A stretch of DNA of 64,000 nt. Source: Syntrophales bacterium (lineage in GTDB: Bacteria > Desulfobacterota > Syntrophia > Syntrophales > UBA6109). Below the pieces are notes generated by a model. That model saw only the letters and a program-made list of their open reading frames with translations, had not been told where the DNA came from and did no database searches. This document shows, one piece after another, positions 1 through 64,000 of the stretch (its first letter is position 1; the number at the start of each line of letters is the position of its first letter). The translations under genes were made by a program, and so were the position numbers. The stretch is taken from assembly GCA_035366835.1 (NCBI GenBank), contig DAOSIS010000008.1, positions 38,283 to 102,282 of the forward strand, read 5' to 3'.

Positions 1-2
1 CC

Positions 3-32
3 GGATACGACGCACAAGGAGTTGCCGAATGA
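3..32 (+). CDS. 3' end of an unidentified upstream CDS (partial). Its position suggests a rod gene, but 9 residues cannot confirm that.
   Basis: Frame 3 is open from the window edge (..GYDAQGVAE) and stops at TGA 30-32, overlapping the fliE ATG (ATGA coupling). Confidence 0.25.
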   Translation, partial: GYDAQGVAE

Positions 33-331
33 ACGACATGCTTGTACGAGGCGGACCCTCCCCTATTTCCGCAGGGGAAATTTCCGGGCCGGGGACCCGT
101 CGGGAAATTTCGACACCCTTCGGCACGGTGCTCAAAGGGATGATCGGCGAGATCAATTCGCTGCAGCACCAGGCCGATCAGGCCATCGCCAAGGTCCAGC
201 TGGGGAATACCGGCAGTATCCACGAGGCAATGATCGCGCTCGAAAAGGCGGACATTTCCTTCCGGACGATGATGCAGGTCCGCAACAAGATCCTGGAGGC
301 CTACCAGGAGATCATGCGGATGCAGGTGTAG
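29..331 (+). CDS. fliE: Flagellar hook-basal body complex protein FliE
   Basis: 100-aa ORF with a FliE-type C-terminus (SIHEAMIALEKADISFRTMMQVRNKILEAYQEIMRMQV). AAGGAG RBS at 16-21. It heads a fliE-F-G-H-I-J run. Confidence 0.9.
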   Translation: MNDMLVRGGPSPISAGEISGPGTRREISTPFGTVLKGMIGEINSLQHQADQAIAKVQLGNTGSIHEAMIALEKADISFRTMMQVRNKILEAYQEIMRMQV

Positions 332-431
332 CGGTTTCCGGGGTGCAGGCGGCGAGGCGCCCTTCGCTCCGGCGCCGCCTGTCGGGAGGCAGCATCTTTC
401 ATAACGACCGTTTTTCGGGAGTATCCGATTC

Positions 432-1991
432 ATGAATCCCTTCGCGCAATTTTTCGACAGACTCCGCAAAGGCTTTGAAACGCTGACTCCTGTCAGAAAG
501 ATGACGATGGCGATGGCGGCGTTTCTGACCCTGGCGGGAATCGCCGCCCTGGTGTTCCTCGCCAATTCGATCGAATACCGGGTGCTCTTTTCGAATCTCT
601 CCAGCGAAGACGCGGGGCTCATCGTCAGCCGGCTGCAGGAGAAGAAGATCCCCTACAAGCTCTCTGCGGGAGGCGACACGGTCTCCGTACCCGACGAGAA
701 GGTCTCGGAATTGAGGCTGGAAATGGCCGCCTCCGGCCTGCCCAAGGGGGGCGGGGTCGGGTTCGAGATCTTCGACGTCAAGACGCTCGGCTCCACCGAA
801 TTCGAACAGCAGCTGAACTACCGGCGGGCGCTCCAGGGGGAGCTCTCCCGGACGATCAACGGTCTCGATGAAATCCAGCAGTGCCGCGTGCACATCGCCC
901 TGCCGAAAGACTCCCTCTTCATCAGCGAACAGAAGAAGCCCACCGCCTCGGTGACGCTCAAACTCAAATCGGGGAAAAGCCTTCGCCCCGCGCAGATCGA
1001 AGGGATCGCCCATCTGGTCGCGAGCAGCGTGGAAGGCCTCACGCCCGACAACGTCATGATCGTCGACAGCCGCGGGGCCATCCTGTCCCGGAACAACGCC
1101 GACACGAAGCTGTCGAAGCTTTCGAACTCCCAGGTCGAATATCAGCGGAACGTGGAGAAGGATCTGGCGAATCAGATCCAGTCCATGCTGGAAAACGTCG
1201 TGGGCCAGGGCAAGGCCGTCGTGCGCGTCGCGGCCGATTTCAACTTCCAGGTGACGGAAAAGACCGAGGAAACATTCGATGCCGAGGCGCCGGCCGTCAG
1301 GAGCGTCCGGCGTCAATCCGAAAAGACGACGCCCCCGGCTCCCGGCGAAAAGGCGAAATCGACCGACGCCGCCGGTGCGGGCGAGCACGAGAAGCTGGAC
1401 GAAGTCATCAACTACGAACTCAACCGGATCGTCAACAAGACGGTGATGCCCGTCGGCGAGATCCGGAAGATTTCCATCGCCGTCCTGGTCGATGGGACCT
1501 ACACGAAGAACGAAAAGGGCGTGGAGGTCTACAAACCCCGGGACAAGAAGGAGATGGACGGCCTGGAAGAACTCGTCCGCAAGTCGGCCGGTTTCAATGC
1601 GGCCCGCGGGGACCAGGTCGCCATTTCGAACATCGCCTTCAAGAAGGACGACGATCAGGAACCGGCCGGGCAGTCCTGGACCGGCTGGGTAACGGGATTC
1701 ACACCGGTGATCAAGTACGCGACCATCCTGGCCGTTGCGGCGCTCCTCCTGTTCTTTGTCATCCGGCCGCTGGTGAGGCTGCTCCTGACGCGGGAACCCT
1801 ATCCGGCCCAGCTCGGTGCGGCCCAGCTCGGCGGGGCCGGCGATGCGGCCGAGCGGCTGCCCGGCGGCAGCGCGCCCCTCGCCCTGGAATCGATCGATGA
1901 CAAGACGCTGACGGAGACCGACCTGGCCAGGCAACTGGCAAAGGCGGACGCGAAGAGATTCGCGGAACTTCTTCGTAATTGGCTCAAGTAG
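432..1991 (+). CDS. fliF: Flagellar MS-ring protein FliF
   Basis: 519 aa. N-terminal TM (MAMAAFLTLAGIAALVFL), YscJ/FliF ring core (CRVHIALPKDSLF..ASVTLKL), second TM near the C-terminus and a charged tail. Confidence 0.95.
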   Translation: MNPFAQFFDRLRKGFETLTPVRKMTMAMAAFLTLAGIAALVFLANSIEYRVLFSNLSSEDAGLIVSRLQEKKIPYKLSAGGDTVSVPDEKVSELRLEMAASGLPKGGGVGFEIFDVKTLGSTEFEQQLNYRRALQGELSRTINGLDEIQQCRVHIALPKDSLFISEQKKPTASVTLKLKSGKSLRPAQIEGIAHLVASSVEGLTPDNVMIVDSRGAILSRNNADTKLSKLSNSQVEYQRNVEKDLANQIQSMLENVVGQGKAVVRVAADFNFQVTEKTEETFDAEAPAVRSVRRQSEKTTPPAPGEKAKSTDAAGAGEHEKLDEVINYELNRIVNKTVMPVGEIRKISIAVLVDGTYTKNEKGVEVYKPRDKKEMDGLEELVRKSAGFNAARGDQVAISNIAFKKDDDQEPAGQSWTGWVTGFTPVIKYATILAVAALLLFFVIRPLVRLLLTREPYPAQLGAAQLGGAGDAAERLPGGSAPLALESIDDKTLTETDLARQLAKADAKRFAELLRNWLK

Positions 1992-2027
1992 GAACGAATC
2001 CGGCGGTTACGGAACGGGAGCAGGAAC

Positions 2028-3023
2028 ATGACACCGGAAGAAAAAGCGGCCATCTTGCTGCTGTCCCTCGAAGAGGACGTCGCGGCGCAGGTCATGAAGA
2101 ATCTCAGGCCGGGCGAGATCCGAAGGGTGGGAAAGTACATGAGCCGGATCACGAACATCCCGGGCGAGACCCTGAGTTCCGTCGCCAAGGAATTCTGCAG
2201 CCTCGCCAGGGAAAAGGGCGGTACGATCTCGGTTTCCGGAGACGCCCCGAAGAACATCGTGATCAAGGCGCTGGGCGAAAAAGAGGCCCAGGCCATCCTG
2301 ACGGACGTGGAGGCGGGCTGCTATCAGGACAATCCGATCATCGACAAGCTGCGCGACGTGGATCCGAAGATCCTCATGGATTTTACCCGTTCGGAGCATC
2401 CGCAGACCATTGCGCTGATTCTCGCGCACCTTCGCGCGGAGCAGGCGGCGGAAGTTCTGGACAGCTTTTCTCCCGAGATGCAGTTCGAGATCTGCAAGCG
2501 CATGGCGACGCTCAAGAGCGTTCCCCATGAATTCATCGAGGACCTGGCCAGGACCCTCGAGAAGGAGATCGTGGTCGGCCGGACCTCGGACCAGCCGCTG
2601 GGCGGCGCGGAAATCATCGCCGAAATCCTCAACCGCATGAACCGGTCCTCCGAGGGGGCGATCATGGCTTCGCTGGAGGACAGCAACCCGGAGCTCGCCT
2701 CGCAGATCCGCAATTTCATGTTCACCTTCGAGGACGTGCTCAGGCTCGACGATCGGAGCCTCCAGGAACTGCTCAGGGAAATCACGACGGAAGACCTTTC
2801 CCGCGCACTGAAGGTCGTCGACGAATCGATGCGCGAAAAGGTCTATCGGAACATGTCCAAACGCGGGGCCGAGATGCTCAAGGAAGACATCGAAATGATG
2901 CCTCCCATCCGCCTGTCCGACGTCGAGAAGTCCCAGCGGACCATCGTGGAGGCGACCAAGAAACTCGAGGCCGAGGGAAGGATCGTCCTCGCCCGGGGCG
3001 GTACGGAAGATGAATTCGTCTAA
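2028..3023 (+). CDS. fliG: Flagellar motor switch protein FliG
   Basis: 331 aa with typical FliG motifs (EHPQTIALILAHL, FMFTFEDV, MPPIRLSDVEKSQRTIVEATKKLEAEGRIVL). Confidence 0.95.
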   Translation: MTPEEKAAILLLSLEEDVAAQVMKNLRPGEIRRVGKYMSRITNIPGETLSSVAKEFCSLAREKGGTISVSGDAPKNIVIKALGEKEAQAILTDVEAGCYQDNPIIDKLRDVDPKILMDFTRSEHPQTIALILAHLRAEQAAEVLDSFSPEMQFEICKRMATLKSVPHEFIEDLARTLEKEIVVGRTSDQPLGGAEIIAEILNRMNRSSEGAIMASLEDSNPELASQIRNFMFTFEDVLRLDDRSLQELLREITTEDLSRALKVVDESMREKVYRNMSKRGAEMLKEDIEMMPPIRLSDVEKSQRTIVEATKKLEAEGRIVLARGGTEDEFV

Positions 3024-3678
3024 GAGGGTCATCAAGGCGACCGACGTCAAGATCGTGAACCGGACCGTTGCCGGGCCGCGCCGTTTCGTGGAGATGCGCT
3101 ACGGGCGGAAGGCGCCGCCGCAGGAAACGGCGCCCCGGCCTCCGTCCGAACTGGAAAGGGCGCTGGCCGTTGCCGAGGAAAGGGTGCGGCAGGTCGAGAA
3201 GGCGTCGTACGAGCGGGGATTTCAGGCCGGCGTCGAACGCCAGAGGCGGGAAATGGCGCCCGCCGCGGAGAGCCTCTCGCGGCTGATCCAGGAGATCGGC
3301 TGGCTGAAGCAGCGGATCTTCGCGAGCACCGAACGGGAGATGATCCGCCTGGTCCTGCCCGTCGCGGAGAAGGTGATCCACCGGGAGGCGTCGGTGCACG
3401 TGGACGTCGTCCTGCACGTCCTGCGCGATGCCGTCCGCAACATCGTCGATCGGGAGGGGATGAAGATCCGTCTGAATCCCCGCGACTTTCACCACATCAT
3501 GGAGGTGAAGCACGAGTTTCTCCAGAGCATCGACGGCGTGAAGAACGTCATTTTCGAGGAAGACGCCGCGATCCGGCCCGGCGGGGCGGTGATCGAAACG
3601 TCATTCGGCGAAGTGGACGCAAGGCTGGAGCAGCAGGTGGGCGAGATTCGAATCGCGATGGAGGGGAAGCTGGAGTAG
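3010..3678 (+). CDS. fliH: Flagellar export ATPase regulator FliH
   Basis: 222 aa, overlaps fliG by 14 nt. Charged coiled-coil N-half and FliH/YscL-like C-half (IRLNPRDF.., GGAVIETSFGEVDARLEQQ). Position between fliG and fliI. Confidence 0.85.
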   Translation: MNSSKRVIKATDVKIVNRTVAGPRRFVEMRYGRKAPPQETAPRPPSELERALAVAEERVRQVEKASYERGFQAGVERQRREMAPAAESLSRLIQEIGWLKQRIFASTEREMIRLVLPVAEKVIHREASVHVDVVLHVLRDAVRNIVDREGMKIRLNPRDFHHIMEVKHEFLQSIDGVKNVIFEEDAAIRPGGAVIETSFGEVDARLEQQVGEIRIAMEGKLE

Positions 3679-5015
3679 TGGGGCAGGCCGCGGAAGCTTT
3701 CAAGATCGACACGGCAAAGTATTTCAGGGCCCTGGAGTCGCTGAATCCGGTCCGGATCAACGGCAAGGTCAGCGAAATCATCGGCCTGGTCGTCGAAGGC
3801 CACGGACCCGCTGCGTCCATCGGGGAGGTCTGCGGGATCTACCCGGGCGGCGACGGCGTTCCGCTGAGCGCGGAGGTGGTCGGTTTCCGGAAGGGCAAGG
3901 TTCTGCTGATGCCCCTGGAGAGCATCCAGGGGCTGGGACCGGGCTGCAAGATCATGTCATTCGGGAAGAAGGCCAGCGCCGGCGTGGGGAAGGCGCTCCT
4001 GGGAAGGGTGATCAACGGGCTGGGAACCCCCATCGACAACCGCGGTCCGATCGAGTGCGACAGCGAATACCCGATCTATGCGGAGCCGATCAACCCCATG
4101 AAACGGGGACGGATCCGGGAGCCCATGGACCTGGGAATCCGCGCGATCAACGGCCTCATGACCTGCGGCAAGGGACAGCGCATGGGGATCTTTTCCGGCT
4201 CGGGCGTCGGCAAGAGCGTTCTCATGGGCATGATCGCCAGGAACACGAAAGCCGACGTCAACGTCATCGGCATGATCGGAGAGCGCGGCAGGGAAGTCCG
4301 CGAATTCCTGGAGAAGAATCTCGGGGAAGAGGGACTCCGGCGCTCCGTCGTCATCGTAGCGGCCTCGGACATGCACCCCCTGATCCGGATGCGCGCCGCC
4401 TACGTCGCCACCTCCGTCTCCGAGTACTTCCGGGACCAGGGAAAGGACGTCCTCCTGATGATCGATTCCCTCACCCGCTTCGCGATGGCGCAGAGGGAGA
4501 TCGGCCTGTCCGTGGGGGAGCCGCCCACGACCAAGGGCTACACGCCGTCCGTATTCAGCCTGCTGCCGAAGCTCCTCGAACGCGCGGGAAGCGTGGAAGG
4601 CAGCGGGAGCATCACGGGGCTTTACACGATCCTGGTGGAAGGGGACGATTTCAACGAGCCGGTTTCCGATGCGGCGAGGTCCATCCTGGACGGACATATT
4701 TCCCTTTCGCGCGCTCTGGCGAACAAGAATCATTACCCGGCCATCGACGTCCTGGAGAGCATCAGCCGGGTCATGATCGACATCGTCGACGACGACCACA
4801 AGAAGATGGCCAACCGGCTCCTCAACATCGTGGCGACCTACAGGAAGGCCGAGGACCTCATCAACATCGGCGCCTATGTCAAGGGAAGCAACAGGGAGAT
4901 CGACTACGCCATCCGGATGGTCGAACGCGTGAACGGTTTCCTCAGGCAGGGCATCGAAGAGCGGATTGATTTTGCACAGACCTGCCGGGAATTGCGGGCC
5001 GTCTTCGAGGAATGA
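3678..5015 (+). CDS. fliI: Flagellum-specific ATPase FliI
   Basis: 445 aa. Walker A GSGVGKSVL and Walker B DVLLMIDSLTRFA. T3SS/F1-type ATPase pattern. GTG start overlaps the fliH stop by 1 nt. Confidence 0.95.
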   Translation: MGQAAEAFKIDTAKYFRALESLNPVRINGKVSEIIGLVVEGHGPAASIGEVCGIYPGGDGVPLSAEVVGFRKGKVLLMPLESIQGLGPGCKIMSFGKKASAGVGKALLGRVINGLGTPIDNRGPIECDSEYPIYAEPINPMKRGRIREPMDLGIRAINGLMTCGKGQRMGIFSGSGVGKSVLMGMIARNTKADVNVIGMIGERGREVREFLEKNLGEEGLRRSVVIVAASDMHPLIRMRAAYVATSVSEYFRDQGKDVLLMIDSLTRFAMAQREIGLSVGEPPTTKGYTPSVFSLLPKLLERAGSVEGSGSITGLYTILVEGDDFNEPVSDAARSILDGHISLSRALANKNHYPAIDVLESISRVMIDIVDDDHKKMANRLLNIVATYRKAEDLINIGAYVKGSNREIDYAIRMVERVNGFLRQGIEERIDFAQTCRELRAVFEE

Positions 5016-5461
5016 AGGAGATGTTCGTTTTCAAACTGCAGTCGGTCCTCGATTGCCGCAAGGCGTCCGAGGAAAACAAGCTCTTTCTGTTCTCGGAGAA
5101 GACGAGGGAACTGGCCGCCGAGAAGGAGACCCTGGACCGGCTGCGGGCGGAGCGGTTCCGGCTCGCGGAACAGCTGCGTCAGACCACCGGCAGGGTGCTG
5201 GATGCCGATATGCTGTCGCTGCAGGTGCTGTCGATCAAGCAGCTGCTGGATCTTGAGAAAAAACAAAGGGAACACATCCGCCGCGTCGCGCAGGAACTGG
5301 AGAACAGGAAGGAAGAGCTTCTGGAGGCGATGAAACAGCGCAAGACCATGGAAACGCTCCGGGACAGGAAGCTTTCCGAGTTCCGGGAGAACCTCGCGAG
5401 CCTCGACCGCAGGCAGGCCGATGAGACCTCGATCGCCCGGTTCATCAGGAGAGAATTATGA
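5012..5461 (+). CDS. fliJ: Flagellar export chaperone/stalk protein FliJ
   Basis: 149-aa all-coiled-coil ORF, ATGA-coupled to fliI, in the canonical post-fliI position. Confidence 0.75.
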   Translation: MKEMFVFKLQSVLDCRKASEENKLFLFSEKTRELAAEKETLDRLRAERFRLAEQLRQTTGRVLDADMLSLQVLSIKQLLDLEKKQREHIRRVAQELENRKEELLEAMKQRKTMETLRDRKLSEFRENLASLDRRQADETSIARFIRREL

Positions 5462-6075
5462 AGAAGGGACGAATGGTCCTGATCCACGTTCTCGTGATCG
5501 CCGTGCTGCTGGTGAAGATGGCCGCCGTCGGCGAGATGTTCAAACTGTCCCGGCCGGGCGCCTGGATGCCCTGGGGCGTCGGGTCGGCCCTTGCCGATTC
5601 GCCGGTGAAAGCCGCCGCTCCGACCGTTGCCGCGCCGGCGCCGAAGGACGCGTTCGACGATCATCTGAAAAAGGAGCGGGACCTGTACACGCTCCTGGAG
5701 CAGCGCAAGAAGGAGCTCGATGCGCGGGAAGCGGCCTTGAAGGCCGAAGAGCAGAGGCTGGCCGCACTGAAGAAAGAAATCGTCGAGAAGATCGATTCCC
5801 TCAAGACCCTGGAGCAGAAGCTCAGCGTGACCGCCGAGGCCCAGAAGACGGAAGAGAACAAGCGTTTCAAGGAACTGGCCAAGGTGTTCGAGGCGACCCC
5901 GCCGGCCAAGGTGGGGCCCATGCTGGAGAAGCTGGACCTGAAGACGGCCGCCGGCATCACGATGAATATGAAACGGGACAAGGCCGGCCTGATCTGGGGA
6001 TACCTGAGCCCGCAGCGGGCCGTCGAGATCACCAGGGAAATCACGCGGGCCCCTCTGTCGTCGTCCGAGCAATGA
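5458..6075 (+). CDS. MotE/YlxF-like flagellar protein (MgtE_N-like repeat)
   Basis: 205 aa. N-terminal hydrophobic segment, Lys/Glu coiled coil and a C-terminal MgtE_N-like pattern (PPAKVGPMLEKLDLKTAAGITMNM..YLSPQRAVEITREI). Same slot as ylxF in Bacillus fla/che. Confidence 0.6.
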   Translation: MKKGRMVLIHVLVIAVLLVKMAAVGEMFKLSRPGAWMPWGVGSALADSPVKAAAPTVAAPAPKDAFDDHLKKERDLYTLLEQRKKELDAREAALKAEEQRLAALKKEIVEKIDSLKTLEQKLSVTAEAQKTEENKRFKELAKVFEATPPAKVGPMLEKLDLKTAAGITMNMKRDKAGLIWGYLSPQRAVEITREITRAPLSSSEQ

Positions 6076-6202
6076 GGTGCGAAGCTTCCCCGGCCTTGCG
6101 GCCGGAGAGGCTTCGGCCCTCCTCTTCCGCAGAAAGAATCCTGCCCTCCTTTCCCCGACGCCCGGCAATTTTTTCCCGCGGACAACCGCCCCTCGCCGAC
6201 CA

Positions 6203-6242
6203 AAGTTCATAACATATTGAAATTAATTAAATATTTTAATGA
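6203..6242. promoter_or_regulatory. AT-rich tract with an IHF-like site upstream of the fliK sigma54 promoter
   Basis: A stretch of about 40 bp that is nearly all A/T (aaagttcataacatattgaaattaattaaatattttaatga) in a GC-rich genome. The reverse strand at 6210-6222 reads TTTCAATATGTTA, resembling WATCAA-N4-TTR. Confidence 0.4.
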
Positions 6243-6251
6243 TCCTCTCCC

Positions 6252-6267
6252 TGGCATGTGTCTTGCT
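6252..6267 (+). promoter_or_regulatory. Sigma54 (-24/-12) promoter of fliK-flgD-flgE
   Basis: TGGCAT-GTGTC-TTGCT with GG-N10-GC spacing, 26 nt upstream of ATG 6293. Confidence 0.65.
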
Positions 6268-6292
6268 CCTGACCTGGCGAAAGGGTGAAACC

Positions 6293-8356
6293 ATGAAACA
6301 GTTGCCGGTGGACTTGACTCTCGTTCCTCAGACCCAGGGCGACAGGGCGCGTCCGGCCGCAGCGACCGGGGCGGCGGGAATCGCCGGTGAACCGACGGCG
6401 GAGCGCGGAAGCACCCCGCGGACCACGGCCGGTGTCTCTTCCCGGTCATCGTTCTCGCACAGGCTCCGGAAGGCGATGGAAAAGATGGACCGCCGTGAAC
6501 CGGCCCCGGAACGAGCCCCGGAACGGGCCAAAGAACAAGCCAAAGATGCGCAGAACTCTCCGGACGCCTTTTCCGGCCCGTTGCCGCGCCCCGTCGTTCC
6601 GGCAGCCGCCGTGAAGGCCGAAGCGGCGACCGGGTCTCTCGGCGCGATCCCCGCTCGGCCGGAAGGTCCGGCGGCCGCGGAAGGACAGGCGCGATGCGTA
6701 CCGGGTGGAGGAAAGGACGCCGAAGCGGTTCCTGAAAGGGGGCATTCCCCCATCGAAAGAGGCGGGCTGAAGGCATCCGGAGCCGGTTCGGTGACGTCTT
6801 CCGTTTCGGAGAAGGAAAGGTCCGCGGCGCTGCGGAGCCTCCCTCCGGACGGTCAGGCCCCCTGGCCTGCCGCTGTCCTTTCTTCACGAACAAACGGGAA
6901 TCCCTTGGAAAAGACAGGCGCTCCCGTGCCGCTCCCCTGCACCGCCGACGGGCAGGGGAAGGCGTCGGGCCCGGACGGGGCGCCCGGCGCGGAGACGCCG
7001 GCGGAATTCCGTACGCGCCTTTCCGCGTCTCTGGAGACGGGGACCAAGGCGGATGCCGACGGAGTCTTGGCGGCGGAAACCGTCCGGATCCGTGGTGCCG
7101 CACCGGCGGGGGCGGGCCGGAAGGAAATCCCGGCCGGCGGCCCGGCGGTTGAATCCGGCGGCGAGAGCATTCCCCGCGGCTTGCCGCGGGGTAAGCGAGC
7201 GAATGATGTTCAAGATCCCTTCCTTGGGGATCGAAGATCCTCCGGAGCTTGCTCCGGAGAGCTTCAAAGGGCTGGAAGCCTCGCGAAGAGCCCGGACGTT
7301 GTCCCGGAGATGAAGAACGTCAACGGCGCGCCGAAGACGGGGACTGCCGGCATCGTCTTCGCTGAAGCCCCGCAGGATCCCGGTGCGCCGGCTGCCGCGT
7401 GCGCGGCTCCGACGCGCGGGGCGGATGTCGAGCCGTCGAGAGCGGCGTACGACGGGCCCGCCCGGACCTCGAAGCCCCCGCAAGGCAGGGAGAACCCTTC
7501 CCGGGGGGCGGATCGGACCGCTGAAAGAGTCGCGGCAGGCGGGAATCCGCCGCAGGAAGTCGCGGCGCTTGTACGGCGGCTGGGCGGCGAGGGCGACCGC
7601 CGACCCTCCGACGCCGCGGCGGCGGGAGGGGTTTCGGACGGGAAGAATCGTGGGGCCGCCGCTGAGTCCCCCGTTCCGGGGACCGCGCGGAACGCGGCGC
7701 AGACCGGAGACCTGTGGACGGCCTTCGTGGAAGTGATCGACGAGAGCGTCCGGAAGGCCGAGGGTGCCGGTCCGGAGACGGGACGGCGGGCGACGGACAC
7801 CTTCGGAAAGCCGGCGGGCCACGCGGAAAACGGGACTGTCGCAGCCGGAGACGGACGGACGGTCGGTGTGCCGAACGCCTTCGTTCCACCTTCCGCGGCG
7901 GAGCCGCCGCCGCGTGCGGAGATCTCGACGGCCATGGCCCGGATCGCGGAAGAGGGCCGCAGGCTCATCGTTGATGAAGGCGGCGGCCGGGTTGTCATGT
8001 CGCTGGATCCGCCGGAACTGGGAAGCCTGGACATGGACGTCAAGGTACGGAATTCGTCGGTGCAGATCGTTCTTGCCGCCGAGGACCGAACGGTCCAGCA
8101 GCTGCTGCAGTCCCAGCGGGACGTCCTGGAAAGGGCGCTCGCGGAAGGCGGCCTTCGCGTGGAATCCTTCGATGTCGTTCTGTCTTCTTCGGCAGACGGA
8201 GGAAACTCCTCGTCCCACCGCTGGCAGGCGCGCCAGGAATCTCCGGCGGGGGGCGCGGCGCAGGCCGGCGTCGGGGAACCGGACCGCGAAGGAATCCCCT
8301 CCGCGCGCCTCATCGCGGATGAGGCCGTGGGAAACGGGATCAGTCTGTTCGTGTGA
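6293..8356 (+). CDS. fliK: Flagellar hook-length control protein FliK
   Basis: Pro/Ala/Gly-rich ruler region plus a C-terminal Flg_hook-type domain (GGRVVMSLDPPELGSLDMDVKVRNSSVQIVLAAEDRTVQQLLQSQRDVLERALAEGGLRVESFDVV). Start moved to ATG 6293 because the sigma54 promoter lies inside the longer ORF (6239). Confidence 0.85.
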   Translation: MKQLPVDLTLVPQTQGDRARPAAATGAAGIAGEPTAERGSTPRTTAGVSSRSSFSHRLRKAMEKMDRREPAPERAPERAKEQAKDAQNSPDAFSGPLPRPVVPAAAVKAEAATGSLGAIPARPEGPAAAEGQARCVPGGGKDAEAVPERGHSPIERGGLKASGAGSVTSSVSEKERSAALRSLPPDGQAPWPAAVLSSRTNGNPLEKTGAPVPLPCTADGQGKASGPDGAPGAETPAEFRTRLSASLETGTKADADGVLAAETVRIRGAAPAGAGRKEIPAGGPAVESGGESIPRGLPRGKRANDVQDPFLGDRRSSGACSGELQRAGSLAKSPDVVPEMKNVNGAPKTGTAGIVFAEAPQDPGAPAAACAAPTRGADVEPSRAAYDGPARTSKPPQGRENPSRGADRTAERVAAGGNPPQEVAALVRRLGGEGDRRPSDAAAAGGVSDGKNRGAAAESPVPGTARNAAQTGDLWTAFVEVIDESVRKAEGAGPETGRRATDTFGKPAGHAENGTVAAGDGRTVGVPNAFVPPSAAEPPPRAEISTAMARIAEEGRRLIVDEGGGRVVMSLDPPELGSLDMDVKVRNSSVQIVLAAEDRTVQQLLQSQRDVLERALAEGGLRVESFDVVLSSSADGGNSSSHRWQARQESPAGGAAQAGVGEPDREGIPSARLIADEAVGNGISLFV

Positions 8357-8384
8357 AAGGACCTACTTGTCGGGAGGTTGTACC

Positions 8385-9056
8385 ATGATGTCCGATGCAA
8401 GCATCAACGCCGTCGGTTCGTCCGCGACGAGTTCCGCCAGCAGTTCCAAGACAGCGACGAAGTCGCTCGGCAAAGACGATTTTCTCAAGATGCTTCTGGC
8501 GCAGCTCAAGAATCAGGATCCCCTGAAGCCGCTGGACGGGACGGAATTCGCCGTGCAGCTGGCGCAGTTTTCCAGCCTCGAGCAGCTCAACAACATGAAC
8601 AGCGAACTGAAGAATCTCGGGGTCTACCAGATGACCCAGGGCAACGCGCAGGCCGTGAGCCTCATCGGCAAAGAGATAACGGCCCTGCAGAGCGGCAGCT
8701 TCCGCGTCGAGGACACATCGGCGAATCTTTCCTACCGTCTTTCCCAGGATGCAAGGAGGGTGACGGTCAAGATCTACGACCTCACCGGGAAGCTGGCCGA
8801 TACGATCGAGTCGACCGACCAGAAGGCGGGTCTCCAGACGCTCCAGTGGAACGCGGGCCGCTTCGGCAAGGGCGACTATACCTACGAGGTGTCGGCCCTG
8901 GATGCGGCCGGCAACGCCGTGACCGCCGATACGATGATGACCGGCACGGTGACGGCGGTCCAGTTCAAGGACAAGACCGTCTACCTGACCGTGAACGGAC
9001 AGGAGATCGCCTTCAACAACGTGGTCTCCGTCAGGGGAACGACGGCATCGCCGTAG
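8385..9056 (+). CDS. flgD: Flagellar hook capping/assembly protein FlgD
   Basis: 223 aa with the FlgD N-motif LGKDDFLKMLLAQLKNQDPLKPLD and a C-terminal Ig-like region. GGGAGG RBS upstream. Confidence 0.9.
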   Translation: MMSDASINAVGSSATSSASSSKTATKSLGKDDFLKMLLAQLKNQDPLKPLDGTEFAVQLAQFSSLEQLNNMNSELKNLGVYQMTQGNAQAVSLIGKEITALQSGSFRVEDTSANLSYRLSQDARRVTVKIYDLTGKLADTIESTDQKAGLQTLQWNAGRFGKGDYTYEVSALDAAGNAVTADTMMTGTVTAVQFKDKTVYLTVNGQEIAFNNVVSVRGTTASP

Positions 9057-9104
9057 GCGGACGGGAACCTTCACAAAACGATATCGCAGGAGGAGGAAAG
9101 AACC

Positions 9105-10646
9105 ATGTCGAGTGCAATTTCCATCGGGACAACGGGCCTCACGGCCAGCTCAAAACAAATGGACGTCATCGGAAACAACCTTGCGAACTCCAACACGCTG
9201 GGTTTCAAGGCGGGCAACACCTATTTCGCCAGCATGCTGAACCAGAGCCTCACGGGCGGGTCGTCGGGCGCCATGCAGGTCGGCCAGGGCGTCGCCGTGG
9301 CCGCCGTCTCCACGCAGTTCGCCCAGGGGTCCTTTGAAACGACCGGCAACGCGACGGACCTCGCCATCGACGGCGACGGTTTCTTCATCCTGCGGGACGA
9401 GGAGGGTGCCGTCTATTATTCGAGGGCCGGGGCCTTCCATATCAACGAGGCAGGTTATCTCGTCGACCTGAACGACTACAAGGTGCAGGGGTATAACCTC
9501 TTCTCCAGCGACACCGACGAGATGTCGGATATCAGCCTGAAGAACGTCCAGTCCGCCCCCAGGGCCTCGACGGAGATCGCCTTCGGTCTCAATCTCAACG
9601 ACAGCGATGTCGCAGGCGAGGTCTTCAATGCCTCGCAGTCGGTCTTCGACTCGAAAGGCGAGGTCCACTCCCTGACGTCCCGGTTCATGAAGACCGAGGC
9701 GAACGGCATGTGGGGACTCGACGTCCGCCTGGACGATGGCCTTTACAGCACCGGGCAGATCGCGAGCGGCTTCAAGTTCGACGAGAACGGAGCCCTGACC
9801 AAGATGTACACGGCCGACATCGGCACGCCGACGGTGACGACGGCGGGCGACGGCACGGCGACGGCGACGATCAACCACCTGGGGCAGATGTACAAGGACA
9901 CCACGTCCCCGATCACGCTGACACGGGGGGCCAATGCGACGACATGGACGCTCACCGACAAGGGCGGTTACACGAACGCGATCGTCTATTCGGCCAGCGC
10001 GGACGCCGTGACGATTGACCTGGACGGCGTCGGCGGCGCCGATATCACGTTCAACCTGGCGGACACCTGGGCGCAGAACGACACGATCGCCTTCTCCATC
10101 AACCAGACGGAGATCGATACGACCAACATCACGCTCACCTTCGGCGCCCTGGCCAACGGGGCGACGATCGGCGACACGTCCTCCGGCTCGAACCAGATCC
10201 TCTGGAACCTCACGGACACCACCTCGAACCGCATCACCGGTTATGCCAGTTCCTCGGTGATCAAGTCCCTGAGCGACAACGGCTACTCATCGGGCGTGCT
10301 GAAGAGCCTTTCCATGAAGGACGACGGGATCATCAGCGGCTTCTTCACCAACGGGCAGACGGCGACGCTCGGGCAGATCATCCTCGCCGATTTTCCGAAC
10401 CCTTCGGGCCTCCAGAAGGTCGGCAACTACTTCGGACAGACCGTCGCCTCCGGTGAGGCGATCAAGAACGAACCGGGCGCCGGCGGATTGGGCTCCATCA
10501 TGTCCAACACCCTGGAGGTGTCCAACACGGACGTCGCCAAGGAATTCATCAACATGATCACGGCCCAGCGCGCCTACCAGGCCAGTTCCCGGGTCATCAC
10601 CACGGCGGACCAGATGCTGACGGAACTCATGAACATCAAGCGATAA
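9105..10646 (+). CDS. flgE: Flagellar hook protein FlgE
   Basis: 513 aa. Rod/hook N-terminus (GTTGLTASSKQMDVIGNNLANSNTLGFK) and C-terminus (EFINMITAQRAYQASSRVITTADQMLTELMNI). Confidence 0.95.
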   Translation: MSSAISIGTTGLTASSKQMDVIGNNLANSNTLGFKAGNTYFASMLNQSLTGGSSGAMQVGQGVAVAAVSTQFAQGSFETTGNATDLAIDGDGFFILRDEEGAVYYSRAGAFHINEAGYLVDLNDYKVQGYNLFSSDTDEMSDISLKNVQSAPRASTEIAFGLNLNDSDVAGEVFNASQSVFDSKGEVHSLTSRFMKTEANGMWGLDVRLDDGLYSTGQIASGFKFDENGALTKMYTADIGTPTVTTAGDGTATATINHLGQMYKDTTSPITLTRGANATTWTLTDKGGYTNAIVYSASADAVTIDLDGVGGADITFNLADTWAQNDTIAFSINQTEIDTTNITLTFGALANGATIGDTSSGSNQILWNLTDTTSNRITGYASSSVIKSLSDNGYSSGVLKSLSMKDDGIISGFFTNGQTATLGQIILADFPNPSGLQKVGNYFGQTVASGEAIKNEPGAGGLGSIMSNTLEVSNTDVAKEFINMITAQRAYQASSRVITTADQMLTELMNIKR

Positions 10647-10652
10647 CCTTCC

Positions 10653-10703
10653 GTCCCGCCGCCGACGCGCAGTATGCGCCGCGGCGGCGGGACCGGCTTT
10701 TCC
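10653..10703 (+). terminator. Intrinsic terminator after flgE
   Basis: 12-bp perfect stem GTCCCGCCGCCG (10653-10664) / CGGCGGCGGGAC (10682-10693), followed by CGGCTTTTCC, 7 nt after the flgE stop. Confidence 0.6.
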
Positions 10704-10904
10704 GGAGATGACGGCAAGGGCCGGGTCCCGTCCCGATTCTTGCCGATTCCCGTCCGTCCGAGCCGCAAGGCCGGCCCCTTTTCCGTCAAAATCTTGACCA
10801 TTTGTCAAAAGAACGGATATCGCCGGACGGCATCCTCCGGCCCGTGAAGCGGCGGAAGGCCGCAACCGCGGGCGGAGAGGCCCGCCCCGAACGCGCCGTT
10901 CTTC

Positions 10905-10920
10905 TGGTACGTTCTTTGCT
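10905..10920 (+). promoter_or_regulatory. Sigma54 promoter of the motA operon
   Basis: TGGTAC-GTTCT-TTGCT with GG-N10-GC spacing, 62 nt upstream of the motA ATG 10982. Confidence 0.6.
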
Positions 10921-10981
10921 CTTCTCCCGTGCAATTGTCTCCTGTGGGTCTCCCCGAGACGCGTTCATAAAGGTCTCTTGC

Positions 10982-11752
10982 ATGGATTTCGCGACGATCA
11001 TCGGCATCCTGGGCGGCTTCTCGCTGGTCTTCCTCGCCATCGCGTCCGGAGGCGGCCTCGGATGGTTCGTGGACCTTCCGTCCGCCATGATCGTCCTGGG
11101 AGGAACCTTCGGCGCCGTCCTCATCAATTACCCGATGTCGGATTTCCTGGGCGTGATCCGCGTCGCAAAGAACGTCTTCTTCCAGAGACGGCGGAAGACG
11201 GCGGAGATCACCAAGTTCATCGTCCAGATGTCGCGTGTGGCCAGACGGGAGGGGGTCTTTTCCCTCCAGAAGATGACCGGGAAGATGAAGGACCCTTTCT
11301 TCGACAAGGCCGTGGAACTGATGGTGGACGGAATCGAGCCCGTCGACATGCGGCGGATCATGGAAACCGAACTAGAAGCGATTTCGGACAGGCACCGGCT
11401 GGGGGCGGAGATCTTCACGACGATGGGACATTTCGCGCCGGCCATGGGGATGATGGGAACGCTGATCGGACTCGTGCAGATGATGATGCAGATGAACAAC
11501 CCGAGCTCGATCGGTCCGGCCATGGCGGTGGCGCTGATCACGACCTTTTATGGCGTCCTCCTCGCGAACCTCGTATTCCTGCCGATTGCGGGAAAGCTGA
11601 AGAAGAGGAGCGCCGAGGAGCGGCTGGAGAAGCGTCTGATCATCGACGGAATCCTTTCCATCCAATCGGGTGACAACCCGCGCGTGGTGGAGCAGAAACT
11701 TCATTCCTTTGTGTCGCCCCATGAAAGAAAATCGGTTTTTCAGCATGAATAG
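10982..11752 (+). CDS. motA: Flagellar stator protein MotA/PomA
   Basis: 256 aa from ATG 10982 (MDFATIIGILGGFSLVFLAI..). MotA/TolQ/ExbB channel pattern (FAPAMGMMGTLIGLVQMM, ALITTFYGVLLANLVFLPIAGKL). Confidence 0.9.
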   Translation: MDFATIIGILGGFSLVFLAIASGGGLGWFVDLPSAMIVLGGTFGAVLINYPMSDFLGVIRVAKNVFFQRRRKTAEITKFIVQMSRVARREGVFSLQKMTGKMKDPFFDKAVELMVDGIEPVDMRRIMETELEAISDRHRLGAEIFTTMGHFAPAMGMMGTLIGLVQMMMQMNNPSSIGPAMAVALITTFYGVLLANLVFLPIAGKLKKRSAEERLEKRLIIDGILSIQSGDNPRVVEQKLHSFVSPHERKSVFQHE

Positions 11753-12458
11753 GCTGCCCGAGCCGTCGGCCGGGAAGGCGCCCGTGGAGGCGTGGCAGGG
11801 CATCTATTGCTCCCTCGCGCTGATTCTGGCGGTGTTCTTCGTGATGCTGGTCTCCTTTTCGACGGCGGACGTGGACCGCGTCAGGGACTTTCAGGGGCAG
11901 TTCCACAAGGGGGGCGGCCCGGCGGCGGGAGGAGGGGACAGGGGAGACGGGCAGGGAAAAGGGCGGCCGGCTGTGCTGGATCGGAGCGATGCGGGCATGC
12001 CGTCCCTGGCGGACGCGGAAAAACACCTGCGGAAGATTCTCGCCGATTCCGGCGCCGGGCAGAAAATCGTCCTGGACCGCAGCCGCGGCGGACTTCGCGC
12101 CCGAATATCGAGCGATGTCCTTTTCGAAGCCGATTCCGCCGATCTCCGGCCGGATCTTCAGCCCTGCCTCCGCGAGATGGCGCAGGAGGTGCGGAAGGGC
12201 GGCTACGGACTGACCGTGGAGGGACACACGGACAATGCCCCGCCCCGGAACGGCGGCTTTTCGTCCAACTGGGAATTGTCTACGGCACGGGCCGTCCGTG
12301 TCGTCCGACTTTTCCTCGATGAGGAAGGGATCGAAGCCGGACGGTTGCAGGCGGTGGGATTTGCGCAGTATCGCCCCCCGGCGGACGGGACCGCCTCCGC
12401 AAGGACGGACAACGGGCGGATCGAACTGGTCTTTCTGCCCGCCGGAGAGGCGCGATGA
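11721..12458 (+). CDS. MotB-like stator/OmpA-domain protein 1. It lacks the canonical TM Asp but has an intact OmpA-like PG-binding motif.
   Basis: TM segment EAWQGIYCSLALILAVFFVMLV has Ser where MotB has Asp. C-terminal region: GHTDNAPPRNGGFSSNWELSTARAVRVV..NGRIELVF. Start ambiguous (ATG 11721 or 11745); both overlap the motA end. Confidence 0.75.
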   Translation: MKENRFFSMNRLPEPSAGKAPVEAWQGIYCSLALILAVFFVMLVSFSTADVDRVRDFQGQFHKGGGPAAGGGDRGDGQGKGRPAVLDRSDAGMPSLADAEKHLRKILADSGAGQKIVLDRSRGGLRARISSDVLFEADSADLRPDLQPCLREMAQEVRKGGYGLTVEGHTDNAPPRNGGFSSNWELSTARAVRVVRLFLDEEGIEAGRLQAVGFAQYRPPADGTASARTDNGRIELVFLPAGEAR

Positions 12459-13201
12459 GGAACGGGCCGGACGAGGAGGAGCAGGGCGCGGGGGGCCGGT
12501 GGATGCTGACCTTCAACGACCTGGTCACGCTCCTCCTGGCATTCTTCGTTCTGGTCCTTTCCATGTCCATGGTGGACCAGGGAAAACTCACGGAGGCGAC
12601 GGCTGCGGCAAGGAACACCTTCGGGGGAGCGAAGGGCTCCCCGGCGGCGGGACCGCGCTTCGAGCCGTTCGCGCTGCCTACCCTGGATCGGGACATCGCA
12701 CGGGAGAAGGCGAAGAAGAAAGGGTCGGCGGGCGCCGTGAACGGCCGGCTTCCCGGGGGACTCGACGATGAGCGGACGCGGATGATGGCGGCATTGAACG
12801 ACCTGCAGGGCATCGGGACGAAGGTCCTGCCGGAGGGCCTTTCGATCTGCCTGGAGGAGCGGCTGCTGTTTTCGCCGGGTTCCGCGGAAATCCGCCGGAA
12901 GGACGATCCTTCCCTTGCCGCAGTGATCGCGGCCCTTCGCCGGTCGGATGTCCTCATCCGCGTGGAAGGACACGCCGGGGCCGCGGCGGAGGAGGACGGG
13001 GCGAGGGAGTTCGGATGGACGCTTTCCACGGCACGGGCGCTGAGCGGCGTGGAACTTCTCATCGGCGAAGGGGGGATTTCTCCGGAGCGGCTGTCTGCCG
13101 CTCCCTGCCTGGACCTCCGGCCGGCGATCCCGATGCCGGACGGGGGCGACCGCATTCGCCACCGGGGGATGGTGCTGGTTCTGACATTTCAGGAAAAGTG
13201 A
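12455..13201 (+). CDS. motB: MotB-like stator protein 2. It has the canonical TM Asp but a degenerate OmpA-like domain.
   Basis: RWMLTFNDLVTLLLAFFVLVLS matches the MotB plug/TM signature with the Asp. The C-terminal domain reads GHAGAAAE..GWTLSTARAL..RHRGMVLVL. ATGA-coupled to the previous gene. Confidence 0.8.
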   Translation: MRNGPDEEEQGAGGRWMLTFNDLVTLLLAFFVLVLSMSMVDQGKLTEATAAARNTFGGAKGSPAAGPRFEPFALPTLDRDIAREKAKKKGSAGAVNGRLPGGLDDERTRMMAALNDLQGIGTKVLPEGLSICLEERLLFSPGSAEIRRKDDPSLAAVIAALRRSDVLIRVEGHAGAAAEEDGAREFGWTLSTARALSGVELLIGEGGISPERLSAAPCLDLRPAIPMPDGGDRIRHRGMVLVLTFQEK

Positions 13202-13215
13202 AGTGAGGCGGGAAT

Positions 13216-13713
13216 ATGGCGAAGGAAGAATTGAAGGAAGAGGAGCAGCAGTCGCAGCAGCCGGAGACGAAGAAGAAGGGCAGTCTCGTGAAATGGATCA
13301 TCATCGGCTTTGCAGCGCTCGTCGTCGTCGGCGCTCTGGCCGGCGGGGGGGCGTTCTTCTATTTCAAGATGACGGGAGACAGGAAAGCCGCCCCGGCGCA
13401 GCAGCCCGCCGCCGGGATCTTCTGGCCGATGGATCCCTTCATCGTGAACCTTGTCGACAACAACGGCGAGCGTTACCTGAAGGTGATCATGCAGCTGGAA
13501 GTCAGCGACCAGGCCGCCGTGGCCGAGCTGGACGTCTTCAAGCCGAAGCTGCGCGACAACATCCTCGACCTGCTGTCGGTGAAGTCCTACAAGGAACTGA
13601 TCGACGTCGGGGGAAAGCAGCGGCTGCGGGACGAGATCGTTATGAGGCTCAACAGCTTCCTGACGAAGGGGAAGGTCGTGAAGGTGTACTTCACGGAATT
13701 CGTCATTCAATAA
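13216..13713 (+). CDS. fliL: Flagellar basal-body-associated protein FliL
   Basis: 165 aa. Single TM (WIIIGFAALVVVGALAGGGAFFYF) and FliL core (MDPFIVNLVDNNGERYLKVIMQLEV..KVVKVYFTEFVIQ). Confidence 0.9.
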   Translation: MAKEELKEEEQQSQQPETKKKGSLVKWIIIGFAALVVVGALAGGGAFFYFKMTGDRKAAPAQQPAAGIFWPMDPFIVNLVDNNGERYLKVIMQLEVSDQAAVAELDVFKPKLRDNILDLLSVKSYKELIDVGGKQRLRDEIVMRLNSFLTKGKVVKVYFTEFVIQ

Positions 13714-13768
13714 CCGGCTGCTGAGCGCCGTCCCCGCTCGGGCGGGGCGTCCGCAGAATAGGTGTGCC

Positions 13769-14770
13769 ATGTCTCAAATATTGTCCCAGGAAGAAGTCGA
13801 TGCCCTGTTGCGGGGAATCGCGGGCGGAGAAGTCGACACGGCTCCGGAAGAGGTCGGCGAACTGTCGGACGTTGCCGTCTATGACCTCACGAGCCAGGAC
13901 CGGATCATCCGCGGGCGGATGCCCACGCTCGAGATGACGAACGAGAAGTTCGCCAGGATTTTCCGGACGTCCCTGTCGGCGATGCTCAGGAAAGTCGTGA
14001 GCGTCACGGCGGTTTCGGTCGATATGATCAAGTTCGGGGAATTTCTCAAGACCCTTCCGGTTCCGACGAGCCTTCATATCTTCCGCATGGAGCCGCTGCG
14101 GGGAAGCGCGATCTTCGTCGTGGAGTCCAAGATCATCTTCACGCTGGTCGACATCCTCTTCGGCGGTTCGGGAAAGGAATTCTTCAAGATCGAAGGCCGG
14201 GAATTCACCGCCATCGAGAGCAACCTGATCCGCAAGGTCGTCATGACGGCCCTGGCGGATTTCGAAAAGGCGTGGAAGCCGCTGACGGAAATCAAGGTGG
14301 CGTACCAGCGTTCCGAGGTGAACCCGCAGTTCGCGCAGGTGGTGCCGCTCACGGACGTGGTCGTCGTCGTGAATTTCGAGCTGGAGGTCGAGTACAACAC
14401 GGGCATCCTCTCGGTCTGTATCCCCTATTCGACCCTGGAACCGCTGAAGGAGAGGCTCCAGGCCGGTTTCCAGAGTGAGCAGCTCGAAATCGATCACGTC
14501 TGGACCGAAAAGTTCCGCACCAGCCTGAAGTCTTCGCAGATCGAGGTCCTGGCGGAGCTGGGGTGCGCAAGGATTCACGGCAAGGACCTCGTTTCGATGA
14601 AAAAAGGGGACATCATCCCCCTGGAGCAGTATGCGAGCGACGCGCTGAATGTGTACGTGCAGGGCGTTCTCAAGTTCAAGGGCGTTCCGGGAGTGTCCAA
14701 GGGGAATCAGGCAATTCAGATATCGCAGGTCATCACGGGCAAAGAGGTGGTGGAATATGGAGCAGAATGA
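13769..14770 (+). CDS. fliM: Flagellar motor switch protein FliM
   Basis: 333 aa. N-terminal LSQEEVDALL CheY-P-binding-type motif, FliM middle domain and a SpoA-like C-terminus. Confidence 0.95.
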   Translation: MSQILSQEEVDALLRGIAGGEVDTAPEEVGELSDVAVYDLTSQDRIIRGRMPTLEMTNEKFARIFRTSLSAMLRKVVSVTAVSVDMIKFGEFLKTLPVPTSLHIFRMEPLRGSAIFVVESKIIFTLVDILFGGSGKEFFKIEGREFTAIESNLIRKVVMTALADFEKAWKPLTEIKVAYQRSEVNPQFAQVVPLTDVVVVVNFELEVEYNTGILSVCIPYSTLEPLKERLQAGFQSEQLEIDHVWTEKFRTSLKSSQIEVLAELGCARIHGKDLVSMKKGDIIPLEQYASDALNVYVQGVLKFKGVPGVSKGNQAIQISQVITGKEVVEYGAE

Positions 14771-15218
14771 AATTGACAACCTGATGAAGGATTTCCAGCC
14801 GCCCCCCGCCGACGCGGGAGCACCGCCGGTCAAGGAAGACATCGGGTGGGATGACGTCAAGGAAGAACTGAATCAGTCCAAGGGCGAGACGCCGAAGACG
14901 GAAGTGAGTGAAGTGGCCTTCGGGGAAATCAAGAAGGCGGAACCCGTCAAGGGGGCCGTCCTTGACCTGGATTTCATCCTGGATATTCCGCTGACACTGA
15001 CGGCGGAACTCGGGAGAAACCGGATGCTGATCAGCGAACTGCTTCAGCTGGGGCAGGGGTCCGTCATCGAATTGAGCAAGCTCGCCGGCGAGCCCATGGA
15101 CATCTTCGTCAATCAGCGCCTGATCGCCCGGGGCGAGGTCGTCGTGGTCAACGAAAAATTCGGCGTACGTCTCACCGACATCGTTTCGCCGACGGAGAGG
15201 ATCAACCGTCTGCGCTGA
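14757..15218 (+). CDS. fliN: Flagellar motor switch protein FliN
   Basis: 153 aa from ATG 14757 (14-nt overlap with fliM). SpoA domain LTAELGRNRMLISELLQLGQGSVIELSKLAGEPMDIFVNQRLIARGEVVVVNEKFGVRLTDIV. Confidence 0.9.
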   Translation: MEQNEIDNLMKDFQPPPADAGAPPVKEDIGWDDVKEELNQSKGETPKTEVSEVAFGEIKKAEPVKGAVLDLDFILDIPLTLTAELGRNRMLISELLQLGQGSVIELSKLAGEPMDIFVNQRLIARGEVVVVNEKFGVRLTDIVSPTERINRLR

Positions 15219-15426
15219 CGGGCCGGCCGGTCGCCGCAGAGGACCCGACGGGGCCGCAGAGCCCTGGCCACCCTACCGCTTCCCGCTGCGTCGCCGGATG
15301 CCGGACGGGCTTGCGCCCGACAGGGCGCACCGGCGGGCGCCGTCCCGCCGGGAAGCCGAGGGGGCAGGGTCTGCACGGCGCCCTGGCAGGACATTTTCGC
15401 GGATTTCAGAGGTACGTGGTGGCGTC

Positions 15427-15810
15427 ATGGACAACCTGTCTCTCTTGACATCGCTCCTCAAGATGCTTGCCGCCCTGGCCATTGTCCTGGGCGTTCTTGT
15501 GGGATCCCTCTTCCTGTTTCGAAAGCTGCTGCGCGGCTCCCCGCTCTCCGCAGGTGCGCAGGAGGTCATCCGCGTCGTCTCGACCCGTCATCTGGGGCCG
15601 AAGAACATGATCGTGCTCGTCGACGTCCTGGGACAGGTCCTGATCGTGGGGGTGGGCCAGGCCCAGATGTCCCTGCTGGGGACCGTTTCCGACGCCGGCG
15701 CCCTGGAGAAGCTGCGCGGCGCGAGGCCGCCGGGCAGCGTTCCGGAAACCCTTCTTGCGCGGCTGGGCAGGATGCGCGACGCGGGCGGCGACGGAAAGGG
15801 GAGGGGCTGA
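15427..15810 (+). CDS. fliO: Flagellar biosynthesis protein FliO
   Basis: 127 aa from ATG 15427. Single N-terminal TM ([22 protein letters not shown]), directly precedes fliP. Confidence 0.7.
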
Positions 15811-15814
15811 GCGG

Positions 15815-16639
15815 ATGAAAGGGAAGGTGTCGGGGGTGTGCGATTTCCTGGCGGGGGCGGGGGCGCGCCGGTTCCGCCGGCGTCCGGCCGTCCTGGGTGC
15901 CGCCCTGGCGGTCGTCGTCCTCTTTGCAGCGCTGTCCGCGTTCGCCCAGCCGCTGCAGATCCCCAATGTCAGCCTGAATATCGGCGGAACCGCGGACCAG
16001 CCCGGAAAAGTGGCCGTCGTCCTGCAGCTGCTGTTCGTCCTCACGATCCTTTCCCTGGCGCCCGCGATCCTCCTGATGCTGACGTCCTTCACCCGGATCG
16101 TCGTCGTTCTTTCCCTGCTGCGGCACGCCCTGGGGACCCAGCAGATGCCGCCCAACCAGATCCTGGTCGCGCTGTCGCTCTTCCTGACCTTCTTCGTGAT
16201 GGCGCCCGTCTGGCAGCGCGTGAATGCGGAGGCGCTGCAGCCCTACTACGAGGAACAGCTTTCCGGCGAACAGGCGCTGGAGAAGGCCGCCCAACCGGTG
16301 AAGGAATTCATGCTCAAGCAGACCCGGGAGCGGGATCTCGCGCTTTTCGTCAAGGTGTCGAAGGAGAAGAAACCGGAGAAGGCGGACGATGTGTCCATGC
16401 TGGTCCTGACCCCCGCCTTCATCATCAGCGAGCTGAAGACGGCCTTCCAGATCGGCTTCATGATCTATCTGCCCTTCCTGATCATCGACATGGTGGTCTC
16501 GAGCGTCCTCCTGTCCATGGGCATGCTGATGCTCCCGCCGATCATGATGAGCCTGCCTTTCAAGCTTCTTCTCTTCGTCCTGGTCGACGGCTGGCATCTG
16601 ATCGTCGGCTCGCTGATACAGAGCTTCCACCTGTCGTGA
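15815..16639 (+). CDS. fliP: Flagellar export apparatus protein FliP
   Basis: 274 aa from ATG 15815. Signal-like N-terminus and FliP core ([30 protein letters not shown].., [34 protein letters not shown]). Confidence 0.95.
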
Positions 16640-16719
16640 GGGGCGAGGCCGGACACTCCGCAACGGCCCGACGGCAAGCGGATTTTCAGGGAACATCTTC
16701 AAGAGGGAGGAACAGGCCT

Positions 16720-16989
16720 ATGACGGCGGATCTTGTGGTTGGCATCATGGCGGAGGCGATCAAGGTGACCTTGCTGGTTTCGGCACCGGTGCTTCTGGTC
16801 GGCCTCGTCGTCGGCGTCGTGATCAGCCTTTTCCAGGCCGTCACGCAGGTCCAGGAAATGACGCTGGTCTTCGTGCCCAAGATCATCGCCGTCCTGGTGG
16901 CCCTGGTAGCGGCCCTTCCCTGGATGCTGAATCTGCTGGTCAGCTTCACGCAGAATCTGTACCTGAGCCTGCCCGGCTACATCGGATGA
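16720..16989 (+). CDS. fliQ: Flagellar export apparatus protein FliQ
   Basis: 89 aa, two TM helices (AIKVTLLVSAPVLLVGLVVGVVISLFQAVTQVQEMTL). AGAGGGAGG RBS upstream. Confidence 0.9.
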   Translation: MTADLVVGIMAEAIKVTLLVSAPVLLVGLVVGVVISLFQAVTQVQEMTLVFVPKIIAVLVALVAALPWMLNLLVSFTQNLYLSLPGYIG

Positions 16990-16996
16990 GGAGGGA

Positions 16997-17157
16997 GGCT
17001 GTTGAAAAGAACCCGTCTGCTGCGTCCTGAGTTTATCGAAGGGCCCTCATCCTTCGGCGCTCGACCCTTCGACGGGCTCAGGGCAGGCTGAGGGATCTGT
17101 CATGGTGAGCTTGTCGAACCATCGGGGGGCCTTGCATCCAGGTCCTTTTGAACAGCC
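16997..17157 (+). repeat. MITE-like inverted-repeat-bounded repeat, copy 1 (subfamily A)
   Basis: Termini GGCTGTTGAAAAG (16997-17009) and CTTTTGAACAGCC (17145-17157) are inverted repeats. It shares the GGGGCCTTGCATCC..TTTTGAACAGCC right module with the copies at 24757, 31560 and 44205, and has no coding capacity. Confidence 0.8.
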
Positions 17158-17221
17158 TCTAGAAGAAGGATGACTTTCTGACCGTCGGACGCACGCGTCC
17201 GAGACTTCAAGGATCGCCGCG

Positions 17222-18016
17222 ATGCAGATCCCCATGATCGGCAGCGAGACGCTGGAGACCTTCCTCCTCGTCTTCCTGAGAACCAGCGCCATCGTTGCGA
17301 CGATGCCGATCCTGGGCGACAGGGTGGTGCCGGCCAGGGTGAAAGCGGGGTTTGCCCTCCTGCTCGCGGGACTGCTGTTCCCGGTCGTCCCGACCGGCGC
17401 GGAACCTCCCGAAGCCGGTCTCGTTCCGCTGGCGCTGCGGATGGCGTCCGAGGCGGTCATCGGCGTCGTCATCGGCTTTGCGGCCCAGGTGATCTTCGCA
17501 GGCGTCCAGTTGGCCGGAGAACTGATCGGGTTTCAAATGGGGTTCGCCATCGTCAACGTCATCGATCCCGTCACCAGCGCACAGGTCTCGATCATCTCGG
17601 AATTCCAGTATCTCGTGGCGCTGCTGCTCTTCCTGATCTTCAACGGCCACCATTCGTTCCTCGCGGCGATCGCGGAAAGCTTCCGTCTCCTGAATCCGCT
17701 TTCCCTGCATGCCTCCGGCAGCCTCATCGCGGCCATCCTCGATCTGTCCAAGGGGATCTTCGTGGTGGCGGCGAAGCTGAGTGCGCCGCTGGTGGCGGTC
17801 ATGTTCTTCACCCAGATCGGGCTCGGCATCGTGGCGCGGACGGTCCCCCAGATCAACATCTTCATCGTCGGGTTTCCCCTCCAGATCGCGATCGGACTGC
17901 TGTTCCTCGGTCTGTGCATGCCCGTATTCGCCTTCGTGCTGGAGCGGATGTACGGCGGCCTCGACGGCCAGATCCGGATGCTGCTGCGATTGATGATCGG
18001 GGCGACGGGATCTTGA
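17222..18016 (+). CDS. fliR: Flagellar export apparatus protein FliR
   Basis: 264 aa polytopic membrane protein with the FliR pattern (FLLVFLRTSAIVATMPILG.., AGELIGFQMGFAIVNVIDP). Confidence 0.9.
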   Translation: MQIPMIGSETLETFLLVFLRTSAIVATMPILGDRVVPARVKAGFALLLAGLLFPVVPTGAEPPEAGLVPLALRMASEAVIGVVIGFAAQVIFAGVQLAGELIGFQMGFAIVNVIDPVTSAQVSIISEFQYLVALLLFLIFNGHHSFLAAIAESFRLLNPLSLHASGSLIAAILDLSKGIFVVAAKLSAPLVAVMFFTQIGLGIVARTVPQINIFIVGFPLQIAIGLLFLGLCMPVFAFVLERMYGGLDGQIRMLLRLMIGATGS

Positions 18017-18072
18017 GATGTCGGGACGGTTTGTTGACGATTGCGCCATGAAAGCGACAGGACGAAAGGGAC

Positions 18073-19146
18073 ATGGCTGACCACGACCGGGACCAGGAAA
18101 AAACCGAACAAGCAACCCCGCGGCGGAAGGACGAGGCCCGTGAAAAGGGCCAGGTTGCCAGGAGCCAGGAGATCGTTTCCGTCGCCGTCTTGGGGGCCTG
18201 CCTCATCTACTTCTATTTCGCCTCCGGAGGCGCCGTCAAAAAAATGATGTCCCTCATGGTCAAGATCTTCCGTGAGGCGGCCCATCCGAATCTCGAAACC
18301 GGCGCGCTGGTGCCGATGTTCGTCGATCTGGCCATCGACGCGGCGGTCATCGTGCTGCCCTTCCTGCTGGCCGTCGCCGTGGCGGGCGCCGCGGCCAACC
18401 TCATGCAGGTGGGCTTTCTCTTCTCCTCGGAGGCGATGGCCCCGAAGTGGGACAAGATCGACCCGCTGCGCGGCTTCCAGCGCCTCTTTTCGATGAAGGC
18501 CTTCGTCGAACTTCTGAAGAACACGCTGAAAATCGCCATTGTCGGGCTCGTCGCCTATTTGACGGTGCGCGGGCAGGTTCAGGACCTGCCGACGCTGATG
18601 GACAAGGACGCCTGGCAGATCCTCGCCTATATCGGCCAGGTGTCGTTCCGCATCATGTTCACGACCTGCTGGGTCCTCGTCCTGCTCGCGATCCTCGATT
18701 ACGGATACCAGCGCTGGGAATACGAAAAGGGCCTCAGGATGTCCCGCCAGGACATCAAGGAGGAATACAAGCACACGGAAGGCGACCCGCTGGTCAAGGC
18801 CCGCATCAGGCGCATGCAGCGGGAGGCGGCCCGCAAACGGATGATGGCGGCCGTTCCGAAAGCCACGGTCGTCATCACGAACCCGACGCATCTGGCGGTT
18901 GCGCTCGCCTATGATCAGGAGCGGATGATCGCGCCGACGGTCGTCGCCAAGGGCGCGGGCCACATCGCTGCGAAGATCAAGGAGGTCGCCCTCGCGCACG
19001 GCGTCCCGATCGTCGAGAACAAGCCCGTGGCACAACTATTGTATAAAATGGTGGACATCGATGCCAGCGTGCCGGAAAACCTGTACCGCGCCGTTGCCGA
19101 GATTTTGGCCTTCGTCTATCGGCTGCGGCAGGACCGGCGGTGGTAG
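18073..19146 (+). CDS. flhB: Flagellar export switch protein FlhB
   Basis: 357 aa. N-terminal QEKTEQATPRRKDEAREKGQVARS, four TM helices and the NPTH autocleavage site (VVITNPTHLAVALAYD). Confidence 0.95.
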   Translation: MADHDRDQEKTEQATPRRKDEAREKGQVARSQEIVSVAVLGACLIYFYFASGGAVKKMMSLMVKIFREAAHPNLETGALVPMFVDLAIDAAVIVLPFLLAVAVAGAAANLMQVGFLFSSEAMAPKWDKIDPLRGFQRLFSMKAFVELLKNTLKIAIVGLVAYLTVRGQVQDLPTLMDKDAWQILAYIGQVSFRIMFTTCWVLVLLAILDYGYQRWEYEKGLRMSRQDIKEEYKHTEGDPLVKARIRRMQREAARKRMMAAVPKATVVITNPTHLAVALAYDQERMIAPTVVAKGAGHIAAKIKEVALAHGVPIVENKPVAQLLYKMVDIDASVPENLYRAVAEILAFVYRLRQDRRW

Positions 19147-19161
19147 AAGGGAGGGAAGACG

Positions 19162-21240
19162 ATGGCGACCGCCGCGGCGATCGGAAAAAATCCTCTGGCG
19201 GAACTTGCCCAGAACAGCAGCGCCGTCATGGCGGCGGCGGTGGTCGGGATCCTCGCCGTCATGATCATCCCGCTGCCGGCGGTCCTCCTGGACATCCTGC
19301 TGTCGCTGAACATCACGATTTCGATCGTCATCCTTCTCCTGTCGATGTATGTCCTGAAGCCGCTCGATTTTTCGGTCTTCCCCTCGGTCCTCCTGACGGT
19401 GACGCTGCTGCGCCTCTCCCTGAACGTGGCGTCGACGCGGCTGATTCTCCTCCACGGCAACGAGGGAACGGCCGCCGCCGGACAGGTCATCAAGGCCTTC
19501 GGGACCTTCGTCGTCGGCGGCAACTACGTCGTCGGCTTCATCGTCTTTTCCGTCCTCGTCCTGATCAACTTCGTGGTCATTACGAAGGGCGCGACGCGCA
19601 TCGCCGAGGTCGCCGCCCGCTTTACCCTCGATGCCATGCCCGGCAAGCAGATGAGCATCGACGCCGACCTGAATGCCGGACTCCTGTCGGACTCGGAGGC
19701 CCGCAGGCGGCGTCGGGAAATCGAGATGGAGGCCAATTTCTACGGCGCCATGGACGGCGCCAGCAAGTTCGTGAGAGGAGATGCGATCGCGGGCGTGATC
19801 ATCGTGCTCGTGAATGTCATCGGCGGCCTCATCATCGGGATCGTCCAGCAGGGCATGCCGATGACGGACGCCGCGCGGAACTATACGCTGCTGACGGTCG
19901 GCGACGGTCTCGTGACGCAGGTGCCGGCGCTCATCGTCTCGACGGCCGCGGGCATGCTCGTCACCCGGAGCGCCGCCTCTTACGACTTCGGCGAAGAGAT
20001 GAGGAGTCAGTTCTTCACGCAGCCGCGCGCGATCGGAACGGCGGCCGTGATGCTGTTCAGCTTCGCCCTGATCCCCGGGATGCCGAAGCTCTCGTTCCTC
20101 CTGGTCTCCGGCTGTGTCGGATGGACGGCCTACCGCCTGATGCGCCGCGGCGGCAAGACGAGGGAACCGGTCGAGGAGGCGCCCGTTCCCGTGCCGGCGG
20201 CGGAACCCGCCGAGCTCCTTTCGCCGCTCGACCTGCTGGGTGTGGAAGTCGGCTACGGACTCATCCCTCTGGTGGACACCGCCCAGGGTGGGGAACTCCT
20301 CCAGCGGATCAAGTCGCTCCGGAAGCAGATCGGCCTCGAAATGGGCTTCATCATTCCGGCGATCCACATCCGGGACAATCTGAACCTGAAGCCCAACGAA
20401 TACACGGTCCTCATGAAGGGCATCGAAGTCGCCCGGGGCGAACTCATGACGGGGCATTCCCTGGCGATCACCTCCGACGACCGGCTCGGGAAAATCAAGG
20501 GGATCGAGACGAAGGAGCCGGCGTTCGGCCTTCCGGCGGTATGGATCCCCGAGCGGGACAAGGAGATGGCGCAGGCCAAGGGCTATGTGGTCGTCGATCC
20601 CGCCACCGTGATCACGACCCACCTCACGGAGGTCGTGAAGACCCACGCGGACGAGATACTGGGGCGGCAGGAAGTCCAGGCGCTTCTGGACAACCTCTCC
20701 GCAGCCTATCCGAAACTCGTCGAGGAACTGGTGCCCAAAGCGGTGCCGATCGGGGTCCTGCAGAAGGTCCTCCAGCGGCTTCTGCGGGAGCGCGTCTCGA
20801 TCCGGGACCTGTCCAGCATCGTCGAAACGCTGGCGGACTATGTCACCATGACGAAGAATGTGGATATCCTCACGGGGTACGTGCGCCAGAATCTCTCGAG
20901 GACGATCACGCGGCAGTACCAGGACGCCGGCGGAAACATCAACGTCATCATGGTGTCCCCCGAAATCGAAGAGACGCTTTCCGGATCGATCCAGCACATG
21001 GAATACGAATCCTTCGCCACGCCCGACCCGAACATGGTCAAACGCCTGGTGGCGGGCCTGCAGAAGTTCATCAGCGTCTTCACCGCGAAGGGCCTGCAGC
21101 CGGTTCTGCTGTGCTCCCCCAACGTCCGCATTCACCTGCGGAAGATTCTGGAAAAATTCTTCCCGAACCTTGTCGTGATATCGCACAACGAAGTGACCCG
21201 GGAGGCGCTCATCAAGTCTCTCGGCGTGGTGGAGATCTGA
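19162..21240 (+). CDS. flhA: Flagellar export gate protein FlhA
   Basis: 692 aa. FHIPEP-family membrane domain (ARFTLDAMPGKQMSIDADLNAGL) and a cytoplasmic C-domain. Confidence 0.95.
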   Translation: MATAAAIGKNPLAELAQNSSAVMAAAVVGILAVMIIPLPAVLLDILLSLNITISIVILLLSMYVLKPLDFSVFPSVLLTVTLLRLSLNVASTRLILLHGNEGTAAAGQVIKAFGTFVVGGNYVVGFIVFSVLVLINFVVITKGATRIAEVAARFTLDAMPGKQMSIDADLNAGLLSDSEARRRRREIEMEANFYGAMDGASKFVRGDAIAGVIIVLVNVIGGLIIGIVQQGMPMTDAARNYTLLTVGDGLVTQVPALIVSTAAGMLVTRSAASYDFGEEMRSQFFTQPRAIGTAAVMLFSFALIPGMPKLSFLLVSGCVGWTAYRLMRRGGKTREPVEEAPVPVPAAEPAELLSPLDLLGVEVGYGLIPLVDTAQGGELLQRIKSLRKQIGLEMGFIIPAIHIRDNLNLKPNEYTVLMKGIEVARGELMTGHSLAITSDDRLGKIKGIETKEPAFGLPAVWIPERDKEMAQAKGYVVVDPATVITTHLTEVVKTHADEILGRQEVQALLDNLSAAYPKLVEELVPKAVPIGVLQKVLQRLLRERVSIRDLSSIVETLADYVTMTKNVDILTGYVRQNLSRTITRQYQDAGGNINVIMVSPEIEETLSGSIQHMEYESFATPDPNMVKRLVAGLQKFISVFTAKGLQPVLLCSPNVRIHLRKILEKFFPNLVVISHNEVTREALIKSLGVVEI

Positions 21241-21241
21241 C

Positions 21242-22417
21242 ATGCAAATCAAGCGGTACGAGGCGGCGACTCTTCAGGAAGCCATGATGAAGGTCAAGAA
21301 CGATCTGGGACCGGAGGCCGTGGTCCTGTCGACGAACCGGAGCGGGAGGGGAAAGAATGCGGTCTTCGAGCTTACGGCGGCCAGGGACCGCGGCGCCTTG
21401 CCGCCCGCCGGCGGGAAACCGCGGATGCCCGGGGCGAAAGGGGTGCTTCCGGAAACGATCGTGGAAACGCCTGACCGCCATGACGGGCTCGCCGGGATCC
21501 GTCAGGACCTCGCCGAGATGAAGAGCCTCCTCGCCGGGTTTCAGGATTCGCGGCTCCTCCATGAGGAATTCGCGGAACTGAAGGACACGCTGGAGGACCT
21601 TCTGTCCACCGCAGGATACCGCCTGGACGGCCGGTCGGACGGACCGTGGCAGAAGATTTACCGGCGATTGATCGCAGGCGGACTCTCACGCCCGAAGGCG
21701 TGGAAGATTCTCCAGGCGGCCCGCCAGGAGACGGGCGGGCGGGTGGAGCATCTCGAGGGCGGGATCTCCGCCGCGGCGTCCATCGTGAAGCGGGCGATCC
21801 GGATCCCCGGTGCGCAGGACCGAATGGCGAGGGTGCAGGTTCTTGTGGGTCCCACCGGCGTGGGAAAGACAACGACGGTCGCGAAACTGGCGGCCTACTA
21901 CGCCCTGCAGAAGAGAAAGAAGGTGGCCCTGGTGACGATGGACACCTACCGGATTGCCGCCGCGGACCAGCTGAAGATCTATGCGGACATCATGGGCCTT
22001 CCCATGGCGGTCGCTTCCGAGAAAACCGCCCTGAAGAAGGCGCTGGGCCGCTTCGAGGATTTCGACCTCCTCCTCGTGGACACCCCCGGGAAGAACCGGT
22101 CGGACATGGCGTATATGGAGAAGCTGCAGGATTCACTGAAAGGGGAGGAGGCGCCGGAAAAGCACCTGCTGCTGAGCCTCACGTCGAGCCGGGAGGCCTC
22201 CCTGGACGCCGCGTCGCGATTCGGGCGGTTCTCCTATGATTCCCTGATCCTCACGAAGGCTGACGAATGCTGCAATTTCGGCCCCCTGTTCGATGTGATC
22301 GAGACGGTGGAGAAGCCGGTTTCCTTCGTGACGAACGGCCAGGCCGTTCCCCAGGACATCGAAAAGGCCGATCCGGAAAAGCTGGCGGGTCTGATCGTGC
22401 GGGGAAGGGTCCACTGA
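21242..22417 (+). CDS. flhF: Flagellar placement SRP-type GTPase FlhF
   Basis: 391 aa. G1 GPTGVGKTTT, G3 DTPG and an LTKADE G4-like motif. Confidence 0.9.
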   Translation: MQIKRYEAATLQEAMMKVKNDLGPEAVVLSTNRSGRGKNAVFELTAARDRGALPPAGGKPRMPGAKGVLPETIVETPDRHDGLAGIRQDLAEMKSLLAGFQDSRLLHEEFAELKDTLEDLLSTAGYRLDGRSDGPWQKIYRRLIAGGLSRPKAWKILQAARQETGGRVEHLEGGISAAASIVKRAIRIPGAQDRMARVQVLVGPTGVGKTTTVAKLAAYYALQKRKKVALVTMDTYRIAAADQLKIYADIMGLPMAVASEKTALKKALGRFEDFDLLLVDTPGKNRSDMAYMEKLQDSLKGEEAPEKHLLLSLTSSREASLDAASRFGRFSYDSLILTKADECCNFGPLFDVIETVEKPVSFVTNGQAVPQDIEKADPEKLAGLIVRGRVH

Positions 22418-22451
22418 GGGTCGGCGGGCGGAAAACGTTGACAGTCGGGAG

Positions 22452-23369
22452 ATGAGGTGTGCAATGGATCAGGCCGAGGCCCTGCGGGAAATGACAAGAG
22501 AGGCGGACATGCTGCGCAGGGGAGGGCCGGCGCCAGACGGCGGGCGGGGCGCGGTCCGTTGCGCCGCCTCCTCCGTGCGGGTGGTTGCCGTGACCAGCGG
22601 AAAAGGCGGTGTGGGCAAGACGAACATCAGCGCGAATCTCGCCTACTTCCTTACAAGGAAGAAGCGGAAGACCCTCATCCTGGATGCCGACCTCGGCCTG
22701 GCGAACATCGACGTGATCCTCGGGCTCACGCCGCGGTACAACCTCCACCACGTCTTGAGCGGAGAGAGGCGCCTGTCCGAGGCGATGATCCAGGGACCGG
22801 GAGGCATCCGCATCCTGCCGTCGTCCTCCGGCATTCAGGAGATGTCCGAATTGTCGCAAGGGCAGAAGCTGCTGCTTCTCGACGAACTGGACTCGCTCGA
22901 GCAGGAGCTCGACTTCATGCTGATCGATACGGGTGCGGGAATTTCGGGGAACGTCATGTATTTCAACATGGCCGCAGGGGAGATCATCGTCGTCACGTCG
23001 CCGGAGCCCACGGCCATGACGGACGCCTACGCGCTCATCAAGATCCTCTATCAGCGGCATGCGAAGAAGCGCTTCCTCCTCCTGGTCAACATGGTCCGTT
23101 CGGCGGCGGAAGGCCGCGAGGTCTTCCAGCGCCTGAGCCATGCGGTGGGATATTTCCTCAACCTGCAGATCTCCCCCCTTGGCCACATCGTGCAGGACGA
23201 GCACATCACGGAAGCCGTGAAGCGGCAGCAGATCTTTGCCGAACGGTACCCGGAGTCGCCGGCCGCCGTCTGTCTGCGGGCAGTGGCGGACCGCCTCTGC
23301 CGCGAGAAGCCCCCGGAGGGGGATACGGGCGGGCTCCGCTTCCTTTCAAGAAAAACACGCGAACAGTGA
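22452..23369 (+). CDS. flhG: MinD/ParA-type flagellar number regulator FlhG (FleN/YlxH)
   Basis: Deviant Walker A VTSGKGGVGKTNISANLA. Follows flhF and precedes fliA. The start may be ATG 22464. Confidence 0.85.
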   Translation: MRCAMDQAEALREMTREADMLRRGGPAPDGGRGAVRCAASSVRVVAVTSGKGGVGKTNISANLAYFLTRKKRKTLILDADLGLANIDVILGLTPRYNLHHVLSGERRLSEAMIQGPGGIRILPSSSGIQEMSELSQGQKLLLLDELDSLEQELDFMLIDTGAGISGNVMYFNMAAGEIIVVTSPEPTAMTDAYALIKILYQRHAKKRFLLLVNMVRSAAEGREVFQRLSHAVGYFLNLQISPLGHIVQDEHITEAVKRQQIFAERYPESPAAVCLRAVADRLCREKPPEGDTGGLRFLSRKTREQ

Positions 23370-23379
23370 GAGTCTCTGA

Positions 23380-24090
23380 ATGGACAAGGCAACGCGAGAT
23401 CAACTGATCCTGAAATACGCGCCTCTCGTAAAGTATACGGTCGGCCGGATCACGGCAAAACTGCCCATCCCTCCGGCGGACCGCGAGGACCTAGTCCATG
23501 TCGGAATCATCGGACTGATCTCCGCGCTCGAGAAATTCGACCCGTCGCGCAACGTTCAGTTCGAGACGTACGCCCGTTTCCGCATCCGCGGGGCCGTGCT
23601 CGACGAGCTGCGCGCGCGCGATTGGGTGCCGCGGTCCGTCCGGAACAAGGACGATCGGATCGAAGAGGCGTTTACGCGGCTGCGGAAAGACCTGGGGAGG
23701 CCGCCCGGGGACGGGGAGGTCGCGGATTGTCTCGGCGTGTCCGTGGAGGAGTACTACAAGATGCTCGACGAAGCGAAATTCGTCACCATCGTGAGCGCCG
23801 AAGATCTTCCACCCGATTTTCTGGAGCACTTCAGCCGGCAGGACGTCATGGAGGAAGTCGATCGCGGAAACCCGCTGCAGCTCCTGGCGAACGGTGAGCT
23901 CCGGGAGCGCCTGAAGGAGGCCATTGACGATCTGCCGGACAAGGAAAGGCTGGTGCTCTCCCTGTATTATTACGAAGAGCTGACCATGAAGGAAATCGGA
24001 AAGGTCCTGAAGCTGACGGAGTCCCGCGTCTGCCAGCTGCACTCCCAGGCCACGCTTCGCCTGCGGGGGGCCGTGAAGGACCTGCGCTGA
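23380..24090 (+). CDS. fliA: Flagellar sigma factor sigma28 (FliA)
   Basis: 236 aa. Region 2 (DLVHVGIIGLISALEKFDP), region 3 and region 4 HTH (LTMKEIGKVLKLTESRVCQLHSQATLRLR). Confidence 0.9.
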   Translation: MDKATRDQLILKYAPLVKYTVGRITAKLPIPPADREDLVHVGIIGLISALEKFDPSRNVQFETYARFRIRGAVLDELRARDWVPRSVRNKDDRIEEAFTRLRKDLGRPPGDGEVADCLGVSVEEYYKMLDEAKFVTIVSAEDLPPDFLEHFSRQDVMEEVDRGNPLQLLANGELRERLKEAIDDLPDKERLVLSLYYYEELTMKEIGKVLKLTESRVCQLHSQATLRLRGAVKDLR

Positions 24091-24136
24091 AAACCCCGCC
24101 GGACGCCGTCCGCGGCGGTGTCCCAAGGGGCGTCGG

Positions 24137-24754
24137 ATGAACGGTCGGGCGCGCCGTCGCCCTGCCGGAACGGAACATCCTATGCCGGAAAAAGTTGCCG
24201 TCGACATCCTGGACATCGACGTACCGCCTTCCCTGCCGGACGAGGAAAGACCGCCGGAACCGGAAGCGACGCCGGAAAGCGGAACGTGGCAGAAGGGCAG
24301 GCTCCTCGCCGCCGGTTTGATCACCCTGCTGGTCTTCTCGGCCGGTGGATACGTCCTCTGGACCCATCTCGCCGTCCCGACACCCGCGATCGAGGCGCCG
24401 ACGGGTCCCGGACCCGCGGCGGCAACGGGAACGGGCGTCCCGGCGGCCTCCGTGCCGGTCCGGGCAACGGAGATGGAGGGGTTCGTCGTCGACATGCAGG
24501 ACGAGAAGGGGAATCCCCGCGTCGTCCTTTGCGGCATCGCACTGGATGTGGAGGGGCGGCAGGCATCGGTGCCGGACCGGGACGCCCAGTTTCGCCGCAT
24601 CATTTACGAGGCGCTCCGCGGCCGGAAGGTCGAGAGCCTGATGACGTCGGCGGGGAGGAACGCCGTGAAGGAGGAGATCCGGGAACTGCTGGCGAAGGCG
24701 ACGGGTGCCGCCGAGATCCGGGATGTATATTTTACGAAATTTGTTGTAGTGTGA
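24137..24754 (+). CDS. Second FliL-family protein
   Basis: 205 aa. Pro/Glu-rich N-tail, one TM (LLAAGLITLLVFSAGGYVLW) and a FliL-like core ending EIRDVYFTKFVVV (compare VYFTEFVIQ in fliL at 13216). Confidence 0.65.
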   Translation: MNGRARRRPAGTEHPMPEKVAVDILDIDVPPSLPDEERPPEPEATPESGTWQKGRLLAAGLITLLVFSAGGYVLWTHLAVPTPAIEAPTGPGPAAATGTGVPAASVPVRATEMEGFVVDMQDEKGNPRVVLCGIALDVEGRQASVPDRDAQFRRIIYEALRGRKVESLMTSAGRNAVKEEIRELLAKATGAAEIRDVYFTKFVVV

Positions 24755-24756
24755 CA

Positions 24757-24876
24757 GGCTGTTGAAAAACGCCCGCCCGCTGCGTTTCCCTCATCCTTCA
24801 CCCTGCGACGTACCCTCCGGTACGCCTCAGGGCGCAGGATTTCGGGGGCCTTGCATCCGGGCATTTTTGAACAGCC
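24757..24876 (+). repeat. MITE-like repeat, copy 2 (subfamily B)
   Basis: GGCTGTTGAAAAACGCCCG ... GGGGCCTTGCATCCGGGCATTTTTGAACAGCC. Internal hairpin CGTACC-CTCC-GGTACG. Starts 3 nt after the stop of the preceding gene. Confidence 0.8.
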
Positions 24877-24918
24877 TGCAAAACCATACAAAATTCCAAC
24901 CCGAAGGATGAATGAAAC

Positions 24919-25704
24919 TTGAAAGACGTCGAACGGATTCGCGAGGAATTGAAAACGGATTTCACGGCGACGATCGCGGAGGAGCTGATTCCCGGCATCC
25001 TCCACAATCTGGCCAATCCGCTCAACGGCATCATGGGCCGGACAAGGCTGCTTCAGAAGCGGATGGGCGATCACGCCCGCCGCGTGGCGGCGCAGCCGCC
25101 CCCCGCCGCGGAAGACCTCGCGGAGGGATTTCAAAAAGCGGTCCGCGACGTCGATGCGATTGCACGGGAATCGGACCGGCTGTTCCATCTGTTCCGCAGC
25201 ATCTCCGGCAAGTTCTACGCCATCTCATCGTCGGGCAGTGAACCGATCCATCTGTCGCGACTGATCGAGGAGGAAATGCAGTTTGCCGACTTCTATCTCG
25301 ACTTCAAGCACGAGGTGACCAAGCGAATCCGCCTGACGAGGGACCTGCCCGAGGTGAACGGTCGCGTGTCCGACTATTCGCTGTTCCTGACGGCGCTGCT
25401 TCGTTACGTGATGGATTCCCTGGAGGGGAAACCCATCAGGGAGTTCACCATTTCGACGGCGCACGAAGACGGTCATGTCGTCCTTTCCGCAGAACACAGC
25501 GGCGGTGTTCTGTCCGAGGAGAAGGCGCGAATGCTGCTCGATCGTCTCGAGGACCCGTCGGAAACGGCGGCGGACCTCGGCCCCGAGAAGCGGCTGTTCC
25601 AGGCGCTGGTGATTGCGAAGAGCTGCGGTGCCACGATTGACCTGCACGCCCGTGCCGGACGGGACAGGATCTCGCTGAAAATACCCTGCGCCGCCGGAGG
25701 TTGA
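24919..25704 (+). CDS. Histidine-kinase-like protein with an H-box but a degenerate ATP-binding domain
   Basis: 261 aa with a TTG start. HisKA-like H-box GILHNLANPLNGIMGRTRLL. No sensor or TM domain. The N-box Asn and the G2 box are not recognisable (LLRYVMDSL; EKRLFQALVIAKSCGATIDL). Confidence 0.55.
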   Translation: MKDVERIREELKTDFTATIAEELIPGILHNLANPLNGIMGRTRLLQKRMGDHARRVAAQPPPAAEDLAEGFQKAVRDVDAIARESDRLFHLFRSISGKFYAISSSGSEPIHLSRLIEEEMQFADFYLDFKHEVTKRIRLTRDLPEVNGRVSDYSLFLTALLRYVMDSLEGKPIREFTISTAHEDGHVVLSAEHSGGVLSEEKARMLLDRLEDPSETAADLGPEKRLFQALVIAKSCGATIDLHARAGRDRISLKIPCAAGG

Positions 25705-25859
25705 CGGATCGTCGGCGGAACTTCCTGCGCTCCTTTAGAAAGACGCCGGAAAGGTCCGCGGCCTCCCGGGGATGGGTGGACAAGAAGGCGGAAAACGGGT
25801 GTTCTCCGGCAGCCTGCTCAAGATTTGCCGTCGGTCTGTCGATACTGAAGAAAGGGAGG

Positions 25860-25876
25860 AGGCATTTTCCTCGCAA
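25860..25876 (+). promoter_or_regulatory. Candidate sigma54 promoter
   Basis: AGGCAT-TTTCC-TCGCA with GG-N10-GC spacing, 35 nt upstream of ATG 25911. The -24/-12 match is weaker than at the other four sites. Confidence 0.4.
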
Positions 25877-25910
25877 TACCCCAGCGGTCCAGAGGGAGGT
25901 GAAGGACACC

Positions 25911-26222
25911 ATGGTACGGGCGGTAGACATGCAGCAGGTCCTGCTTCAATCCCATACCTCCGAGAAGGTGCAGCAGACCCTGCAGCAGCATCCCGACAGG
26001 CAGCAGCGGTATTTCGAACTTCACCTGCAGGAAGAAAAAAAGCTTCTCAAGGAGAAAGTACAGGATCCTGAAGAGGTGGAGCGGGCGATCATCCACGAGC
26101 GTGAAGAGCGGGACGGCCGTCGCGATGCCCAGGAAGACAACCCCGGGGAGCAACAGGAAACCGACCGGCCTGCCGCGGTTGAAGAGGGCGAAGAAGGCCA
26201 CCACATCAACATTCGGATTTGA
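25911..26222 (+). CDS. Small highly charged hypothetical protein
   Basis: 103 aa from ATG 25911 with a strong RBS (AGAGGGAGGTGAAGG). Gln/Glu/Lys-rich (MVRAVDMQQVLLQSHTSEKVQQTLQQHPDRQQRYFELHLQEEKK..). Its stop abuts the next start. I recognise no family. Confidence 0.5.
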   Translation: MVRAVDMQQVLLQSHTSEKVQQTLQQHPDRQQRYFELHLQEEKKLLKEKVQDPEEVERAIIHEREERDGRRDAQEDNPGEQQETDRPAAVEEGEEGHHINIRI

Positions 26223-26223
26223 G

Positions 26224-26727
26224 ATGGACATTCAGATATTGTCAGGAATTCAGATTGTTGCCGATATCGTGCTGTGCGCGGCCATCATCGTCCTGCTGCG
26301 CCGGTCGACGGCGGCCGTGAAGGAGCGCGGCGGCGGCGTCGAGCAGAACCTGAAGCAGTTGCGCGATATGCTGAACGAATCCCAACAGGCGGCGTCCCGC
26401 TTCCTGGAGAGCGTTGAGGAGAGCCGCCGGTCGTTGAAGGGACTCTTCTTTCAGCTCGAGGAAAAGGAAAGAAAGCTGAAGGAACTCCTTCAGACGGGGG
26501 CATCCGACTCGGGACCCGGCGGTCCTGCTGCAAGGACGGCCGGCGAGCCGGCGGCGATGTCTTCGGACCGCTACGGTGAAGTGATAGCCCTCCACAGGAG
26601 GGGGTTGAGCGGAAGCGATATCGCCCGTCAGTCCGGGATACCGGAAGGGGAGATCAGCCTGATCCTCGATCTGGAACGCGCCAGAGGCGACAGCCTGGCA
26701 AGAGATCAGAAGGTCGCCGGATCGTAG
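26224..26727 (+). CDS. Membrane-anchored coiled-coil protein with a C-terminal HTH-like motif (DUF2802-like architecture)
   Basis: 167 aa. N-terminal TM (IQIVADIVLCAAIIVLL), a coiled coil and a C-terminal RYGEVIALHRRGLSGSDIARQSGIPEGEISLILDLERAR. Confidence 0.55.
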   Translation: MDIQILSGIQIVADIVLCAAIIVLLRRSTAAVKERGGGVEQNLKQLRDMLNESQQAASRFLESVEESRRSLKGLFFQLEEKERKLKELLQTGASDSGPGGPAARTAGEPAAMSSDRYGEVIALHRRGLSGSDIARQSGIPEGEISLILDLERARGDSLARDQKVAGS

Positions 26728-26890
26728 GGGGCCGCCGGCCGGCTGGCCCGGGATCGGCTGAACCCCGTAGGGGGCCGCGTGCCGGAACGGGGGCCCGGCA
26801 TGTTCCGGTCCGCTTGCCCCGACCCTGCCGAAGGGCAGGGGACGGGAAAACGACGGCGCTGCCCGCCCACGTCTTCCGAAACGGCCGAGG

Positions 26891-28066
26891 ATGAGAGAAC
26901 CGATGTCCGTCCGGAATATCACCGGGATCGCCCCGCCGTTGCCTCAGAATCCCTCTCCCGTTGCCGCTCTTGCCCCTTCCCCGGCCGGCCTCGTCGTCGG
27001 CGACACCCTGGAAGCCCTCGTCACCGGCATCCTCGACCCCCGGCGCGTGCTCCTCGATGTCAAGGGAAGCGGCGTGGTGGCGGAATCCTCGGTGGCCCTG
27101 CACGCCGGCGACCGCCTGACCGTGCGTGTGGAAGAAGTGGAACCGAAGATCCTTCTGCAGGTCCTGAGAACGGAGACGTCCGATGTGGAGAAGGTCGGCG
27201 GCCACCTTCGTCTGCAGCGCTCCCAGCCGCAATCGCTGGCGCAGCTCTTCGGATTGCTTCCGGAGGCGCTGCGTGCCGAAAACCTGCCCCTTCTGCAACA
27301 GCCATCGACGAGAAAACTGATCGGCGACGTCCTTCGGATCATCGGCAACCTCGTGGTGACGCAGGGGACCCTGAAAGACCCGCTCTTCGTCAGGAACTAT
27401 CCGGGTCAACTGGGGCTGCTGCTGGAATCGGGGCTGCTGAAGGGCCTGCAGGGCGGCGGAAAAGACGCGAGAACGGGTGCGGCTCCCGGGCCGGGAGAGA
27501 ATCTGAAGGGCCTTTTGCTCAGGCTCTCCGAGGAACTGCGGTTGCAAGTCGCGGCACAGACGGCGGACCGGCCGGCCGCGGATCCGGCCGCAAGGGTTCT
27601 CTCCTTCCTGGAGGCCTCGGTGAAGTCGATCGAGACGCAGCAGGTAATGAATGCAGCCAGCCTGCAGTCCGATGCGACCTGCTTTCTGCAGATCCCTTTT
27701 CAGGCCGCGGACGGGATCCGCATACAGGACGTCTACATCCAGGTCGATCGCGAGGCCGGGAGGCAAGGAAGGGGAGAGGAAAAGAGCCGGCTTGTGTTCA
27801 TGCTGAATCTCGATGCCGTGGGTGAGATGATGATCGATGCGAAATTCGCCGGCCGGGCACTGGAATGCCGGATCAAGTGCGTCGGAGAGGCCGTCCGGGA
27901 ATTCGTCGCCGCGCGGATCGGCGCTCTCGAACAGGGGCTTGCCCGGGCGGGATACGAGGTGCGGCTCCTCGACTGCGTCGCCAGGCCGGATCTGACCGAA
28001 GACCGGATGGAATTCCTGGGTTCCCTGTCCCTGTACCGCCGGGATTCCGTCAATCTTTTCGCGTGA
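26891..28066 (+). CDS. FliK-C-terminal-domain-like (hook-length-control-like) protein
   Basis: 391 aa. The C-terminus LNLDAVGEMMIDAKFAGRALECRIKCVGEAVREFVAARIGALEQGLARAGYEVRLLDCV follows the Flg_hook pattern seen in fliK at 6293-8356. Confidence 0.6.
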   Translation: MREPMSVRNITGIAPPLPQNPSPVAALAPSPAGLVVGDTLEALVTGILDPRRVLLDVKGSGVVAESSVALHAGDRLTVRVEEVEPKILLQVLRTETSDVEKVGGHLRLQRSQPQSLAQLFGLLPEALRAENLPLLQQPSTRKLIGDVLRIIGNLVVTQGTLKDPLFVRNYPGQLGLLLESGLLKGLQGGGKDARTGAAPGPGENLKGLLLRLSEELRLQVAAQTADRPAADPAARVLSFLEASVKSIETQQVMNAASLQSDATCFLQIPFQAADGIRIQDVYIQVDREAGRQGRGEEKSRLVFMLNLDAVGEMMIDAKFAGRALECRIKCVGEAVREFVAARIGALEQGLARAGYEVRLLDCVARPDLTEDRMEFLGSLSLYRRDSVNLFA

Positions 28067-28083
28067 GAGGGAGGCGAGCCGCT

Positions 28084-28404
28084 TTGGCGAAGGATCTCGG
28101 GGGACGTGAGGAGGATCGAAGAAGAGGCGCGCCGCAGCTGATCGCCGCCGCCCTGAAATACGACGCTTCAAAGGACGAGGCACCGGTCCTTGCGGCCAAA
28201 GGGCGGGGCATCGTGGCCGAAAAGATCCTGGAGATCGCCCGCCGGCACGGCATTCCCGTCACGAGCGATCCCGCTCTCGTGCAGATCCTGGCGAAGCTCG
28301 ATCTGGACGAGCAGATTCCGGTGGAACTGTACCGGGCCGCCGCCGAGATCCTCGCCTTCGTGTACTCGCTCAACGCCGCCTGGAGAGAACGGAAGGGCGC
28401 CTGA
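28084..28404 (+). CDS. Stand-alone FlhB C-terminal (FlhB_CC)-like protein
   Basis: About 106 aa from TTG 28084 (RBS GAGAGGGAGG 9 nt upstream; alternative GTG 28063). Colinear with residues after NPTH in this window's FlhB and ends LYRAAAEILAFVYSL (FlhB: LYRAVAEILAFVYRL). No TM and no NPTH. Confidence 0.75.
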   Translation: MAKDLGGREEDRRRGAPQLIAAALKYDASKDEAPVLAAKGRGIVAEKILEIARRHGIPVTSDPALVQILAKLDLDEQIPVELYRAAAEILAFVYSLNAAWRERKGA

Positions 28405-28580
28405 AGGAAAACACCCGGAAAAAAATGCCGCGCCTCCTTCCCCACCGGGTCGGGACACCGGCGGGAAGAGGTCCCGCCCCCTCGGGCCGCCGGGATTCTC
28501 CGGGACAAGACTGAATCATATTCGATAGATGCATTCACGATGCCGAAAGGGACGGTCTGCAGGAAACGGATCGTCCCCGG

Positions 28581-28596
28581 TGGCATGCCTGTTGCA
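28581..28596 (+). promoter_or_regulatory. Sigma54 promoter of flgF-G-A-H-I-J
   Basis: TGGCAT-GCCTG-TTGCA, a near-consensus -24/-12 element, 36 nt upstream of the flgF ATG 28632. Confidence 0.7.
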
Positions 28597-28631
28597 ACCA
28601 TGGTCCGCAAAAGCCGGGAGGCGGATGCTTC

Positions 28632-29324
28632 ATGAATTACACGATTCAGGATCTGGCAAATCTCAGCAACGAAAAGATTCGTCAACTGGATTCCATCGCC
28701 CACAACCTGGCCAATGCGGCGACGCCGGGATTCAAGGCCCAGTATCTCCATATCCGGGCCGCCGAGCCGTCGCGCTTCGCCGATGTCCTGCAGAACATCG
28801 ATCATTCGCAGGGTGCCCTCGAACACACGGGCAATGCCCTGGATGTGGCCCTGCAGGGCGAGGGATTCTTTGCGGTCCAGACCGGCGACGGTGTGGCCTA
28901 CACCCGCAGAGGCAATTTCCTCCTGAACGCAAAGCAGGAACTCGTGACCGACGGGGGGATGGCCGTACTGGGAGAAGGGGGACGCATCACCGCCCGCGGC
29001 GCCGACGTGCGCATCGACGGCACGGGGAGCGTCATCGTGGACGGCTCCGCCGGCGACAAGCTCAAGATCGTGCGCTTTGCAAAACCCTCGGCTTTGAAAA
29101 AACGCGGTGACGGACTCTTCGTCGATCCGGGGGAAGCCGCCCCCAAGAAGGCGGAGGAGACGAGGATCGCCCCCGGCCACCTCGAGCGCTCCAACATCCC
29201 TGTGGTGGAACAGATGGTGGCCATGATCGAAGTCCAGAGGACATTCGAGACCTACACGAAACTCATTCAGAACCTGTCGGACCTGGACCGCCTTTCCACG
29301 AACAGAGTCGGAAAGCTTGTATAA
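28632..29324 (+). CDS. flgF: Flagellar proximal rod protein FlgF
   Basis: 230 aa. Rod N-motif (LDSIAHNLANAATPGFK) and C-motif (MVAMIEVQRTFETYTKLIQNLSDL). Confidence 0.85.
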   Translation: MNYTIQDLANLSNEKIRQLDSIAHNLANAATPGFKAQYLHIRAAEPSRFADVLQNIDHSQGALEHTGNALDVALQGEGFFAVQTGDGVAYTRRGNFLLNAKQELVTDGGMAVLGEGGRITARGADVRIDGTGSVIVDGSAGDKLKIVRFAKPSALKKRGDGLFVDPGEAAPKKAEETRIAPGHLERSNIPVVEQMVAMIEVQRTFETYTKLIQNLSDLDRLSTNRVGKLV

Positions 29325-29345
29325 GGGGAGGGGGAAGAAAAAGAT

Positions 29346-30128
29346 ATGATTCGATCTTTGTATACAGCGGCGACCGGCATGGTCGCCCAGCAGCTGGACC
29401 AGGATGTCGTCGCCAACAACCTCGCCAATGTCAACACCCCGGGCTTCAAGAAGTCGCGGGCGGATTTTCAGGATCTCATGTACCAGATCACGTCGAAGTC
29501 CGGCGCGGAGACATCGGGAGGAAACCAGCTGCCGGCCGGGATCGAGATCGGCATGGGCGTCAAGCCCGTCGCGACGCAGAAGATCTTCACCCAGGGGGAT
29601 TACCAGCAGACGGGCAATACCTTCGACTGGGCGATCGAGGGAGACGGCTTTTTCCAGTTCGACGACAACGGCAAGACGCTCTATTCGCGGGCCGGAAACC
29701 TGAAAGTCAACAAGGACGGGGCGATCTGCAACGCCGAGGGGCTGAAGCTGGTTCCGAACATCACCGTGCCCGCCAACGCCACGGTCTTCACGATCGACAG
29801 CGGCGGGACCTGGTCGGCCACCGACAATGCCGGCAATCCCCTGGCGACGGGGCGGATCGAACTTGCGAGGTTCATGAATCCGGCGGGCCTCACCAGCATG
29901 GGGCGGAATCTCTACGACAAGACCCAGGCCTCCGGGGAGCCGGTCCTGGCCAATCCCAGCGTGGACGGCATGGGCACGATTACGCAGCGCTATCTGGAGA
30001 TGTCCAACGTGAGCGTCATCGAGGAAATGGTGAAGATGATCGTCGGGCAGCGCGCCTACGAGATCAACTCGAAGGCGATCCAATCGGCCGACGCCATGCT
30101 GCAAATGATCAATAACCTCAAGAGGTAA
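29346..30128 (+). CDS. flgG: Flagellar distal rod protein FlgG
   Basis: 260 aa. MIRSLYTAATGMVAQQLDQDVVANNLANVNTPGFK .. MIVGQRAYEINSKAIQSADAMLQMINNL. Confidence 0.95.
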   Translation: MIRSLYTAATGMVAQQLDQDVVANNLANVNTPGFKKSRADFQDLMYQITSKSGAETSGGNQLPAGIEIGMGVKPVATQKIFTQGDYQQTGNTFDWAIEGDGFFQFDDNGKTLYSRAGNLKVNKDGAICNAEGLKLVPNITVPANATVFTIDSGGTWSATDNAGNPLATGRIELARFMNPAGLTSMGRNLYDKTQASGEPVLANPSVDGMGTITQRYLEMSNVSVIEEMVKMIVGQRAYEINSKAIQSADAMLQMINNLKR

Positions 30129-30133
30129 TCGAC

Positions 30134-30859
30134 ATGAGGCGAGGAAGTTTCCGATGTTGCATCGCCCTGGCAATGGTGCTGACCGTGGCGGCGACGGCGT
30201 TCTCCGCGGCGCCCGCCTCCTACAGGGTGGACACGGAGCGCCTCCGGGCCATGGTCAGCGAGCACATCGATGCGAACATGCCCTGGGCGCCCGGCTGCGC
30301 GCGGTTCGAGATCACGGGAAGGCTGGACGACGTCGTGCTGCCGTCGGAAAAATTTTCCTATTCGATCCAGGGCCGGGATGACGACCGGTTCCTGGGCGAC
30401 AGCACGTACATGGTGAAATTTTCTGTCAACGGCCTGCCGGTGCGGCAGAAGCACGTCACCGCGCGGATCGAGGTCCTGATGGATATCGTCGTGGCGAAAC
30501 GCGCCTTGGGCCGCAACGAGGTTCTCTCGGCCGAGGATGTGGCCGTCGCAAAGAAGTGGATGCGCGGGACGCCCTATCAGGTTTTCACGGACCCCGCCGA
30601 TGTGGTCGGGAAGAAACTCTGCGCCGATCTCTGGCAGAACATGGAGATCCGGCGTTCCATGGTGAGGGACGTCCCCGTCGTGAAGAAGGGGAAGCTGGTA
30701 CGGATCGTGCTTGAAAACAGGTTCATGAATGTCCACACGATCGGCCTGACCGAGGAGGACGGGGTGAACGGCCAGATGATCCGCGTCCAGAACGTCTCTT
30801 CGAAGAAAGTGGTTTACGCCCGTGTGGAAAGCGCATCGGTCGTGCGCGTGGGGTTCTGA
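30134..30859 (+). CDS. flgA: P-ring assembly chaperone FlgA
   Basis: 241 aa. Signal peptide ([18 protein letters not shown]), SAF-like region and C-terminal [35 protein letters not shown]. Confidence 0.8.
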
Positions 30860-30869
30860 GGGGAAGCAC

Positions 30870-31556
30870 ATGAGAAGAGCGGGATTCCTGGGAGCTTTTT
30901 GCGCGGTTCTGGCGATCGGTTGCACCCCCCAGGCGGAGATGCTGAAGGCGAAGCCTCTTGCGCCGACGCCCCAGATCGTTCGGCCGCAGCCTCAGGCGGG
31001 CTCGATCTGGGCCGGTGAGAATGCGAGGAATTCGCTCTTCGCCGACGCCAAGGCACGGTACGTCAACGACATCGTGACGATCATCATCGAGGAGGACGCC
31101 GAAGGCGGGAACTCCGCCAGCACGAACACCGCCCGGAACACCTCGACCACGACAGGCATATCGGCCCTGCTGGGCCTGGACCAGTCGATCCTGGAGCGAA
31201 ACCCCAATATGGGGGGCAAGATCAGCGTCGGAGGATCTTCGACGAACTCCCTCAAGGGAACGGGCGACACGAGCCGGGGCGGGAAACTCGATGCACGCCT
31301 GTCCGCCCGTGTCGTGAGCGTCATGGAAAACGGGAACCTCCTGATCGAGGGGAAGCGGCAATTGACGGTCAATGCCGAAGACCAGTACCTCGTCATCACG
31401 GGGGTCATCCGGCCGGAGGACATTACCACGGAAAACACGATCACATCGCGCTACATCGCCGACGCCAGGATCATCTACACCGGTGAAGGGGTGATCAACG
31501 ACAAGATGCGGCCCGGCTGGCTGACGAGGATAGTGGATTGGGTATGGCCTTTCTAG
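30870..31556 (+). CDS. flgH: Flagellar L-ring lipoprotein FlgH
   Basis: 228 aa from ATG 30870. Lipobox LAIGC and FlgH core ([47 protein letters not shown]). Confidence 0.9.
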
Positions 31557-31559
31557 CCG

Positions 31560-31677
31560 GACTGTTGAAAGACGCCCCTCTGCGGCCCTTCGACAGGCTC
31601 AGGGCAGGCTGACTGAACGAACGGTCATGGTGAGTCGAGCCATCGGAGCCTTGCAGCCAGGCATTTTCGAACAGTCC
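31560..31677 (+). repeat. MITE-like repeat, copy 3 (subfamily A)
   Basis: GGACTGTTGAAAGACGCCC ... GAGCCTTGCAGCCAGGCATTTTCGAACAGTCC. It shares the core TTCGACAGGCTCAGGGCAGGCTGA..CATGGTGAG with copy 1 and starts 4 nt after the flgH stop. Confidence 0.8.
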
Positions 31678-31724
31678 TAGGAAAAGTGAGTTATGGATCA
31701 AATGCGGCTGGAAACGGTGAAATC

Positions 31725-32888
31725 ATGAAGATCAAGATCGGACTTTCTCTTCTCCTGTCGGTTGTATTCCTGATCGGCACGGGCGCCGAGGCGGCGAGGA
31801 TCAAGGACATTGCCGAAATCGGCGGTGTCCGCGACAACCAGCTGATCGGATACGGGCTCGTCGTCGGGCTGGCCGGGACGGGGGACGACGTCAAGAACGG
31901 CTTCACCAAGGAGACGCTGGCCAACCTGCTGAGCCGGCAGGGGCTGTCGACGAAGGACAAGACGCTCAAGGCCGACAACGTCGCGGCGGCGATGGTCACT
32001 GCGAATCTGCCGCCCTTTGCCAGGATCGGGACGAGGATCGACGTGAGCGTTTCCTCCATCGGCGACGCCAAGAGCCTCCAGGGCGGCACCTTGCTGATGA
32101 CGCCACTTCGGGGAGCGGACGGAGAGATCTACGCCGTGGCGCAGGGGCCGCTGACGCTCGGGGGATTCTCGGCCGGCGGCGCCGGGGGCAGCGTGACGAA
32201 GAACCACACGAGCGTGGGATTCATCGCCAACGGGGCGTTTGTCGAGCGCGAGCTCAAGCATGAACTGGACAGAAGCAGGACCTTCACCCTGAACCTCCAT
32301 ACGCCGGATTTCACGACGGCCAAGCACCTGACGGAAGTCGTCGCGCGGAGCAATCCCTATGTGGATGCCAGGCAGGTCGATTCGCGGACCGTGGCGCTGA
32401 AACTCAAGCCCGCCTTTTCGGGGACGATGATCGATCTGATCCCGCAGATCGAAAGCCTCGATATCCCGGTCGATTCCACGGCCGTCGTCGTCATGAACGA
32501 AAAGACGGGCACGGTGGTCATGGGCGAGAACGTGCGCATTTCGACGGTGGCGATCGCCCACGGGAATCTCAGCATCCAGATCAAGGAGGAGCAGAAGGTA
32601 TCCCAACCTCTGCCCTTCGCGCCGACGCCGCCGGCCGGCAGCGCACCGGTGACGGCCGACAAGAGCGGCACCATCGTCGCGCCGGGCGGTCAGACCGTGG
32701 TCACCACGGACAGGACGGTGGGGGTGGGGGAGGAGCAGAAGCAACTGATGGTCGTCCCACAGGGGGTGACCATCCAGGACGTCGTCAAGGCCCTCAACGC
32801 CATCGGGGTGACGCCGCGCGATCTCGTCACGATCCTGCAGACCATCAAGGCGGCCGGCGCCCTTCAGGCGGATCTGAGGCTGATCTGA
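31725..32888 (+). CDS. flgI: Flagellar P-ring protein FlgI
   Basis: 387 aa from ATG 31725. Signal peptide, then RIKDIAEIGGVRDNQLIGYGLVVGLAGTGD. C-terminal VTPRDLVTILQTIKAAGALQADLRLI. Confidence 0.95.
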   Translation: MKIKIGLSLLLSVVFLIGTGAEAARIKDIAEIGGVRDNQLIGYGLVVGLAGTGDDVKNGFTKETLANLLSRQGLSTKDKTLKADNVAAAMVTANLPPFARIGTRIDVSVSSIGDAKSLQGGTLLMTPLRGADGEIYAVAQGPLTLGGFSAGGAGGSVTKNHTSVGFIANGAFVERELKHELDRSRTFTLNLHTPDFTTAKHLTEVVARSNPYVDARQVDSRTVALKLKPAFSGTMIDLIPQIESLDIPVDSTAVVVMNEKTGTVVMGENVRISTVAIAHGNLSIQIKEEQKVSQPLPFAPTPPAGSAPVTADKSGTIVAPGGQTVVTTDRTVGVGEEQKQLMVVPQGVTIQDVVKALNAIGVTPRDLVTILQTIKAAGALQADLRLI

Positions 32889-32907
32889 CGAGGGGCTGGA
32901 AAAGAGA

Positions 32908-33237
32908 ATGAACGAAACGGGCAACGTGGCGGCATCGGCACTCCCCGCAACAGCGGAAAGTGCCGGCAAGGGGTCCGTCAGATCCGAGGAAGACCTCAGG
33001 AAAGAGCGGCAGTTGAAGAAGGCTTGCAGGGATTTCGAAGCCGTTCTCACCTATACCATGCTCAAGAGCATGCGGCGGACCGTTCCCGCCGGCGGGGCGA
33101 CAGGGCAGGTTACGGGAAAGGATACGTACGAAATGCTGATGGACCAGAAGATCTCCGAGGAGGCGGCAAACCGGGGGAACGGCATCGGCCTCCAGAAGAT
33201 CCTCTTCGAACAGCTGAACCAGCGGCCGCGAAAGTGA
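32908..33237 (+). CDS. flgJ: FlgJ-type rod-binding protein (N-domain only, no muramidase domain)
   Basis: 109 aa with the rod-binding pattern KKACRDFEAVLTYTMLKSMRRTV..YEMLMDQKISEEAANRGNGIGLQKILFEQL. Confidence 0.75.
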   Translation: MNETGNVAASALPATAESAGKGSVRSEEDLRKERQLKKACRDFEAVLTYTMLKSMRRTVPAGGATGQVTGKDTYEMLMDQKISEEAANRGNGIGLQKILFEQLNQRPRK

Positions 33238-33256
33238 CGGTCGGGAAAAATAAAGT

Positions 33257-33284
33257 TAAAGTATTTGTCCAAACTTGCCGATAG
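33257..33284 (+). promoter_or_regulatory. Sigma28 promoter of flgM-N-K-L-csrA-fliW
   Basis: TAAAGTAT-N12-GCCGATAG, 34 nt upstream of the flgM ATG. Same TAAA-N17-CCGAT geometry as the three minus-strand sigma28 sites. Confidence 0.65.
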
Positions 33285-33317
33285 GTGTGTTAAGATCACG
33301 CGCCAGGAGACGGAGAC

Positions 33318-33623
33318 ATGAAGGTAACGGATGTCAAGGATATGGCGGCCCAGATGGTCCAGCAGTATCAGCGGGCTGACGGGGTGCGCCAGGAAGCCGA
33401 AAAACAGGTGAACGGTTTCAAGTCTCCCGAAGAGAGAGTCGATCTTTCCGCCAAGGCAAGGGATATCCAGCAGCTCAAGGACGCGGTATCCGATCTCCCG
33501 GAGATTCGTGAAGAGAAGGTGAAGGAACTCCAGGAGCGGATCGAAAAAGGCGCCTACGATGTGAGCGGGGAGAAGATTGCCGAGAAGATGGTGGGAGAGT
33601 CGCTCATCGACCTTTTTGCCTGA
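33318..33623 (+). CDS. flgM: Anti-sigma28 factor FlgM
   Basis: 101 aa. C-terminal FlgM pattern IREEKVKELQERIEKGAYDVSGEKIAEKMVGESLIDL. Confidence 0.85.
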   Translation: MKVTDVKDMAAQMVQQYQRADGVRQEAEKQVNGFKSPEERVDLSAKARDIQQLKDAVSDLPEIREEKVKELQERIEKGAYDVSGEKIAEKMVGESLIDLFA

Positions 33624-33742
33624 GTTCCCCATCCTCCCTCCTCTTTTCCCGTGCCGGACCAGGATCGTCGGCTGGACGCGAAAGCATCGCAGGCTTTCGG
33701 ATCCGCGGGCCTCGCGCTTCCGAGGTTCGCGAGGGAAGGGCC

Positions 33743-34297
33743 ATGACACAGGAAGAACTCCGCCTGAAACAGGATCTGGTAATCTCCCGCAATCCCGATG
33801 ATCTGTGCCGGTCGCTTCTGGACGCCCTCGCAAAGGAAACGGACCTGTGGCGGGAACTTCGCGGGGTCATGGCGGATGAGCGGGAGACGATCAAGCGACC
33901 TGCGTCTCTCGAGGCGCTGCACGATCTCAATGCGCGGAAGGAGACCGCCATCTGGAAGCTGAAGATGATGGAAACGGTCCGCGCAGGGTATGTCAGGAAG
34001 ATCGGCAGGGCGCTGGGGATTCCAGAAAATGAAGTCAACATGACGTCCCTTGCGGGCGCCATCGAAGGCGACATCCGCAATGAATTCCACTCCTTCCAGC
34101 AGAATCTGAAAGCGCTGCTTCGGGAGATCCACGAGCTGAACAGGGGCAACCAGGACCTTCTGGATGTCTCCGTTTCCCTTCTCCGGGGCACGATCGATTT
34201 CATCCAGGAACTGGCGACAAGGAATCCCGTCTATCAGAACAGCGGCCGCCTGGCGCGCGCCGGCTGCAACGGCCGGATCGTCCGGGCGCAGGGGTGA
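33743..34297 (+). CDS. flgN: FlgN-like export chaperone
   Basis: 184-aa helical protein between flgM and flgK with a FlgN-like pattern (LLDALAKETDLWRELRGVMADERETI.., ELNRGNQDLLDVSVSLLRGTIDFI). Confidence 0.6.
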   Translation: MTQEELRLKQDLVISRNPDDLCRSLLDALAKETDLWRELRGVMADERETIKRPASLEALHDLNARKETAIWKLKMMETVRAGYVRKIGRALGIPENEVNMTSLAGAIEGDIRNEFHSFQQNLKALLREIHELNRGNQDLLDVSVSLLRGTIDFIQELATRNPVYQNSGRLARAGCNGRIVRAQG

Positions 34298-34301
34298 TGA
34301 A

Positions 34302-35687
34302 ATGTCGGACATCAGCAGGGTCTTCAATACGGCGAAAGAGACGCTTCTCAGCAATCTGACCGCCATCAACATCACGAGCTCCAATATCGCCAACGTCAAC
34401 ACGGCGGGCTATTCACGCCTGAGGCCCGTCTTCGGATCCATCCGGCAGGCCGCCGCAGGGGTCGACTCGATCCAGGTGGGCGTCAGGATCACGAATGTCG
34501 AGCGGATCTACGACCGGTACCTGGAGGAGCAACTCGTCCGGCAGCAGGAGGAAGTGGGCTACAACGACATCCGCGAGGGGCTCCTGGGCAGGGTGGAAGA
34601 GATATTCAACGAGAGTTCCGCTCAAGGCCTGAATGACCTCATGAACCAATTCTGGGGCGCCTGGTCGGATCTGTCCGCCAATCCCTCCGACAAGGGGGTG
34701 CGGGACGTCCTCGCCTCGGCCGCAGGCAGCCTGGCTTCGGCCTTTCGCCAGTATTCCTCGGCCCTGAAGTCGCTGCAGACGGACGCCAACGAAGGCGTCG
34801 CCGATCAGGTTTCACAGTTGAATTCGTACCTTACGGACATGGCGGTATTGAACCAGCAGATCGTGCAGAGCGAGACCGGCGGGATGTCCGCGGACAACCT
34901 CAAGGATCAGAGGGCGGAGCTGCTGAAGACCATCGGCGCCCTCGCCGACATCCAGTATTTCGAGGGGGCGGACGGCGGCGTCAACATCTTCCTCGCGAAC
35001 GGGACGGCCCTCGTGCAGGGTGCCACGACCTTCCCGCTCATGGTGAAGGACGATCCGGCCAACGGCAATCTCTACAGCGTCGTTGCCGCCAGCGAGCCCG
35101 ATTTCTCCCTCAACGGCGCCATCAACGGGGGAAAGATCGGGGGATTCCTCCAGATCAGAGACGTCAAGATTCCGGAGTACGTGCAGAAGCTCGATGCCGT
35201 GGCCGCCACGGTGATCTCGGCGGTCAACGGCGCGCACCAGAGCGGATACGACGTCAACGGCGACCCCGGTGTCCCTTTCTTCCTGCCGGCGACGACGGCA
35301 GAGGGCATGACGCTGAATCCCGCAATCGAGGCCGATTCCGGAAAGATCGCCGCATCGGCGACGGTCAACGGAGACGGCGATCAGGCCAGAAAGATCTCGA
35401 CCCTCAAGGACGAACTCCTGATGAGCGGGGGCCGCGTTACGATCTCGAACTACTATTCTTCTTTCCTGGCGTCGGTGGGTCAGGACGCCGCCGAGGCGGC
35501 GCGCGCGGCGGAGCGGCAGCAGGCGATTTCCGCGCAGCTCGTCAGCCAGCGTGAATCGGTCTCCGGCGTCTCGCTGGACGAGGAGATGCTCAGCCTGATC
35601 AAGTATCAGGCCGGCTACAACGCCGCGGGCAAGCTGTGCGGCGTGGTCAACGAGATGCTCGATACGCTGATGGCGCTTGGGGATTAG
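34302..35687 (+). CDS. flgK: Hook-filament junction protein FlgK (HAP1)
   Basis: 461 aa from ATG 34302. N-motif LTAINITSSNIANVNTAGYSR and C-motif SGVSLDEEMLSLIKYQAGYNAAGKLCGVVNEMLDTLM. Confidence 0.9.
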   Translation: MSDISRVFNTAKETLLSNLTAINITSSNIANVNTAGYSRLRPVFGSIRQAAAGVDSIQVGVRITNVERIYDRYLEEQLVRQQEEVGYNDIREGLLGRVEEIFNESSAQGLNDLMNQFWGAWSDLSANPSDKGVRDVLASAAGSLASAFRQYSSALKSLQTDANEGVADQVSQLNSYLTDMAVLNQQIVQSETGGMSADNLKDQRAELLKTIGALADIQYFEGADGGVNIFLANGTALVQGATTFPLMVKDDPANGNLYSVVAASEPDFSLNGAINGGKIGGFLQIRDVKIPEYVQKLDAVAATVISAVNGAHQSGYDVNGDPGVPFFLPATTAEGMTLNPAIEADSGKIAASATVNGDGDQARKISTLKDELLMSGGRVTISNYYSSFLASVGQDAAEAARAAERQQAISAQLVSQRESVSGVSLDEEMLSLIKYQAGYNAAGKLCGVVNEMLDTLMALGD

Positions 35688-35723
35688 CGGCAACGGGATG
35701 GAGGCTGCGGAGAGGAGCGGGCG

Positions 35724-36923
35724 ATGATTACGAGGGTCACGGAACAGATGAAATACTTTCTCATGACCGAGAATCTGTTCAAGGTGCAGAACAAGAACGG
35801 ACGGCTCATGGAGCAGATGGCGTCGCAGAAGAGGATCAACCGCCCGTCCGACGACCCCCTGGGAACGAACACGGTCATGGACTTGCGGACGATGCGCGCG
35901 TCGCTCGAAAGCTATGGAAGGAACATTGAGAATGCCAAGGCCTGGCTCTCCGTAACGGAATCCAAGCTTTCATCGGCGGCGGACATCCTGCTCGCGGCAA
36001 AGGAGCTCAGCCTGTCCCAATCGAGCGCAACGGCCTCGGAAGCTTCACGAAAGAGCGCTGCCGCGACCGTGTCCTCCACCATCGATGCACTCCGCGCGCT
36101 CGCCAATTCCAAATTCGGCGGCCGTTATCTGTTCGCCGGCTCTTGTCCGGATGCAGATCCCTTTACCGCGGTTCCCGGCGCGGCTTCCATCGGGGCGGCC
36201 GAACCTTCCGCGGCCAACGTCTTTGACGGCGATGCCGTCACGTCGGGCACGTACACTGCGGACCGGAACAAGACCTACGCCGTCCGCATCGTTACCGGCG
36301 GGGCCCTTGCCGCAGCGACGTACCAGGTTTCCAGCGACGGCGGGAAGACATGGGGTGCGGTGAAGGCAGGCCTGGTCGGCGACGTCGCCATCGGCGACGG
36401 TGTGAACATCCGCTTCGAGGAGACGGGAACGGAACAACTGACGAGCGGCGATCTGTTCAGTCTGCAGGCCCTCACGGCCGGCTACTGCCGCGGCAACGGC
36501 GACGAACCCGCCGTCGAAATCGGGAAGGGAAACACGTTCCGGTACGGAATATCCGGCGAGAGCGTATTCACGGACAGGGACAGCGGCAATGTGGACGTCT
36601 TCACCGTGCTGGACAATCTGAAGACCGCCCTGGAGTCGAACGATGCGACGGGGATCGCGTCTCAGATCGATCTCCTGCAGGGCGGATACGATCAGATCGT
36701 CCGGAGCGTCTCCCGGTGCGGGAGCCGTGTGGAGATCCTGGAGACGGCCCAGAACAACTATTCCGCCCTGGACCTGCAATTGACGGAATTGATGTCGAAT
36801 GCCGAGGACACGGACGTTTCCCAGCTGCTGATCGAATACAACTCCCATGAGATCGCGCTGGAGGCCTGCTACTCCATGGCGGCGCAGATCGGAAACAATT
36901 CGATCATTCAGTTCTTGAAATGA
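35724..36923 (+). CDS. flgL: Hook-filament junction protein FlgL (HAP3)
   Basis: 399 aa with flagellin-like termini ([15 protein letters not shown] .. [38 protein letters not shown]). Confidence 0.85.
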
Positions 36924-36975
36924 TCCCGCGGCGAACGGCGGCGAGACCTTCGGCGGAAAACTGGCGGAGACCGGT

Positions 36976-37242
36976 ATGCTGATCCTGACAAGGAAGTTGG
37001 GGGAGAAGATTCAGATCGGGGACGACATCAGGATATCGTTCCTGGAGGTGAGGGGCAAACAGGTCAAGGTGGGTGTCGAGGCGCCCGGCTCCGTGACCGT
37101 GCACCGCGAAGAGGTCTATCGGGTCATCCAGGACCAGAACAGGAACGCGGCGTTGTTGAATGCCGGCGAACTGCCGGACATGATGGACAGGCTGCACCGG
37201 ATCGTCGGTGGGAAAAAGGATGCAGGGGAGGTTGGGCGGTGA
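36976..37242 (+). CDS. csrA: Carbon storage/translation regulator CsrA (flagellar type with a C-terminal extension)
   Basis: [48 protein letters not shown] is a near-textbook CsrA. It carries a tail of about 30 aa and is ATGA-type coupled to fliW. Confidence 0.95.
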
Positions 37243-37733
37243 AGATCACGACAAGCCGTTTTGGGACGATCGACGTGGATTTCTCCAAGGTCATCGAGAT
37301 GAAGGGGCCGATTCTCGGGTTCGAGCGGCTGAGAAAATTCGCCCTGATCCGGCACGACAGCCAAAGTCCCTTCTGGTGGCTCCAGTCTGCGGAAGACGGC
37401 ACGGTTGCCTTCGTCGTGGTCGATCCCTTCATGGTGAAGATGGATTACGAGCCGGTCATCGGCGATGACGACATCCGCCTCCTCGAGATCGCCAGTCCGG
37501 CCGACGTGCTCGTGCTTGCGATCGTGACGATCCGCAAGGAGCCCTTCGCGGCGACGGTGAATCTCCGTGCGCCGGTTATCGTCCATGCGGCCAAGCGGAT
37601 CGCCAAGCAGATTGTCCTGGAAACCTATCCCGTTCAATACGCCCTGACGGAAACATCCCCGCAGGCGGGAACGGCCGTGCCCAGGGACTCCCGCCAGTCC
37701 GGGGAAGGGCGCGAAGCGGTGTCCGGGAGATAG
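37239..37733 (+). CDS. fliW: Flagellar assembly factor FliW (CsrA antagonist)
   Basis: 164 aa with the FliW pattern [57 protein letters not shown]. Confidence 0.9.
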
Positions 37734-37919
37734 TCTTTTCTTAAAGCCAGATCTTCGGTATCCGCCTCATCCATTGGAAATCATAAAGAATGATTGCGCG
37801 TTCTGCCGGAGTGCACGCAGGGGGTTCCCGATGCGTTGTGACAGGGCCGGGCGTCATGGACAATGGAAGATGGCGGAGAAGAAAAGAAGCAGGACTTCCG
37901 GGCCGCCCGGTGTGTCTTG

Positions 37920-38282
37920 TCAGACGGAAGCGTTGAAGAGGAGGCCGATCAGTTCGTCGAACTTCATGGAAAGATGCTGAAGTTCTTTCGGCGGAATCTC
38001 ACGGACGACCTTGCCCGTTTCCTTGTCCACCACCTGGATGGCGATCCGTTCGTTGTTCTTGCCGTAGGTGGAGAAATTCAGGCTCAGGTTCATGGTGTTG
38101 AACTGGTTCCGAATTTCTTCGATCATCCGCTGGATCGCCGCGTTGTCGGGTTCGGCTTGCACCGGAGGCGGGGAGTCCTGCGGTTCCTGTGCCGGTGCCG
38201 GTTCACGGGCGGACAATGCCTGTGCCGGCGGAAGATGCTCGACGGCGCTTACGGGACTTGCTGGTACACTGCCGACATTCAT
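37920..38282 (-). CDS. flaG: Flagellar protein FlaG
   Basis: 120 aa with a FlaG C-terminal pattern (LNFSTYGKNNERIAIQVVDKETGKVVREIPPKELQHLSMKFDELIGLLFN). Confidence 0.85.
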   Translation of the reverse strand: MNVGSVPASPVSAVEHLPPAQALSAREPAPAQEPQDSPPPVQAEPDNAAIQRMIEEIRNQFNTMNLSLNFSTYGKNNERIAIQVVDKETGKVVREIPPKELQHLSMKFDELIGLLFNASV

Positions 38283-38314
38283 CGTCTCGGATCACCTCCC
38301 TTCCCTCAGTTTTA

Positions 38315-38342
38315 TAATCGGCCGGCGGCGGAATAAACTTTA
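38315..38342 (-). promoter_or_regulatory. Sigma28 promoter of flaG
   Basis: The minus strand reads TAAAGTTT-N12-GCCGATTA. The -10 element lies 33 nt upstream of the flaG ATG. Confidence 0.6.
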
Positions 38343-38369
38343 GTTCGCGAAACCTTCCGGATCCCGGCT

Positions 38370-38822
38370 TCAGGACCGGACGTCCACGAAGCGCGGCACG
38401 CGGTTCCGGGCGTCCGGATAGCTGCTGAAAGCAGGGCCGGCAGGACGCATTGCGGCCACGGCTTCCCTCGCCTTTTCACAGGCAGACTGAAGGATCTCCT
38501 CGCACTGGCCGTTCCTGTCGATGCAGGCCCGAATGAGCCGGGCAATGCGGCTGCGCTCGGCATTCCCGATCGCGGCTGGCGCGGCGTCCCCTGCCGTGGA
38601 CTTCCGCGCTTTTCCCTCCCTGCGGGAGGCGCGGAACCCGGCGAGGGTGTCGATCCGGTCCATCCACAACTGCCGTTCATTCAGAAGGCCCGCCACATCC
38701 TCGGTTTCACCCCTGCGGAGGCATGCCTCGATGCGCTCCGTAAGCTCGAGCACCTTTCGAAAGGCGTCGGCCTTCCGTTCAGAAGGATCCGTATGGACGG
38801 GTGTCGTCCGATCGGTCTCCAT
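38370..38822 (-). CDS. Hypothetical helical protein in the FliT position (putative FliD chaperone)
   Basis: 150 aa directly downstream of fliS. Helical, with RKVLELTERIEACLRRGETEDVAGLLNERQLWMDRI resembling FliT/FlgN-type chaperones. The assignment is positional. Confidence 0.4.
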   Translation of the reverse strand: METDRTTPVHTDPSERKADAFRKVLELTERIEACLRRGETEDVAGLLNERQLWMDRIDTLAGFRASRREGKARKSTAGDAAPAAIGNAERSRIARLIRACIDRNGQCEEILQSACEKAREAVAAMRPAGPAFSSYPDARNRVPRFVDVRS

Positions 38823-38840
38823 CGCTCCTCCGGAAATGGG

Positions 38841-39341
38841 TCAGGCGCTGATCGCCGCGGGTGCCCTGTAAGCCACGGTGGACAGACGGGTGCCCGCTTC
38901 CTCGGCGGCTGTTTCCGTGCGGCCGTAGAAGATCTCCTTCCAGGCCGATTCCAGATCCTCCAGCATGGCAACGACTTCGTCGATCCCCTGGAGGTCCTTG
39001 CGGAGATCAGCGTCCAGCAGACGGCGATTCATGTATGCATAGAGGGCGTCGAGGTTCCGGGCGATCTCGCCGCCTCGTTCGAAATCCAAGGCGTTGCGGA
39101 GCTCGCAAATCACATCGAGGGCCTTCTGAAGGGCGTTGGCCTTCACCTCAAACTCACCGGATTCATAACAAGACCGCGCCAGTCTGAGGTTGCCGATGAC
39201 GCTCTCGTAACACAGAATCACCAGCCGCTTGGGATCCGCCGTCACCACTTCCATCCGTCTGTAGTCTTTCGCGCCGTTTCCAAACATGGACTTCTTCTCC
39301 TTCATCGAAATGAGCCGGCCCTGTTCCCGTCCTGCCGGCAT
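38841..39341 (-). CDS. fliS: Flagellin-specific chaperone FliS
   Basis: 166 aa with the FliS four-helix pattern (PKRLVILCYESVIGNLRLA.., ALQKALDVICELRNALDFERGGEIARNLDALYAYMNRRLLDA). TAATG overlap with the fliD stop. Confidence 0.9.
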   Translation of the reverse strand: MPAGREQGRLISMKEKKSMFGNGAKDYRRMEVVTADPKRLVILCYESVIGNLRLARSCYESGEFEVKANALQKALDVICELRNALDFERGGEIARNLDALYAYMNRRLLDADLRKDLQGIDEVVAMLEDLESAWKEIFYGRTETAAEEAGTRLSTVAYRAPAAISA

Positions 39342-42340
39342 TATGAATTGTTATTCAACGCATCGAGCTGGCTTGACAGCCAGCTTCCCTGGCTCTGGAT
39401 CTTGCTCAGGGCGGTCTCCATCCGGACGAAACGGTTGATCATGGCCTCCCGCTTGCGCTCGAGCAGGGCCTCCATCCGGGAAATCTGCGTCTCGAAGGCT
39501 TCGATCCGGTCCCGGAGCGAGGTCTGCTTGAAGCCGACATAGCCGTTATCGGCGTCCGTGATGAGGGAAAGCTGTCTCTCCAGGAGATCGGCGATTCCCA
39601 GCGTCATGTTGAATGTGGTGGAGGATGCATCCGTTCCCGTGTAGAGGATCGACAGGCCGTCGGCGCTGTTGCCGTCGGCGTCAAGTGTAAGGGACTGACC
39701 GTTTCCGGTTGCCGCCGCGCCGTTGATCGTCCCCGCCACGTTGACGCCGTACACCTGGGATGCGTCGTTCAATCCCAGCTCTGTTCCGCCGGTTTCGGAA
39801 ACGACGATGGGATGGCCGGTGCCGTACTCGTTGTGGGTGAGGAGCAGGCGGCTGTCGGCCGTCCTGGACGCCGTGATCGTCATGGCGTTTCGTCCTTCCG
39901 TCACGGCGGCGATCGTACCGAAGTCGAGCCCCGAGACGGAGGCGGTGTTCAGGGTCAGTTCGAGAAGGCTGTCGCCCGTGGACCGGTCCGTGACGACGAG
40001 CTTGCCGGCGGCGTTCAGCGTCACCGTCGCCTCCTCGTCGAAGAAGCCCTCGACGGTCGAGAGCAGATCCTGAAGCGTATCGTTCGTGTCTACCGTGTAG
40101 CTTCCGGAAAAGCCCAGGCCGTTCGGCCTCTTGCCGCTGAAGGTGATGATGTCGCCGTTGTCGGCGCCGGAAATTGCCGAGAAGCTCGTTGCAGCGGAAA
40201 ATCCCGTCTCGACGCTTCCTTCGAGAACCTCCGTACAGGACTTGGCAAGCTCGGAGTTGACGGCGTTGACGATGTCGTCGAGATCCATGCCCGCCGCCAG
40301 CGACACCTGCGCCGCCCGCCCCGACGCGTAGTCTGTGATCGAGATCGTCTCGGGTGCGGTCAGCGTCCCGGCGAGGACCGCCGAGCCCGTCACCGTCGTG
40401 CGGGTTGCCGCCTGCGTGACGGAAACGGCATAAGCGCCGCCCTCCGTCGCGGGGGTATGGCTCACGTACTGGAACGCGGAATTGGCGGCCGACCCGGCTG
40501 CAACGAAGAGTTTCTTCACTTCGTCGAAGTTCGTTTCCAGCGCATTCGTCAGGACCGTCGTGTCGGTAACCAGCTGGGCCTGATCGTTGAAGGCGATTCC
40601 CACCAGTGACAGCCGGTTGTAGCCGCCCGAGAGGCCCGTGACGCTCCGGGTCACGATGCCGATGAGTTCCGTTTTTACGGAGGACAGTGTGCCGTCGCCG
40701 AAGAGAATGCCGCCCGTCGACTTTGCTTCTTCGTCGTAGCTGAACTGCGTGCTGATATACGACATGATCGCGTTATAGGAAGTGACCATGCCCTGGATCT
40801 TCGAGCGGATGGAATCGATGTCCCGTTCGATCTTGAGCGTGACCGTCGTTGCCTCGTTTGTGCCCTTGAGGTCGATGGTCACTCCCGCGATGGCGCCGGT
40901 GACGGTATTGGATGCGGAGGTGAGGACGACGCTGTCGAGTTCGATCTCGGCGTCCTCGCCTGCCGCCAGCTGCATGTTTCTGCCTTCCGTGCTGGTGGAA
41001 ACGGTCCCGAAGTCGAGGCTGCCCCCGGCGGGGTTGTTCGTGACGAGGTCGATCTCGAGCCGGCTGTCGCCGGTCGTATTGTCCGTGACCTGGATCTTCC
41101 CGGCGGCGTCGATCGTGGCCGTGACCGTTCCCGAGAACAGGGTGTCTTCGATGTACGTCAACAGCTCACCGACCTGGGCCGAGGTCGAGGAAATCGTGAA
41201 AGATCCCGAGACGGCGGCGCCGTCATGCTTCCGGCCCGTCACCGTGAAGGAAGTGCCGGCCTGGACATTGGCCCCGTAGATCTGATCCCATTGCGTCGTC
41301 GACGAGATGGCGGCTGCCCCGTCGGTCGTGTTGGCCTTGCCTCCCGTCAGGACTTCGGCGATGGTGCCGTAGGTCCCCTTGAGGATCCCGAGGCTCTGGA
41401 GGACGTTGCCGTTGTCCAGGAAGGAAGTCGTGCCGCTGATATCGATGCGGTATTTCGTTTCGCCGTCGGCGGTGTCCGCGACGACGGAGGCCGAGATCCC
41501 GGCCAGGGCGTCGATGTCGGCTGCGATCGTCGTGATCGACTGTGTCGCGAGATTGATCGTCACCGCCTGGCCGCCGATCGTCACGGAGACGCCGCCGGGC
41601 GGGCTCGTCAACCCCAGGAGGGAACCCACGGCGGTGTTGGAATCCACGAAGAGATCGCTCATCGCCCCGTCGCTCGTCGTGTTCTTGATCGTCGTGGTCG
41701 TCGAGACGAGGCCGAGATTGCCGAGCGCGTTCCCCGCGGAGGCCTCCAGAACGCTGATTCCCTCTGCGCCGGTTTCGTCGCTCGTCAGCACCAGGTGGTA
41801 GTCCGTCGAGGAATGGGAGACGATGCTGGCCGTCACCCGCGAGGGAGCGCTTCCCGTGTTGACGGCGTTCATCTTGTTCCTGATGTCGGTCAGGGTGTCC
41901 GTTGCGACGATGTTGACCACTTTTCCCGCGATCAGGATATCGCCGGCAATCGAGAGGGCCGTATCGGTTGACGTGAAGGCGGAGGAGGAAATTTTTTCCG
42001 CCTGGGCCAGTCGGTTCACCTTGAGGCTGAACGTGCCGGATGCGGCTGCAGAGTCCGTCGAGACGGAGAGCAGGTCCGCGGCGGCCGTGCCCGTGTTGGA
42101 AGCGAGGGCCGTGCGGAAGACGTCGAAGGCCGTCGAAGACGACAGGGCCGCTGCGGACGTCTTGAGGGCGAGCAGCTTCGTGTTGACCCCCTGCCACTCC
42201 GTCAGTTTGTTCTCATATTCGGTTTTCTTGTCGGAAACGAGGTCGACGCGCTGGTGCTCCAGGGCGATCAGCTGCTCGACCATGCCCGACCAGTCGAAGC
42301 CGCTGCTCAAACCGCTGACGAGATTGGTGCTCACGGCCAT
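39341..42340 (-). CDS. fliD: Filament cap protein FliD (HAP2), unusually large
   Basis: 999 aa. FliD N-terminus (GLSSGFDWSGMVEQLIALEHQRVDLVSDKKTEYENKLTEWQ), FliD_C-like segment (GILFGDGTLSSVK..LVTDTTVLTNALETNFDEVKKLF) and a terminal coiled coil. It also carries large inserts with a duplicated domain. Confidence 0.9.
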   Translation of the reverse strand: MAVSTNLVSGLSSGFDWSGMVEQLIALEHQRVDLVSDKKTEYENKLTEWQGVNTKLLALKTSAAALSSSTAFDVFRTALASNTGTAAADLLSVSTDSAAASGTFSLKVNRLAQAEKISSSAFTSTDTALSIAGDILIAGKVVNIVATDTLTDIRNKMNAVNTGSAPSRVTASIVSHSSTDYHLVLTSDETGAEGISVLEASAGNALGNLGLVSTTTTIKNTTSDGAMSDLFVDSNTAVGSLLGLTSPPGGVSVTIGGQAVTINLATQSITTIAADIDALAGISASVVADTADGETKYRIDISGTTSFLDNGNVLQSLGILKGTYGTIAEVLTGGKANTTDGAAAISSTTQWDQIYGANVQAGTSFTVTGRKHDGAAVSGSFTISSTSAQVGELLTYIEDTLFSGTVTATIDAAGKIQVTDNTTGDSRLEIDLVTNNPAGGSLDFGTVSTSTEGRNMQLAAGEDAEIELDSVVLTSASNTVTGAIAGVTIDLKGTNEATTVTLKIERDIDSIRSKIQGMVTSYNAIMSYISTQFSYDEEAKSTGGILFGDGTLSSVKTELIGIVTRSVTGLSGGYNRLSLVGIAFNDQAQLVTDTTVLTNALETNFDEVKKLFVAAGSAANSAFQYVSHTPATEGGAYAVSVTQAATRTTVTGSAVLAGTLTAPETISITDYASGRAAQVSLAAGMDLDDIVNAVNSELAKSCTEVLEGSVETGFSAATSFSAISGADNGDIITFSGKRPNGLGFSGSYTVDTNDTLQDLLSTVEGFFDEEATVTLNAAGKLVVTDRSTGDSLLELTLNTASVSGLDFGTIAAVTEGRNAMTITASRTADSRLLLTHNEYGTGHPIVVSETGGTELGLNDASQVYGVNVAGTINGAAATGNGQSLTLDADGNSADGLSILYTGTDASSTTFNMTLGIADLLERQLSLITDADNGYVGFKQTSLRDRIEAFETQISRMEALLERKREAMINRFVRMETALSKIQSQGSWLSSQLDALNNNS

Positions 42341-42432
42341 GAAACATCCTCCTGGCCCGGGCCTGCCCGGCCTTTGACGCGGCTCGCCGGATGCTGGTTT
42401 CCGGTTGTTTCGCCGCCGGTCTCTGCCTTTTT

Positions 42433-42461
42433 CTATCGGAAAAGAATGCCTGAAACTTTAA
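42433..42461 (-). promoter_or_regulatory. Sigma28 promoter of fliD-fliS-(fliT)
   Basis: The minus strand reads TAAAGTTT-N12-TCCGATAG, about 90 nt upstream of the fliD ATG. Confidence 0.6.
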
Positions 42462-42509
42462 CTACTTCCTTGAGAAAGCAAGAAACCAGCCAGGACAAGA
42501 CCAAGGAGG

Positions 42510-42553
42510 AAAAAAGGGGCGGTCCCGCCCCCTTTCGGAGAGACGGGACCGCC
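42510..42553 (-). terminator. Intrinsic terminator of fliC
   Basis: Minus-strand RNA GGGGCG-GGAC-CGCCCC followed by UUUUUU (42510-42532). An alternative longer 9-bp stem is GGCGGUCCC(42553-42545)/GGGACCGCC(42526-42518). It lies 35-75 nt after the fliC stop. Confidence 0.85.
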
Positions 42554-42586
42554 GCGGTAAGGATCACCAGGAACCCGGGATTCCTC

Positions 42587-44017
42587 CTACTGGAGCAGCG
42601 ACAGGATGAGCTGCGGGGCCTGGTTGGCCTGCGCCAGCATCGCCATGCCGGCCTGCATCAGGATCTGGTTCTTGGTGAAGGTTGTCATTTCCGACGCCAT
42701 GTCGACGTCGCGGATCACCGACTCCGCAGCCGCCGTATTCTCGATCGACGTTGCGAGGTTCGCCGCAGCGTAGGACAGCCGGTTCATGGAGGCGCCGATG
42801 TCGGCTCGGCGGGAGGCCAGCGTGCTGATGGCGCTGTCCACCAGGTCGAGCATGCCCTGGGCTTCCGTCGCGGTATCGAGGTAGTCGAAGCTCAGCCCCA
42901 GGCCGCTCGCCGAAGAACCGACGACGTTGCCGACGCTCAGGGAGATGCGGTTGTTGCTGTCGTTGTTCGCCCCGATCTGGAAGGTGGACCCGCTGCCCGT
43001 GGAGCTGACCACGAAGCTGATGCCCTCGAGGTCGTTCTCGGTGTAGTTGGTGCCCAGGTTGAAGGAGATGCCCAGCGCGTCGAAGTTCAACGCCGCGGCC
43101 GTGCCCGGCGTGATGTCGGAGATCGTCTGCGACACCGTCCCGTTGCCGAGCGTGACGGAGCCGTCCGCCGCCGCCGCAAAGGTCCACGTGCCCGTTGCCG
43201 CTCCCGCGACATTCAGGCCGGTGACGCCGGTATCCTTGACGACGAGCTGAGCCGCACTCCACGCATCGTCGCTGACGGAGCAATTGACCGTCAAGGTGAT
43301 GCCCAGGTTTGCGAAGTTCAGCGTCATCGCGCTGGAGCACCCGTCGATCGAGGCCGTCATGGTGATTTCTTCCCTGACGGAGCCGTTGTAGATGGCGACG
43401 TGCGTTGCATCGGAAGAACTGAACGTCCAGGTGCCGGCGGTCAGCGTCGAGGGCAGCGTACTGACCGTGAGACCCATCGCCGTCATACCTGCCACGGTTC
43501 CGCTGACTGCGCAGTACACGAAGGCCATGTCGCCATAGACCTTGATGTTCGCATCGCCGCCCGTATAGCTGGCTGCCGTCTTGGCGGCCCCGAAGGTGCC
43601 ATCCAGGAGGTTCGTGCTGCCGTACTTGGTCGCGTTGGCGATCCGGTCGATTTCGGAGATCAGCGCGTTTCCTTCCGCGTTCAGTTTGACGCGCTCGCTG
43701 GTTCCGACGTTGGCCGAAGAGGCCTGGGTGGCCAGTTCCTTCAACCGGGTCAGCATGTTTTCGATCTGTTCCATACCGCCTTCGGCCACCTGCAACAGCG
43801 CATTCGCTTCCGAGGTGTTGCGCGAAGCAACCTTGAAGCTCGCGATGTTGGCGCGGAAACCCGAAGAAATGGCCAAGCCCGCCGCATCGTCGGCGGCCTT
43901 GTTGATCCGGTAACCGGACGAGAGCCTCTCCAGTGACTTGGACATGCCGGAGTCGGAGATGCTCAACTGACGATGCGCATTCATTGCCGCGATGTTGTTC
44001 TGAATTCGAAGACCCAT
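42587..44017 (-). CDS. fliC: Flagellin
   Basis: 476 aa. Conserved N-terminus (MGLRIQNNIAAMNAHRQLS..LERLSSGYRINKAADDAAGLAIS) and C-terminus (SVIRDVDMASEMTTFTKNQILMQAGMAMLAQANQAPQLILSLLQ). The central domain is S/T-rich. Confidence 0.97.
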   Translation of the reverse strand: MGLRIQNNIAAMNAHRQLSISDSGMSKSLERLSSGYRINKAADDAAGLAISSGFRANIASFKVASRNTSEANALLQVAEGGMEQIENMLTRLKELATQASSANVGTSERVKLNAEGNALISEIDRIANATKYGSTNLLDGTFGAAKTAASYTGGDANIKVYGDMAFVYCAVSGTVAGMTAMGLTVSTLPSTLTAGTWTFSSSDATHVAIYNGSVREEITMTASIDGCSSAMTLNFANLGITLTVNCSVSDDAWSAAQLVVKDTGVTGLNVAGAATGTWTFAAAADGSVTLGNGTVSQTISDITPGTAAALNFDALGISFNLGTNYTENDLEGISFVVSSTGSGSTFQIGANNDSNNRISLSVGNVVGSSASGLGLSFDYLDTATEAQGMLDLVDSAISTLASRRADIGASMNRLSYAAANLATSIENTAAAESVIRDVDMASEMTTFTKNQILMQAGMAMLAQANQAPQLILSLLQ

Positions 44018-44024
44018 ACCCTTT

Positions 44025-44079
44025 CATCCTCCTTGATGTATTTCCCGTCGCCTGTCCGGCGCTCCGGGTTTTTCCGGCT
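44025..44079 (-). promoter_or_regulatory. fliC 5' leader with two CsrA-type GGA sites
   Basis: Site at the SD: ACAUCAAGGAGGAUGAAAGGGU-AUG (44025-44035). Upstream hairpin CCGGC-AAGGAA-GCCGG presents GGA in its loop (44064-44079). Confidence 0.55.
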
Positions 44080-44185
44080 TCCTTGCCGGTTCTGTCTTCC
44101 GGATCCCCAGGGACCCGGACCCTTGGTCGGCGTTTCCCTCCTTTCCTGCGAAGTCTGGATGGCACGCGAACCGCGTCCGGAAGAA

Positions 44186-44214
44186 GTATCGGAATAACGG
44201 GAATTGAACTTTAG
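44186..44214 (-). promoter_or_regulatory. Sigma28 promoter of fliC
   Basis: The minus strand reads TAAAGTTC-N12-TCCGATAC, giving a leader of about 160 nt before the fliC ATG. Confidence 0.65.
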
Positions 44215-44330
44215 CAGCGCCGGTCGAGGCGGTCCCCGGGTTCCCTTCATCCCCCGCTGTTCGACGTACAACCGGTACGCCTCGCAGATCAGGTTTCAGG
44301 GGTCTTGCATACAGGCCATCCTGAGCAGCC
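44205..44330 (+). repeat. MITE-like repeat, copy 4 (degenerate, subfamily B)
   Basis: Shares TTCCCTTCATCC, CGACGTAC, CCGGTACGCCTC, TTTCAGGGGTCTTGCAT and AGCCTGCA blocks with copy 2. The left end is eroded and overlaps the fliC -35 region. Confidence 0.6.
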
Positions 44331-44403
44331 TGCAGATCAAGGCGTTTCGACAATCGCCGGGGGGTTGCTCCCGGCCTGCTCGGGGAATGCGATCGCGGAA
44401 GTT

Positions 44404-45963
44404 CTAGGGGATGGAAGGTCTGCCGATTCCGTTCTCCAGGGCTTCCCTCAGCGGCCGGAAACCGGAGCGGACGAGATCGGCGAGGGCGACGGGGTCACCC
44501 GCCGAGAGGGCCGACGAGGCCTGTTCGAAGAGCTGGGGGAGGGCGTTCATGACGATCCGCGCGCCGTCGGACGAGCCTTCTACCGGACCGCCGGGTGCGA
44601 GCAATTGCCGCCAGACCTCCAGGTAGCCGGCAAAGGCGTCTTCCCACGAGCGTTCATGGAGACAGAGGGACTCGCGTAGCCGGGACTCGTTTTCTTCCAG
44701 GAGCCGGAAATCCCCCGCCGGTCCGTCAGTCCGGCGGAGCGCCCGGTTTTCCCGGGAAGGGAAGAGCAGGGCAGGATCGTCCGTCCCGACCGCGTTGAAA
44801 TCGTTCAGGGTCATCTCCGCGCCGTCGTCAACGCGGCTGACGAGAAGACGGACGATGCGATCGTCCCATCGGCCGGCGCACCCGCCGCCCCGCGACAGCG
44901 ATTCCCGGATGTCCCAGGCACGGCAGACGTGCTCGGGCCGGATGGCCTTCCGGCATCCCTGACCGTTCCGGCACGATGAAGGATCGAGGCAGGGGGCGCA
45001 GGGGAGGTCGGCGAAGAGAACGAAATTTCCCGTTCCGTACGGTGCCGTCTCCCAAGGGTAGGCCGTGCCGAAAAAGAGGCCGATCACCGGCGTACCGACG
45101 GCCGCAGCCATATGGGCCGTGCCGGTATCGCCGCTGATGAGGACTTCGCAGCGCCTCAACACGGCGCCTAAGGTCTTCAGGCTTGTCCTGCCGACGAGAT
45201 CGACGATCCGGCCGGAGAGGGAGCCGCAGCCGGTCAGGATGCGTTCCGCAAGTTCCCGCTCGTCCGGGCTGCCCAGGAGGACCACCGGCCTCCCTCTGGA
45301 ATCGGCCAAATGGCGGATCGCGCCGAGGAAGTTGTCGGTTCCCCAGCAGCGGAATGACCGGGCGGCGCCGAGCTGCACGGCGACGGGAGGAAGCGCTCCG
45401 CGCACGGAAGCCAGCAGGCGGTCCCCTTCGCGGACGTCCGGCGGCGGAACGTGCAGGTACATCCGGCCGCTCCCCGGCGGTGCGCCGGCGATGCGGAGAG
45501 ACCAGTCGGCCAGGTTCCTCCGATTCCGCCGGCGGTCCGCGCGGACAGCGGAAAAAAGCTCGGCGGAGGGACCGTCGGCGAAAAAGTGCCCGCGTCCCGG
45601 TGCGTAGCTGCCTCCCCTTGTTTCCGGCGCCCCGCAGAGGTGCGCCAGGATCCCGCCGGCTTCGTATTGGCGGTTGATGACCATGTCGAAGCGCTCCGCC
45701 TGCAGCCTTTCGGCGATTTCGTAGATTTCGTGGCGGACCGCCGTCTGCGCTTCCGGACCCGCTTTCAGGAGGCGGCGATATCTTTTTTCCGCGAAGGGAA
45801 CGATCTCGTCGACGCGGGGATGTCCCCGCAGCAGATCCGTGAGGTCCTCCGATGTCAGAAACGTGATCTTCGCATCGGGATGCGTCTTCCCGATCCCTTC
45901 CAGCATGGGTGTGAGCTGAAGAACGTCTCCGAGCCGGTGGGTGCGTATCACGAGGATCTTCAC
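44404..45963 (-). CDS. GT9-family (heptosyltransferase-like) glycosyltransferase with a C-terminal extension of about 180 aa
   Basis: 519 aa with a GTG start. MKILVIRTHRLGDVLQLTP.. and ..ISGDTGTAHMAAAVGTPVIGLF are GT9 hallmarks. GTGA-coupled to the upstream gene. Confidence 0.75.
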   Translation of the reverse strand: MKILVIRTHRLGDVLQLTPMLEGIGKTHPDAKITFLTSEDLTDLLRGHPRVDEIVPFAEKRYRRLLKAGPEAQTAVRHEIYEIAERLQAERFDMVINRQYEAGGILAHLCGAPETRGGSYAPGRGHFFADGPSAELFSAVRADRRRNRRNLADWSLRIAGAPPGSGRMYLHVPPPDVREGDRLLASVRGALPPVAVQLGAARSFRCWGTDNFLGAIRHLADSRGRPVVLLGSPDERELAERILTGCGSLSGRIVDLVGRTSLKTLGAVLRRCEVLISGDTGTAHMAAAVGTPVIGLFFGTAYPWETAPYGTGNFVLFADLPCAPCLDPSSCRNGQGCRKAIRPEHVCRAWDIRESLSRGGGCAGRWDDRIVRLLVSRVDDGAEMTLNDFNAVGTDDPALLFPSRENRALRRTDGPAGDFRLLEENESRLRESLCLHERSWEDAFAGYLEVWRQLLAPGGPVEGSSDGARIVMNALPQLFEQASSALSAGDPVALADLVRSGFRPLREALENGIGRPSIP

Positions 45964-46640
45964 GCGAGCATTTCCTCGATCAGCAGATCGACGGAACGCG
46001 CCCTTGCGCGCGCCCCGGTCCCGCCGGCGTCATCTCCGCCCGCGGAGCGGATTTCGTAGAGCCGCCGCTGGAGGACGCCGGTGACGGCGCCGTACAGGGC
46101 AGGTTCCACGGCCGGCGCCGACGGGGTGATGTGCAGAGAAAACTCGCCGGCAAGCCCGGACAGGAGGGGATTGCACAGATCCCGCTGATCCCGTCCCGCG
46201 ACCAGTCGGCAGGGCCGGTCTCTCAGGAGTCGAACGAAGGCAGGTATCGCAGCAGCGGCGCGAAGCAGTTGCGGGTCGGACTCCACCAGCCAGAACGCCG
46301 TGATGCCGGGATGGCGTCCGGCGAGCGCGCAGGCGCAATAGCCCAGTCCCGCGCCGATCACGACTGCCGTATTCCGGACCCTCCGCTGCCAGCCGGTCCA
46401 TTCTTCCGCTTCCGCGACCGGGTCGATTCGGCTGTGCAGGAGGCGTTCGCCGCCGTCGCGTTCGACCCTCGCGGCCGTGAGGTCCCCGGAGGCGGCTCGA
46501 AAGAGACGCACCACCGGGAGGCCGGCCGGTTCGGGAAGGCCCTGCCGTCGCAAGTCGCCCGGTACTGTTGCGGCGGATCCTTCACGCGGCACTTTGCAGC
46601 TCCTGCAGGTCTTTGATGACAGAGGCCCGTCCCTTGGCAA
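45960..46640 (-). CDS. Maf N-terminal-domain-like / Rossmann-like protein of unknown function
   Basis: At most 226 aa. LLHSRIDPVAEAEEW..TAVVIGAGLGYCACAL parallels the N-terminal part of the adjacent Maf (QMLYDPEDPWGA..IAVFLGLGLGYHLHLF). The start is uncertain because the ATG 46640 ORF overlaps the maf 3' end by 59 nt. Confidence 0.45.
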   Translation of the reverse strand: MPRDGPLSSKTCRSCKVPREGSAATVPGDLRRQGLPEPAGLPVVRLFRAASGDLTAARVERDGGERLLHSRIDPVAEAEEWTGWQRRVRNTAVVIGAGLGYCACALAGRHPGITAFWLVESDPQLLRAAAAIPAFVRLLRDRPCRLVAGRDQRDLCNPLLSGLAGEFSLHITPSAPAVEPALYGAVTGVLQRRLYEIRSAGGDDAGGTGARARARSVDLLIEEMLA

Positions 46641-48504
46641 GGGCTTCCATGGTGGAGACGAAGAGTTGTCCCGTCACGCCGAGCCACTCGCGGACCATGA
46701 GCACCTGCGCGGCGGCGCGGCAGTCCCCGTCGGTGTAAAGATCAGGCAGGAAATTGAATTTGTTGGAGAACCAGATGCCGTGCGGCTGGAGGGTGTGCAG
46801 CATGATGTCGTTGACATCCTGATCCCGGAGAAACTCGTTCAGGATGACCAGAAATCTCTCGATCACGTCGTCGACGATCTTCCGGTCGAGGGGTGCGCCG
46901 GAATTTATGAACGGAACAATCTGGTCCCGCTGCACGGCCCTTGCCGTTGCCAGCAGCTCCTGAAATCGAACCGTCAGTGCGTCCAGTGCCGCATGGGTGT
47001 GATCGATCCGTTTCAGAAGGGCCTCGTAGTCCTCCCGTGCATTCAACTGATCGCGAAAACCCGCCAGGGCCTTCTTGATGATCGACAGGGGGTGCCGGTC
47101 TTCACGGCAGTAACCGTCGATCGCCTCCTGAAACGTCATGATGCGGGCCCCGCGGATCCTGGCGCCGCCTTCCGTCGCATTGATCGTGATCCCGGAATTG
47201 GCCCGGATGTCCTCTTCGTAGGATCCCCGAAAGATGTCCCATGCCCTGGAGGTCTTGATCGGCTTCCCGTCGTTGCCCTCCACTTCGAGGACTTTTTCGT
47301 GATAGTTCTCGTCGCGTTCGCCGAAGGGCATGTCCTTCACGTGCGTATCGCCGTCCGCGGCAAAGGCGAGATCCTGTCCGATCATGATGATGGGGTCGCA
47401 TCCGAGCGCGTGGGCGACCTTGTAGGCCATGTTGCCGACACAGGGGCCGATGGCCAGGGCGCCTTTGTCGAGATGGAGCCAGTTGAAATGGGAAAAGGTC
47501 CGGTGGACGATGATCTTTTCGCCCCGGAAGCTGTCGAACGACTGCGGCCGGATCAGGGGGCAGATGGCAAGATAGATGTCTTCGAAGTCCGGGACGCCGT
47601 CAAAGAAGTATTCCGTGCCGTCCGTCCTCTCCAGGCTCACGACAAGGTGCGGCCGGATGTTGCGCTTCATGAGAGGCTTGAAACTCGCGTCGCAGCAGAT
47701 GATCAGGGCCTTCTCCCGGACCTTCTGAATCAGGTGGATGTTCTTGTTCAGGGAGGGGCCGGCGCCGACGGTCACGGCGGGCAGGCCTTGAAACCGTCCG
47801 AAAAGACGGTTGATGCCCGGATTGTTGACGATGTGCCGGATGTTCATGAGGAGGTTGTCCATCCCGATGAACGAATCGATGGGATCGTTTCCCGCCATGA
47901 TCATGGTCTGCGAGAAGGCGCGTTTTGTGACGTCGAGCGCCCGGCGGTAATAATCGGGGTTCCTCCGCACATGGGGGGCCAGGGGGATGACTTTGGTGGA
48001 CTTCATGAAATTGAAGACCCCCTTGTCCATGACGACGTCCTGCCGCAGGGTCAGATAGGCTTCTTCGATGTCTTCGCCGACGAAGAACTGGACATCCGGA
48101 TGCAGGAAGATTTCGGAGAGATCGATCGTCTCCACGGCAAGCCTCAGGAAATCGCGATTCTCCTCAAACACCAGGATTTTTTTCGTTCCCAGCCGTTCCG
48201 CGAAATTTCTCGTGAACAGGTGGAGGTGATACCCGAGACCGAGACCGAGAAAGACGGCGATGGGCACGAAGTTCATCTTCAGCGCCTTGAGATGGGCCAG
48301 GGAAGCGCCCCACGGATCTTCCGGATCGTAGAGCATCTGGAAACGGTGGTCGTCGGCGACAAGAAGATTGGGTTGCCCGTTCCGGGCACGGACAAACCGA
48401 TATTTCCCGGCGTCCGGACGGAGATCCTTCACCCGTTCGGCCAGACGGGGATAGCGCTTCTGCAGCGCATTCATGTTCCTGGCAAAGAGTGCCGTTTGCG
48501 GCAT
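46582..48504 (-). CDS. maf: Motility accessory factor (Maf, DUF115/MptE-like) putative flagellin nonulosonic-acid transferase
   Basis: 640 aa from ATG 48504 (AAAGGAG RBS). DUF115 core motifs VTVGAGPSLNKN, IICCDASFKPL, GPCVGNMAYKVAHALGCDPIIMIGQDLAF. Confidence 0.8.
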   Translation of the reverse strand: MPQTALFARNMNALQKRYPRLAERVKDLRPDAGKYRFVRARNGQPNLLVADDHRFQMLYDPEDPWGASLAHLKALKMNFVPIAVFLGLGLGYHLHLFTRNFAERLGTKKILVFEENRDFLRLAVETIDLSEIFLHPDVQFFVGEDIEEAYLTLRQDVVMDKGVFNFMKSTKVIPLAPHVRRNPDYYRRALDVTKRAFSQTMIMAGNDPIDSFIGMDNLLMNIRHIVNNPGINRLFGRFQGLPAVTVGAGPSLNKNIHLIQKVREKALIICCDASFKPLMKRNIRPHLVVSLERTDGTEYFFDGVPDFEDIYLAICPLIRPQSFDSFRGEKIIVHRTFSHFNWLHLDKGALAIGPCVGNMAYKVAHALGCDPIIMIGQDLAFAADGDTHVKDMPFGERDENYHEKVLEVEGNDGKPIKTSRAWDIFRGSYEEDIRANSGITINATEGGARIRGARIMTFQEAIDGYCREDRHPLSIIKKALAGFRDQLNAREDYEALLKRIDHTHAALDALTVRFQELLATARAVQRDQIVPFINSGAPLDRKIVDDVIERFLVILNEFLRDQDVNDIMLHTLQPHGIWFSNKFNFLPDLYTDGDCRAAAQVLMVREWLGVTGQLFVSTMEALAKGRASVIKDLQELQSAA

Positions 48505-48524
48505 GAAGAGACTCCTTTCTCGTT

Positions 48525-50951
48525 TCAGCACGGCTGGATTGCCGGTGCCGGGGACGGAGGCGCGACCGTCGGGTCCTGGGGATGGACGATCATTTCAGCC
48601 ACTTTCTGAAGGAGGCTGCATTCCCGGCGTTTTCCCGTCTCGAGAAAATGACGGCTGATTTCGATCAGACGCAGCGCCAGCCCGGAAAAATCGGACAGGG
48701 ACGGCGTCCCGGGAACGCCTGCCGCGGCCCCGACGTCCTCGACGGCGCGGGCTACGCCTTCCCAATGGCCGGCTTTGGCCAGCGCGTAAATCCCGCCGAT
48801 CTTGTAGCGCAGATTCCAGGGATCGAGATCCCGGGCGTCGGCGATGCGGCAAACGCCGTTTTCCAGGTCGCCCGTCTCCAGAAGGGAGAGACCGTCCAGG
48901 AACCGCGCGCGTGCGGACTGCTGACGGTCCCGGCCCAACTCCTCCGCCTCGAGAAGAGGTTCCAGGAGGGAAACGACATCCCCGTGGCGGCATTGGGCCG
49001 TCCGATAGTCGGCGGCGGCCACCTGCAGCTCCACGGAGGAGGGGAATCGGTCCAGCATCCGCTGCAGGAAAAAATCCAGGCCGGCGACTTCATAAAGGGC
49101 GTAAAGACTGACGATTCTTGCGGCGAATTTCACGTCCTCGAGATTGCAGCGCTCGAGCCACGGCAGGGCAGAGGCAAGATCGCCGGCAGCAAGGAAATGC
49201 ACGAATCCCTTCCAGGCGATATCCAGGACGTCGGTGAAGGAAAACGCGGCGCGCACGGCGGCGTCTTTCCGCCGCTCCCGGCGCGGGCGGTCCTGCCGCG
49301 CATGCGTGACCTTGAAGACGTCGTTCCACTTGACCTCGATGCCGAGGTCCGCCAGCGACCGTTCCGCGGTTTCGAATGCGGGGGATTCGAAGAAGACGTT
49401 CCTTTGCGCAGGAAAGATGCGGACCGGACAATCCGCCTGCGTCTGCTTCGGGAGGTGAAGCATGACGAGCATCTCCTCTTCCGGCTCTTCCGCCTCGATC
49501 CTGGTGCGGAATGCCAGATGTCGCTCGCGAGGCAGGATTTGCTTGAACAGGGCGAACTTGAGGCGCTCCCGGGAATCGATGAACTCGTCTGCATCCAGGC
49601 AGAGGATGTAATCTCCCGTTGCCTCGCGGAGGCCGGCATTGCGGGCCCCTGCAAAGTCGTCTTGCCAGGGAGAGCCGATCACCCGGCACCCGGACGCGGC
49701 GGCGATGTCCCGCGTACCGTCTTTGGACCCCGTATCGACGAGGATCACTTCGTCGGCGATCCCCGCGACCGATTGCAGGGTTCGGGGAAGCGTATTTTCC
49801 TCGTCGCGGGCGATGATGCAGACGGAAAGCCTTGCCGCTCGCCAGCCGGGACTCGTGACGACGGCCAGAAGCCGGTGATCGAAGGGGTTGTACTGCAGGG
49901 ATTGGGAACGTTCCAGGACCTCGACGGCCTCTTCTCTCCGGCCTTGCAGCAGGTAGGCCTTGCCCAGAAACGACAGGACTTCGGCGCGGGCGTCCCGATG
50001 CTCCGAGGAGAGGTATCGGAGATAGCACCGGACCGCCTCGTCCATTTCCAGCAGATGGGCATAGAGAAATCCTGCGATGCGATACGGTACCGGAGAGTCG
50101 AAGAATCCCCAGCTCTTTTCCCATCGCTGGAAGAATTCGACGGCTTCGCGGAATCGCCCGAATTTCGCCAGGTAGTGGAGCATGGTGAGGTACATTCGCT
50201 CGCTCCCGAAACCCTTTTCCAGTCCCCGGTAATACCGCGGCACGTCCTCCATGGTCAGGACGCTGAAGATGAGGAATCTGTCGCTGAACTCCTCCAGCTT
50301 GTCTCCGTCCGTCGTGTCGCAGGACAACTCGCCCCTGAGAAACTTCATTTCCGTTTCCTTGCGGTCCTTCGTCTCGTCGCCCTTTCGGTCGGGGGTGGAG
50401 ACGGAGGAAACATCGATTTCCCGAAGGACGTTGCTTTCGAAGGGAAAGCAATCGTCCCCGGAGCGCGTCATCATCAGCTTGAGCAGACGGCGGAAGAGCG
50501 ACCTGCGGACGAGGCGGATTTCTATCACCGGCAGGGAGACGCCGGGACTGTCCGTTTCCAGTTCCTCACGTTGCCTGATCCACTGGAATTCCCTCATCCC
50601 TTCCTTCGGCACCTCTTCCCGAATCACGAGGCTGAAGCCCCGGGCGCGTTGATCGGCGAGACAGGAATCGGCGGAGAAGTTCGGGGCCACTGACACGGTT
50701 TCCTCCGGGCGGAGGAAAAGCACCCAGGGGGTCCGGCAGTCCTCTTCCGCCTTTGCGAGAAATTCGGGGGTAGGCCGCGCTTCGGCCATGACCGGTATCC
50801 CCCGTGATCCGGCAACGGCCGTGCTGCCGTCGCTCGAATCCATGTCCAGGTACCGGATGTCCCGTGCAAGCTTCCGGCAGCTTTCAATGCAGGCCGGAAG
50901 GCTGTCGCCGCGATCTTTCCCGACAATCCAGATGCTCAACGCGTCCGTCAT
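48525..50951 (-). CDS. TPR-repeat protein with tandem GT2-like domains
   Basis: 808 aa from ATG 50951 (ATGA-coupled). Canonical GT2 domain LSVCIIARDEENTLPRTLQSV..VILVDTGSKDGT..ARNAGL..YILCLDADEF. An N-terminal degenerate GT2-like domain, with TPR-like helical repeats between and after. Confidence 0.75.
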   Translation of the reverse strand: MTDALSIWIVGKDRGDSLPACIESCRKLARDIRYLDMDSSDGSTAVAGSRGIPVMAEARPTPEFLAKAEEDCRTPWVLFLRPEETVSVAPNFSADSCLADQRARGFSLVIREEVPKEGMREFQWIRQREELETDSPGVSLPVIEIRLVRRSLFRRLLKLMMTRSGDDCFPFESNVLREIDVSSVSTPDRKGDETKDRKETEMKFLRGELSCDTTDGDKLEEFSDRFLIFSVLTMEDVPRYYRGLEKGFGSERMYLTMLHYLAKFGRFREAVEFFQRWEKSWGFFDSPVPYRIAGFLYAHLLEMDEAVRCYLRYLSSEHRDARAEVLSFLGKAYLLQGRREEAVEVLERSQSLQYNPFDHRLLAVVTSPGWRAARLSVCIIARDEENTLPRTLQSVAGIADEVILVDTGSKDGTRDIAAASGCRVIGSPWQDDFAGARNAGLREATGDYILCLDADEFIDSRERLKFALFKQILPRERHLAFRTRIEAEEPEEEMLVMLHLPKQTQADCPVRIFPAQRNVFFESPAFETAERSLADLGIEVKWNDVFKVTHARQDRPRRERRKDAAVRAAFSFTDVLDIAWKGFVHFLAAGDLASALPWLERCNLEDVKFAARIVSLYALYEVAGLDFFLQRMLDRFPSSVELQVAAADYRTAQCRHGDVVSLLEPLLEAEELGRDRQQSARARFLDGLSLLETGDLENGVCRIADARDLDPWNLRYKIGGIYALAKAGHWEGVARAVEDVGAAAGVPGTPSLSDFSGLALRLIEISRHFLETGKRRECSLLQKVAEMIVHPQDPTVAPPSPAPAIQPC

Positions 50952-51595
50952 ATGCTTGCCCCTGAAGGAATTCCGTTCTGCTGATGGTGCATGTCTTTCC
51001 AGTCGCCGCGCCACAACCCCAGGAGAATTTCATCCTGGAAGCCCCCTCCGGTCATCCATTGGTTCTTCAGGCATCCCTCGCGGCTGAATCCGACCTTGAG
51101 AAACGCCTTTTCCGAACCGCGATTTCCGGAATAGCATCCGGCGCGGAGCTTGTTGAGGTTTTGAACGTCGAAGGCGAAGCGGGCGACCGTTGCGATCGCC
51201 TCCGTCGCATAACCCCTGCCCCAGCATTCCTTTTCGCCGATCAGAAGGCTGATGTCCGCAAAACGGTGGATCCGGTTGACGGGGCCCAATTTGATGTTTC
51301 CGATGTGGCGGCCGCCCTCCTTGAGGCAAATGGCGAGGAAGATCTCGTCGGGCCTGACGTTCTTTTCCTCGACGAAACGCCGGATGTCCTCGATGGAATG
51401 AGGGATGTAGCGGATTTCGAGAAACTGCGTGACCTCGGGGTCGTTGAGCCAGCGGAAATAGGCCTCGCCGACGTCGGCGAGGCGCACGTCCCGCAGATAG
51501 ATCCTCTCTCCCTCGAGGAAATGTCGCGGCAGGGGTTTCTCCTGTCCTGCCCGGCCCCGCGTGGTTCCTTCGTATTCGGGTACTGCGGCGTTCAC
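50948..51595 (-). CDS. pseH: GNAT N-acetyltransferase (PseH candidate)
   Basis: 215 aa from GTG 51595 (AAGGA RBS). RimL/GNAT pattern (IYLRDVRLADV..FRWLNDPEV.., IGEKECWGRGYATEAIATVARFAF). Confidence 0.7.
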   Translation of the reverse strand: MNAAVPEYEGTTRGRAGQEKPLPRHFLEGERIYLRDVRLADVGEAYFRWLNDPEVTQFLEIRYIPHSIEDIRRFVEEKNVRPDEIFLAICLKEGGRHIGNIKLGPVNRIHRFADISLLIGEKECWGRGYATEAIATVARFAFDVQNLNKLRAGCYSGNRGSEKAFLKVGFSREGCLKNQWMTGGGFQDEILLGLWRGDWKDMHHQQNGIPSGASI

Positions 51596-51605
51596 GGCGT
51601 TCCTT

Positions 51606-52394
51606 TCATGTGTGCAGGCGGATGGGAATGCCCGCGTTCTTGATTCGCGACCGCGTCTGCATCGGATTTTCATCCTTGAAACAGAAATAGGTTCCCGCGG
51701 AAACGGCGTCCGCCTTTCCCTCGAAGAAGCCGTCCACGAAGTGGCTGGCCAGGCCGCAGCCGCCCGATGCGATGACGGGAATCGATACGCGCTCGGCGAC
51801 CTTCCGCGTCATCTCGAGGTCGAGTCCCTGCCCCGTCCCGTCGCGGTCGATGGCGGTGAGGAGGATCTCGCCGGCGCCGCGGCGCTCGCCTTCTTCCGCC
51901 CAGGACAGGGGATCGAGGCGCGTCTCCTCCCGGCCGCCCTTGGTCCAGACGCGGCCGGTCCCGTCGCTGTTCCGCCGGTAATCGATGGCGAGGACCACGC
52001 ACTGGACCCCGAAGGTGTCCGCCGCTTCCGTGATCAGGTCCGGTCTCTGCACGGCGGCCGTGTTGACGCTGACCTTGTCGGCCCCACCGGCGAGCAGCCT
52101 GCGGAAATCGGCGATGGAGCGCACGCCGCCCCCGACGGTGAACGGGACGAAGATCTCTTCCGCGGCACGCCGGACGACGTCCATGAGCGTGTCGCGGTGT
52201 TCCGCCGAGGCGTCGAGATCGAGAAAGATCAGCTCGTCCGCGGCCTGCGCTTCGTAGATCTTCGCCTGCGAGACGGGATCGCCGATTTCGATGACCCGGT
52301 CGAAGCGGATCGTCGTGACGAGCACCCTCCGGGCCGTCGCTCCGAAGCGGCTCGTCTTCATCTGAAGTTTCGGAATGAGTCTTCGCTTCAGCAT
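51606..52394 (-). CDS. HisF-like cyclase subunit (WbuZ/Cj1314c-type)
   Basis: 262 aa from ATG 52394. (beta/alpha)8 HisF motifs (RLIPKLQMK, DELIFLDLDAS, GGGVRS, ADKVSVNTAAV, VIASGGCG). Confidence 0.85.
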   Translation of the reverse strand: MLKRRLIPKLQMKTSRFGATARRVLVTTIRFDRVIEIGDPVSQAKIYEAQAADELIFLDLDASAEHRDTLMDVVRRAAEEIFVPFTVGGGVRSIADFRRLLAGGADKVSVNTAAVQRPDLITEAADTFGVQCVVLAIDYRRNSDGTGRVWTKGGREETRLDPLSWAEEGERRGAGEILLTAIDRDGTGQGLDLEMTRKVAERVSIPVIASGGCGLASHFVDGFFEGKADAVSAGTYFCFKDENPMQTRSRIKNAGIPIRLHT

Positions 52395-52398
52395 CGTC

Positions 52399-53025
52399 TC
52401 AGGGCCTCCATTGCAGGAAATTCTCCAGGACCCTGAGGCCGTGGTCCTGACTCTTTTCGGGGTGAAACTGCGTCGCGAAGACATGGTCTTTTCGCACGGC
52501 GGCCGCGAAGGAAACGCCGTATTCGCACGCGGCTTCGACATCCCGGCCGTCCCTGCAGCGCAGGTGATAGGAATGGACGAAGTAAAAATCGGCACAGGCC
52601 GGCAGACCGCGGAAAAGCACGCTTTGCGTCCGCGGAGAGACGTCGTTCCAGCCGACGTGCGGCAGCCGGACGTCCGCCGATTCCTGCGGGAGACGGACGA
52701 CGTCGCCGTCGAACCAGCCGAGGCCGTCGTGGACGCCGCCCTCGAAACCTCGCCGGGCCATGAGCTGCATGCCCAGGCAGATGCCGAGGATCGGGACGAG
52801 GCGGCCTTTCACCGCCTTTCCGAGGGCATCGGCGAGACCGGTTTCGCGCAGGCGGCGGATCCCCTCCGCAAAGGCGCCGACGCCGGGCAGGACGAGGCGG
52901 TCCGCATCCGCCAGTTCCTCCGGATCGGCAAGGATGGCCGTATCGGCACCGAGAGACTCCAGGGCGTGCCGGACGGAGAGGAGGTTTCCCATGCCGTAGT
53001 CGACGATACCCACCATGATCTTCAT
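52399..53025 (-). CDS. HisH-like glutamine amidotransferase subunit (WbuY/Cj1315c-type)
   Basis: 208 aa from ATG 53025. MKIMVGIVDYGMGNLLSV, nucleophile GICLGMQ, and HSY..QFHPEKS. Confidence 0.85.
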   Translation of the reverse strand: MKIMVGIVDYGMGNLLSVRHALESLGADTAILADPEELADADRLVLPGVGAFAEGIRRLRETGLADALGKAVKGRLVPILGICLGMQLMARRGFEGGVHDGLGWFDGDVVRLPQESADVRLPHVGWNDVSPRTQSVLFRGLPACADFYFVHSYHLRCRDGRDVEAACEYGVSFAAAVRKDHVFATQFHPEKSQDHGLRVLENFLQWRP

Positions 53026-54245
53026 CCCGCTGCGGCTGCCGCGCGTCCGCAGTCGCGCCGCAGAAAACGTTCGAGCTGCACCGTGGCCTCGTCGCGGGGC
53101 ATGCCGCCGCACCGCGGCCAGCGGTCGAAATCGGCAACCCGCTTCCCTTCTTTCACCAGGCGCTCGTCGTGCCGGTAGGGGGAAACCATGTGGCTTTTTG
53201 CGATGCCGAGGAACTCCGCCTCCGTGAGGCCGACGAATTTCAGGAAGAGGTCCAGGCTCGGCGGCCTCCGGCCCTCATATTCCGCGATCGTTTCCAGGGC
53301 CTCCTCCCGGGAGAGGCGGCCGTTCCGGATGTCGATGGAAGCGAGGTGCGTGGGACGGCTGTAGCCCCGCTTGATATACTTGATATAATCGCGCACGCCC
53401 TGCAGGCAGCATTCGATCTTCTCATAGTCGTAACCGGGCGGGACGTTCTCCACTTCGTCGCCCCTCCATCCCAGTTCATCCCGGATGATCGCCGACTGCT
53501 TCTTGACGTCCCAGGGGATGAAGGATCCCAGGCACACGGAGCGGTAGTCGAGCTTCCGCAGCTCCTTGAGCGGAGGATAGCGGAAGGGGTCGAGGTCGCG
53601 GCTGTCCACCATTCCCTCGAGACGGACGAACATGTCGTCGGCGCCGATCCCCAGATTGATGTAGCGGTTGAAGCGCTTCTCGTCGACCTCTTCGGGCTGG
53701 TCGTAACTGTAATAGGCGGTGTATTCCGAGGAGGGCTCTCCCCAGATCACCAGCGGCACGCGGCAGTTGACCGCCACCCGCATGGGGTAGGCGAAGATCC
53801 CCGTGTGGCAGTGCCAGCAGAAGTCGCCCTTCTCGAGGAAGCTCTGGAGCATCAGTTTCTGGACGACGCGCCAGTTGGGCGTGAAGTGGTGCACGTCCAC
53901 CCCCAGGGCCCTGGCGGTCCGCAGGGTGTTTTCGATGACGTTCGGTCTGAGGAACCCGTGATCGAAGCGGACCACGAGCGGCTTCAGGCCGTACTCCTTC
54001 ACGAGGTAGTGCAGCGTCCACGTGCTGTCCTTGCCGCCGCTGAAGGGGACGATGCAATCGTAGTCGGCCTTGCCGCGGTACGACGCGATCAGCTGATCGA
54101 GCTCCCGCTTCTTCACGCCCCAGTCGATCGCCTTCTGCTTGAATTCCTGCTGGCGGCAGATGTTGCAGACCCCCGCTTCGTCGAAAATGATCGTTTCGTG
54201 GGTTTCCGGCAGGACGCAGCGGCTGCAGCGCTTGAGATCCTTCAT
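53022..54245 (-). CDS. pseA: N-acetyl sugar amidotransferase (PseA/WbuX/WbpG family)
   Basis: 407 aa. N-terminal Zn-ribbon CSRCVLPE..CNIC and PP-loop VPFSGGKDSTWTLHYL. Followed by a hisH/hisF-like pair, as in acetamidino-sugar loci. Confidence 0.8.
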   Translation of the reverse strand: MKDLKRCSRCVLPETHETIIFDEAGVCNICRQQEFKQKAIDWGVKKRELDQLIASYRGKADYDCIVPFSGGKDSTWTLHYLVKEYGLKPLVVRFDHGFLRPNVIENTLRTARALGVDVHHFTPNWRVVQKLMLQSFLEKGDFCWHCHTGIFAYPMRVAVNCRVPLVIWGEPSSEYTAYYSYDQPEEVDEKRFNRYINLGIGADDMFVRLEGMVDSRDLDPFRYPPLKELRKLDYRSVCLGSFIPWDVKKQSAIIRDELGWRGDEVENVPPGYDYEKIECCLQGVRDYIKYIKRGYSRPTHLASIDIRNGRLSREEALETIAEYEGRRPPSLDLFLKFVGLTEAEFLGIAKSHMVSPYRHDERLVKEGKRVADFDRWPRCGGMPRDEATVQLERFLRRDCGRAAAAAG

Positions 54246-54249
54246 GAAG

Positions 54250-55341
54250 TCAGCCCTCCCTCTCCAGGCTTCCGCCTGCTTGATGACGCGTTTCTTCGAT
54301 CATGTGCCAGTCGAGCGGCGTTCCCCGGTCGATGTCGATCCGGGCCTTTCTGCCCAGGATGCCCGGCAGGTGCCTGGGCGGCAGTCCGTAGCCGGGGCGG
54401 ATGGAACGGAGATTCTCTCCGGTGAACGTCTCGCCGGTCTTCACGTCCGCCACGACGAACAGGGAGCGGCGGAAGACCAGGCTCTGGTCTTCGGCGATCC
54501 CGATTCCGTAACGGACCTCGCCGAGGGCCTTCTCCGCGGTCCGAACGGCGTCGACCATCGTCCGGAATTCCTGCGGCTCCAGGGAAAAGGCGCTGTCCGG
54601 ACCCGCCACGCTCCGGGAAAGCGTGAAATGCTTTTCCACGAGGCAGGCGCCGAGGGCGACGGCCGCGACGGGGACGGCGGTGCCCAGGGTGTGGTCGGAA
54701 ATCCCCACCGGCACGCCGAACGTCGCGGCCATGGCGGGGATGGTCAGCAGGTTCATCGATTCCGGCGGTGCGGGATAGGCGCTCGTGCACTTGAGGAGCA
54801 TCTGCTCCGTAGAGCCGGCGCGGCGCGCCGCACGAAGGGCGTCGGCGATCTCGGTTTCCGAGGCCATGCCCGTCGAGAGGATCAGCGGCTTGCCCGTCGC
54901 CGCCATCTTTTCGATCAGTCCGATGTCCACGATCTCGAAGGAGGCCACCTTGTAGGCCGGCACGTTCATGCGCTCCAGAAAATCGACCGCCGCATCGTCG
55001 AAGGGAGACGAGAACAGATCCATGCCCAGCCGTCCGGCGGTCTCCTTCAATTCCGGCTGCCATTCCCAGGGCGTGGCCGCTTCGGCGTACAGGTCGTAGA
55101 GCGTCCGGCCGTTCCAGAGGGTGTCCTTGATGCGGAAGGCCTCGCCGCCGCAATCGATGGTCAGCGAATCCGCCCGGTAGGTCTGGATCTTCACCGCGTC
55201 GGCGCCCCCTTCCTTGGCGGCCTCGACGATGCGCACCGCCTCGCGGAAGTCGTTGTGATGGTTCGCCGACATCTCGGCCACGATGTAGACGGGCCGGTTG
55301 CGGCCGACGAAGCGGTTACCGATCCGGATGCCCGTTTCCAT
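54250..55341 (-). CDS. pseI: Nonulosonic acid synthase (PseI/NeuB family)
   Basis: 363 aa. NRPVYIVAEMSANHHNDFREAVRIVEAAKEGGADAVKIQTY plus a C-terminal SAF-like region. Confidence 0.85.
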   Translation of the reverse strand: METGIRIGNRFVGRNRPVYIVAEMSANHHNDFREAVRIVEAAKEGGADAVKIQTYRADSLTIDCGGEAFRIKDTLWNGRTLYDLYAEAATPWEWQPELKETAGRLGMDLFSSPFDDAAVDFLERMNVPAYKVASFEIVDIGLIEKMAATGKPLILSTGMASETEIADALRAARRAGSTEQMLLKCTSAYPAPPESMNLLTIPAMAATFGVPVGISDHTLGTAVPVAAVALGACLVEKHFTLSRSVAGPDSAFSLEPQEFRTMVDAVRTAEKALGEVRYGIGIAEDQSLVFRRSLFVVADVKTGETFTGENLRSIRPGYGLPPRHLPGILGRKARIDIDRGTPLDWHMIEETRHQAGGSLEREG

Positions 55342-56110
55342 GGACAGGTCCTTTCAGGGATTCTTCGTCCAGCAGTTCCATACGCAGGTAGATCTTCCGT
55401 CCGTTCCGCCGGACGAAGGCGCCGCCGTAGGGCGGGAAGGTCTGCGCCCGGATCAGGTCGATGAGGCGTCCCGCGGGATAGGATGCCTCGGGATCGATCT
55501 CCGCCAGCCTTTCCAGGTCGCGAACCCTGTGGAAGGTCCCGCAGGAAGGCGACTGGGACCGGCGCGGCAGGGAGCCGGTCCGGATCGCAGGCCAGGAATC
55601 GGCGAAGAGTCCGATGCAGGCCTCCTCCAGTTTTCGGTACAGCGTCTCGGCCGTGTCGGTCGGATCGGCCGCCACCGCGCGCTGCGCGAGGATGTCCCCC
55701 GTGTCGATCCCCTCGTCGACCATGTGGATCGTTGCGCCGGCCGGGGTTCCGTCGAGGATGCTCCAGGCGTTCGGATGGGCGCCGCGGTTGTAGGGCAGCA
55801 GGGCGGGGTGGAGGTTGATCACGCCCCGTGGAAAGAGATCTAGGATCTCTCTCCGGAGGAGATAGCCGAAAAAGGCGCTGACCCCCATCTCGGGCCGCAG
55901 GTCCCGGAGACGCCCGAAAACGTCGGGATCGGAGAGCCGTGATCCGTCGAGAAGGGCATCGGGCGCCGCGGCGTCCGCGAGGATCTCCCCGCCGAACTTG
56001 CGCCGCTCCGGCGGGTGGAGAACGAACCCGGCGATCTCTTCGCCGGCTTCCTGCAGGTGCCTCAGGACCTGCCAGCCGACCCGGTTGTTGCCGAAGAAGA
56101 CGATCCTCAC
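55316..56110 (-). CDS. Formyltransferase-domain protein
   Basis: 264 aa. Formyl_trans_N motifs INLHPALLPYNRGAHP and VDEGIDTGDIL. No tRNA-binding C-domain. Confidence 0.75.
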   Translation of the reverse strand: MRIVFFGNNRVGWQVLRHLQEAGEEIAGFVLHPPERRKFGGEILADAAAPDALLDGSRLSDPDVFGRLRDLRPEMGVSAFFGYLLRREILDLFPRGVINLHPALLPYNRGAHPNAWSILDGTPAGATIHMVDEGIDTGDILAQRAVAADPTDTAETLYRKLEEACIGLFADSWPAIRTGSLPRRSQSPSCGTFHRVRDLERLAEIDPEASYPAGRLIDLIRAQTFPPYGGAFVRRNGRKIYLRMELLDEESLKGPVHGNGHPDR

Positions 56111-57168
56111 GCGACCTTTCCTTTCCGTCGTTTCATCAGGGTCCTGACGATCCGTTCCGCACCGCGCCCGTCGATCAGCTTCCGTCCCCGGCGCCGCATC
56201 TCCCGCCGCGCCGCGGCGTCGTTCAGCAGGCCCTCCGCCGCTGCCGCGATCCGGGATGCGAGCGTGCGGTCGGGCCGGCCCAGGTTCAGGGCGATCCCGG
56301 CCTCGTGCAGGGACGCGGCGATCGGGGCCTGGTTGTCCGCCGCGACCACCAGAAGCGCCGGCAGGCCCAGGCAGGCCATTTCCCAGCAGGTGCTTCCCGC
56401 GGCGGCGACGGCGACATCCGCCCAGGCCATGTGCTCCGCCATGTTCTCCGCCGCCGGGATCACTTCGCCGCGCAGAGAGGCCGCGCGCATTTCTTCACGG
56501 CAGCGCGCCTCGTCCGGGCTGGCGGGGCCGACGACGGTGCGGACTTCCACGCCAGCCGTTGCGAGGCCCCGCAGGGCGCGGATCGTCGTCGGGCCGAGTC
56601 CGAGCGGATCGGCGCCGCCCATGGTCACGAGGATCCGGCCGGCCTCGGCGCGAACCCTTTTCCGGTCGGCCTTCCGTTCCAGAAATTCTCGGCGGATCAT
56701 CGCGAAGCGGCTCCCCAGGAGGAGGCGGGTCCTTCTTCCTGTCGTCGGGTAGAGGTCCTCCCGGGCGTAGAGATTCGCATTGATCACGATCTCGGCCTCA
56801 TACCGCCCCGCGACGCCGTTGTCGTCGATCTGCGCCACCGGCAGCCCCCCGCTGCGGACCGCCGCGACATAGGCGGCGCCGAAGGCGTATCCGTCCACGG
56901 CCACCCAGGAAGCACCGATCTCCCTGCCGAGGGCGGCCGTCTTCCGGGCGTCCGTGTTTCCCCCTGTCGCTGCGTTCAGGACCGCCGCCTTCATCCCCCC
57001 GCTGGCCAGACGCCCTTCCATCGCCGACGACGCCGAGCCGAACGCGAAGAAGACGTCTCCGGCCAGTTCCCGCCAGGCCTGCGCCAGCGCGATGCAGCGC
57101 ATCACATGGCCCGTGCCGATCCGTTCGTTGCCGTCGGCGCGGATGAGGAGGGTTCCGCCCATCTTCAT
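56107..57168 (-). CDS. pseG: UDP-2,4-diacetamido-2,4,6-trideoxy-hexose hydrolase PseG
   Basis: 353 aa from ATG 57168 (ATGA-coupled). LLIRADGNERIGTGHVMRCIALAQAW and a C-terminal GT-B-like GSTCWEMACLGLPAL. Confidence 0.8.
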   Translation of the reverse strand: MKMGGTLLIRADGNERIGTGHVMRCIALAQAWRELAGDVFFAFGSASSAMEGRLASGGMKAAVLNAATGGNTDARKTAALGREIGASWVAVDGYAFGAAYVAAVRSGGLPVAQIDDNGVAGRYEAEIVINANLYAREDLYPTTGRRTRLLLGSRFAMIRREFLERKADRKRVRAEAGRILVTMGGADPLGLGPTTIRALRGLATAGVEVRTVVGPASPDEARCREEMRAASLRGEVIPAAENMAEHMAWADVAVAAAGSTCWEMACLGLPALLVVAADNQAPIAASLHEAGIALNLGRPDRTLASRIAAAAEGLLNDAAARREMRRRGRKLIDGRGAERIVRTLMKRRKGKVA

Positions 57169-59249
57169 GCCTTCCGGAAGACGGCCTGGACGGGCTCGCC
57201 TTCCAGCCGTGCGGCGACGTCGTCGCAGCGGATTGCGTCCGCGAGGATCTCCAGCGCGGCGCGGTATGCGCGCAGCGTCTCGTCGATGTCGGCGTCGGTA
57301 TGCAGGAGACAGAGGTTCTGGGCGCCTGCAAAGAGGATGCCGCGCTTGAGGCACTCCTGCTGGAAAAGGCTCTTGTACAGAAGCGATTCCGCCCCCGTCG
57401 CATCGCGGAAGCCGATGACGGTCCGCGGCGCGTAACCGCGGCAATCGGTGTACGCCCCGACCCCGAAGGCCTGCGCCAGCACGTTGTAGCCGTCCTGCAG
57501 CTTCCGTCCCTGTTCCCAAAGGTGACCGACGACGTTGCGGCGCTGCATCTCGAGAATCGTCGCCTTCGCGGCGGCCAGGGAAAGCGCCTCGCCGCCGAAG
57601 GTGAAGGAAAAGAACACCTCGTCGAAAAGGGACATGATCTCGCGTTTGCCGACGACCGCGGACAGCGGGTATCCGTTGGCGATGGCCTTGCCGAAGCAGG
57701 CGAGGTCGGGCGTCACGCCGAAGTGCTGCTGGGCGCCGCCCAGGGCCATGCGGAAGCCGGTGATCATCTCGTCGAAGACGAGCACGCTCCCTTCCCGGCT
57801 CGTCAGATCCCGCAGCCTTTCGAGAAAGTCGTCCTGCGGTGCGGCGATGCCGACGGGCTCCAGGATGACCGCCGCCACGCGGTCCGGGTGTTCGCGGAAG
57901 ATCCGCTCCGCCGAGGCGATATCGTTGTAGGAAAAGGGGGCCGTCAGGGCGCGGCAGCTCTCCGGAACGCCGCGGTTTCTTGTCGTCGATCCGATGTACC
58001 AGTCCTGCCAGCCGTGATAGCCGCAGCAGGCGATCACGTCCCTGCCCGTGAAGGCGCGCGCGGCGCGGACGGCGCCGGCGGTCGCATCGGAGCCGTTCTT
58101 CCCGAAGCGGACCATCTCCGCGCAGGGAATGACCTCCGTCAGCATCTCGGCAACTTCCACCTCCAAGGGATGGGGGAGGGAGAAGGACGTTCCGTCCGCC
58201 ATCTGCCGGGTCACGGCTTCCGTCACGGCGGGGTAGTCGTGTCCGAGAATCACGGGGCCCAGCGCCAGGGGGTAGTCGATGTACTCGTTCCCGTCGACGT
58301 CCCAGACGCGGCAGCCCTTTCCGCGGGCGAGAAATGCGGGTGCAACCCCCTGGACAAACTGCGTCGGCCCCTTGCTCATGGTCTGCGTGCACGAGGGGAT
58401 GACCCGCCGGGCGCGCGCGAGGAGGGCCAGGGATTTCGTGAGGCTTCGCGAACGCGGCGGCAGCGCCGTTTCGCGGGCCAGGGACTTGTAGAACCCCTCG
58501 TTGCGGACGCCGTCGGCGTTGATCTGCGCGATGCCGGGCTCGCGGTCCAGGAGGGCGAGGACTTCCTGCAAACCGAAGCGGTTGCCGTTGCCGCCGAGCC
58601 GCTCGTAGACGGCGCGCACGAACTGCAGGTCCGCCGGTTCGTCGACGGTCCAGCGGAGGTTGCGGGGCGACAGATCGGTTTCGTTTTCGACGCCGGCGAT
58701 GCGGAAACGCCGGGGGTTGCGAATGTAGCTCGTCACGTGTTCGCGGTCCGCGGGCAGGCGCGCCTCTTTCCAGGCCTGCGCCAGCGCTGCGAAGGAAAAG
58801 GACTCGACGTCCAGGCCGTCCGGATAGGTGTAGCGGAGGCGGTTCGTCACATAGTCGACGTCCCCGGCGAACCCGCGGAGGACGACCTTGTCCACGACGG
58901 CGGGATCGATCAGCGGGCAGTCGGCGGTGATCCGCACGACGACGTCGGCGCGGAATTCGGCGGCGGCGCGATAGAAGCGGTCCAGGACATCGTCTTCGCT
59001 GCCGCGGAAGACGTCGATGCGGCGGGCCCGGCAGAACGCTTCGACGGCGTCGTCCGCGGAACGGTCCGTCGTGGCGACGACGACCCTCTCCACGGTCCGC
59101 GCCTGCCTGACGCGCTCGACGACATGCTGCAGCATCGGCTTGTCCAGGATCGGCTCCAGGACCTTGTTCGGCAGACGGCTCGAACCCATCCGGGCCTGAA
59201 CCACGGCGACGACATGGGGCTTCTTGCGCAAAGGTTTGCTCCTCTCCAT
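57165..59249 (-). CDS. Fusion protein: SpsF-like cytidylyltransferase (N-terminal) :: class-III aminotransferase (GSA-aminomutase-like, C-terminal)
   Basis: 694 aa in one frame with no stop. N-domain VVAVVQARMGSSRLPNKV..FRGSEDDVLDRF..RITADCPLIDP. C-domain RVWDVDGNEYIDY..FDEMITGFR..FGKAIANGYPLSAV. The boundary is near 58466. Confidence 0.8.
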   Translation of the reverse strand: MERSKPLRKKPHVVAVVQARMGSSRLPNKVLEPILDKPMLQHVVERVRQARTVERVVVATTDRSADDAVEAFCRARRIDVFRGSEDDVLDRFYRAAAEFRADVVVRITADCPLIDPAVVDKVVLRGFAGDVDYVTNRLRYTYPDGLDVESFSFAALAQAWKEARLPADREHVTSYIRNPRRFRIAGVENETDLSPRNLRWTVDEPADLQFVRAVYERLGGNGNRFGLQEVLALLDREPGIAQINADGVRNEGFYKSLARETALPPRSRSLTKSLALLARARRVIPSCTQTMSKGPTQFVQGVAPAFLARGKGCRVWDVDGNEYIDYPLALGPVILGHDYPAVTEAVTRQMADGTSFSLPHPLEVEVAEMLTEVIPCAEMVRFGKNGSDATAGAVRAARAFTGRDVIACCGYHGWQDWYIGSTTRNRGVPESCRALTAPFSYNDIASAERIFREHPDRVAAVILEPVGIAAPQDDFLERLRDLTSREGSVLVFDEMITGFRMALGGAQQHFGVTPDLACFGKAIANGYPLSAVVGKREIMSLFDEVFFSFTFGGEALSLAAAKATILEMQRRNVVGHLWEQGRKLQDGYNVLAQAFGVGAYTDCRGYAPRTVIGFRDATGAESLLYKSLFQQECLKRGILFAGAQNLCLLHTDADIDETLRAYRAALEILADAIRCDDVAARLEGEPVQAVFRKA

Positions 59250-59251
59250 TC

Positions 59252-60289
59252 TCAACGACCTTCCATGTGCACGAATGCGTTGGATTTCGCCGAACGTTTT
59301 GCGGCGAAGGCGATCTCGAGGACGCGCGCGGCCTCGGCGACGTCGAGGCAGGTCCGCGTGCGGCCGGCCCGGGAAGCGAGGAAGTGACGCATTTCGTCGA
59401 CATACATGCGGTTGACGTCCCAGGCCCGGGGGGTGCGGAAAGTGCGCCAGCAGCCGTCGCCGGCTGCAAACCAGCGGACGGTCCCGGCCGTGAAGTCCCA
59501 GGCGATCGTGCCCTCCTCGCCGACGATCTTGCAGCGGCGGCTGTAGGCGCGTTGGACGTAGTCGAGGTGGACTTCCCCCACGGCCCCGCGGTTGAAGTAC
59601 AGCAGCATCGCCGCCGTGTCCTCCGTCCGCATCTCGAGGCTGCTGAAAATGCCTGCCATGCAGGCGACGGACTTGACCTCGCCGATCAGCCAGCGGATGT
59701 AATCGATCTCGTGAATGGCGTCGAGGATGACGCCCCCGCCGAGGTCGACGCGCGCGCTGTAGCCGGTCCGGTAGTCTTCGGTCGGGTGCCAGTCCGGCAG
59801 GTACTGGCCGAATTCGACGCTGGCCGACACCACCCGACCGATCTTCCTCTCCTCCAGGAGCTGTTTCACGCGCACGAGCCCGGGATGGAAGCGCAGATTG
59901 CATCCCACCATGCTGACGAGGTCGCTTTTCCGCACCAGCCGGGTCAGTTCCCCGATTCCGCCCGTCCGGTCGGAGAGGGGTTTTTCGATGAAGAGGTCGC
60001 AGCCGCGCCGGGCCGCCTCGAGGGCCAGTTCGACGTGCGAAGACGGCGGCGTCGCGATGAGGACGATATCCGGATTCCATTTCCAGGCCGCCGAGAAGCT
60101 GGTTCCGGCCTCGATCCCGAACCGGGCCGCGGTCTCCCGCGCCCGCTCCGTCGCTCCGTCGCAGGCGCGGATGTCCCCCGCGCGCAGGGCGATCAGGTTC
60201 GAGATGTGGCGCTTTCCGATCGAACCGCACCCGATCACGAGGATGCGCGGCCTCTGCGGGTCCTTGGCGCGTACGGATCGGTTCTTCAT
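59252..60289 (-). CDS. Gfo/Idh/MocA-family NAD(P)-dependent oxidoreductase
   Basis: 345 aa. N-terminal Rossmann motif RILVIGCGSIGKRH and a Gfo/Idh/MocA-like C-domain. ATGA-coupled to pseC. Confidence 0.75.
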   Translation of the reverse strand: MKNRSVRAKDPQRPRILVIGCGSIGKRHISNLIALRAGDIRACDGATERARETAARFGIEAGTSFSAAWKWNPDIVLIATPPSSHVELALEAARRGCDLFIEKPLSDRTGGIGELTRLVRKSDLVSMVGCNLRFHPGLVRVKQLLEERKIGRVVSASVEFGQYLPDWHPTEDYRTGYSARVDLGGGVILDAIHEIDYIRWLIGEVKSVACMAGIFSSLEMRTEDTAAMLLYFNRGAVGEVHLDYVQRAYSRRCKIVGEEGTIAWDFTAGTVRWFAAGDGCWRTFRTPRAWDVNRMYVDEMRHFLASRAGRTRTCLDVAEAARVLEIAFAAKRSAKSNAFVHMEGR

Positions 60290-61509
60290 GCCTGCTCCTT
60301 GCCCGCATCGCGGGACGCGGCCCGCCGAACGGCTTCGATCACCCGGCTCAGGTCCTCGTCCGTCATGGCCGGAAAGATGGGGAGGCTGATCAGCTCGTCG
60401 TGGGCGGATTCGGCAACGGGGTAATCGCCGCGCCGGTATCCGTAGCGTTTCGAATAGTAGGGGTGAAGGTGGACGGGCAGGTAGTGGACGTTGGCCCCGA
60501 TCCCCTGCTCCCGCAGGAGGCGGAAGAAATTTCCGCGGTCGCCGCCGGCGCCGTTCGCCCGGTAGCGCACCGGGTAGAGATGATAGGCGTGACGTACGTC
60601 AGGCGATGTCGCCGGAATCCGGAGCGTCTCCCATCCCGAGAAGGCCCGATCGTATGCCGCGGCGATCTCACGGCGCCGCGACAGGATGTCCGGAAGCCTG
60701 CGGAGCTGGCTTGTCCCCAGCGCGCACGCGATGTCGCTGAGGCGATAATTGTAGCCGAGGTCCATCATCCCGTATTGCCAGGTCCCGCTCTCCGACCTTT
60801 GCCGGTGATCGGTGTCGATGCCGTGATTGCGGAAACGGCGCATCTTGTCTGCGAGGACGGCGTGGTCCGTCGTAATCATTCCGCCCTCTCCGGTCGTAAT
60901 GTGCTTCACGGGATGGAAACTGAAGACGGTGAGGTCCGCGAGCGTTCCCGTCTTTCTTCCCCTGTACTCGGCGCCCAGGGAATGGCAGGCATCGGCGATG
61001 AGGACCAGCCCGTGCCGGTCGGCAAGGGCGCGGAGGGCGTCGTAATCGCAGGGCTGTCCCGCGTAATCGACGGCGACGAGGGCGCGGGTCCGATCGGAGA
61101 CGCATTCCTCCGCCGCCGCGGGGTCGAGCAGCAGCGTTGCCGGGTCGACGTCCGCGAAGATCGGATGACCGCCCTGGTAGAGCACGGCGTTGGCCGTGGC
61201 GACAAACGTCAGCGGCGGGACGATCACGGGATCGCCCGGTCCGATCCCGGCTGCGTACATGGCGGCGTGCAGGGCGGCCGTGCCGCTCGAGACGGCTACG
61301 GCGTATCGGGCCCCGATGGAGGCCGCAAAGGCGTTTTCGAACTCCTCGACGGAAGGTCCCGTTGTCAGCCAGTCCGATTCCAGGACCCGCACGACGGCGT
61401 CGATGTCGTTCTCGTCGACGGATTGCCGTCCATAGGGAATGACGGGGCTTCTGTCGCAGGGACCGTTCCACTTGGCCCTTCTGGGGATTCTCAAGGGGAT
61501 GGTGATCAT
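60286..61509 (-). CDS. pseC: DegT/DnrJ/EryC1-type aminotransferase PseC
   Basis: 407 aa from ATG 61509 (ATGA-coupled). IPYGRQSVDENDIDAVVRVLESDWLTTGPSV and PLP-Lys region SFHPVKHITTGEGGMI. Confidence 0.85.
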   Translation of the reverse strand: MITIPLRIPRRAKWNGPCDRSPVIPYGRQSVDENDIDAVVRVLESDWLTTGPSVEEFENAFAASIGARYAVAVSSGTAALHAAMYAAGIGPGDPVIVPPLTFVATANAVLYQGGHPIFADVDPATLLLDPAAAEECVSDRTRALVAVDYAGQPCDYDALRALADRHGLVLIADACHSLGAEYRGRKTGTLADLTVFSFHPVKHITTGEGGMITTDHAVLADKMRRFRNHGIDTDHRQRSESGTWQYGMMDLGYNYRLSDIACALGTSQLRRLPDILSRRREIAAAYDRAFSGWETLRIPATSPDVRHAYHLYPVRYRANGAGGDRGNFFRLLREQGIGANVHYLPVHLHPYYSKRYGYRRGDYPVAESAHDELISLPIFPAMTDEDLSRVIEAVRRAASRDAGKEQA

Positions 61510-62861
61510 CTCGCTCCGGCTCCTTCCGCCAGGGGAAGCTCCGCGAAGCCCTCCTCGGCATTGACCATGTTCAGTACGACCTTTTCGTTGAGCCTGTGCA
61601 GGGTGGAGAGGAACTGAGCCGTCGGATCCTTTTCCGCCGACGACCCGCAAATCATCCTGCGCAGTTCACCTACGGAAAGCCATTGATCGTTGCTGTTGCT
61701 CACGTAGGAGAAGTTTTCAGGGAGAGGATCGCCGCCCTTGTAGTTCTGGCGCTCCCACCAGGGATAGTTGGGAAGGATGACGTACATCCCTTCGTAGGAG
61801 ACGGCGTGGCGTCCCTCCTCTTCCGTAATCAGGACTTCGTGCAGCTTTTCGCCCGGACGGATGCCGGTGTTGATGACCTCGCAATCGGGGGCGACCGCCT
61901 CGGCCAGGTCCGTGATCTTCATGCTGGGGATACGCGGGACGAAGATCTCGCCTCCCTGCATCTGGCAGAAGGCGCGGACGACGAGATCGACGGCCTGGTC
62001 GAGCGTGATCCAGAAACGCGTCATCCGGACGTCGGTGATCGTGATCCTGCCGGTCTTCTTCTGTTCCTTGAACAGCGGGATGACGCTGCCGCGGCTGCCG
62101 ATGACGTTCCCGTAACGGACGCAGCTGAAACGGGTGCCGCGGGAGCCGGAGTAGGAATTGCCCTGGATGAAGAGCTTGTCGGCACAGAGTTTCGTTGCCC
62201 CGTAGAGGTTCACGGGGTTGACGGCCTTGTCGGTGCTGAGCGCCACGACCTTCTTGACCCCGACGTCGATGGCGGCATCGATGATGTTCTCGGCGCCGTG
62301 GATGTTCGTCTTGACCGCCTCGAAGGGGTTGTATTCGCAGGAGGGGACCTGTTTGAGGGCGGCGGCATGGACGACGAGGTCGCATCCTTCCATCGCCCGC
62401 CGCAGACGGTCCGCATCGCGGACGTCTCCGATGAAGTACCGGACCATCTCTTCCCCGAAGACCTGCCGCATTTCGTGCTGCTTCAGCTCGTCGCGGCTGT
62501 AGACGCGGAGAACCCGGGGGCGGTAGCGCTCCATCATGACCCTGCAAAAATGTTTTCCGAAGGAACCGGTGCCGCCGGTGATCAAGATCGACTGCTTTTC
62601 CCAATTGATCGTGTCCATGTCCGCATTTCCCTTCTTGAGGATTCGCCGCGCCTGGTCGATGGTGCGGTTGTTGATATGGAGCAGTTCCTTGATCTGCGAA
62701 AGGTTCGTCACGTCCCGCTCCGAATAGCGCCGCTGTCCGCCGGCCGTCCGCCGGGGCCTGACGAATTCGGGAAACTCGCCTTCCCAGAAGCGGATGGTGG
62801 AAGGAGGAACCCCCAAATTCTGGCTGACTTCCTGGATCTTCGACTCTGAACTGGTCTCCAT
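61506..62861 (-). CDS. pseB: Fusion protein: MerR-type HTH domain :: UDP-GlcNAc 4,6-dehydratase (inverting) PseB
   Basis: 451 aa. Residues 1-80: IQEVSQNLGVPPSTIRFWEGEFPEFVRPRRTAGGQRRYSERDVTNLSQIKELL (MerR HTH). From residue 82: ILITGGTGSFG, YGATKLCADKLF, and a PseB/FlaA1-like remainder. Internal ATG at 62618. Confidence 0.85.
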   Translation of the reverse strand: METSSESKIQEVSQNLGVPPSTIRFWEGEFPEFVRPRRTAGGQRRYSERDVTNLSQIKELLHINNRTIDQARRILKKGNADMDTINWEKQSILITGGTGSFGKHFCRVMMERYRPRVLRVYSRDELKQHEMRQVFGEEMVRYFIGDVRDADRLRRAMEGCDLVVHAAALKQVPSCEYNPFEAVKTNIHGAENIIDAAIDVGVKKVVALSTDKAVNPVNLYGATKLCADKLFIQGNSYSGSRGTRFSCVRYGNVIGSRGSVIPLFKEQKKTGRITITDVRMTRFWITLDQAVDLVVRAFCQMQGGEIFVPRIPSMKITDLAEAVAPDCEVINTGIRPGEKLHEVLITEEEGRHAVSYEGMYVILPNYPWWERQNYKGGDPLPENFSYVSNSNDQWLSVGELRRMICGSSAEKDPTAQFLSTLHRLNEKVVLNMVNAEEGFAELPLAEGAGAR

Positions 62862-62950
62862 GTCCTGCTCCCCGTGAGATGAATTTCCGATTCGGCCCTG
62901 CCTGCGAATGTCGGAGCCGCCTTGGCTGCTCCTTCGGTTTCCCTGTCGTA

Positions 62951-62968
62951 AAACTTGAATTCAACTTT
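62951..62968. promoter_or_regulatory. Imperfect 18-bp palindrome (candidate operator) in the glycosylation-operon leader
   Basis: AAACTTGAATTCAACTTT, 16 of 18 positions symmetric with a perfect 10-bp core TTGAATTCAA. It lies just downstream of the sigma54 -12 element. Confidence 0.35.
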
Positions 62969-62985
62969 CAGGTGAACTTCAGAAT

Positions 62986-63001
62986 TGCAAACGATATGCC
63001 A
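62986..63001 (-). promoter_or_regulatory. Sigma54 promoter of the 15-gene glycosylation operon
   Basis: The minus strand reads TGGCAT-ATCGT-TTGCA, a near-consensus -24/-12 element, about 125 nt upstream of ATG 62861. Confidence 0.65.
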
Positions 63002-63110
63002 GGAAGGTCGATGTCGATTTTTCTGCAATTTCGGCCGGTTGGGGAAAATGGCGTGCGGCCCGGGCGGGGGATGGGAAAATTTTTCCGGTCCGATCCGGTC
63101 CCTGCGACAA

Positions 63111-64000
63111 TCAGAATCCGCGGGTTGGACGGTGCGTCACGGGGCGAACTTCCCCGGCGGACCGGTCTCCGCGCAGCGACTGGATGGCCTCGAGGATCCG
63201 GACCGCCCGATGCTGGTAGGTGTGCTCGGCCAGGACACGTCTGCGCGCATTGGCGGCGATCGCCTCCCGTTCCGCCGTCGCGGACCGGTAGCGGGCGGCG
63301 GCCTCCATCATGTCGTCCCAGGTTCGTACGGCGACGACCTCGTCGGCGGGATGAAAGTGCAGGGGAAGAAGCGACCGCATATCGGAGATCTGGAAGCAGC
63401 CCATGCCGGCGAGCTCGAATGTGCGCGGGTTCACGAAGTCGCCGGTGCCGAGGTCCTTCGGGACCATGGAAGAGTGGAGGTTCAGATTGACGGCGGACCG
63501 GCGGTAGACCTCCTGCGCCTCCCGGTCCGTCACGCGCCGGCTTCCGACGATCGTGCCGGGATGGCCGTAGCGGTCCCATTCTTCTCCGTAGATCCGGATG
63601 CTGTCCTTGCCCAGGAGGGACAGGTAGTGGACGCGGTTGGGGTAGGGGGCTCCCACGAAGGACAGCGGAAACGGCGTCGGATCTCCGAGAGAGCGGGGCG
63701 GCAGGCGCCTGTCGTAGGCGGCCGGAAGATACCGAAAATTCCGGCACCCGGCGGCTTCGAGTTCCCGCCGGAAGGGCTCTGTCTGAATCGCGAAGAAGAG
63801 GTCGAAGTGCGGCGCCAGCGTCTTCCAGTAGGGGAAGAGGCGGTAATCTTCCGTGAACCAGTAAGCGAGGACGATGCCGGCCTGGCGGAGCTGCGAGAGG
63901 ATCTGCGGATCCTGGAGCGGTGACTGGGCGATGCCCAGGATGGCCTCGGGACGGAAGGCGAGGACGGTCTCCAGCAGGCGGGTCTTGAGGAGAAGATGAA
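63111..64000 (-). CDS. CgeB/DUF3880-type glycosyltransferase (5' end outside the window)
   Basis: The frame is open to the window edge (HLLLKTRLLETVLAFRPEAILG..YWFTEDYRLFPYWKTLAPHFDLFFAIQ..). C-terminal FVNPRTFELAGMGCFQISD..ARRRVLAEHTYQHR. The ORF-track start at 63656 is only an internal GTG. Confidence 0.65.
   Translation of the reverse strand, partial: HLLLKTRLLETVLAFRPEAILGIAQSPLQDPQILSQLRQAGIVLAYWFTEDYRLFPYWKTLAPHFDLFFAIQTEPFRRELEAAGCRNFRYLPAAYDRRLPPRSLGDPTPFPLSFVGAPYPNRVHYLSLLGKDSIRIYGEEWDRYGHPGTIVGSRRVTDREAQEVYRRSAVNLNLHSSMVPKDLGTGDFVNPRTFELAGMGCFQISDMRSLLPLHFHPADEVVAVRTWDDMMEAAARYRSATAEREAIAANARRRVLAEHTYQHRAVRILEAIQSLRGDRSAGEVRPVTHRPTRGF

Follow-up and report, generated by a model that had tools for sequence, protein, structure and literature searches.

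Published routes to tailored pseudaminic acids include those of PseJ to Pse5Ac7Fo and of PseA to Pse5Ac7Am (PMC11040635), and over twenty CMP-linked sugars across several strains of C. jejuni are described in a preprint. In B. subtilis, genetics show that an SpsF-type enzyme is needed after the synthesis of the nonulosonate (PMC7439481), and such an enzyme has been proposed as the replacement for NeuA in a Moritella Pse cluster (PMC7371886). Modification at C8 has been described for ElaA, a Gfo/Idh/MocA enzyme that oxidises CMP-Leg at this position (PMC13656337), and for EpaA, a CTP_transf_3 domain fused to a second-step reductase, which together with EpaB epimerises C8 of Pse (PMC12053666); an 8-amino manno-nonulosonate is known in nature (PMC3210612). 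Much of the seemingly atypical chemistry encoded by the operon described here has precedent in these systems, namely a PseJ-like formyltransferase, a PseA-type amidino system and an SpsF-type domain replacing PseF.

Organization of the locus

The DNA analysed (the window, 64,000 nucleotides) is from an uncultured Syntrophales bacterium and is, as a whole, a flagellar supercluster that extends from fliF to fliW and includes fliA. Fifteen minus-strand genes fill positions 44404-62861 (18,458 nt) from the stop of a GT9 gene to the start of a MerR::PseB gene, exactly the count and ends given in the initial annotation, the family calls of which also agreed with HMM annotation of each ORF (Pfam, NCBIfam). 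The gene calls agreed with those made independently on 11-19 further contigs that encode identical proteins. Equivalog cut-offs listed below are those of NCBI (NCBIfam TIGR models) in bits.

61506..62861, minus strand: MerR-like domain (aa 8-76; MerR_1) fused to PseB, UDP-GlcNAc 4,6-dehydratase (inverting); TIGR03589, 504 bits against a cut-off of 408
60286..61509, minus strand: PseC aminotransferase; TIGR03588, 462 bits against 423; ATGA overlap with pseB
59252..60289, minus strand: Gfo/Idh/MocA NAD-dependent oxidoreductase, ElaA-like class (Pfam)
57165..59249, minus strand: SpsF-type cytidylyltransferase fused to a class-III (GSA-like) aminotransferase, 694 aa (Pfam CTP_transf_3 and Aminotran_3)
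56107..57168, minus strand: PseG, UDP-sugar hydrolase; TIGR03590, 186 bits against 154
55316..56110, minus strand: sugar N-formyltransferase, PseJ-like (Formyl_trans_N and N_formyltrans_C)
54250..55341, minus strand: PseI, pseudaminic acid synthase; TIGR03586, 480 bits against 340
53022..54245, minus strand: WbuX/PseA-type N-acetyl sugar amidotransferase; TIGR03573, 343 bits against 203, a subfamily-level match
52399..53025, minus strand: HisH-like glutaminase subunit (GATase; TIGR01855, 233 bits)
51606..52394, minus strand: HisF/WbuZ-like cyclase-type subunit (His_biosynth), under both cut-offs (WbuZ, 278 bits against 300; hisF, 281 against 295)
50948..51595, minus strand: GNAT acetyltransferase (Pfam Acetyltransf_3), possible PseH analogue or N8-acetylase
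48525..50951, minus strand: TPR and GT2 glycosyltransferase, GmaR-like, 808 aa (Pfam GT2, aa 397-480, and TPR)
46582..48504, minus strand: Maf-family flagellin nonulosonate transferase (MptE-like, E 2e-44, and Maf_flag10_N)
45960..46592, minus strand: stand-alone Maf N-terminal-domain protein, 210 aa (HMMER), translationally coupled to GT9
44404..45963, minus strand: GT9 (heptosyltransferase-family) glycosyltransferase with a C-terminal extension of roughly 170 aa (Pfam PF01075)

Every junction between these genes is tight (20 nt or less), and terminator-like sites were no more frequent than in shuffled sequence. ATGA or GTGA overlaps, initially noted at nearly every junction, were present at only 7 of 14, the remainder being +2, -26, +4, +4, +10, +20 and -11 nt. 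The 15 genes are a genuine operon that closes a large flagellar gene cluster (roughly 40 kb, including fliA) and runs into fliC-fliD-fliS-fliT-flaG. These gene families, their order and their context were observed directly, as was the conservation of the biosynthesis cassette, the fusions and the promoter region.

The MerR::PseB fusion and its upstream region

The same MerR::PseB protein was found on 11 contigs, and the fusion was present in 120 of the 120 best homologues and recurs in Thermodesulfobacteriota, with a split form, in which a separate MerR-type gene lies upstream of pseB, at two other loci. The best fold matches to a model of the MerR-like domain, which is predicted to be without a coiled-coil helix, were TnrA, RacA and CarH (DNA-bound), CarH being closest in sequence. 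Four elements were noted upstream of the fusion gene.

63067..63086, minus strand: palindromic element GGAAAAATTTTCCCATCCCC, which may be an enhancer (activator) site and precedes the sigma-54 motif by about 85 nt
62986..63001, minus strand: sigma-54-type promoter motif TGGCATATCGTTTGCA, exact match to TGGCAY-N5-TTGCW
62948..62981, minus strand: three direct repeats in phase, TGAAGTTCACC / TGAAAGTTGAAT / TCAAGTTTTAC, which may be the operator of the MerR-like domain of the fusion
62931..62938, minus strand: degenerate sigma-28 -10-like element ACCGAAGG, its CCGA invariant in alignment A1

The window has three exact matches to TGGCAY-N5-TTGCW (0.06 expected), the remaining two of which are at flagellar genes, and the GGCA and TTGC of this motif were invariant across the 11 independent loci of alignment A1. 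An element similar to the palindrome lies 85-90 nt upstream of the sigma-54 motif at five related loci. The three repeats, the common core of which is 5 nt (AAGTT), were not detectable or significant as a repeat within the window alone; across 11 loci of 40-61% GC they are conserved with fixed 12+11-nt spacing. A scan of 2.57 Mb of fetched DNA gave 17 sites with this tripartite pattern, 15 of them at 87-230 nt upstream of a MerR::PseB start. Autoregulation of the operon by MerR::PseB is suggested because the fusion gene is always preceded both by a promoter of the sigma-54 type and by the three phased AAGTT repeats. The operon would probably be transcribed from this flagellar sigma-54-type promoter, and the CarH/TnrA-like domain fused to PseB would probably bind the repeats just downstream.

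It is possible, and a real consideration, that the MerR-like domain is no autoregulator and that the AAGTT repeats are sigma-28 or UP-type promoter elements or sites of another flagellar regulator. The third repeat resembles, and indeed equals, a sigma-28 -35 box with CCGAWA 12 nt later, a coincidence by which the repeats could be promoter elements; in addition, relatives carry the consensus CCGATA at the -10-like element, and the genuine sigma-28 promoters of the window have TAAAGTT. However, the full sigma-28 pattern upstream of MerR::PseB was noted with 4 mismatches and not with 2 or fewer, the -10 element being degenerate here, yet all three repeats are intact. The fliC and fliD promoters have a single box rather than three, the tripartite pattern is almost exclusive to regions upstream of MerR::PseB, and CarH was crystallised on a 26-bp DNA, which carries three 11-bp direct repeats overlapping a -35 box. 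Autoregulation through the fused domain is the reading retained below.

Predicted synthesis of the sugar

PseB, PseC, PseG and PseI passed equivalog cut-offs, and the score of the NeuB model for the PseI ORF was under its cut-off. Of the complete PseB/C/H/G/I set initially claimed, only PseH failed to stand, as the GNAT enzyme scored 29.7 bits against a cut-off of 93 (TIGR03585); at a related locus (L175), PseG is fused to a GNAT domain with which this enzyme shares 31% identity. The lack of a canonical PseF was confirmed (TIGR03584, 30 bits against 206), and no match within the window was obtained when a canonical-looking cytidylyltransferase of a related cluster served as query. The absent PseF is best read as replaced by the SpsF-type cytidylyltransferase domain, and such domains, carried by most of the fetched PseB/C/G/I clusters, are commonplace in environmental Pse clusters. 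The predicted formyl and acetamidino decorations proved sound, though precedented: the nearest solved relative of the formyltransferase is PseJ (6ci2/6ci4, E 7e-29), as for Pse5Ac7Fo, and the WbuX/HisH/HisF trio matches the PseA-type amidino system.

From UDP-GlcNAc, genes 1-11 would yield one CMP-activated derivative of pseudaminic acid or several, each enzymatic step and the identity of the sugar being predictions from sequence. Thus, PseB and PseC would convert UDP-GlcNAc to UDP-4-amino-4,6-dideoxy-L-AltNAc, the 4-amino group of which may receive a formyl group from the PseJ-like enzyme and/or an acetyl group from the GNAT enzyme; PseG would strip the UDP, and PseI would then condense the hexose with PEP. 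The SpsF-type domain would add CMP, and WbuX/HisH/HisF would convert an N-acetyl group to acetamidino. The Gfo/Idh/MocA enzyme would oxidise a hydroxyl of the CMP-sugar, most likely at C8, and the fused aminotransferase domain would turn the resulting ketone into an amine.

It seems less likely that the operon instead makes several simpler known sugars in parallel (for example, Pse5Ac7Fo by the PseJ-like enzyme and Pse5Ac7Ac or Pse5Ac7Am by the GNAT enzyme and the amidotransferase), with different transferases for different donors, rather than one multiply decorated sugar. The joint presence of formyltransferase, GNAT and amidotransferase may point to several alternative sugars. C. jejuni makes many Pse and Leg variants simultaneously, the PseJ-like enzyme and the GNAT enzyme may be rivals for one 4-amino group, and there are two Maf-related genes and three other transferases. 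Known Pse variants, however, leave the Gfo enzyme and the aminotransferase domain in need of a further role, and, because the sole cytidylyltransferase is joined to the aminotransferase, all CMP-sugars would pass through the fusion protein.

By analogy with ElaABC and EpaAB, the module of Gfo enzyme and SpsF::aminotransferase probably acts at C8 of the CMP-sugar, first by oxidation and then by amination. The aminotransferase domain retains the PLP lysine, and its fusion resembles EpaA in that a second-step enzyme is joined to a CTP_transf_3 domain. It seems unlikely that the pair acts otherwise, on an earlier UDP-sugar (3-oxidation and 3-amination, WbpB/WbpE-like), in the making of an amino-acyl substituent or in epimerisation. 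The Gfo/Idh/MocA ORF passed no equivalog, and its closest models, all below cut-off, include UDP-GlcNAc 3-dehydrogenase as well as inositol dehydrogenases; its PDB relatives are Gfo/Idh/MocA-family dehydrogenases, two of which, 3q2k and 3q2i, are WlbA sugar-nucleotide 3-dehydrogenases (the search output gives only 'oxidoreductase' and 'dehydrogenase'). The nearest solved relatives of the aminotransferase are glutamate-1-semialdehyde aminomutases and aminoglycoside C-6' aminotransferases. Against these relationships stand the exact EpaA architecture of the fusion, EpaA working with EpaB at C8 of Pse, the action of the Gfo-type ElaA on C8 of a CMP-nonulosonate and the natural occurrence of the 8-amino sugar.

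Transferases and flagellin as the presumed acceptor

Further features on either side of the operon were as follows.

63111..64000, minus strand: CgeB-like glycosyltransferase (Glyco_trans_1_2), 3' part, cut by the window end (Pfam PF13524, E 5e-32)
44186..44213, minus strand: sigma-28-type fliC promoter TAAAGTTC-N12-TCCGATAC, exact match to TAAAGTT-N13-YCCGATA
42587..44017, minus strand: flagellin FliC, 476 aa, presumed acceptor (Pfam Flagellin_N/C)
37920..42340, minus strand: fliD (999 aa), fliS, fliT/flgN-like and flaG, downstream of fliC (Pfam)

The best PDB match of the TPR-GT2 protein was GmaR (E 5e-18), and in place of the tandem GT2 of the initial annotation a single GT2 domain was detectable, the N-terminal 284 aa having no GT2 match. 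The Maf ORF scored 205 bits with the PseD domain model, which is under the cut-off. The 210-aa ORF, which had no Pfam or NCBIfam match and by BLASTP resembled Maf in a single motif only, had been correctly called maf-N-like, since a full HMMER scan tied it to stand-alone Maf_flag10_N proteins and to true Maf N-termini. The order Maf-MafN-GT9 is retained at L177 and in a sister species (L178). GT9 scored below cut-off with all heptosyltransferase equivalogs and is 31% identical to the GT9 beside MerR::PseB at L175. A fourth transferase, absent from the initial annotation, is the CgeB-like gene just upstream of the operon on the same strand, 47% identical to its counterpart beside the L175 cluster; another locus (L087) shows the full gene (353 aa) and, further upstream and outside the window, a conserved 246-aa TPR gene.

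As had been proposed, the flagellin gene lies downstream, after a gap of 386 nt. The fliC promoter pattern had 4 matches in the window against 0.05 expected and is conserved in the sister species, which retains the block TPR-GT2/Maf/MafN/GT9/fliC/fliD. Serine and threonine make up 26% of the central domain of FliC, where Maf would place the nonulosonate on Ser/Thr, while the GmaR-like TPR-GT2, and GT9 with its Maf-N-domain partner, may add or extend other sugars.

With the whole window a flagellar supercluster and fliC-fliD-fliS-flaG next in line after the operon, flagellin is the likely target. It is improbable that the eleven biosynthesis genes chiefly supply another surface glycoconjugate (LPS, capsule, S-layer or general O-glycosylation), with their place beside fliC incidental or secondary: the cassette, with or without the amidino trio, does occur in Acidobacteriota and Bacteroidota MAGs, a Manganitrophus MAG and a Nanoarchaeia MAG at sites where no Maf or flagellar gene lies within 10 kb, so the sugar is not flagellum-specific, and GT9 and CgeB-like proteins are classically LPS or spore-surface enzymes, but here the cassette forms one tight operon with Maf and the GmaR-like GT2 immediately upstream of fliC, a sigma-54 motif is common to the operon and flagellar sites in the window, and the MerR::PseB clusters of relatives adjoin flgK-flgL-csrA-fliW or che operons. 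The initial reading of flagellin glycosylation gained in silico support from four equivalog matches, Maf, the GmaR-like TPR-GT2 and the run into fliC, from which we infer glycosylation itself. The operon very probably serves to make a modified pseudaminic acid and to link this sugar to flagellin, and we consider it likely that the locus as a whole is a flagellin glycosylation island, in which a single 15-gene operon would make CMP-pseudaminic derivatives, transfer them to flagellin by Maf and regulate itself.

The locus is a system of a known kind, less ordinary in its MerR::PseB fusion and in its module of Gfo enzyme and SpsF::class-III aminotransferase. The latter fusion has more than 8000 homologues, and the Gfo/Idh/MocA enzyme co-occurs with, and is sometimes fused to, the aminotransferase domain (two proteins are triple fusions). 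Found in thousands of clusters across phyla, this putative oxidise-then-aminate module is unstudied and widespread.

Operon structure and flagellar setting

Gene calls placed 15 minus-strand genes within positions 44404–62861, in agreement with the initial annotation, and the start codons chosen agreed with independent calls on other assemblies having identical proteins. Identical PseI was present on 19 contigs and identical MerR::PseB on 11 (anaerobic-digester metagenomes and three NCBI MAGs), with the source organism named by NCBI as either "Syntrophales bacterium" or "Syntrophaceae bacterium PtaU1.Bin231". These identical proteins and gene calls indicate that the two fusion proteins of the operon are not assembly artefacts. 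The genes are tightly packed, and an earlier statement that nearly every junction is an ATGA or GTGA overlap was too strong, as 4-nt overlaps of this kind were noted at 7 of the 14 junctions, the other seven being +2, -26, +4, +4, +10, +20 and -11 nt. Promoter-like and terminator-like sites within the operon were no more numerous than in shuffled sequence, and Rfam families were absent from positions 36000–64000.

Genes of the operon referred to in the text, and fliC
61506–62861 (-), MerR::PseB, first gene of the operon
59252–60289 (-), Gfo/Idh/MocA oxidoreductase (Gfo)
57165–59249 (-), fusion of an SpsF-type cytidylyltransferase (CTP_transf_3) to a class-III aminotransferase (Aminotran_3)
48525–50951 (-), 808-aa TPR protein with a GT2 domain
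45960–46592 (-), 210-aa stand-alone protein resembling the Maf N-terminal domain (MafN)
42587–44017 (-), fliC

The entire 64-kb window is a flagellar supercluster. Genes noted on the plus strand were fliF, fliG, fliI, fliK, flgE, motA, fliM, flhB, flhA, flhF, flhG, a gene for a FliA-like sigma factor (23380–24090), fliL, rod genes, flgI, flgK, flgL, csrA and fliW, while those converging with them on the minus strand were flaG, a fliT/flgN-like gene, fliS, fliD (999 aa) and fliC, with the operon behind. The predicted position of the flagellin gene was correct, fliC being the next gene 3' of the operon on the same strand, and the central domain of FliC is rich in Ser/Thr (26%). Exact sigma-28-type promoters were found for both fliC and fliD. 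The sigma-54-type motif TGGCAY-N5-TTGCW had three exact matches in the window compared with 0.06 expected, one upstream of the operon and two at flagellar genes, and from this excess the flagellar cluster is probably in part sigma-54-dependent.

Sites and side observations in the flagellar region
6252–6267 (+), sigma-54-type motif at the start of the fliK region
27865–28404 (+), 179-aa ORF that matches C-terminal FlhB alone (Bac_export_2 positions 258–335); full flhB lies separately at 18073–19146
28581–28596 (+), sigma-54-type motif about 36 nt before a rod-protein gene at 28632
33257–33283 (+), sigma-28-type match with 2 mismatches upstream of an unannotated plus-strand region
36976–37242 (+), csrA, close to fliC
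37239–37733 (+), fliW, close to fliC
38316–38342 (-), sigma-28-type match with 2 mismatches upstream of flaG
39341–42340 (-), FliD, about twice the usual filament cap length and equally long in the sister species (locus L178, 83% identity)
42434–42460 (-), exact sigma-28-type promoter of fliD
44018–44185 (-), fliC 5' leader of about 170 nt with GGA-rich stretches, of which AAGGAGGA is at the ribosome-binding site

The GGA stretches, together with the nearby csrA-fliW pair, are consistent with CsrA/FliW control of flagellin translation.

Pseudaminic acid pathway enzymes

All of the families named in the initial annotation were recovered by Pfam and NCBIfam annotation of each ORF. The core PseB/C/H/G/I set, which had been considered complete, was represented by PseB, PseC, PseG and PseI at scores above NCBI equivalog cut-offs, whereas the GNAT protein failed the PseH model.

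Scores of operon proteins against NCBI equivalog models
PseB, UDP-GlcNAc 4,6-dehydratase (inverting), TIGR03589: 504.4 bits, above the cut-off of 407.75
PseC aminotransferase, TIGR03588: 462.2 bits, above the cut-off of 423.5
PseG UDP-sugar hydrolase, TIGR03590: 185.9 bits, above the cut-off of 153.55
PseI synthase, TIGR03586: 480.2 bits, above the cut-off of 340.25
PseH N-acetyltransferase, TIGR03585: GNAT protein, 29.7 bits, below the cut-off of 93.1
PseF cytidylyltransferase, TIGR03584: SpsF-type domain, 30.1 bits, below the cut-off of 205.7

PseI scored 303.5 bits with the NeuB model, under its cut-off of 399.65. The GNAT protein is of the Acetyltransf_3 type and shares 31% identity with the GNAT portion of a PseG::GNAT fusion encoded in a related cluster (L175); the PseH step could be performed by the PseJ-like formyltransferase. 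The lack of a canonical PseF was evident both from the low score of the SpsF-type domain and from a search of the window with a canonical-looking cytidylyltransferase of a related locus (L173), which gave no match. WbuX scored above its NCBIfam subfamily cut-off and the HisF-like protein slightly below the HisF and WbuZ cut-offs alike. We take the WbuX/HisH/HisF trio to be the counterpart of C. jejuni PseA, Cj1315c and Cj1314c.

Compared with the flagellin pseudaminic acid system of C. jejuni and H. pylori (PseB, C, H, G, I and F with the Maf-family proteins PseD/PseE), the operon is alike in having equivalog-level PseB, PseC, PseG and PseI, a PseA/WbuX-type amidotransferase accompanied by HisH-like and HisF-like proteins, a transferase of the Maf family, genomic linkage with flagellar genes and a promoter of flagellar sigma-factor type. 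It differs in having neither PseF nor PseH equivalogs, in the fusion of its SpsF-type cytidylyltransferase to an aminotransferase, in its extra Gfo oxidoreductase and extra formyltransferase, in the DNA-binding domain borne by PseB and in three more transferase types. SpsF-type cytidylyltransferases were the norm in the environmental PseB/C/G/I clusters that we fetched. Their substitution for the standard enzyme has also been proposed for a Moritella Pse cluster (PMC7371886), and in a B. subtilis spsF mutant, legionaminic acid builds up in the mother cell and is not transferred to the spore surface (PMC7439481).

Glycosyltransferases

The Maf protein matched PF01973 (MptE-like, E 2e-44) and PF20157 (Maf_flag10_N, E 4e-16), and its gene, with fliC 2.5 kb downstream on the same strand, has the position beside flagellin genes that marks flagellin glycosylation islands. 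MafN had no direct family match; BLASTP against Maf returned only a 10-residue motif and a word-indexed search returned only MafN itself. An exhaustive HMMER scan matched it to N-terminal residues 30–190 of genuine Maf proteins and also to proteins of about 200 aa that stand alone, two of them above the Pfam Maf_flag10_N threshold. The scan bears out the description of this 210-aa ORF as Maf-N-like and rules out an orphan or decaying gene.

A single GT2 domain was detectable in the 808-aa TPR protein, not the tandem pair reported earlier; the supposed second domain, degenerate by eye, lay in the N-terminal 284 aa, for which neither Pfam nor NCBIfam gave a GT2 match at a threshold as loose as E 0.5. 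Among solved structures, the closest to the GT2 domain was Listeria monocytogenes GmaR (E 5e-18), a TPR-containing GT2 enzyme that transfers O-GlcNAc to flagellin and also has an anti-repressor role. TPRs are common to both proteins, but only about 100 residues align, and the operon protein has an N-terminal 250 aa free of assigned domains and a long C-terminal region. The GT9 protein contained the Pfam GT9 domain and had no equivalog match to RfaC, RfaF, RfaQ or heptosyltransferases I–III, the best model being heptosyltransferase I at 112 bits versus a cut-off of 185. Protein-modifying relatives of GT9 are known, e.g., autotransporter heptosyltransferases. The operon is directly preceded, on its own strand, by a gene for a CgeB-like glycosyltransferase that the window end cuts; beyond this gene lies a conserved 246-aa TPR gene. 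Taken together, the flagellar setting, the Maf protein and the GT2 domain with GmaR as its best solved relative point to flagellin as the likely acceptor of the sugar made by this operon.

Related loci

In the sister species (L178), the order GNAT, TPR-GT2, Maf, MafN, GT9, fliC, fliD, fliS, fliT and flaG was the same as in the window, with identities of 80–83% for flagellar proteins and 44–63% for transferases, whereas the tailoring genes upstream differed. At L178 679–3609, a Formyl_trans_C protein (348 aa) was instead noted upstream of GNAT, and a DUF4910/DUF2172 aminopeptidase-like protein just after it. Close relatives seem to exchange the sugar cassette and to keep their transferases and filament genes. 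The eleven-gene biosynthesis block of the operon was also found with no Maf or flagellin gene nearby, in a second Syntrophales MAG (L007), where it has the MerR fusion, in Manganitrophus, Ignavibacteriales and Longimicrobiales MAGs and in Paenibacillus thalictri, and in partial form in a Nanoarchaeia MAG. The conservation in L178 and the recurrence of this block elsewhere show the island to be modular, composed of a portable sugar cassette and a flagellum-specific transferase block.

The MerR::PseB cluster directly followed flgK-flgL-csrA-fliW in one MAG (L176) and adjoined a che operon in three others, with the conserved TPR gene in between. In L175, the cluster adjoined GT9 and CgeB-like genes related to those of the window. 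GT9 and CgeB-like proteins are thus recurrent partners of MerR::PseB clusters even where Maf is not nearby, and this may indicate that they take part in the glycosylation of flagella or proteins. The TPR protein (235–247 aa, 33–53% identity between loci) was encoded directly upstream of MerR::PseB in L173 and L174 and one gene away in L087 and L172.

TPR protein upstream of MerR::PseB in related loci
L087, 7741–8481
L172, 8628–9335
L173, 8978–9709
L174, 8880–9623

Tailoring enzymes

The best solved relative of the formyltransferase, encoded between pseG and pseI, was PseJ (6ci2/6ci4, E 7e-29). The likeness to PseJ, which belongs to the route to Pse5Ac7Fo, was confined to the catalytic core (aa 77–203); the operon protein differs in also having the N_formyltrans_C dimerisation domain of dTDP-sugar formyltransferases, and as GNAT is also encoded in the operon, formylation may have an alternative. 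Both decorations, formyl and acetamidino, belong to known chemistry; a 2024 paper describes the routes to Pse5Ac7Fo and Pse5Ac7Am as completed by PseJ and PseA (PMC11040635).

Homologues of the SpsF::class-III-aminotransferase fusion with at least 63% identity numbered more than 8000 and came from many phyla, and the catalytic lysine of the fusion's PLP domain is intact. Gfo and the aminotransferase domain tended to co-occur across loci, and two homologous proteins (P0082 and P0102, about 1035 aa each) were triple fusions of Gfo/Idh/MocA, CTP_transf_3 and Aminotran_3, which is Rosetta-stone evidence that the three activities work jointly. Comparable domains are found in the Acinetobacter baumannii systems for 8-epi-Leg (ElaABC) and 8-epi-Pse (EpaAB). 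ElaA, a Gfo/Idh/MocA protein, oxidizes the C8 hydroxyl of CMP-Leg5,7Ac2, which is then re-reduced from the opposite face by an SDR, the family to which ElaC belongs (PMC13656337), while EpaA, in which CTP_transf_3 and an aldo-keto reductase are fused, together with EpaB turns Pse5Ac7Ac into its 8-epimer, as demonstrated by NMR (PMC12053666). The operon resembles these systems, by domain make-up, in its Gfo/Idh/MocA oxidase and CTP-transferase, and resembles EpaA in the fusion of CTP_transf_3 to the second-step enzyme; in place of an SDR or aldo-keto reductase, however, its second-step domain is the PLP-dependent Aminotran_3, so that amination is expected rather than epimerisation. The module would therefore resemble ElaABC/EpaAB in its working without being a member of that type.

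An 8-amino-3,5,7,8,9-pentadeoxy-manno-nonulosonic acid occurs in the O-antigen of Tenacibaculum (Flexibacter) maritimum (PMC3210612); the paper on the Tenacibaculum O-antigen does not assign genes to its 8-amino sugar. The precedents of ElaA and EpaA/EpaB, this natural 8-amino sugar and the fusion of a PLP aminotransferase to the cytidylyltransferase together suggest that the module likely performs 8-amination, oxidation followed by transamination being the simplest explanation of the Gfo and aminotransferase pair. Oxidation by Gfo would be followed by transamination to an 8-amino Pse derivative, and the new amine could then be decorated by GNAT, the formyltransferase or the amidotransferase. 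Alternatively, Gfo might oxidize another carbon or act on an earlier UDP-sugar. The likely 8-amination module extends well beyond this genome and, as far as the searched literature shows, is undescribed; the terms "triamino" and "nonulosonic" were found together in no paper.

The MerR::PseB fusion

All 120 of the 120 best homologues of MerR::PseB had both MerR_1 and a dehydratase domain and, where named, were called "UDP-N-acetylglucosamine 4,6-dehydratase", some with "(inverting)" or "5-epimerase". The N-terminal domain is a MerR-family winged helix-turn-helix (PF13411, E 8e-19), which AlphaFold modelled as a four-helix structure (mean pLDDT 83, core above 90) followed by a disordered linker. 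Neither the coiled-coil dimerisation helix nor the effector domain of MerR-type regulators was found, since the domain stops at about aa 80, aa 81–90 are predicted to be disordered and PseB starts from aa 88. Neither a sigma-70-like promoter nor a MerR-type palindromic operator in an overlong (19–20 bp) spacer was found upstream, where the conserved element consists of three phased repeats beside sigma-54 and sigma-28-like motifs. By sequence, the DNA-binding domain was closest to Thermus CarH, then GlnR and CarA. A fold search ranked TnrA (4r22) first, RacA (5i44) second and DNA-bound CarH third (TM 0.64–0.75), with GlnR also among the best; of these matches, CarH had the highest identity (37–39%).

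In TnrA, GlnR and the B12 photoreceptor CarH, a minimal domain depends on another domain or on an enzyme for its oligomeric state or activity, and CarH binds three 11-bp direct repeats that overlap the -35 box. The operon is alike in its minimal domain, free of the coiled-coil helix, and in three phased repeats at its promoter. Of a possible CarH-like repressor architecture, similarity of the domain and three conserved repeats were observed, and the B12-binding domain was absent. The partner here is a sugar-nucleotide dehydratase, as opposed to a B12-binding domain or glutamine synthetase, and the repeat sequence also differs.

A split form was noted in two more distant loci (L102 5693–7300 and L105 477–2098). 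In these, unfused pseB directly follows a gene for a separate MerR-type protein of about 125–140 aa that has a helix at its C terminus; in front of the latter gene are a sigma-54 motif and AAGTT-type repeats spaced by about 6 nt.

Conserved upstream region

Sites upstream of the operon
62986–63001 (-), sigma-54-type motif
62948–62981 (-), three AAGTT repeats
62931–62938 (-), -10-like element
62913–62932 (-), GC-rich 20-nt near-palindrome in the 5' leader, GGAGCAGCCAAGGCGGCTCC

A common architecture upstream of MerR::PseB was evident in 11 independent loci of 40–61% GC, consisting of the TGGCAY-N5-TTGCW motif, three AAGTT-core repeats at a fixed 12+11-nt spacing and CCGAWA 12 nt further on, often with a GGAAA-TTTCC palindrome 85–90 nt upstream of the sigma-54 motif. 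In the 2.57 Mb of DNA that we fetched, 17 instances of the tripartite pattern were found, 15 of them on the coding strand 87–230 nt upstream of a MerR::PseB start, a count that reflects specificity rather than independent discovery as the pattern was derived from the same sequences. At unfused pseB genes, the motifs were very rare (2 of 95 and 1 of 95), a comparison confounded by phylogeny. A repeat finder detected nothing at 62862–63112 in the window; the three repeats emerge only from comparison across species.

Sigma-28 was rejected as the source of the operon promoter as its element failed at up to 2 mismatches, and sigma-54 was for this reason taken as the main promoter. The degenerate state of the sigma-28-like -10 element beside intact repeats argues that the latter are under some constraint other than sigma-28 binding.

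The near-palindrome (9-nt arms, one mismatch, 2-nt gap) overlaps the end of the -10-like element, could form a stem-loop and is not conserved in relatives. In three related loci (L175 9817–9977, L095 1588–1714 and L094 2581–2678), the start of MerR::PseB was separated from the conserved promoter region by a long leader (150–230 nt) full of short ACCGTT/AACGGT-rich tandem repeats.

H. pylori PseB is a hexamer and PseB is feedback-inhibited by CMP-Pse. These properties, taken together with repeat binding by CarH, make an autoregulatory "trigger enzyme" plausible, in which the fused CarH/TnrA-like domain would bind the three AAGTT repeats directly downstream of a flagellar sigma-54 promoter and the supply of flagellin sugar would be set by the ligand state of PseB, e.g., with UDP-GlcNAc or with CMP-Pse as feedback inhibitor. 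Matches in the searched literature were incidental, and no paper on the fusion of MerR to PseB was among them; by this measure the enzyme-regulator fusion and its conserved promoter-operator region, which extend well beyond this genome, are undescribed.

Discussion

A small number of pathogens are well known to decorate flagellin with pseudaminic acid, and to our knowledge the process has hardly been studied in anaerobic syntrophs. Gene families and their conservation identify the present locus as a variant flagellin glycosylation island built on the pseudaminic acid pathway; what goes beyond these, in this uncultured organism, we infer. With corrections of detail, the family tests and flagellar context uphold both the observation and the interpretation of the initial annotation.

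Two linked readings are offered tentatively and may well prove wrong, namely that PseB acts as a trigger enzyme on the AAGTT repeats and that Gfo with the SpsF::aminotransferase fusion provides the missing route to 8-amino (5,7,8-triamino) nonulosonates. If the latter is true, an "oxidise then aminate" module may be present in thousands of nonulosonate clusters from the environment and would account for the synthesis of 8-amino nonulosonates, and such sugars would be common on environmental bacteria as well as on this flagellin. If the former is true, a sugar-nucleotide dehydratase may also regulate transcription of its own pathway by a device common to many Syntrophales, Desulfobacterales and related lineages. 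Should neither be true, the locus would be an ordinary though gene-rich flagellin glycosylation island; should either be true, it would reveal a wider sialic-acid-like sugar chemistry or a new class of enzyme-regulator fusion.

Follow-up and report, generated by a model that had tools for sequence, protein, structure and literature searches.

A MerR-type winged helix-turn-helix fused to PseB, and a conserved repeat element in its promoter, as a candidate trigger enzyme of the pse operon

In this study, we report that the first gene of a pse operon from a Syntrophales bacterium encodes a MerR-type winged helix-turn-helix (wHTH) domain fused to a PseB enzyme, and that its promoter carries phased AAGTT-type repeats which, among related loci, accompany fused genes only. 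On balance, we consider it somewhat probable that the fusion is a bifunctional 'trigger enzyme' which autoregulates the pse operon through these promoter repeats. It is still poorly understood how bacteria adjust nonulosonic-acid sugar supply to the amount of flagellin that they make; the pse genes known so far simply belong to the flagellar regulon. If the proposal is true, a PseB with its own DNA-binding domain and an operator between sigma54 and sigma28 promoters would link the state of the pathway to flagellar expression directly. All positions given below are those of the window, that is, the whole 64-kb stretch of DNA that was analysed. The coding features are as follows.

61506..62861, minus strand: MerR-wHTH::PseB fusion gene, 451 aa, ATG start, TGA stop at 61506-61508 (ORF list and sequence)
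62634..62840, minus strand: MerR-type wHTH, residues 8-76 (Pfam PF13411, AF2, Foldseek)
62601..62633, minus strand: junction, residues 77-87, K-G-N-A-D-x-G/D-K-I-D/N-W, short and conserved
61653..62600, minus strand: PseB (UDP-GlcNAc 4,6-dehydratase, inverting), residues 88-403 (TIGR03589)
61509..61652, minus strand: C-terminal tail, residues 404-451, with a low-confidence predicted helix at 413-436
60286..61509, minus strand: pseC-like aminotransferase (DegT_DnrJ_EryC1), a called gene with a Pfam match; the rest of the pse operon lies downstream

An earlier note on this DNA had described a MerR-type wHTH continuing in frame into a complete PseB. The ORF at 61506-62861 on the minus strand contains the sequence quoted there, holds both domains in a single frame without a stop, and matches both profiles. 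The enzyme part was identified by the NCBIfam equivalog TIGR03589, for which residues 88-403 scored 504.4 bits (cut-off 407.75) and covered positions 3-323 of the 324 in the model, and by Pfam Polysacc_synt_2 (residues 92-362, E=1.4e-103), and comparison with FlaA1 of H. pylori (2gn4) gave E=2e-111. The NADP motif TGGTGSFG and residues S209, D211, Y220 and K224 were invariant in all 121 sequences, and K212 in 120 of them. With a nearly full-length model match and its catalytic and NADP motifs conserved, the PseB domain is complete, as the note had claimed, and from these motifs it looks catalytically intact. FlaA1 is a hexamer, and the relatives 6bwc and 4j2o have six chains per PDB entry; by analogy with them, the PseB body of the fusion would also be expected to oligomerise.

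The same note had called residues 8-62 a typical MerR domain. The domain is real: Pfam MerR_1 (PF13411) matched residues 8-76 with E=8.3e-19 and 67.9 bits against a cut-off of 21.6, and PF00376 (MerR) matched residues 8-46. It is under purifying selection, with a median dN/dS (omega) of 0.22 vs 0.14 for the enzyme part. In the AF2 model the wHTH (pLDDT 93-96 over residues 11-70) comprises a1 (9-16), the recognition helix a2 (20-29), the wing (36-46), a3 (48-63) and a4 (68-76); the full-length model is mediocre (pLDDT 67), with a poorly defined linker and tail, an unreliable interdomain geometry and thus no fitness for docking arguments. 'Typical' it is not, since the a5 coiled-coil dimerisation helix of classical MerR proteins is absent, only about 7-10 linker residues separating a4 from the PseB strand at 91-95; the classical effector-binding domain is likewise absent, its place being taken by the complete PseB SDR domain; and the promoter is of the sigma54 and sigma28 types. 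The candidate site described below is flanked by a sigma54 -12 and a sigma28-type -10, the sigma28 spacer having its normal length of 12 nt, and does not sit in the 19-20 bp spacer of a sigma70 promoter as in a classical MerR operator. For these reasons the DNA-distortion mechanism of classical MerR proteins should not be assumed.

The genomic context is flagellar. The start of the pseC-like gene overlaps the stop of the fusion gene (ATGA), so the two are translationally coupled, and the operon comprises pseC-, pseG-, pseI/NeuB-, cytidylyltransferase- and acetyltransferase-like genes. Downstream of it lie genes for a Maf glycosyltransferase and flagellin, followed by fliD, fliS and flaG, while flgM and flgFGHIKL are found in the same window, which bears out the assignment to a flagellin-glycan pathway made in the earlier note. 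The fusion gene is also, as stated there, the first gene after the operon promoter, and the 250-nt intergenic region upstream of it contains the following elements.

62868..62873, minus strand: Shine-Dalgarno-like GGGGAG, 6 nt ahead of the ATG of the MerR domain
62931..62958, minus strand: sigma28 (FliA)-type promoter, -35 TCAAGTTT (= repeat 3), 12-nt spacer, -10 ACCGAAGG
62951..62980, minus strand: candidate operator of three phased AAGTT-type repeats (from conservation and uniqueness)
62975-62980, 62963-62968 and 62951-62957, minus strand: operator repeats 1 to 3, GAAGTT, AAAGTT and CAAGTTT
62951-62968, minus strand: 18-bp quasi-palindrome AAAGTTGAATTCAAGTTT formed by repeats 2 and 3
62986..63001, minus strand: sigma54-type element TGGCATATCGTTTGCA (-24/-12), an exact match to TGGCAY-N5-TTGCW

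The window contains three exact matches to TGGCAY-N5-TTGCW, where 0.06 would be expected, and one of the three lies 36 nt ahead of flgF. Counted from the predicted start site of sigma54 transcription, the candidate operator spans about -5 to +24. The geometry of the sigma28-type promoter equals that of the four canonical promoters of the window (flgM, flaG, fliD and flagellin: TAAAGTTT-N11/12-CCGATA), each of which has a single -35 copy, no extra phased repeats and no conserved aATT spacer. In the numbering of the sigma28 promoter, repeats 1 and 2 fall at about -45 and -57, positions that activators use too. A scan of 62700-63300 for sigma70 promoters and intrinsic terminators found none; the leader matched no Rfam family even at a permissive E-value, and a known riboswitch or leader RNA is unlikely there.

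Comparison of fused and unfused loci revealed that the repeats go with the fusion. About 55 of the 66 fused loci have them, as against none of the 10 unfused pseB loci. Two or more strictly phased repeats were counted in 33/63 fused and 0/10 unfused loci, as well as in 0.5% of shuffles, with a Fisher p of 0.0015, and of 64 fused loci, 50 reached a dyad score of at least 10 of 12, where about 1.5 would be expected to do so. The conserved layout, consisting of the sigma54 element, 3-7 nt, taAAGTtaAtc..AAAGTT.aATTaAAsTTTt, about 12 nt and CCGA(T/A)A, is kept across Syntrophales, Desulfobacterales and Desulfobulbales, while the remaining leader is unconserved. The perfect dyad was found at 24 loci, each time upstream of the fused gene, and at no other place in 800 kb with many flagellar genes; within the window the repeat element or dyad occurs once (0.1 expected). 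Unfused relatives retain the sigma54 element, which was detected with at most one mismatch in 8/10 of their loci and in 46/63 fused loci, and lack the repeats. The unfused loci correspond to at least three transitions in 100/100 bootstrap replicates and to at least four in 99/100, and represent at least 3-4 independent losses. A few fused loci (L011, L012 and L017) have no motif, and a Desulfurivibrionaceae clade has a diverged version of it. When operator variants were set against the recognition helix, the helix proved almost invariant, and the trend of E27/Q27 with AAAGTTT/AAACTTT was weak and phylogenetically confounded. Upstream of the genes of standalone wHTH relatives no similar AAGTT-type sites were found, a result that is uninformative. 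The repeats adjoin the MerR-coding segment, and one replacement or deletion could remove both without any functional link. A conserved phased repeat and dyad in the promoters of fused genes only gives comparative support to the autoregulation suggested in the earlier note.

The most serious alternative, which we consider unlikely, accepts that the wHTH binds DNA and holds that the AAGTT repeats are promoter architecture only. The repeats would then consist of the sigma28 -35 and further copies of it, degenerate or auxiliary, or would be bound by a different flagellar regulator; the wHTH would act on other flagellar or glycan genes or serve as a non-specific nucleoid tether, and common descent plus physical adjacency would account for the co-occurrence of repeats and domain. 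AAAGTT is indeed the sigma28 -35 core, four other sigma28-type promoters lie in the window, and repeat 3 with CCGA(T/A)A has the standard sigma28 geometry, which would allow the extra copies to be vestigial or auxiliary sigma28 elements. The position of the repeats beside the MerR-coding segment, where a single event can delete both, and the fused loci without the motif also fit this explanation. However, the canonical sigma28 promoters of the same genome have neither the further pair of phased copies nor the conserved aATT spacer; the full dyad is missing from the rest of the 800 kb, flagellar genes included; the extra repeats are conserved across orders and the leader around them is not; and no other candidate regulator gene is consistently adjacent.

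The autoregulation that we favour would work as follows. The fusion would be an active PseB, catalysing the first step of CMP-pseudaminic acid synthesis for flagellin glycosylation, and its wHTH, to judge from the correlative link of co-occurrence, may be the protein that binds the AAGTT repeats. The element lies directly downstream of the sigma54 -12 and over the predicted sigma54 start, and its third repeat doubles as the sigma28-type -35; the simplest outcome of binding at this place would be repression of the pse operon, which is probably the effect, and the pathway would then be under negative autoregulation as part of the flagellar hierarchy. As the wHTH domain lacks a dimerisation helix, multivalency would have to come from the oligomeric PseB body, and the wHTH presumably needs the oligomer in order to act at the repeats. 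Such multivalency would be borrowed, as CarH borrows it from a B12-binding module and as GlnR/TnrA do, in trans, from glutamine synthetase. A modulation of DNA binding by substrate, product or NADP occupancy, in line with the metabolite coupling suggested in the earlier note, is speculative. In a bolder version, which we regard as quite unlikely, the PseB oligomer would be a CarH-like sensing scaffold that determines whether the pse operon is read from its sigma54 (middle) or its sigma28 (late) promoter, with UDP-GlcNAc, the 4-keto product, a downstream nucleotide sugar or the NADP redox state rearranging the tethered wHTHs. If that were true, flagellin glycan supply would be coupled directly to the flagellar assembly checkpoint, and the fusion would be the first metabolite-sensing trigger enzyme both in glycan biosynthesis and in the flagellar regulon.

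A further possibility, decidedly improbable in our judgement, is that the N-domain no longer binds DNA and has become an appendage through which the enzyme is regulated or contacts other proteins, for example by docking to Maf, flagellin, chaperones or sigma factors, or by tuning hexamer assembly or activity. The missing dimerisation helix and the short, conserved linker, which suggests a fixed position on the enzyme, speak for it. Against it, the residues that are invariant in the homologue alignment (S21, T22, R24, W26, E27, G41, R44, R45 and Y46) make up the recognition helix and the wing, whose motifs P-x-S-T-I/V-R-Y/F-W and GGQRRY do not vary from order to order, and the fusion gene's own promoter contains a conserved DNA element that matches. 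The best Foldseek matches of the N-domain were TnrA-DNA, CarH-DNA and GlnR-DNA complexes, MerR-family DNA complexes giving a TM-score of at least 0.8 when normalised to target length, and the nearest solved relatives by sequence and fold are all DNA-bound wHTHs of the coiled-coil-less subgroup (CarH with 38% identity, TnrA, GlnR).

The fusion is not an assembly artefact. The fusion protein is identical to HOG16800.1, from a Syntrophales MAG, and the same 451-aa protein was called on 11 contigs from independent JGI, NCBI and ENA assemblies. All of the 120 best homologues (68-95% identity, 434-484 aa) carry the MerR and PseB domains, and one continuous fused ORF was found in about 64 species-representative genomes, nearly all of Thermodesulfobacteriota and including the cultured Desulfatibacillum alkenivorans DSM 16219. 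On account of these contigs, homologues and genomes, a frameshift or misassembly is excluded for practical purposes, and the continuity of the frame, which the earlier note wanted confirmed, is backed at the level of assemblies. A search for split MerR and pseB gene pairs ('Rosetta stone') found none, nor was a MerR gene found near the unfused pseB loci; the MerR-only matches (L070, L071, L074 and L081) are small proteins encoded on their own in unrelated neighbourhoods, for example those of pheT/recN and glpK. That two genes were nevertheless joined artificially by a frameshift or an assembly error, or that the functional products are separate through a restart of translation at the internal ATG 62618, is scarcely credible and at the level of the family effectively refuted: Met82 is present in the window with an AAGGGA stretch 9 nt upstream, but it stands against the data just given and the in-frame purifying selection on the N-domain, and Met occurs at this position in only 4 of 121 homologues.

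This internal ATG (62616-62618) lies inside the junction, in which G78 and W87 are invariant, and from about I85 onwards the sequence of the fusion matches the N-terminus of unfused PseB relatives. The codon exists, as the earlier note stated, whereas its lack of conservation (any Met within residues 78-90 was found in 9/121 homologues) means that an enzyme-only isoform from it is no feature of the family. Since a comparable Shine-Dalgarno sequence precedes the ATG of the N-domain in nearly all fused loci, and Met82 is unconserved, the fusion is the product. The C-terminal tail is present in part of the family only and also in unfused relatives, so it belongs to the PseB clade and not to the MerR module. 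The idea that it is the displaced C-helix of an ancestral standalone MerR protein into which PseB was inserted was rejected, as unfused L072, L073 and L077 carry it.

Databases label the fusion proteins as PseB only, and annotation pipelines thereby conceal the DNA-binding domain. Literature searches for MerR with PseB, MerR with pseudaminic acid, and FlaA1 with hexamer and PseB found no relevant paper, in agreement with the earlier note, which knew of no characterised example; the architecture itself is abundant in public databases under PseB names, and appears to be unrecognised and undescribed. A search of the representative library with the N-domain returned the fused family as about one 50%-identity cluster (P0122), by which its breadth is not measurable, and no second kind of enzyme fusion was clearly identified among the best 150 N-domain matches, longer multi-stretch ones aside. 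As the family is large (at least 64 species) and includes cultured strains, with Desulfosudis oleivorans as a further carrier, it is experimentally accessible.

Among known systems, the closest solved relatives of the N-domain are CarH/LitR, the B12-dependent photoreceptor repressors (PDB 5C8D/5C8E, 3WHP; sequence E=2e-5, fold 38-39% identity). Like the fusion, CarH has a MerR-type wHTH without a coiled coil, tethered in its case to an oligomerising cofactor-binding module, and its tandem repeats overlapping the -35 would be paralleled by the three phased repeats here, of which repeat 3 is the sigma28 -35. CarH differs in that its C-terminal domain binds cobalamin and is not an enzyme, whereas the fusion has PseB and no B12-binding domain; its repeat nnnnTnnACAn is unrelated to AAGTT, its promoters are of the sigma-A type and its signal is light. 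The best structural matches, GlnR/TnrA (PDB 7TEA, 4R22, 4R4E), are minimal MerR-like wHTHs without a coiled coil, in which the state of oligomeric glutamine synthetase controls DNA binding (PMC9249791, PMC4335299). Their sites are palindromes of about 17-21 bp, comparable with the candidate dyad of 18 bp; unlike the fusion, enzyme and regulator are separate polypeptides acting in trans, in the nitrogen assimilation of Firmicutes. If our proposal is true, the fusion would add a third case, after CarH and glutamine synthetase with GlnR/TnrA, of a MerR wHTH that has no coiled coil and relies on a metabolic module for oligomerisation. BldC of Streptomyces also has a MerR-like wHTH without coiled coil or effector domain and binds phased direct repeats cooperatively (PMC5859096). 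Its NCBIfam similarity to the N-domain is weak (E=3e-4), and it differs as a standalone protein of 68 residues that forms head-to-tail oligomers through the wHTH itself on AATT-type repeats in a different register.

The enzyme side is matched by PseB/FlaA1 of Helicobacter pylori and Campylobacter jejuni (PDB 2GN4), whose catalytic motifs are the same and which likewise catalyses the first step of pseudaminic acid synthesis for flagellin; we know of no characterised PseB with a DNA-binding domain or a role in transcription. BirA, NadR, PutA and RbkR are enzyme-repressor fusions (PMC5397151), in each of which an active pathway enzyme and an N-terminal DNA-binding domain form one polypeptide that represses the genes of its own pathway. 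The DNA-binding domain of RbkR was lost repeatedly in some lineages (PMC5397151), which resembles the unfused pseB relatives here. The known fused trigger enzymes all belong to vitamin, cofactor or amino-acid metabolism (PMC5397151), and in none of these four is the DNA-binding domain a MerR-type wHTH, the enzyme an SDR sugar-nucleotide dehydratase, the pathway one of glycan synthesis or the promoter a flagellar one of the sigma54/sigma28 types. If the proposal is true, the MerR-PseB fusion would extend the small class of BirA, NadR, PutA and RbkR to sugar-nucleotide metabolism and to the MerR-type fold.

The fusion gene heads the pse operon, as the earlier note had stated, and is preceded by a 250-nt intergenic region with promoter elements. 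It is followed by a pseC-like gene, a GFO/IDH oxidoreductase gene, a cytidylyltransferase-aminotransferase fusion, pseG-like, formyltransferase and NeuB/PseI-like genes, a 407-aa gene, hisH/hisF-like genes and an acetyltransferase gene, and the operon runs on through genes for a GT2-TPR protein, Maf flagellin glycosyltransferase, GT9, flagellin, fliD, fliS and flaG. On the opposite strand lie flgF, flgG, flgA, flgH, flgI, flgJ, flgM, flgK and flgL, and also flgE and motA. Because of these surroundings (pse operon, Maf, flagellin, fliD and flg genes), the flagellin-glycan pathway proposed at first reading is well supported. The coding features are:

61506-62861 (-): fusion gene, MerR-type wHTH joined to PseB, 451 aa, start ATG, with a Shine-Dalgarno-like GGGGAG 6 nt upstream of the ATG on the same strand
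61509-61652 (-): C-terminal tail of the fusion (residues 404-451), unassigned, with a conserved predicted helix
57165-59249 (-): second fusion of the operon, 694 aa, cytidylyltransferase (CTP_transf_3/NTP_transf_3, PseF-like) plus class-III aminotransferase (Aminotran_3)
55316-56110: formyltransferase gene of the pse cluster (Pfam)
53022-54245 (-): 407-aa gene without a Pfam match on record, between the NeuB/PseI-like gene and the hisH/hisF-like amidotransferase pair
48525-51014 (-): 829-aa TPR-GT2 protein, preceding Maf
46582-48531 (-): Maf-type flagellin glycosyltransferase, MptE-like plus Maf_flag10_N (Pfam)
44404-45963 (-): GT9 heptosyltransferase-like gene, after Maf
39341-42340 (-): FliD filament cap, 999 aa, much longer than usual

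The start of the pseC-like aminotransferase gene overlaps the fusion-gene stop (ATGA, 61506-61509, minus strand), a sign that the two leading enzymes of the pathway are translationally coupled. The position of the 407-aa gene beside the amidotransferase pair suggests that the nonulosonic acid is modified with a group of the acetamidino type, and the TPR-GT2 and GT9 genes flanking Maf hint that the flagellin glycan may be more complex than a single nonulosonic acid. Of FliD, only residues ~13-114 and 461-617 are accounted for by the Pfam models FliD_N and FliD_C, and large inserts are left unassigned.

No sigma70-type promoter or terminator was found in the intergenic region. The promoter elements identified there, and their counterparts in the window, are:

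62986-63001 (-): TGGCATATCGTTTGCA, exact match to the sigma54-type pattern TGGCAY-N5-TTGCW
28581-28596 (+): exact sigma54-type element, 36 nt upstream of flgF (28632)
6252-6267 (+): third exact sigma54-type element
62975-62980 (-): repeat 1, GAAGTT, 5 nt past the sigma54 element
62963-62968 (-): repeat 2, AAAGTT, 12 nt past repeat 1
62951-62957 (-): repeat 3, CAAGTTT, 11 nt past repeat 2
62931-62938 (-): ACCGAAGG, predicted sigma28-type -10, 12 nt past repeat 3
33259-33285 (+), 38314-38340 (-), 42432-42458 (-) and 44185-44215 (-): four canonical sigma28 (FliA)-type promoters, TAAAGTTT-N11/12-CCGATA

The three exact sigma54 matches compare with 0.06 expected in the window. Together, repeats 2 and 3 make up AAAGTTGAATTCAAGTTT, a quasi-palindrome of 18 bp (the dyad), present as a single copy in 64 kb against 0.1 expected. 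Repeat 3 and ACCGAAGG have exactly the geometry of the four canonical promoters, which lie upstream of flgM, flaG, fliD and flagellin, carry one -35 copy each, and provide a consensus for the late flagellar promoters within this Syntrophales MAG. This geometry, taken with the sigma54 element, suggests that sigma54 and sigma28 promoters stand in tandem before the pse operon. Relative to the start site predicted for sigma54, the repeat block (the candidate operator) lies at ~-5 to +24, and it takes in the sigma28 -35; this overlap speaks for a repressive effect (negative autoregulation). Counted from the sigma28 promoter, repeats 1 and 2 stand at ~-45 and -57, and activation of this promoter is possible as an alternative.

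The evidence leans slightly towards the fusion protein being an autoregulator acting at the AAGTT repeats. The promoter layout recurs across orders as sigma54 element, 3-7 nt, taAAGTtaAtc..AAAGTT.aATTaAAsTTTt, ~12 nt and CCGA(T/A)A, and outside it the leader of fused loci shows no conservation. A dyad score of at least 10/12 was obtained in 50 of 64 fused loci (~1.5 expected from shuffles), and the figure is ~55/66 when sites further upstream or in truncated loci are counted. At least two strictly phased repeats were found in 33/63 fused loci, 0/10 of the unfused ones and 0.5% of shuffled sequences (Fisher p=0.0015), the unfused sample being small and retrieved by similarity. These 10 unfused PseB relatives are 70-79% identical in the enzyme part and keep the sigma54 element (exact in 8/10), and in none of them were the AAGTT repeats or the CCGATA element present. 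In the PseB-domain tree, unfused genes stand at about four places within the fused clade, with a minimum of at least three fused/unfused transitions in 100/100 bootstrap replicates and at least four in 99/100. Across the 800 kb of loci fetched, the perfect dyad was seen at 24 loci, each time upstream of a fused gene, and at no other place. An unlikely alternative is that the wHTH has its DNA target elsewhere and the repeats serve as promoter architecture only. Because the repeats adjoin the DNA that codes for the MerR domain, both could be lost in a single replacement event. In addition, the repeat module is absent upstream of three fused genes (L011, L012 and L017), and in the Desulfurivibrionaceae clade it has diverged. 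At L011 and L012, which stand nearest to the window in the PseB-domain tree, a good sigma54 element is missing as well; promoter turnover or a different operon structure is possible at these loci.

It is less probable still that the N-domain does not bind DNA. This domain shows lower conservation than the enzyme part (mean pairwise identity 53% vs 76%), but its dN/dS (median 0.22 vs 0.14, and 0.03-0.2 in close pairs) clearly places it under purifying selection. Residues S21, T22, R24, W26 and E27 of the recognition helix and G41, R44, R45 and Y46 of the wing are invariant. The MerR assignment is borne out by a Pfam MerR_1 match over residues 8-76 (E=8e-19, 67.9 bits, cut-off 21.6), and PF00376 also matches residues 8-46. 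The AF2 models (pLDDT 93-96 over residues 11-70 when the N-domain is modelled alone) give a1 9-16, a2 20-29, a beta wing 36-46, a3 48-63 and a4 68-76. Neither an a5 coiled coil nor an effector domain follows the wHTH in the AF2 models or the sequence; two defining features of classical MerR proteins are therefore missing, and in this respect the domain is not the typical MerR described at first. Its nearest solved relatives are DNA-bound wHTH domains, the coiled-coil-less subgroup foremost: by sequence CarH/LitR (E=2e-5), GlnR, MerR and CarA, and by fold TnrA-DNA, CarH-DNA (38-39% identity), GlnR-DNA, RacA-DNA and MtaN-DNA. In a library-wide search with only the N-domain as query, the nearest non-fused relatives were small standalone proteins (100-150 aa) of the 'LRFWEGEFPEL' type, whose genes lie in unrelated contexts at the three loci inspected (L070, L071, L074). 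At L070 the gene is located between pheT and recN. The subfamily is large (9196 clusters at E<=1e-3, e.g. P0123, P0128, P0130), and some members, of 200-220 aa, have two tandem wHTH copies. No split merR and pseB gene pairs were found in the loci examined.

The fusion itself is no artefact and is not rare. The 451-aa frame is as originally read, and the identical protein (GenBank HOG16800.1, Syntrophales MAG) is encoded on 11 contigs that belong to independent assemblies (JGI, NCBI, ENA). Both Pfam domains occur in all of the best 120 homologues from a 5.8-billion-protein collection (68-95% identity, 434-484 aa), and a scan with residues 1-113, one genome per species, identified one continuous fused ORF in ~64 genomes. 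Nearly all are Thermodesulfobacteriota (Syntrophales, Desulfobacterales, Desulfobulbales, Desulfurivibrionaceae), including the cultured Desulfatibacillum alkenivorans DSM 16219. A Shine-Dalgarno motif precedes the N-domain-opening ATG in almost all fused genes, while the internal ATG at 62618, put forward as a source of enzyme alone, is no family feature, since Met82 is kept in 4/121 homologues (Ile and Val predominate) and any Met within residues 78-90 in 9/121; an artefact, or an enzyme made from an internal start, is thus barely credible.

Over residues 88-403 the protein scores 504 bits against TIGR03589, the NCBIfam equivalog for PseB (cut-off 407.75). All of 121 sequences share the PseB motifs TGGTGSFG, S209, D211, Y220 and K224, and 120/121 have K212. 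Both halves of the protein look functional. About 7-10 residues separate the a4 end from the first PseB strand; junction residues G78 and W87 are invariant, and from ~I85 on the sequence matches the N-terminus of unfused relatives. The C-terminal tail (H422 and L424 invariant among close homologues) is found in part of the fused family only and in unfused L072, L073 and L077, and is therefore a feature of this PseB clade. The nearest solved structure to the enzyme part is H. pylori FlaA1/PseB (E=2e-111). FlaA1 is a hexamer, and relatives are deposited as six chains per structure entry.

As the simplest model, we propose that the fusion is a bifunctional trigger enzyme, in which PseB would be catalytic and the phased AAGTT repeats in the gene's own promoter would be bound by the wHTH domains. 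Lacking a dimerisation helix, the wHTH probably gains its affinity from being presented in several copies by the PseB oligomer, and occupancy of the candidate operator would most simply repress the pse operon. With a candidate operator and cultured carriers at hand, the fusion is directly testable.

No published description of a MerR-PseB fusion was found in the literature searched, in line with the original remark that no characterised example was known; the architecture is abundant in databases and masked by annotation, the names given being only 'UDP-N-acetylglucosamine 4,6-dehydratase (inverting)'. Enzyme-repressor fusions and coiled-coil-less MerR wHTH regulators are already known as concepts; new here are the joining of a MerR wHTH to an SDR dehydratase, the nonulosonic acid/flagellin glycosylation pathway and the sigma54/sigma28 promoter setting. 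Precedents include BldC, which binds direct repeats (PMC5859096), and glutamine synthetase, which controls DNA binding by GlnR and TnrA in trans (PMC9249791, PMC4335299). By analogy with BirA, NadR, PutA and RbkR (PMC5397151), occupancy by substrate, product or cofactor, the central idea of the earlier note, may modulate DNA binding by the fusion.
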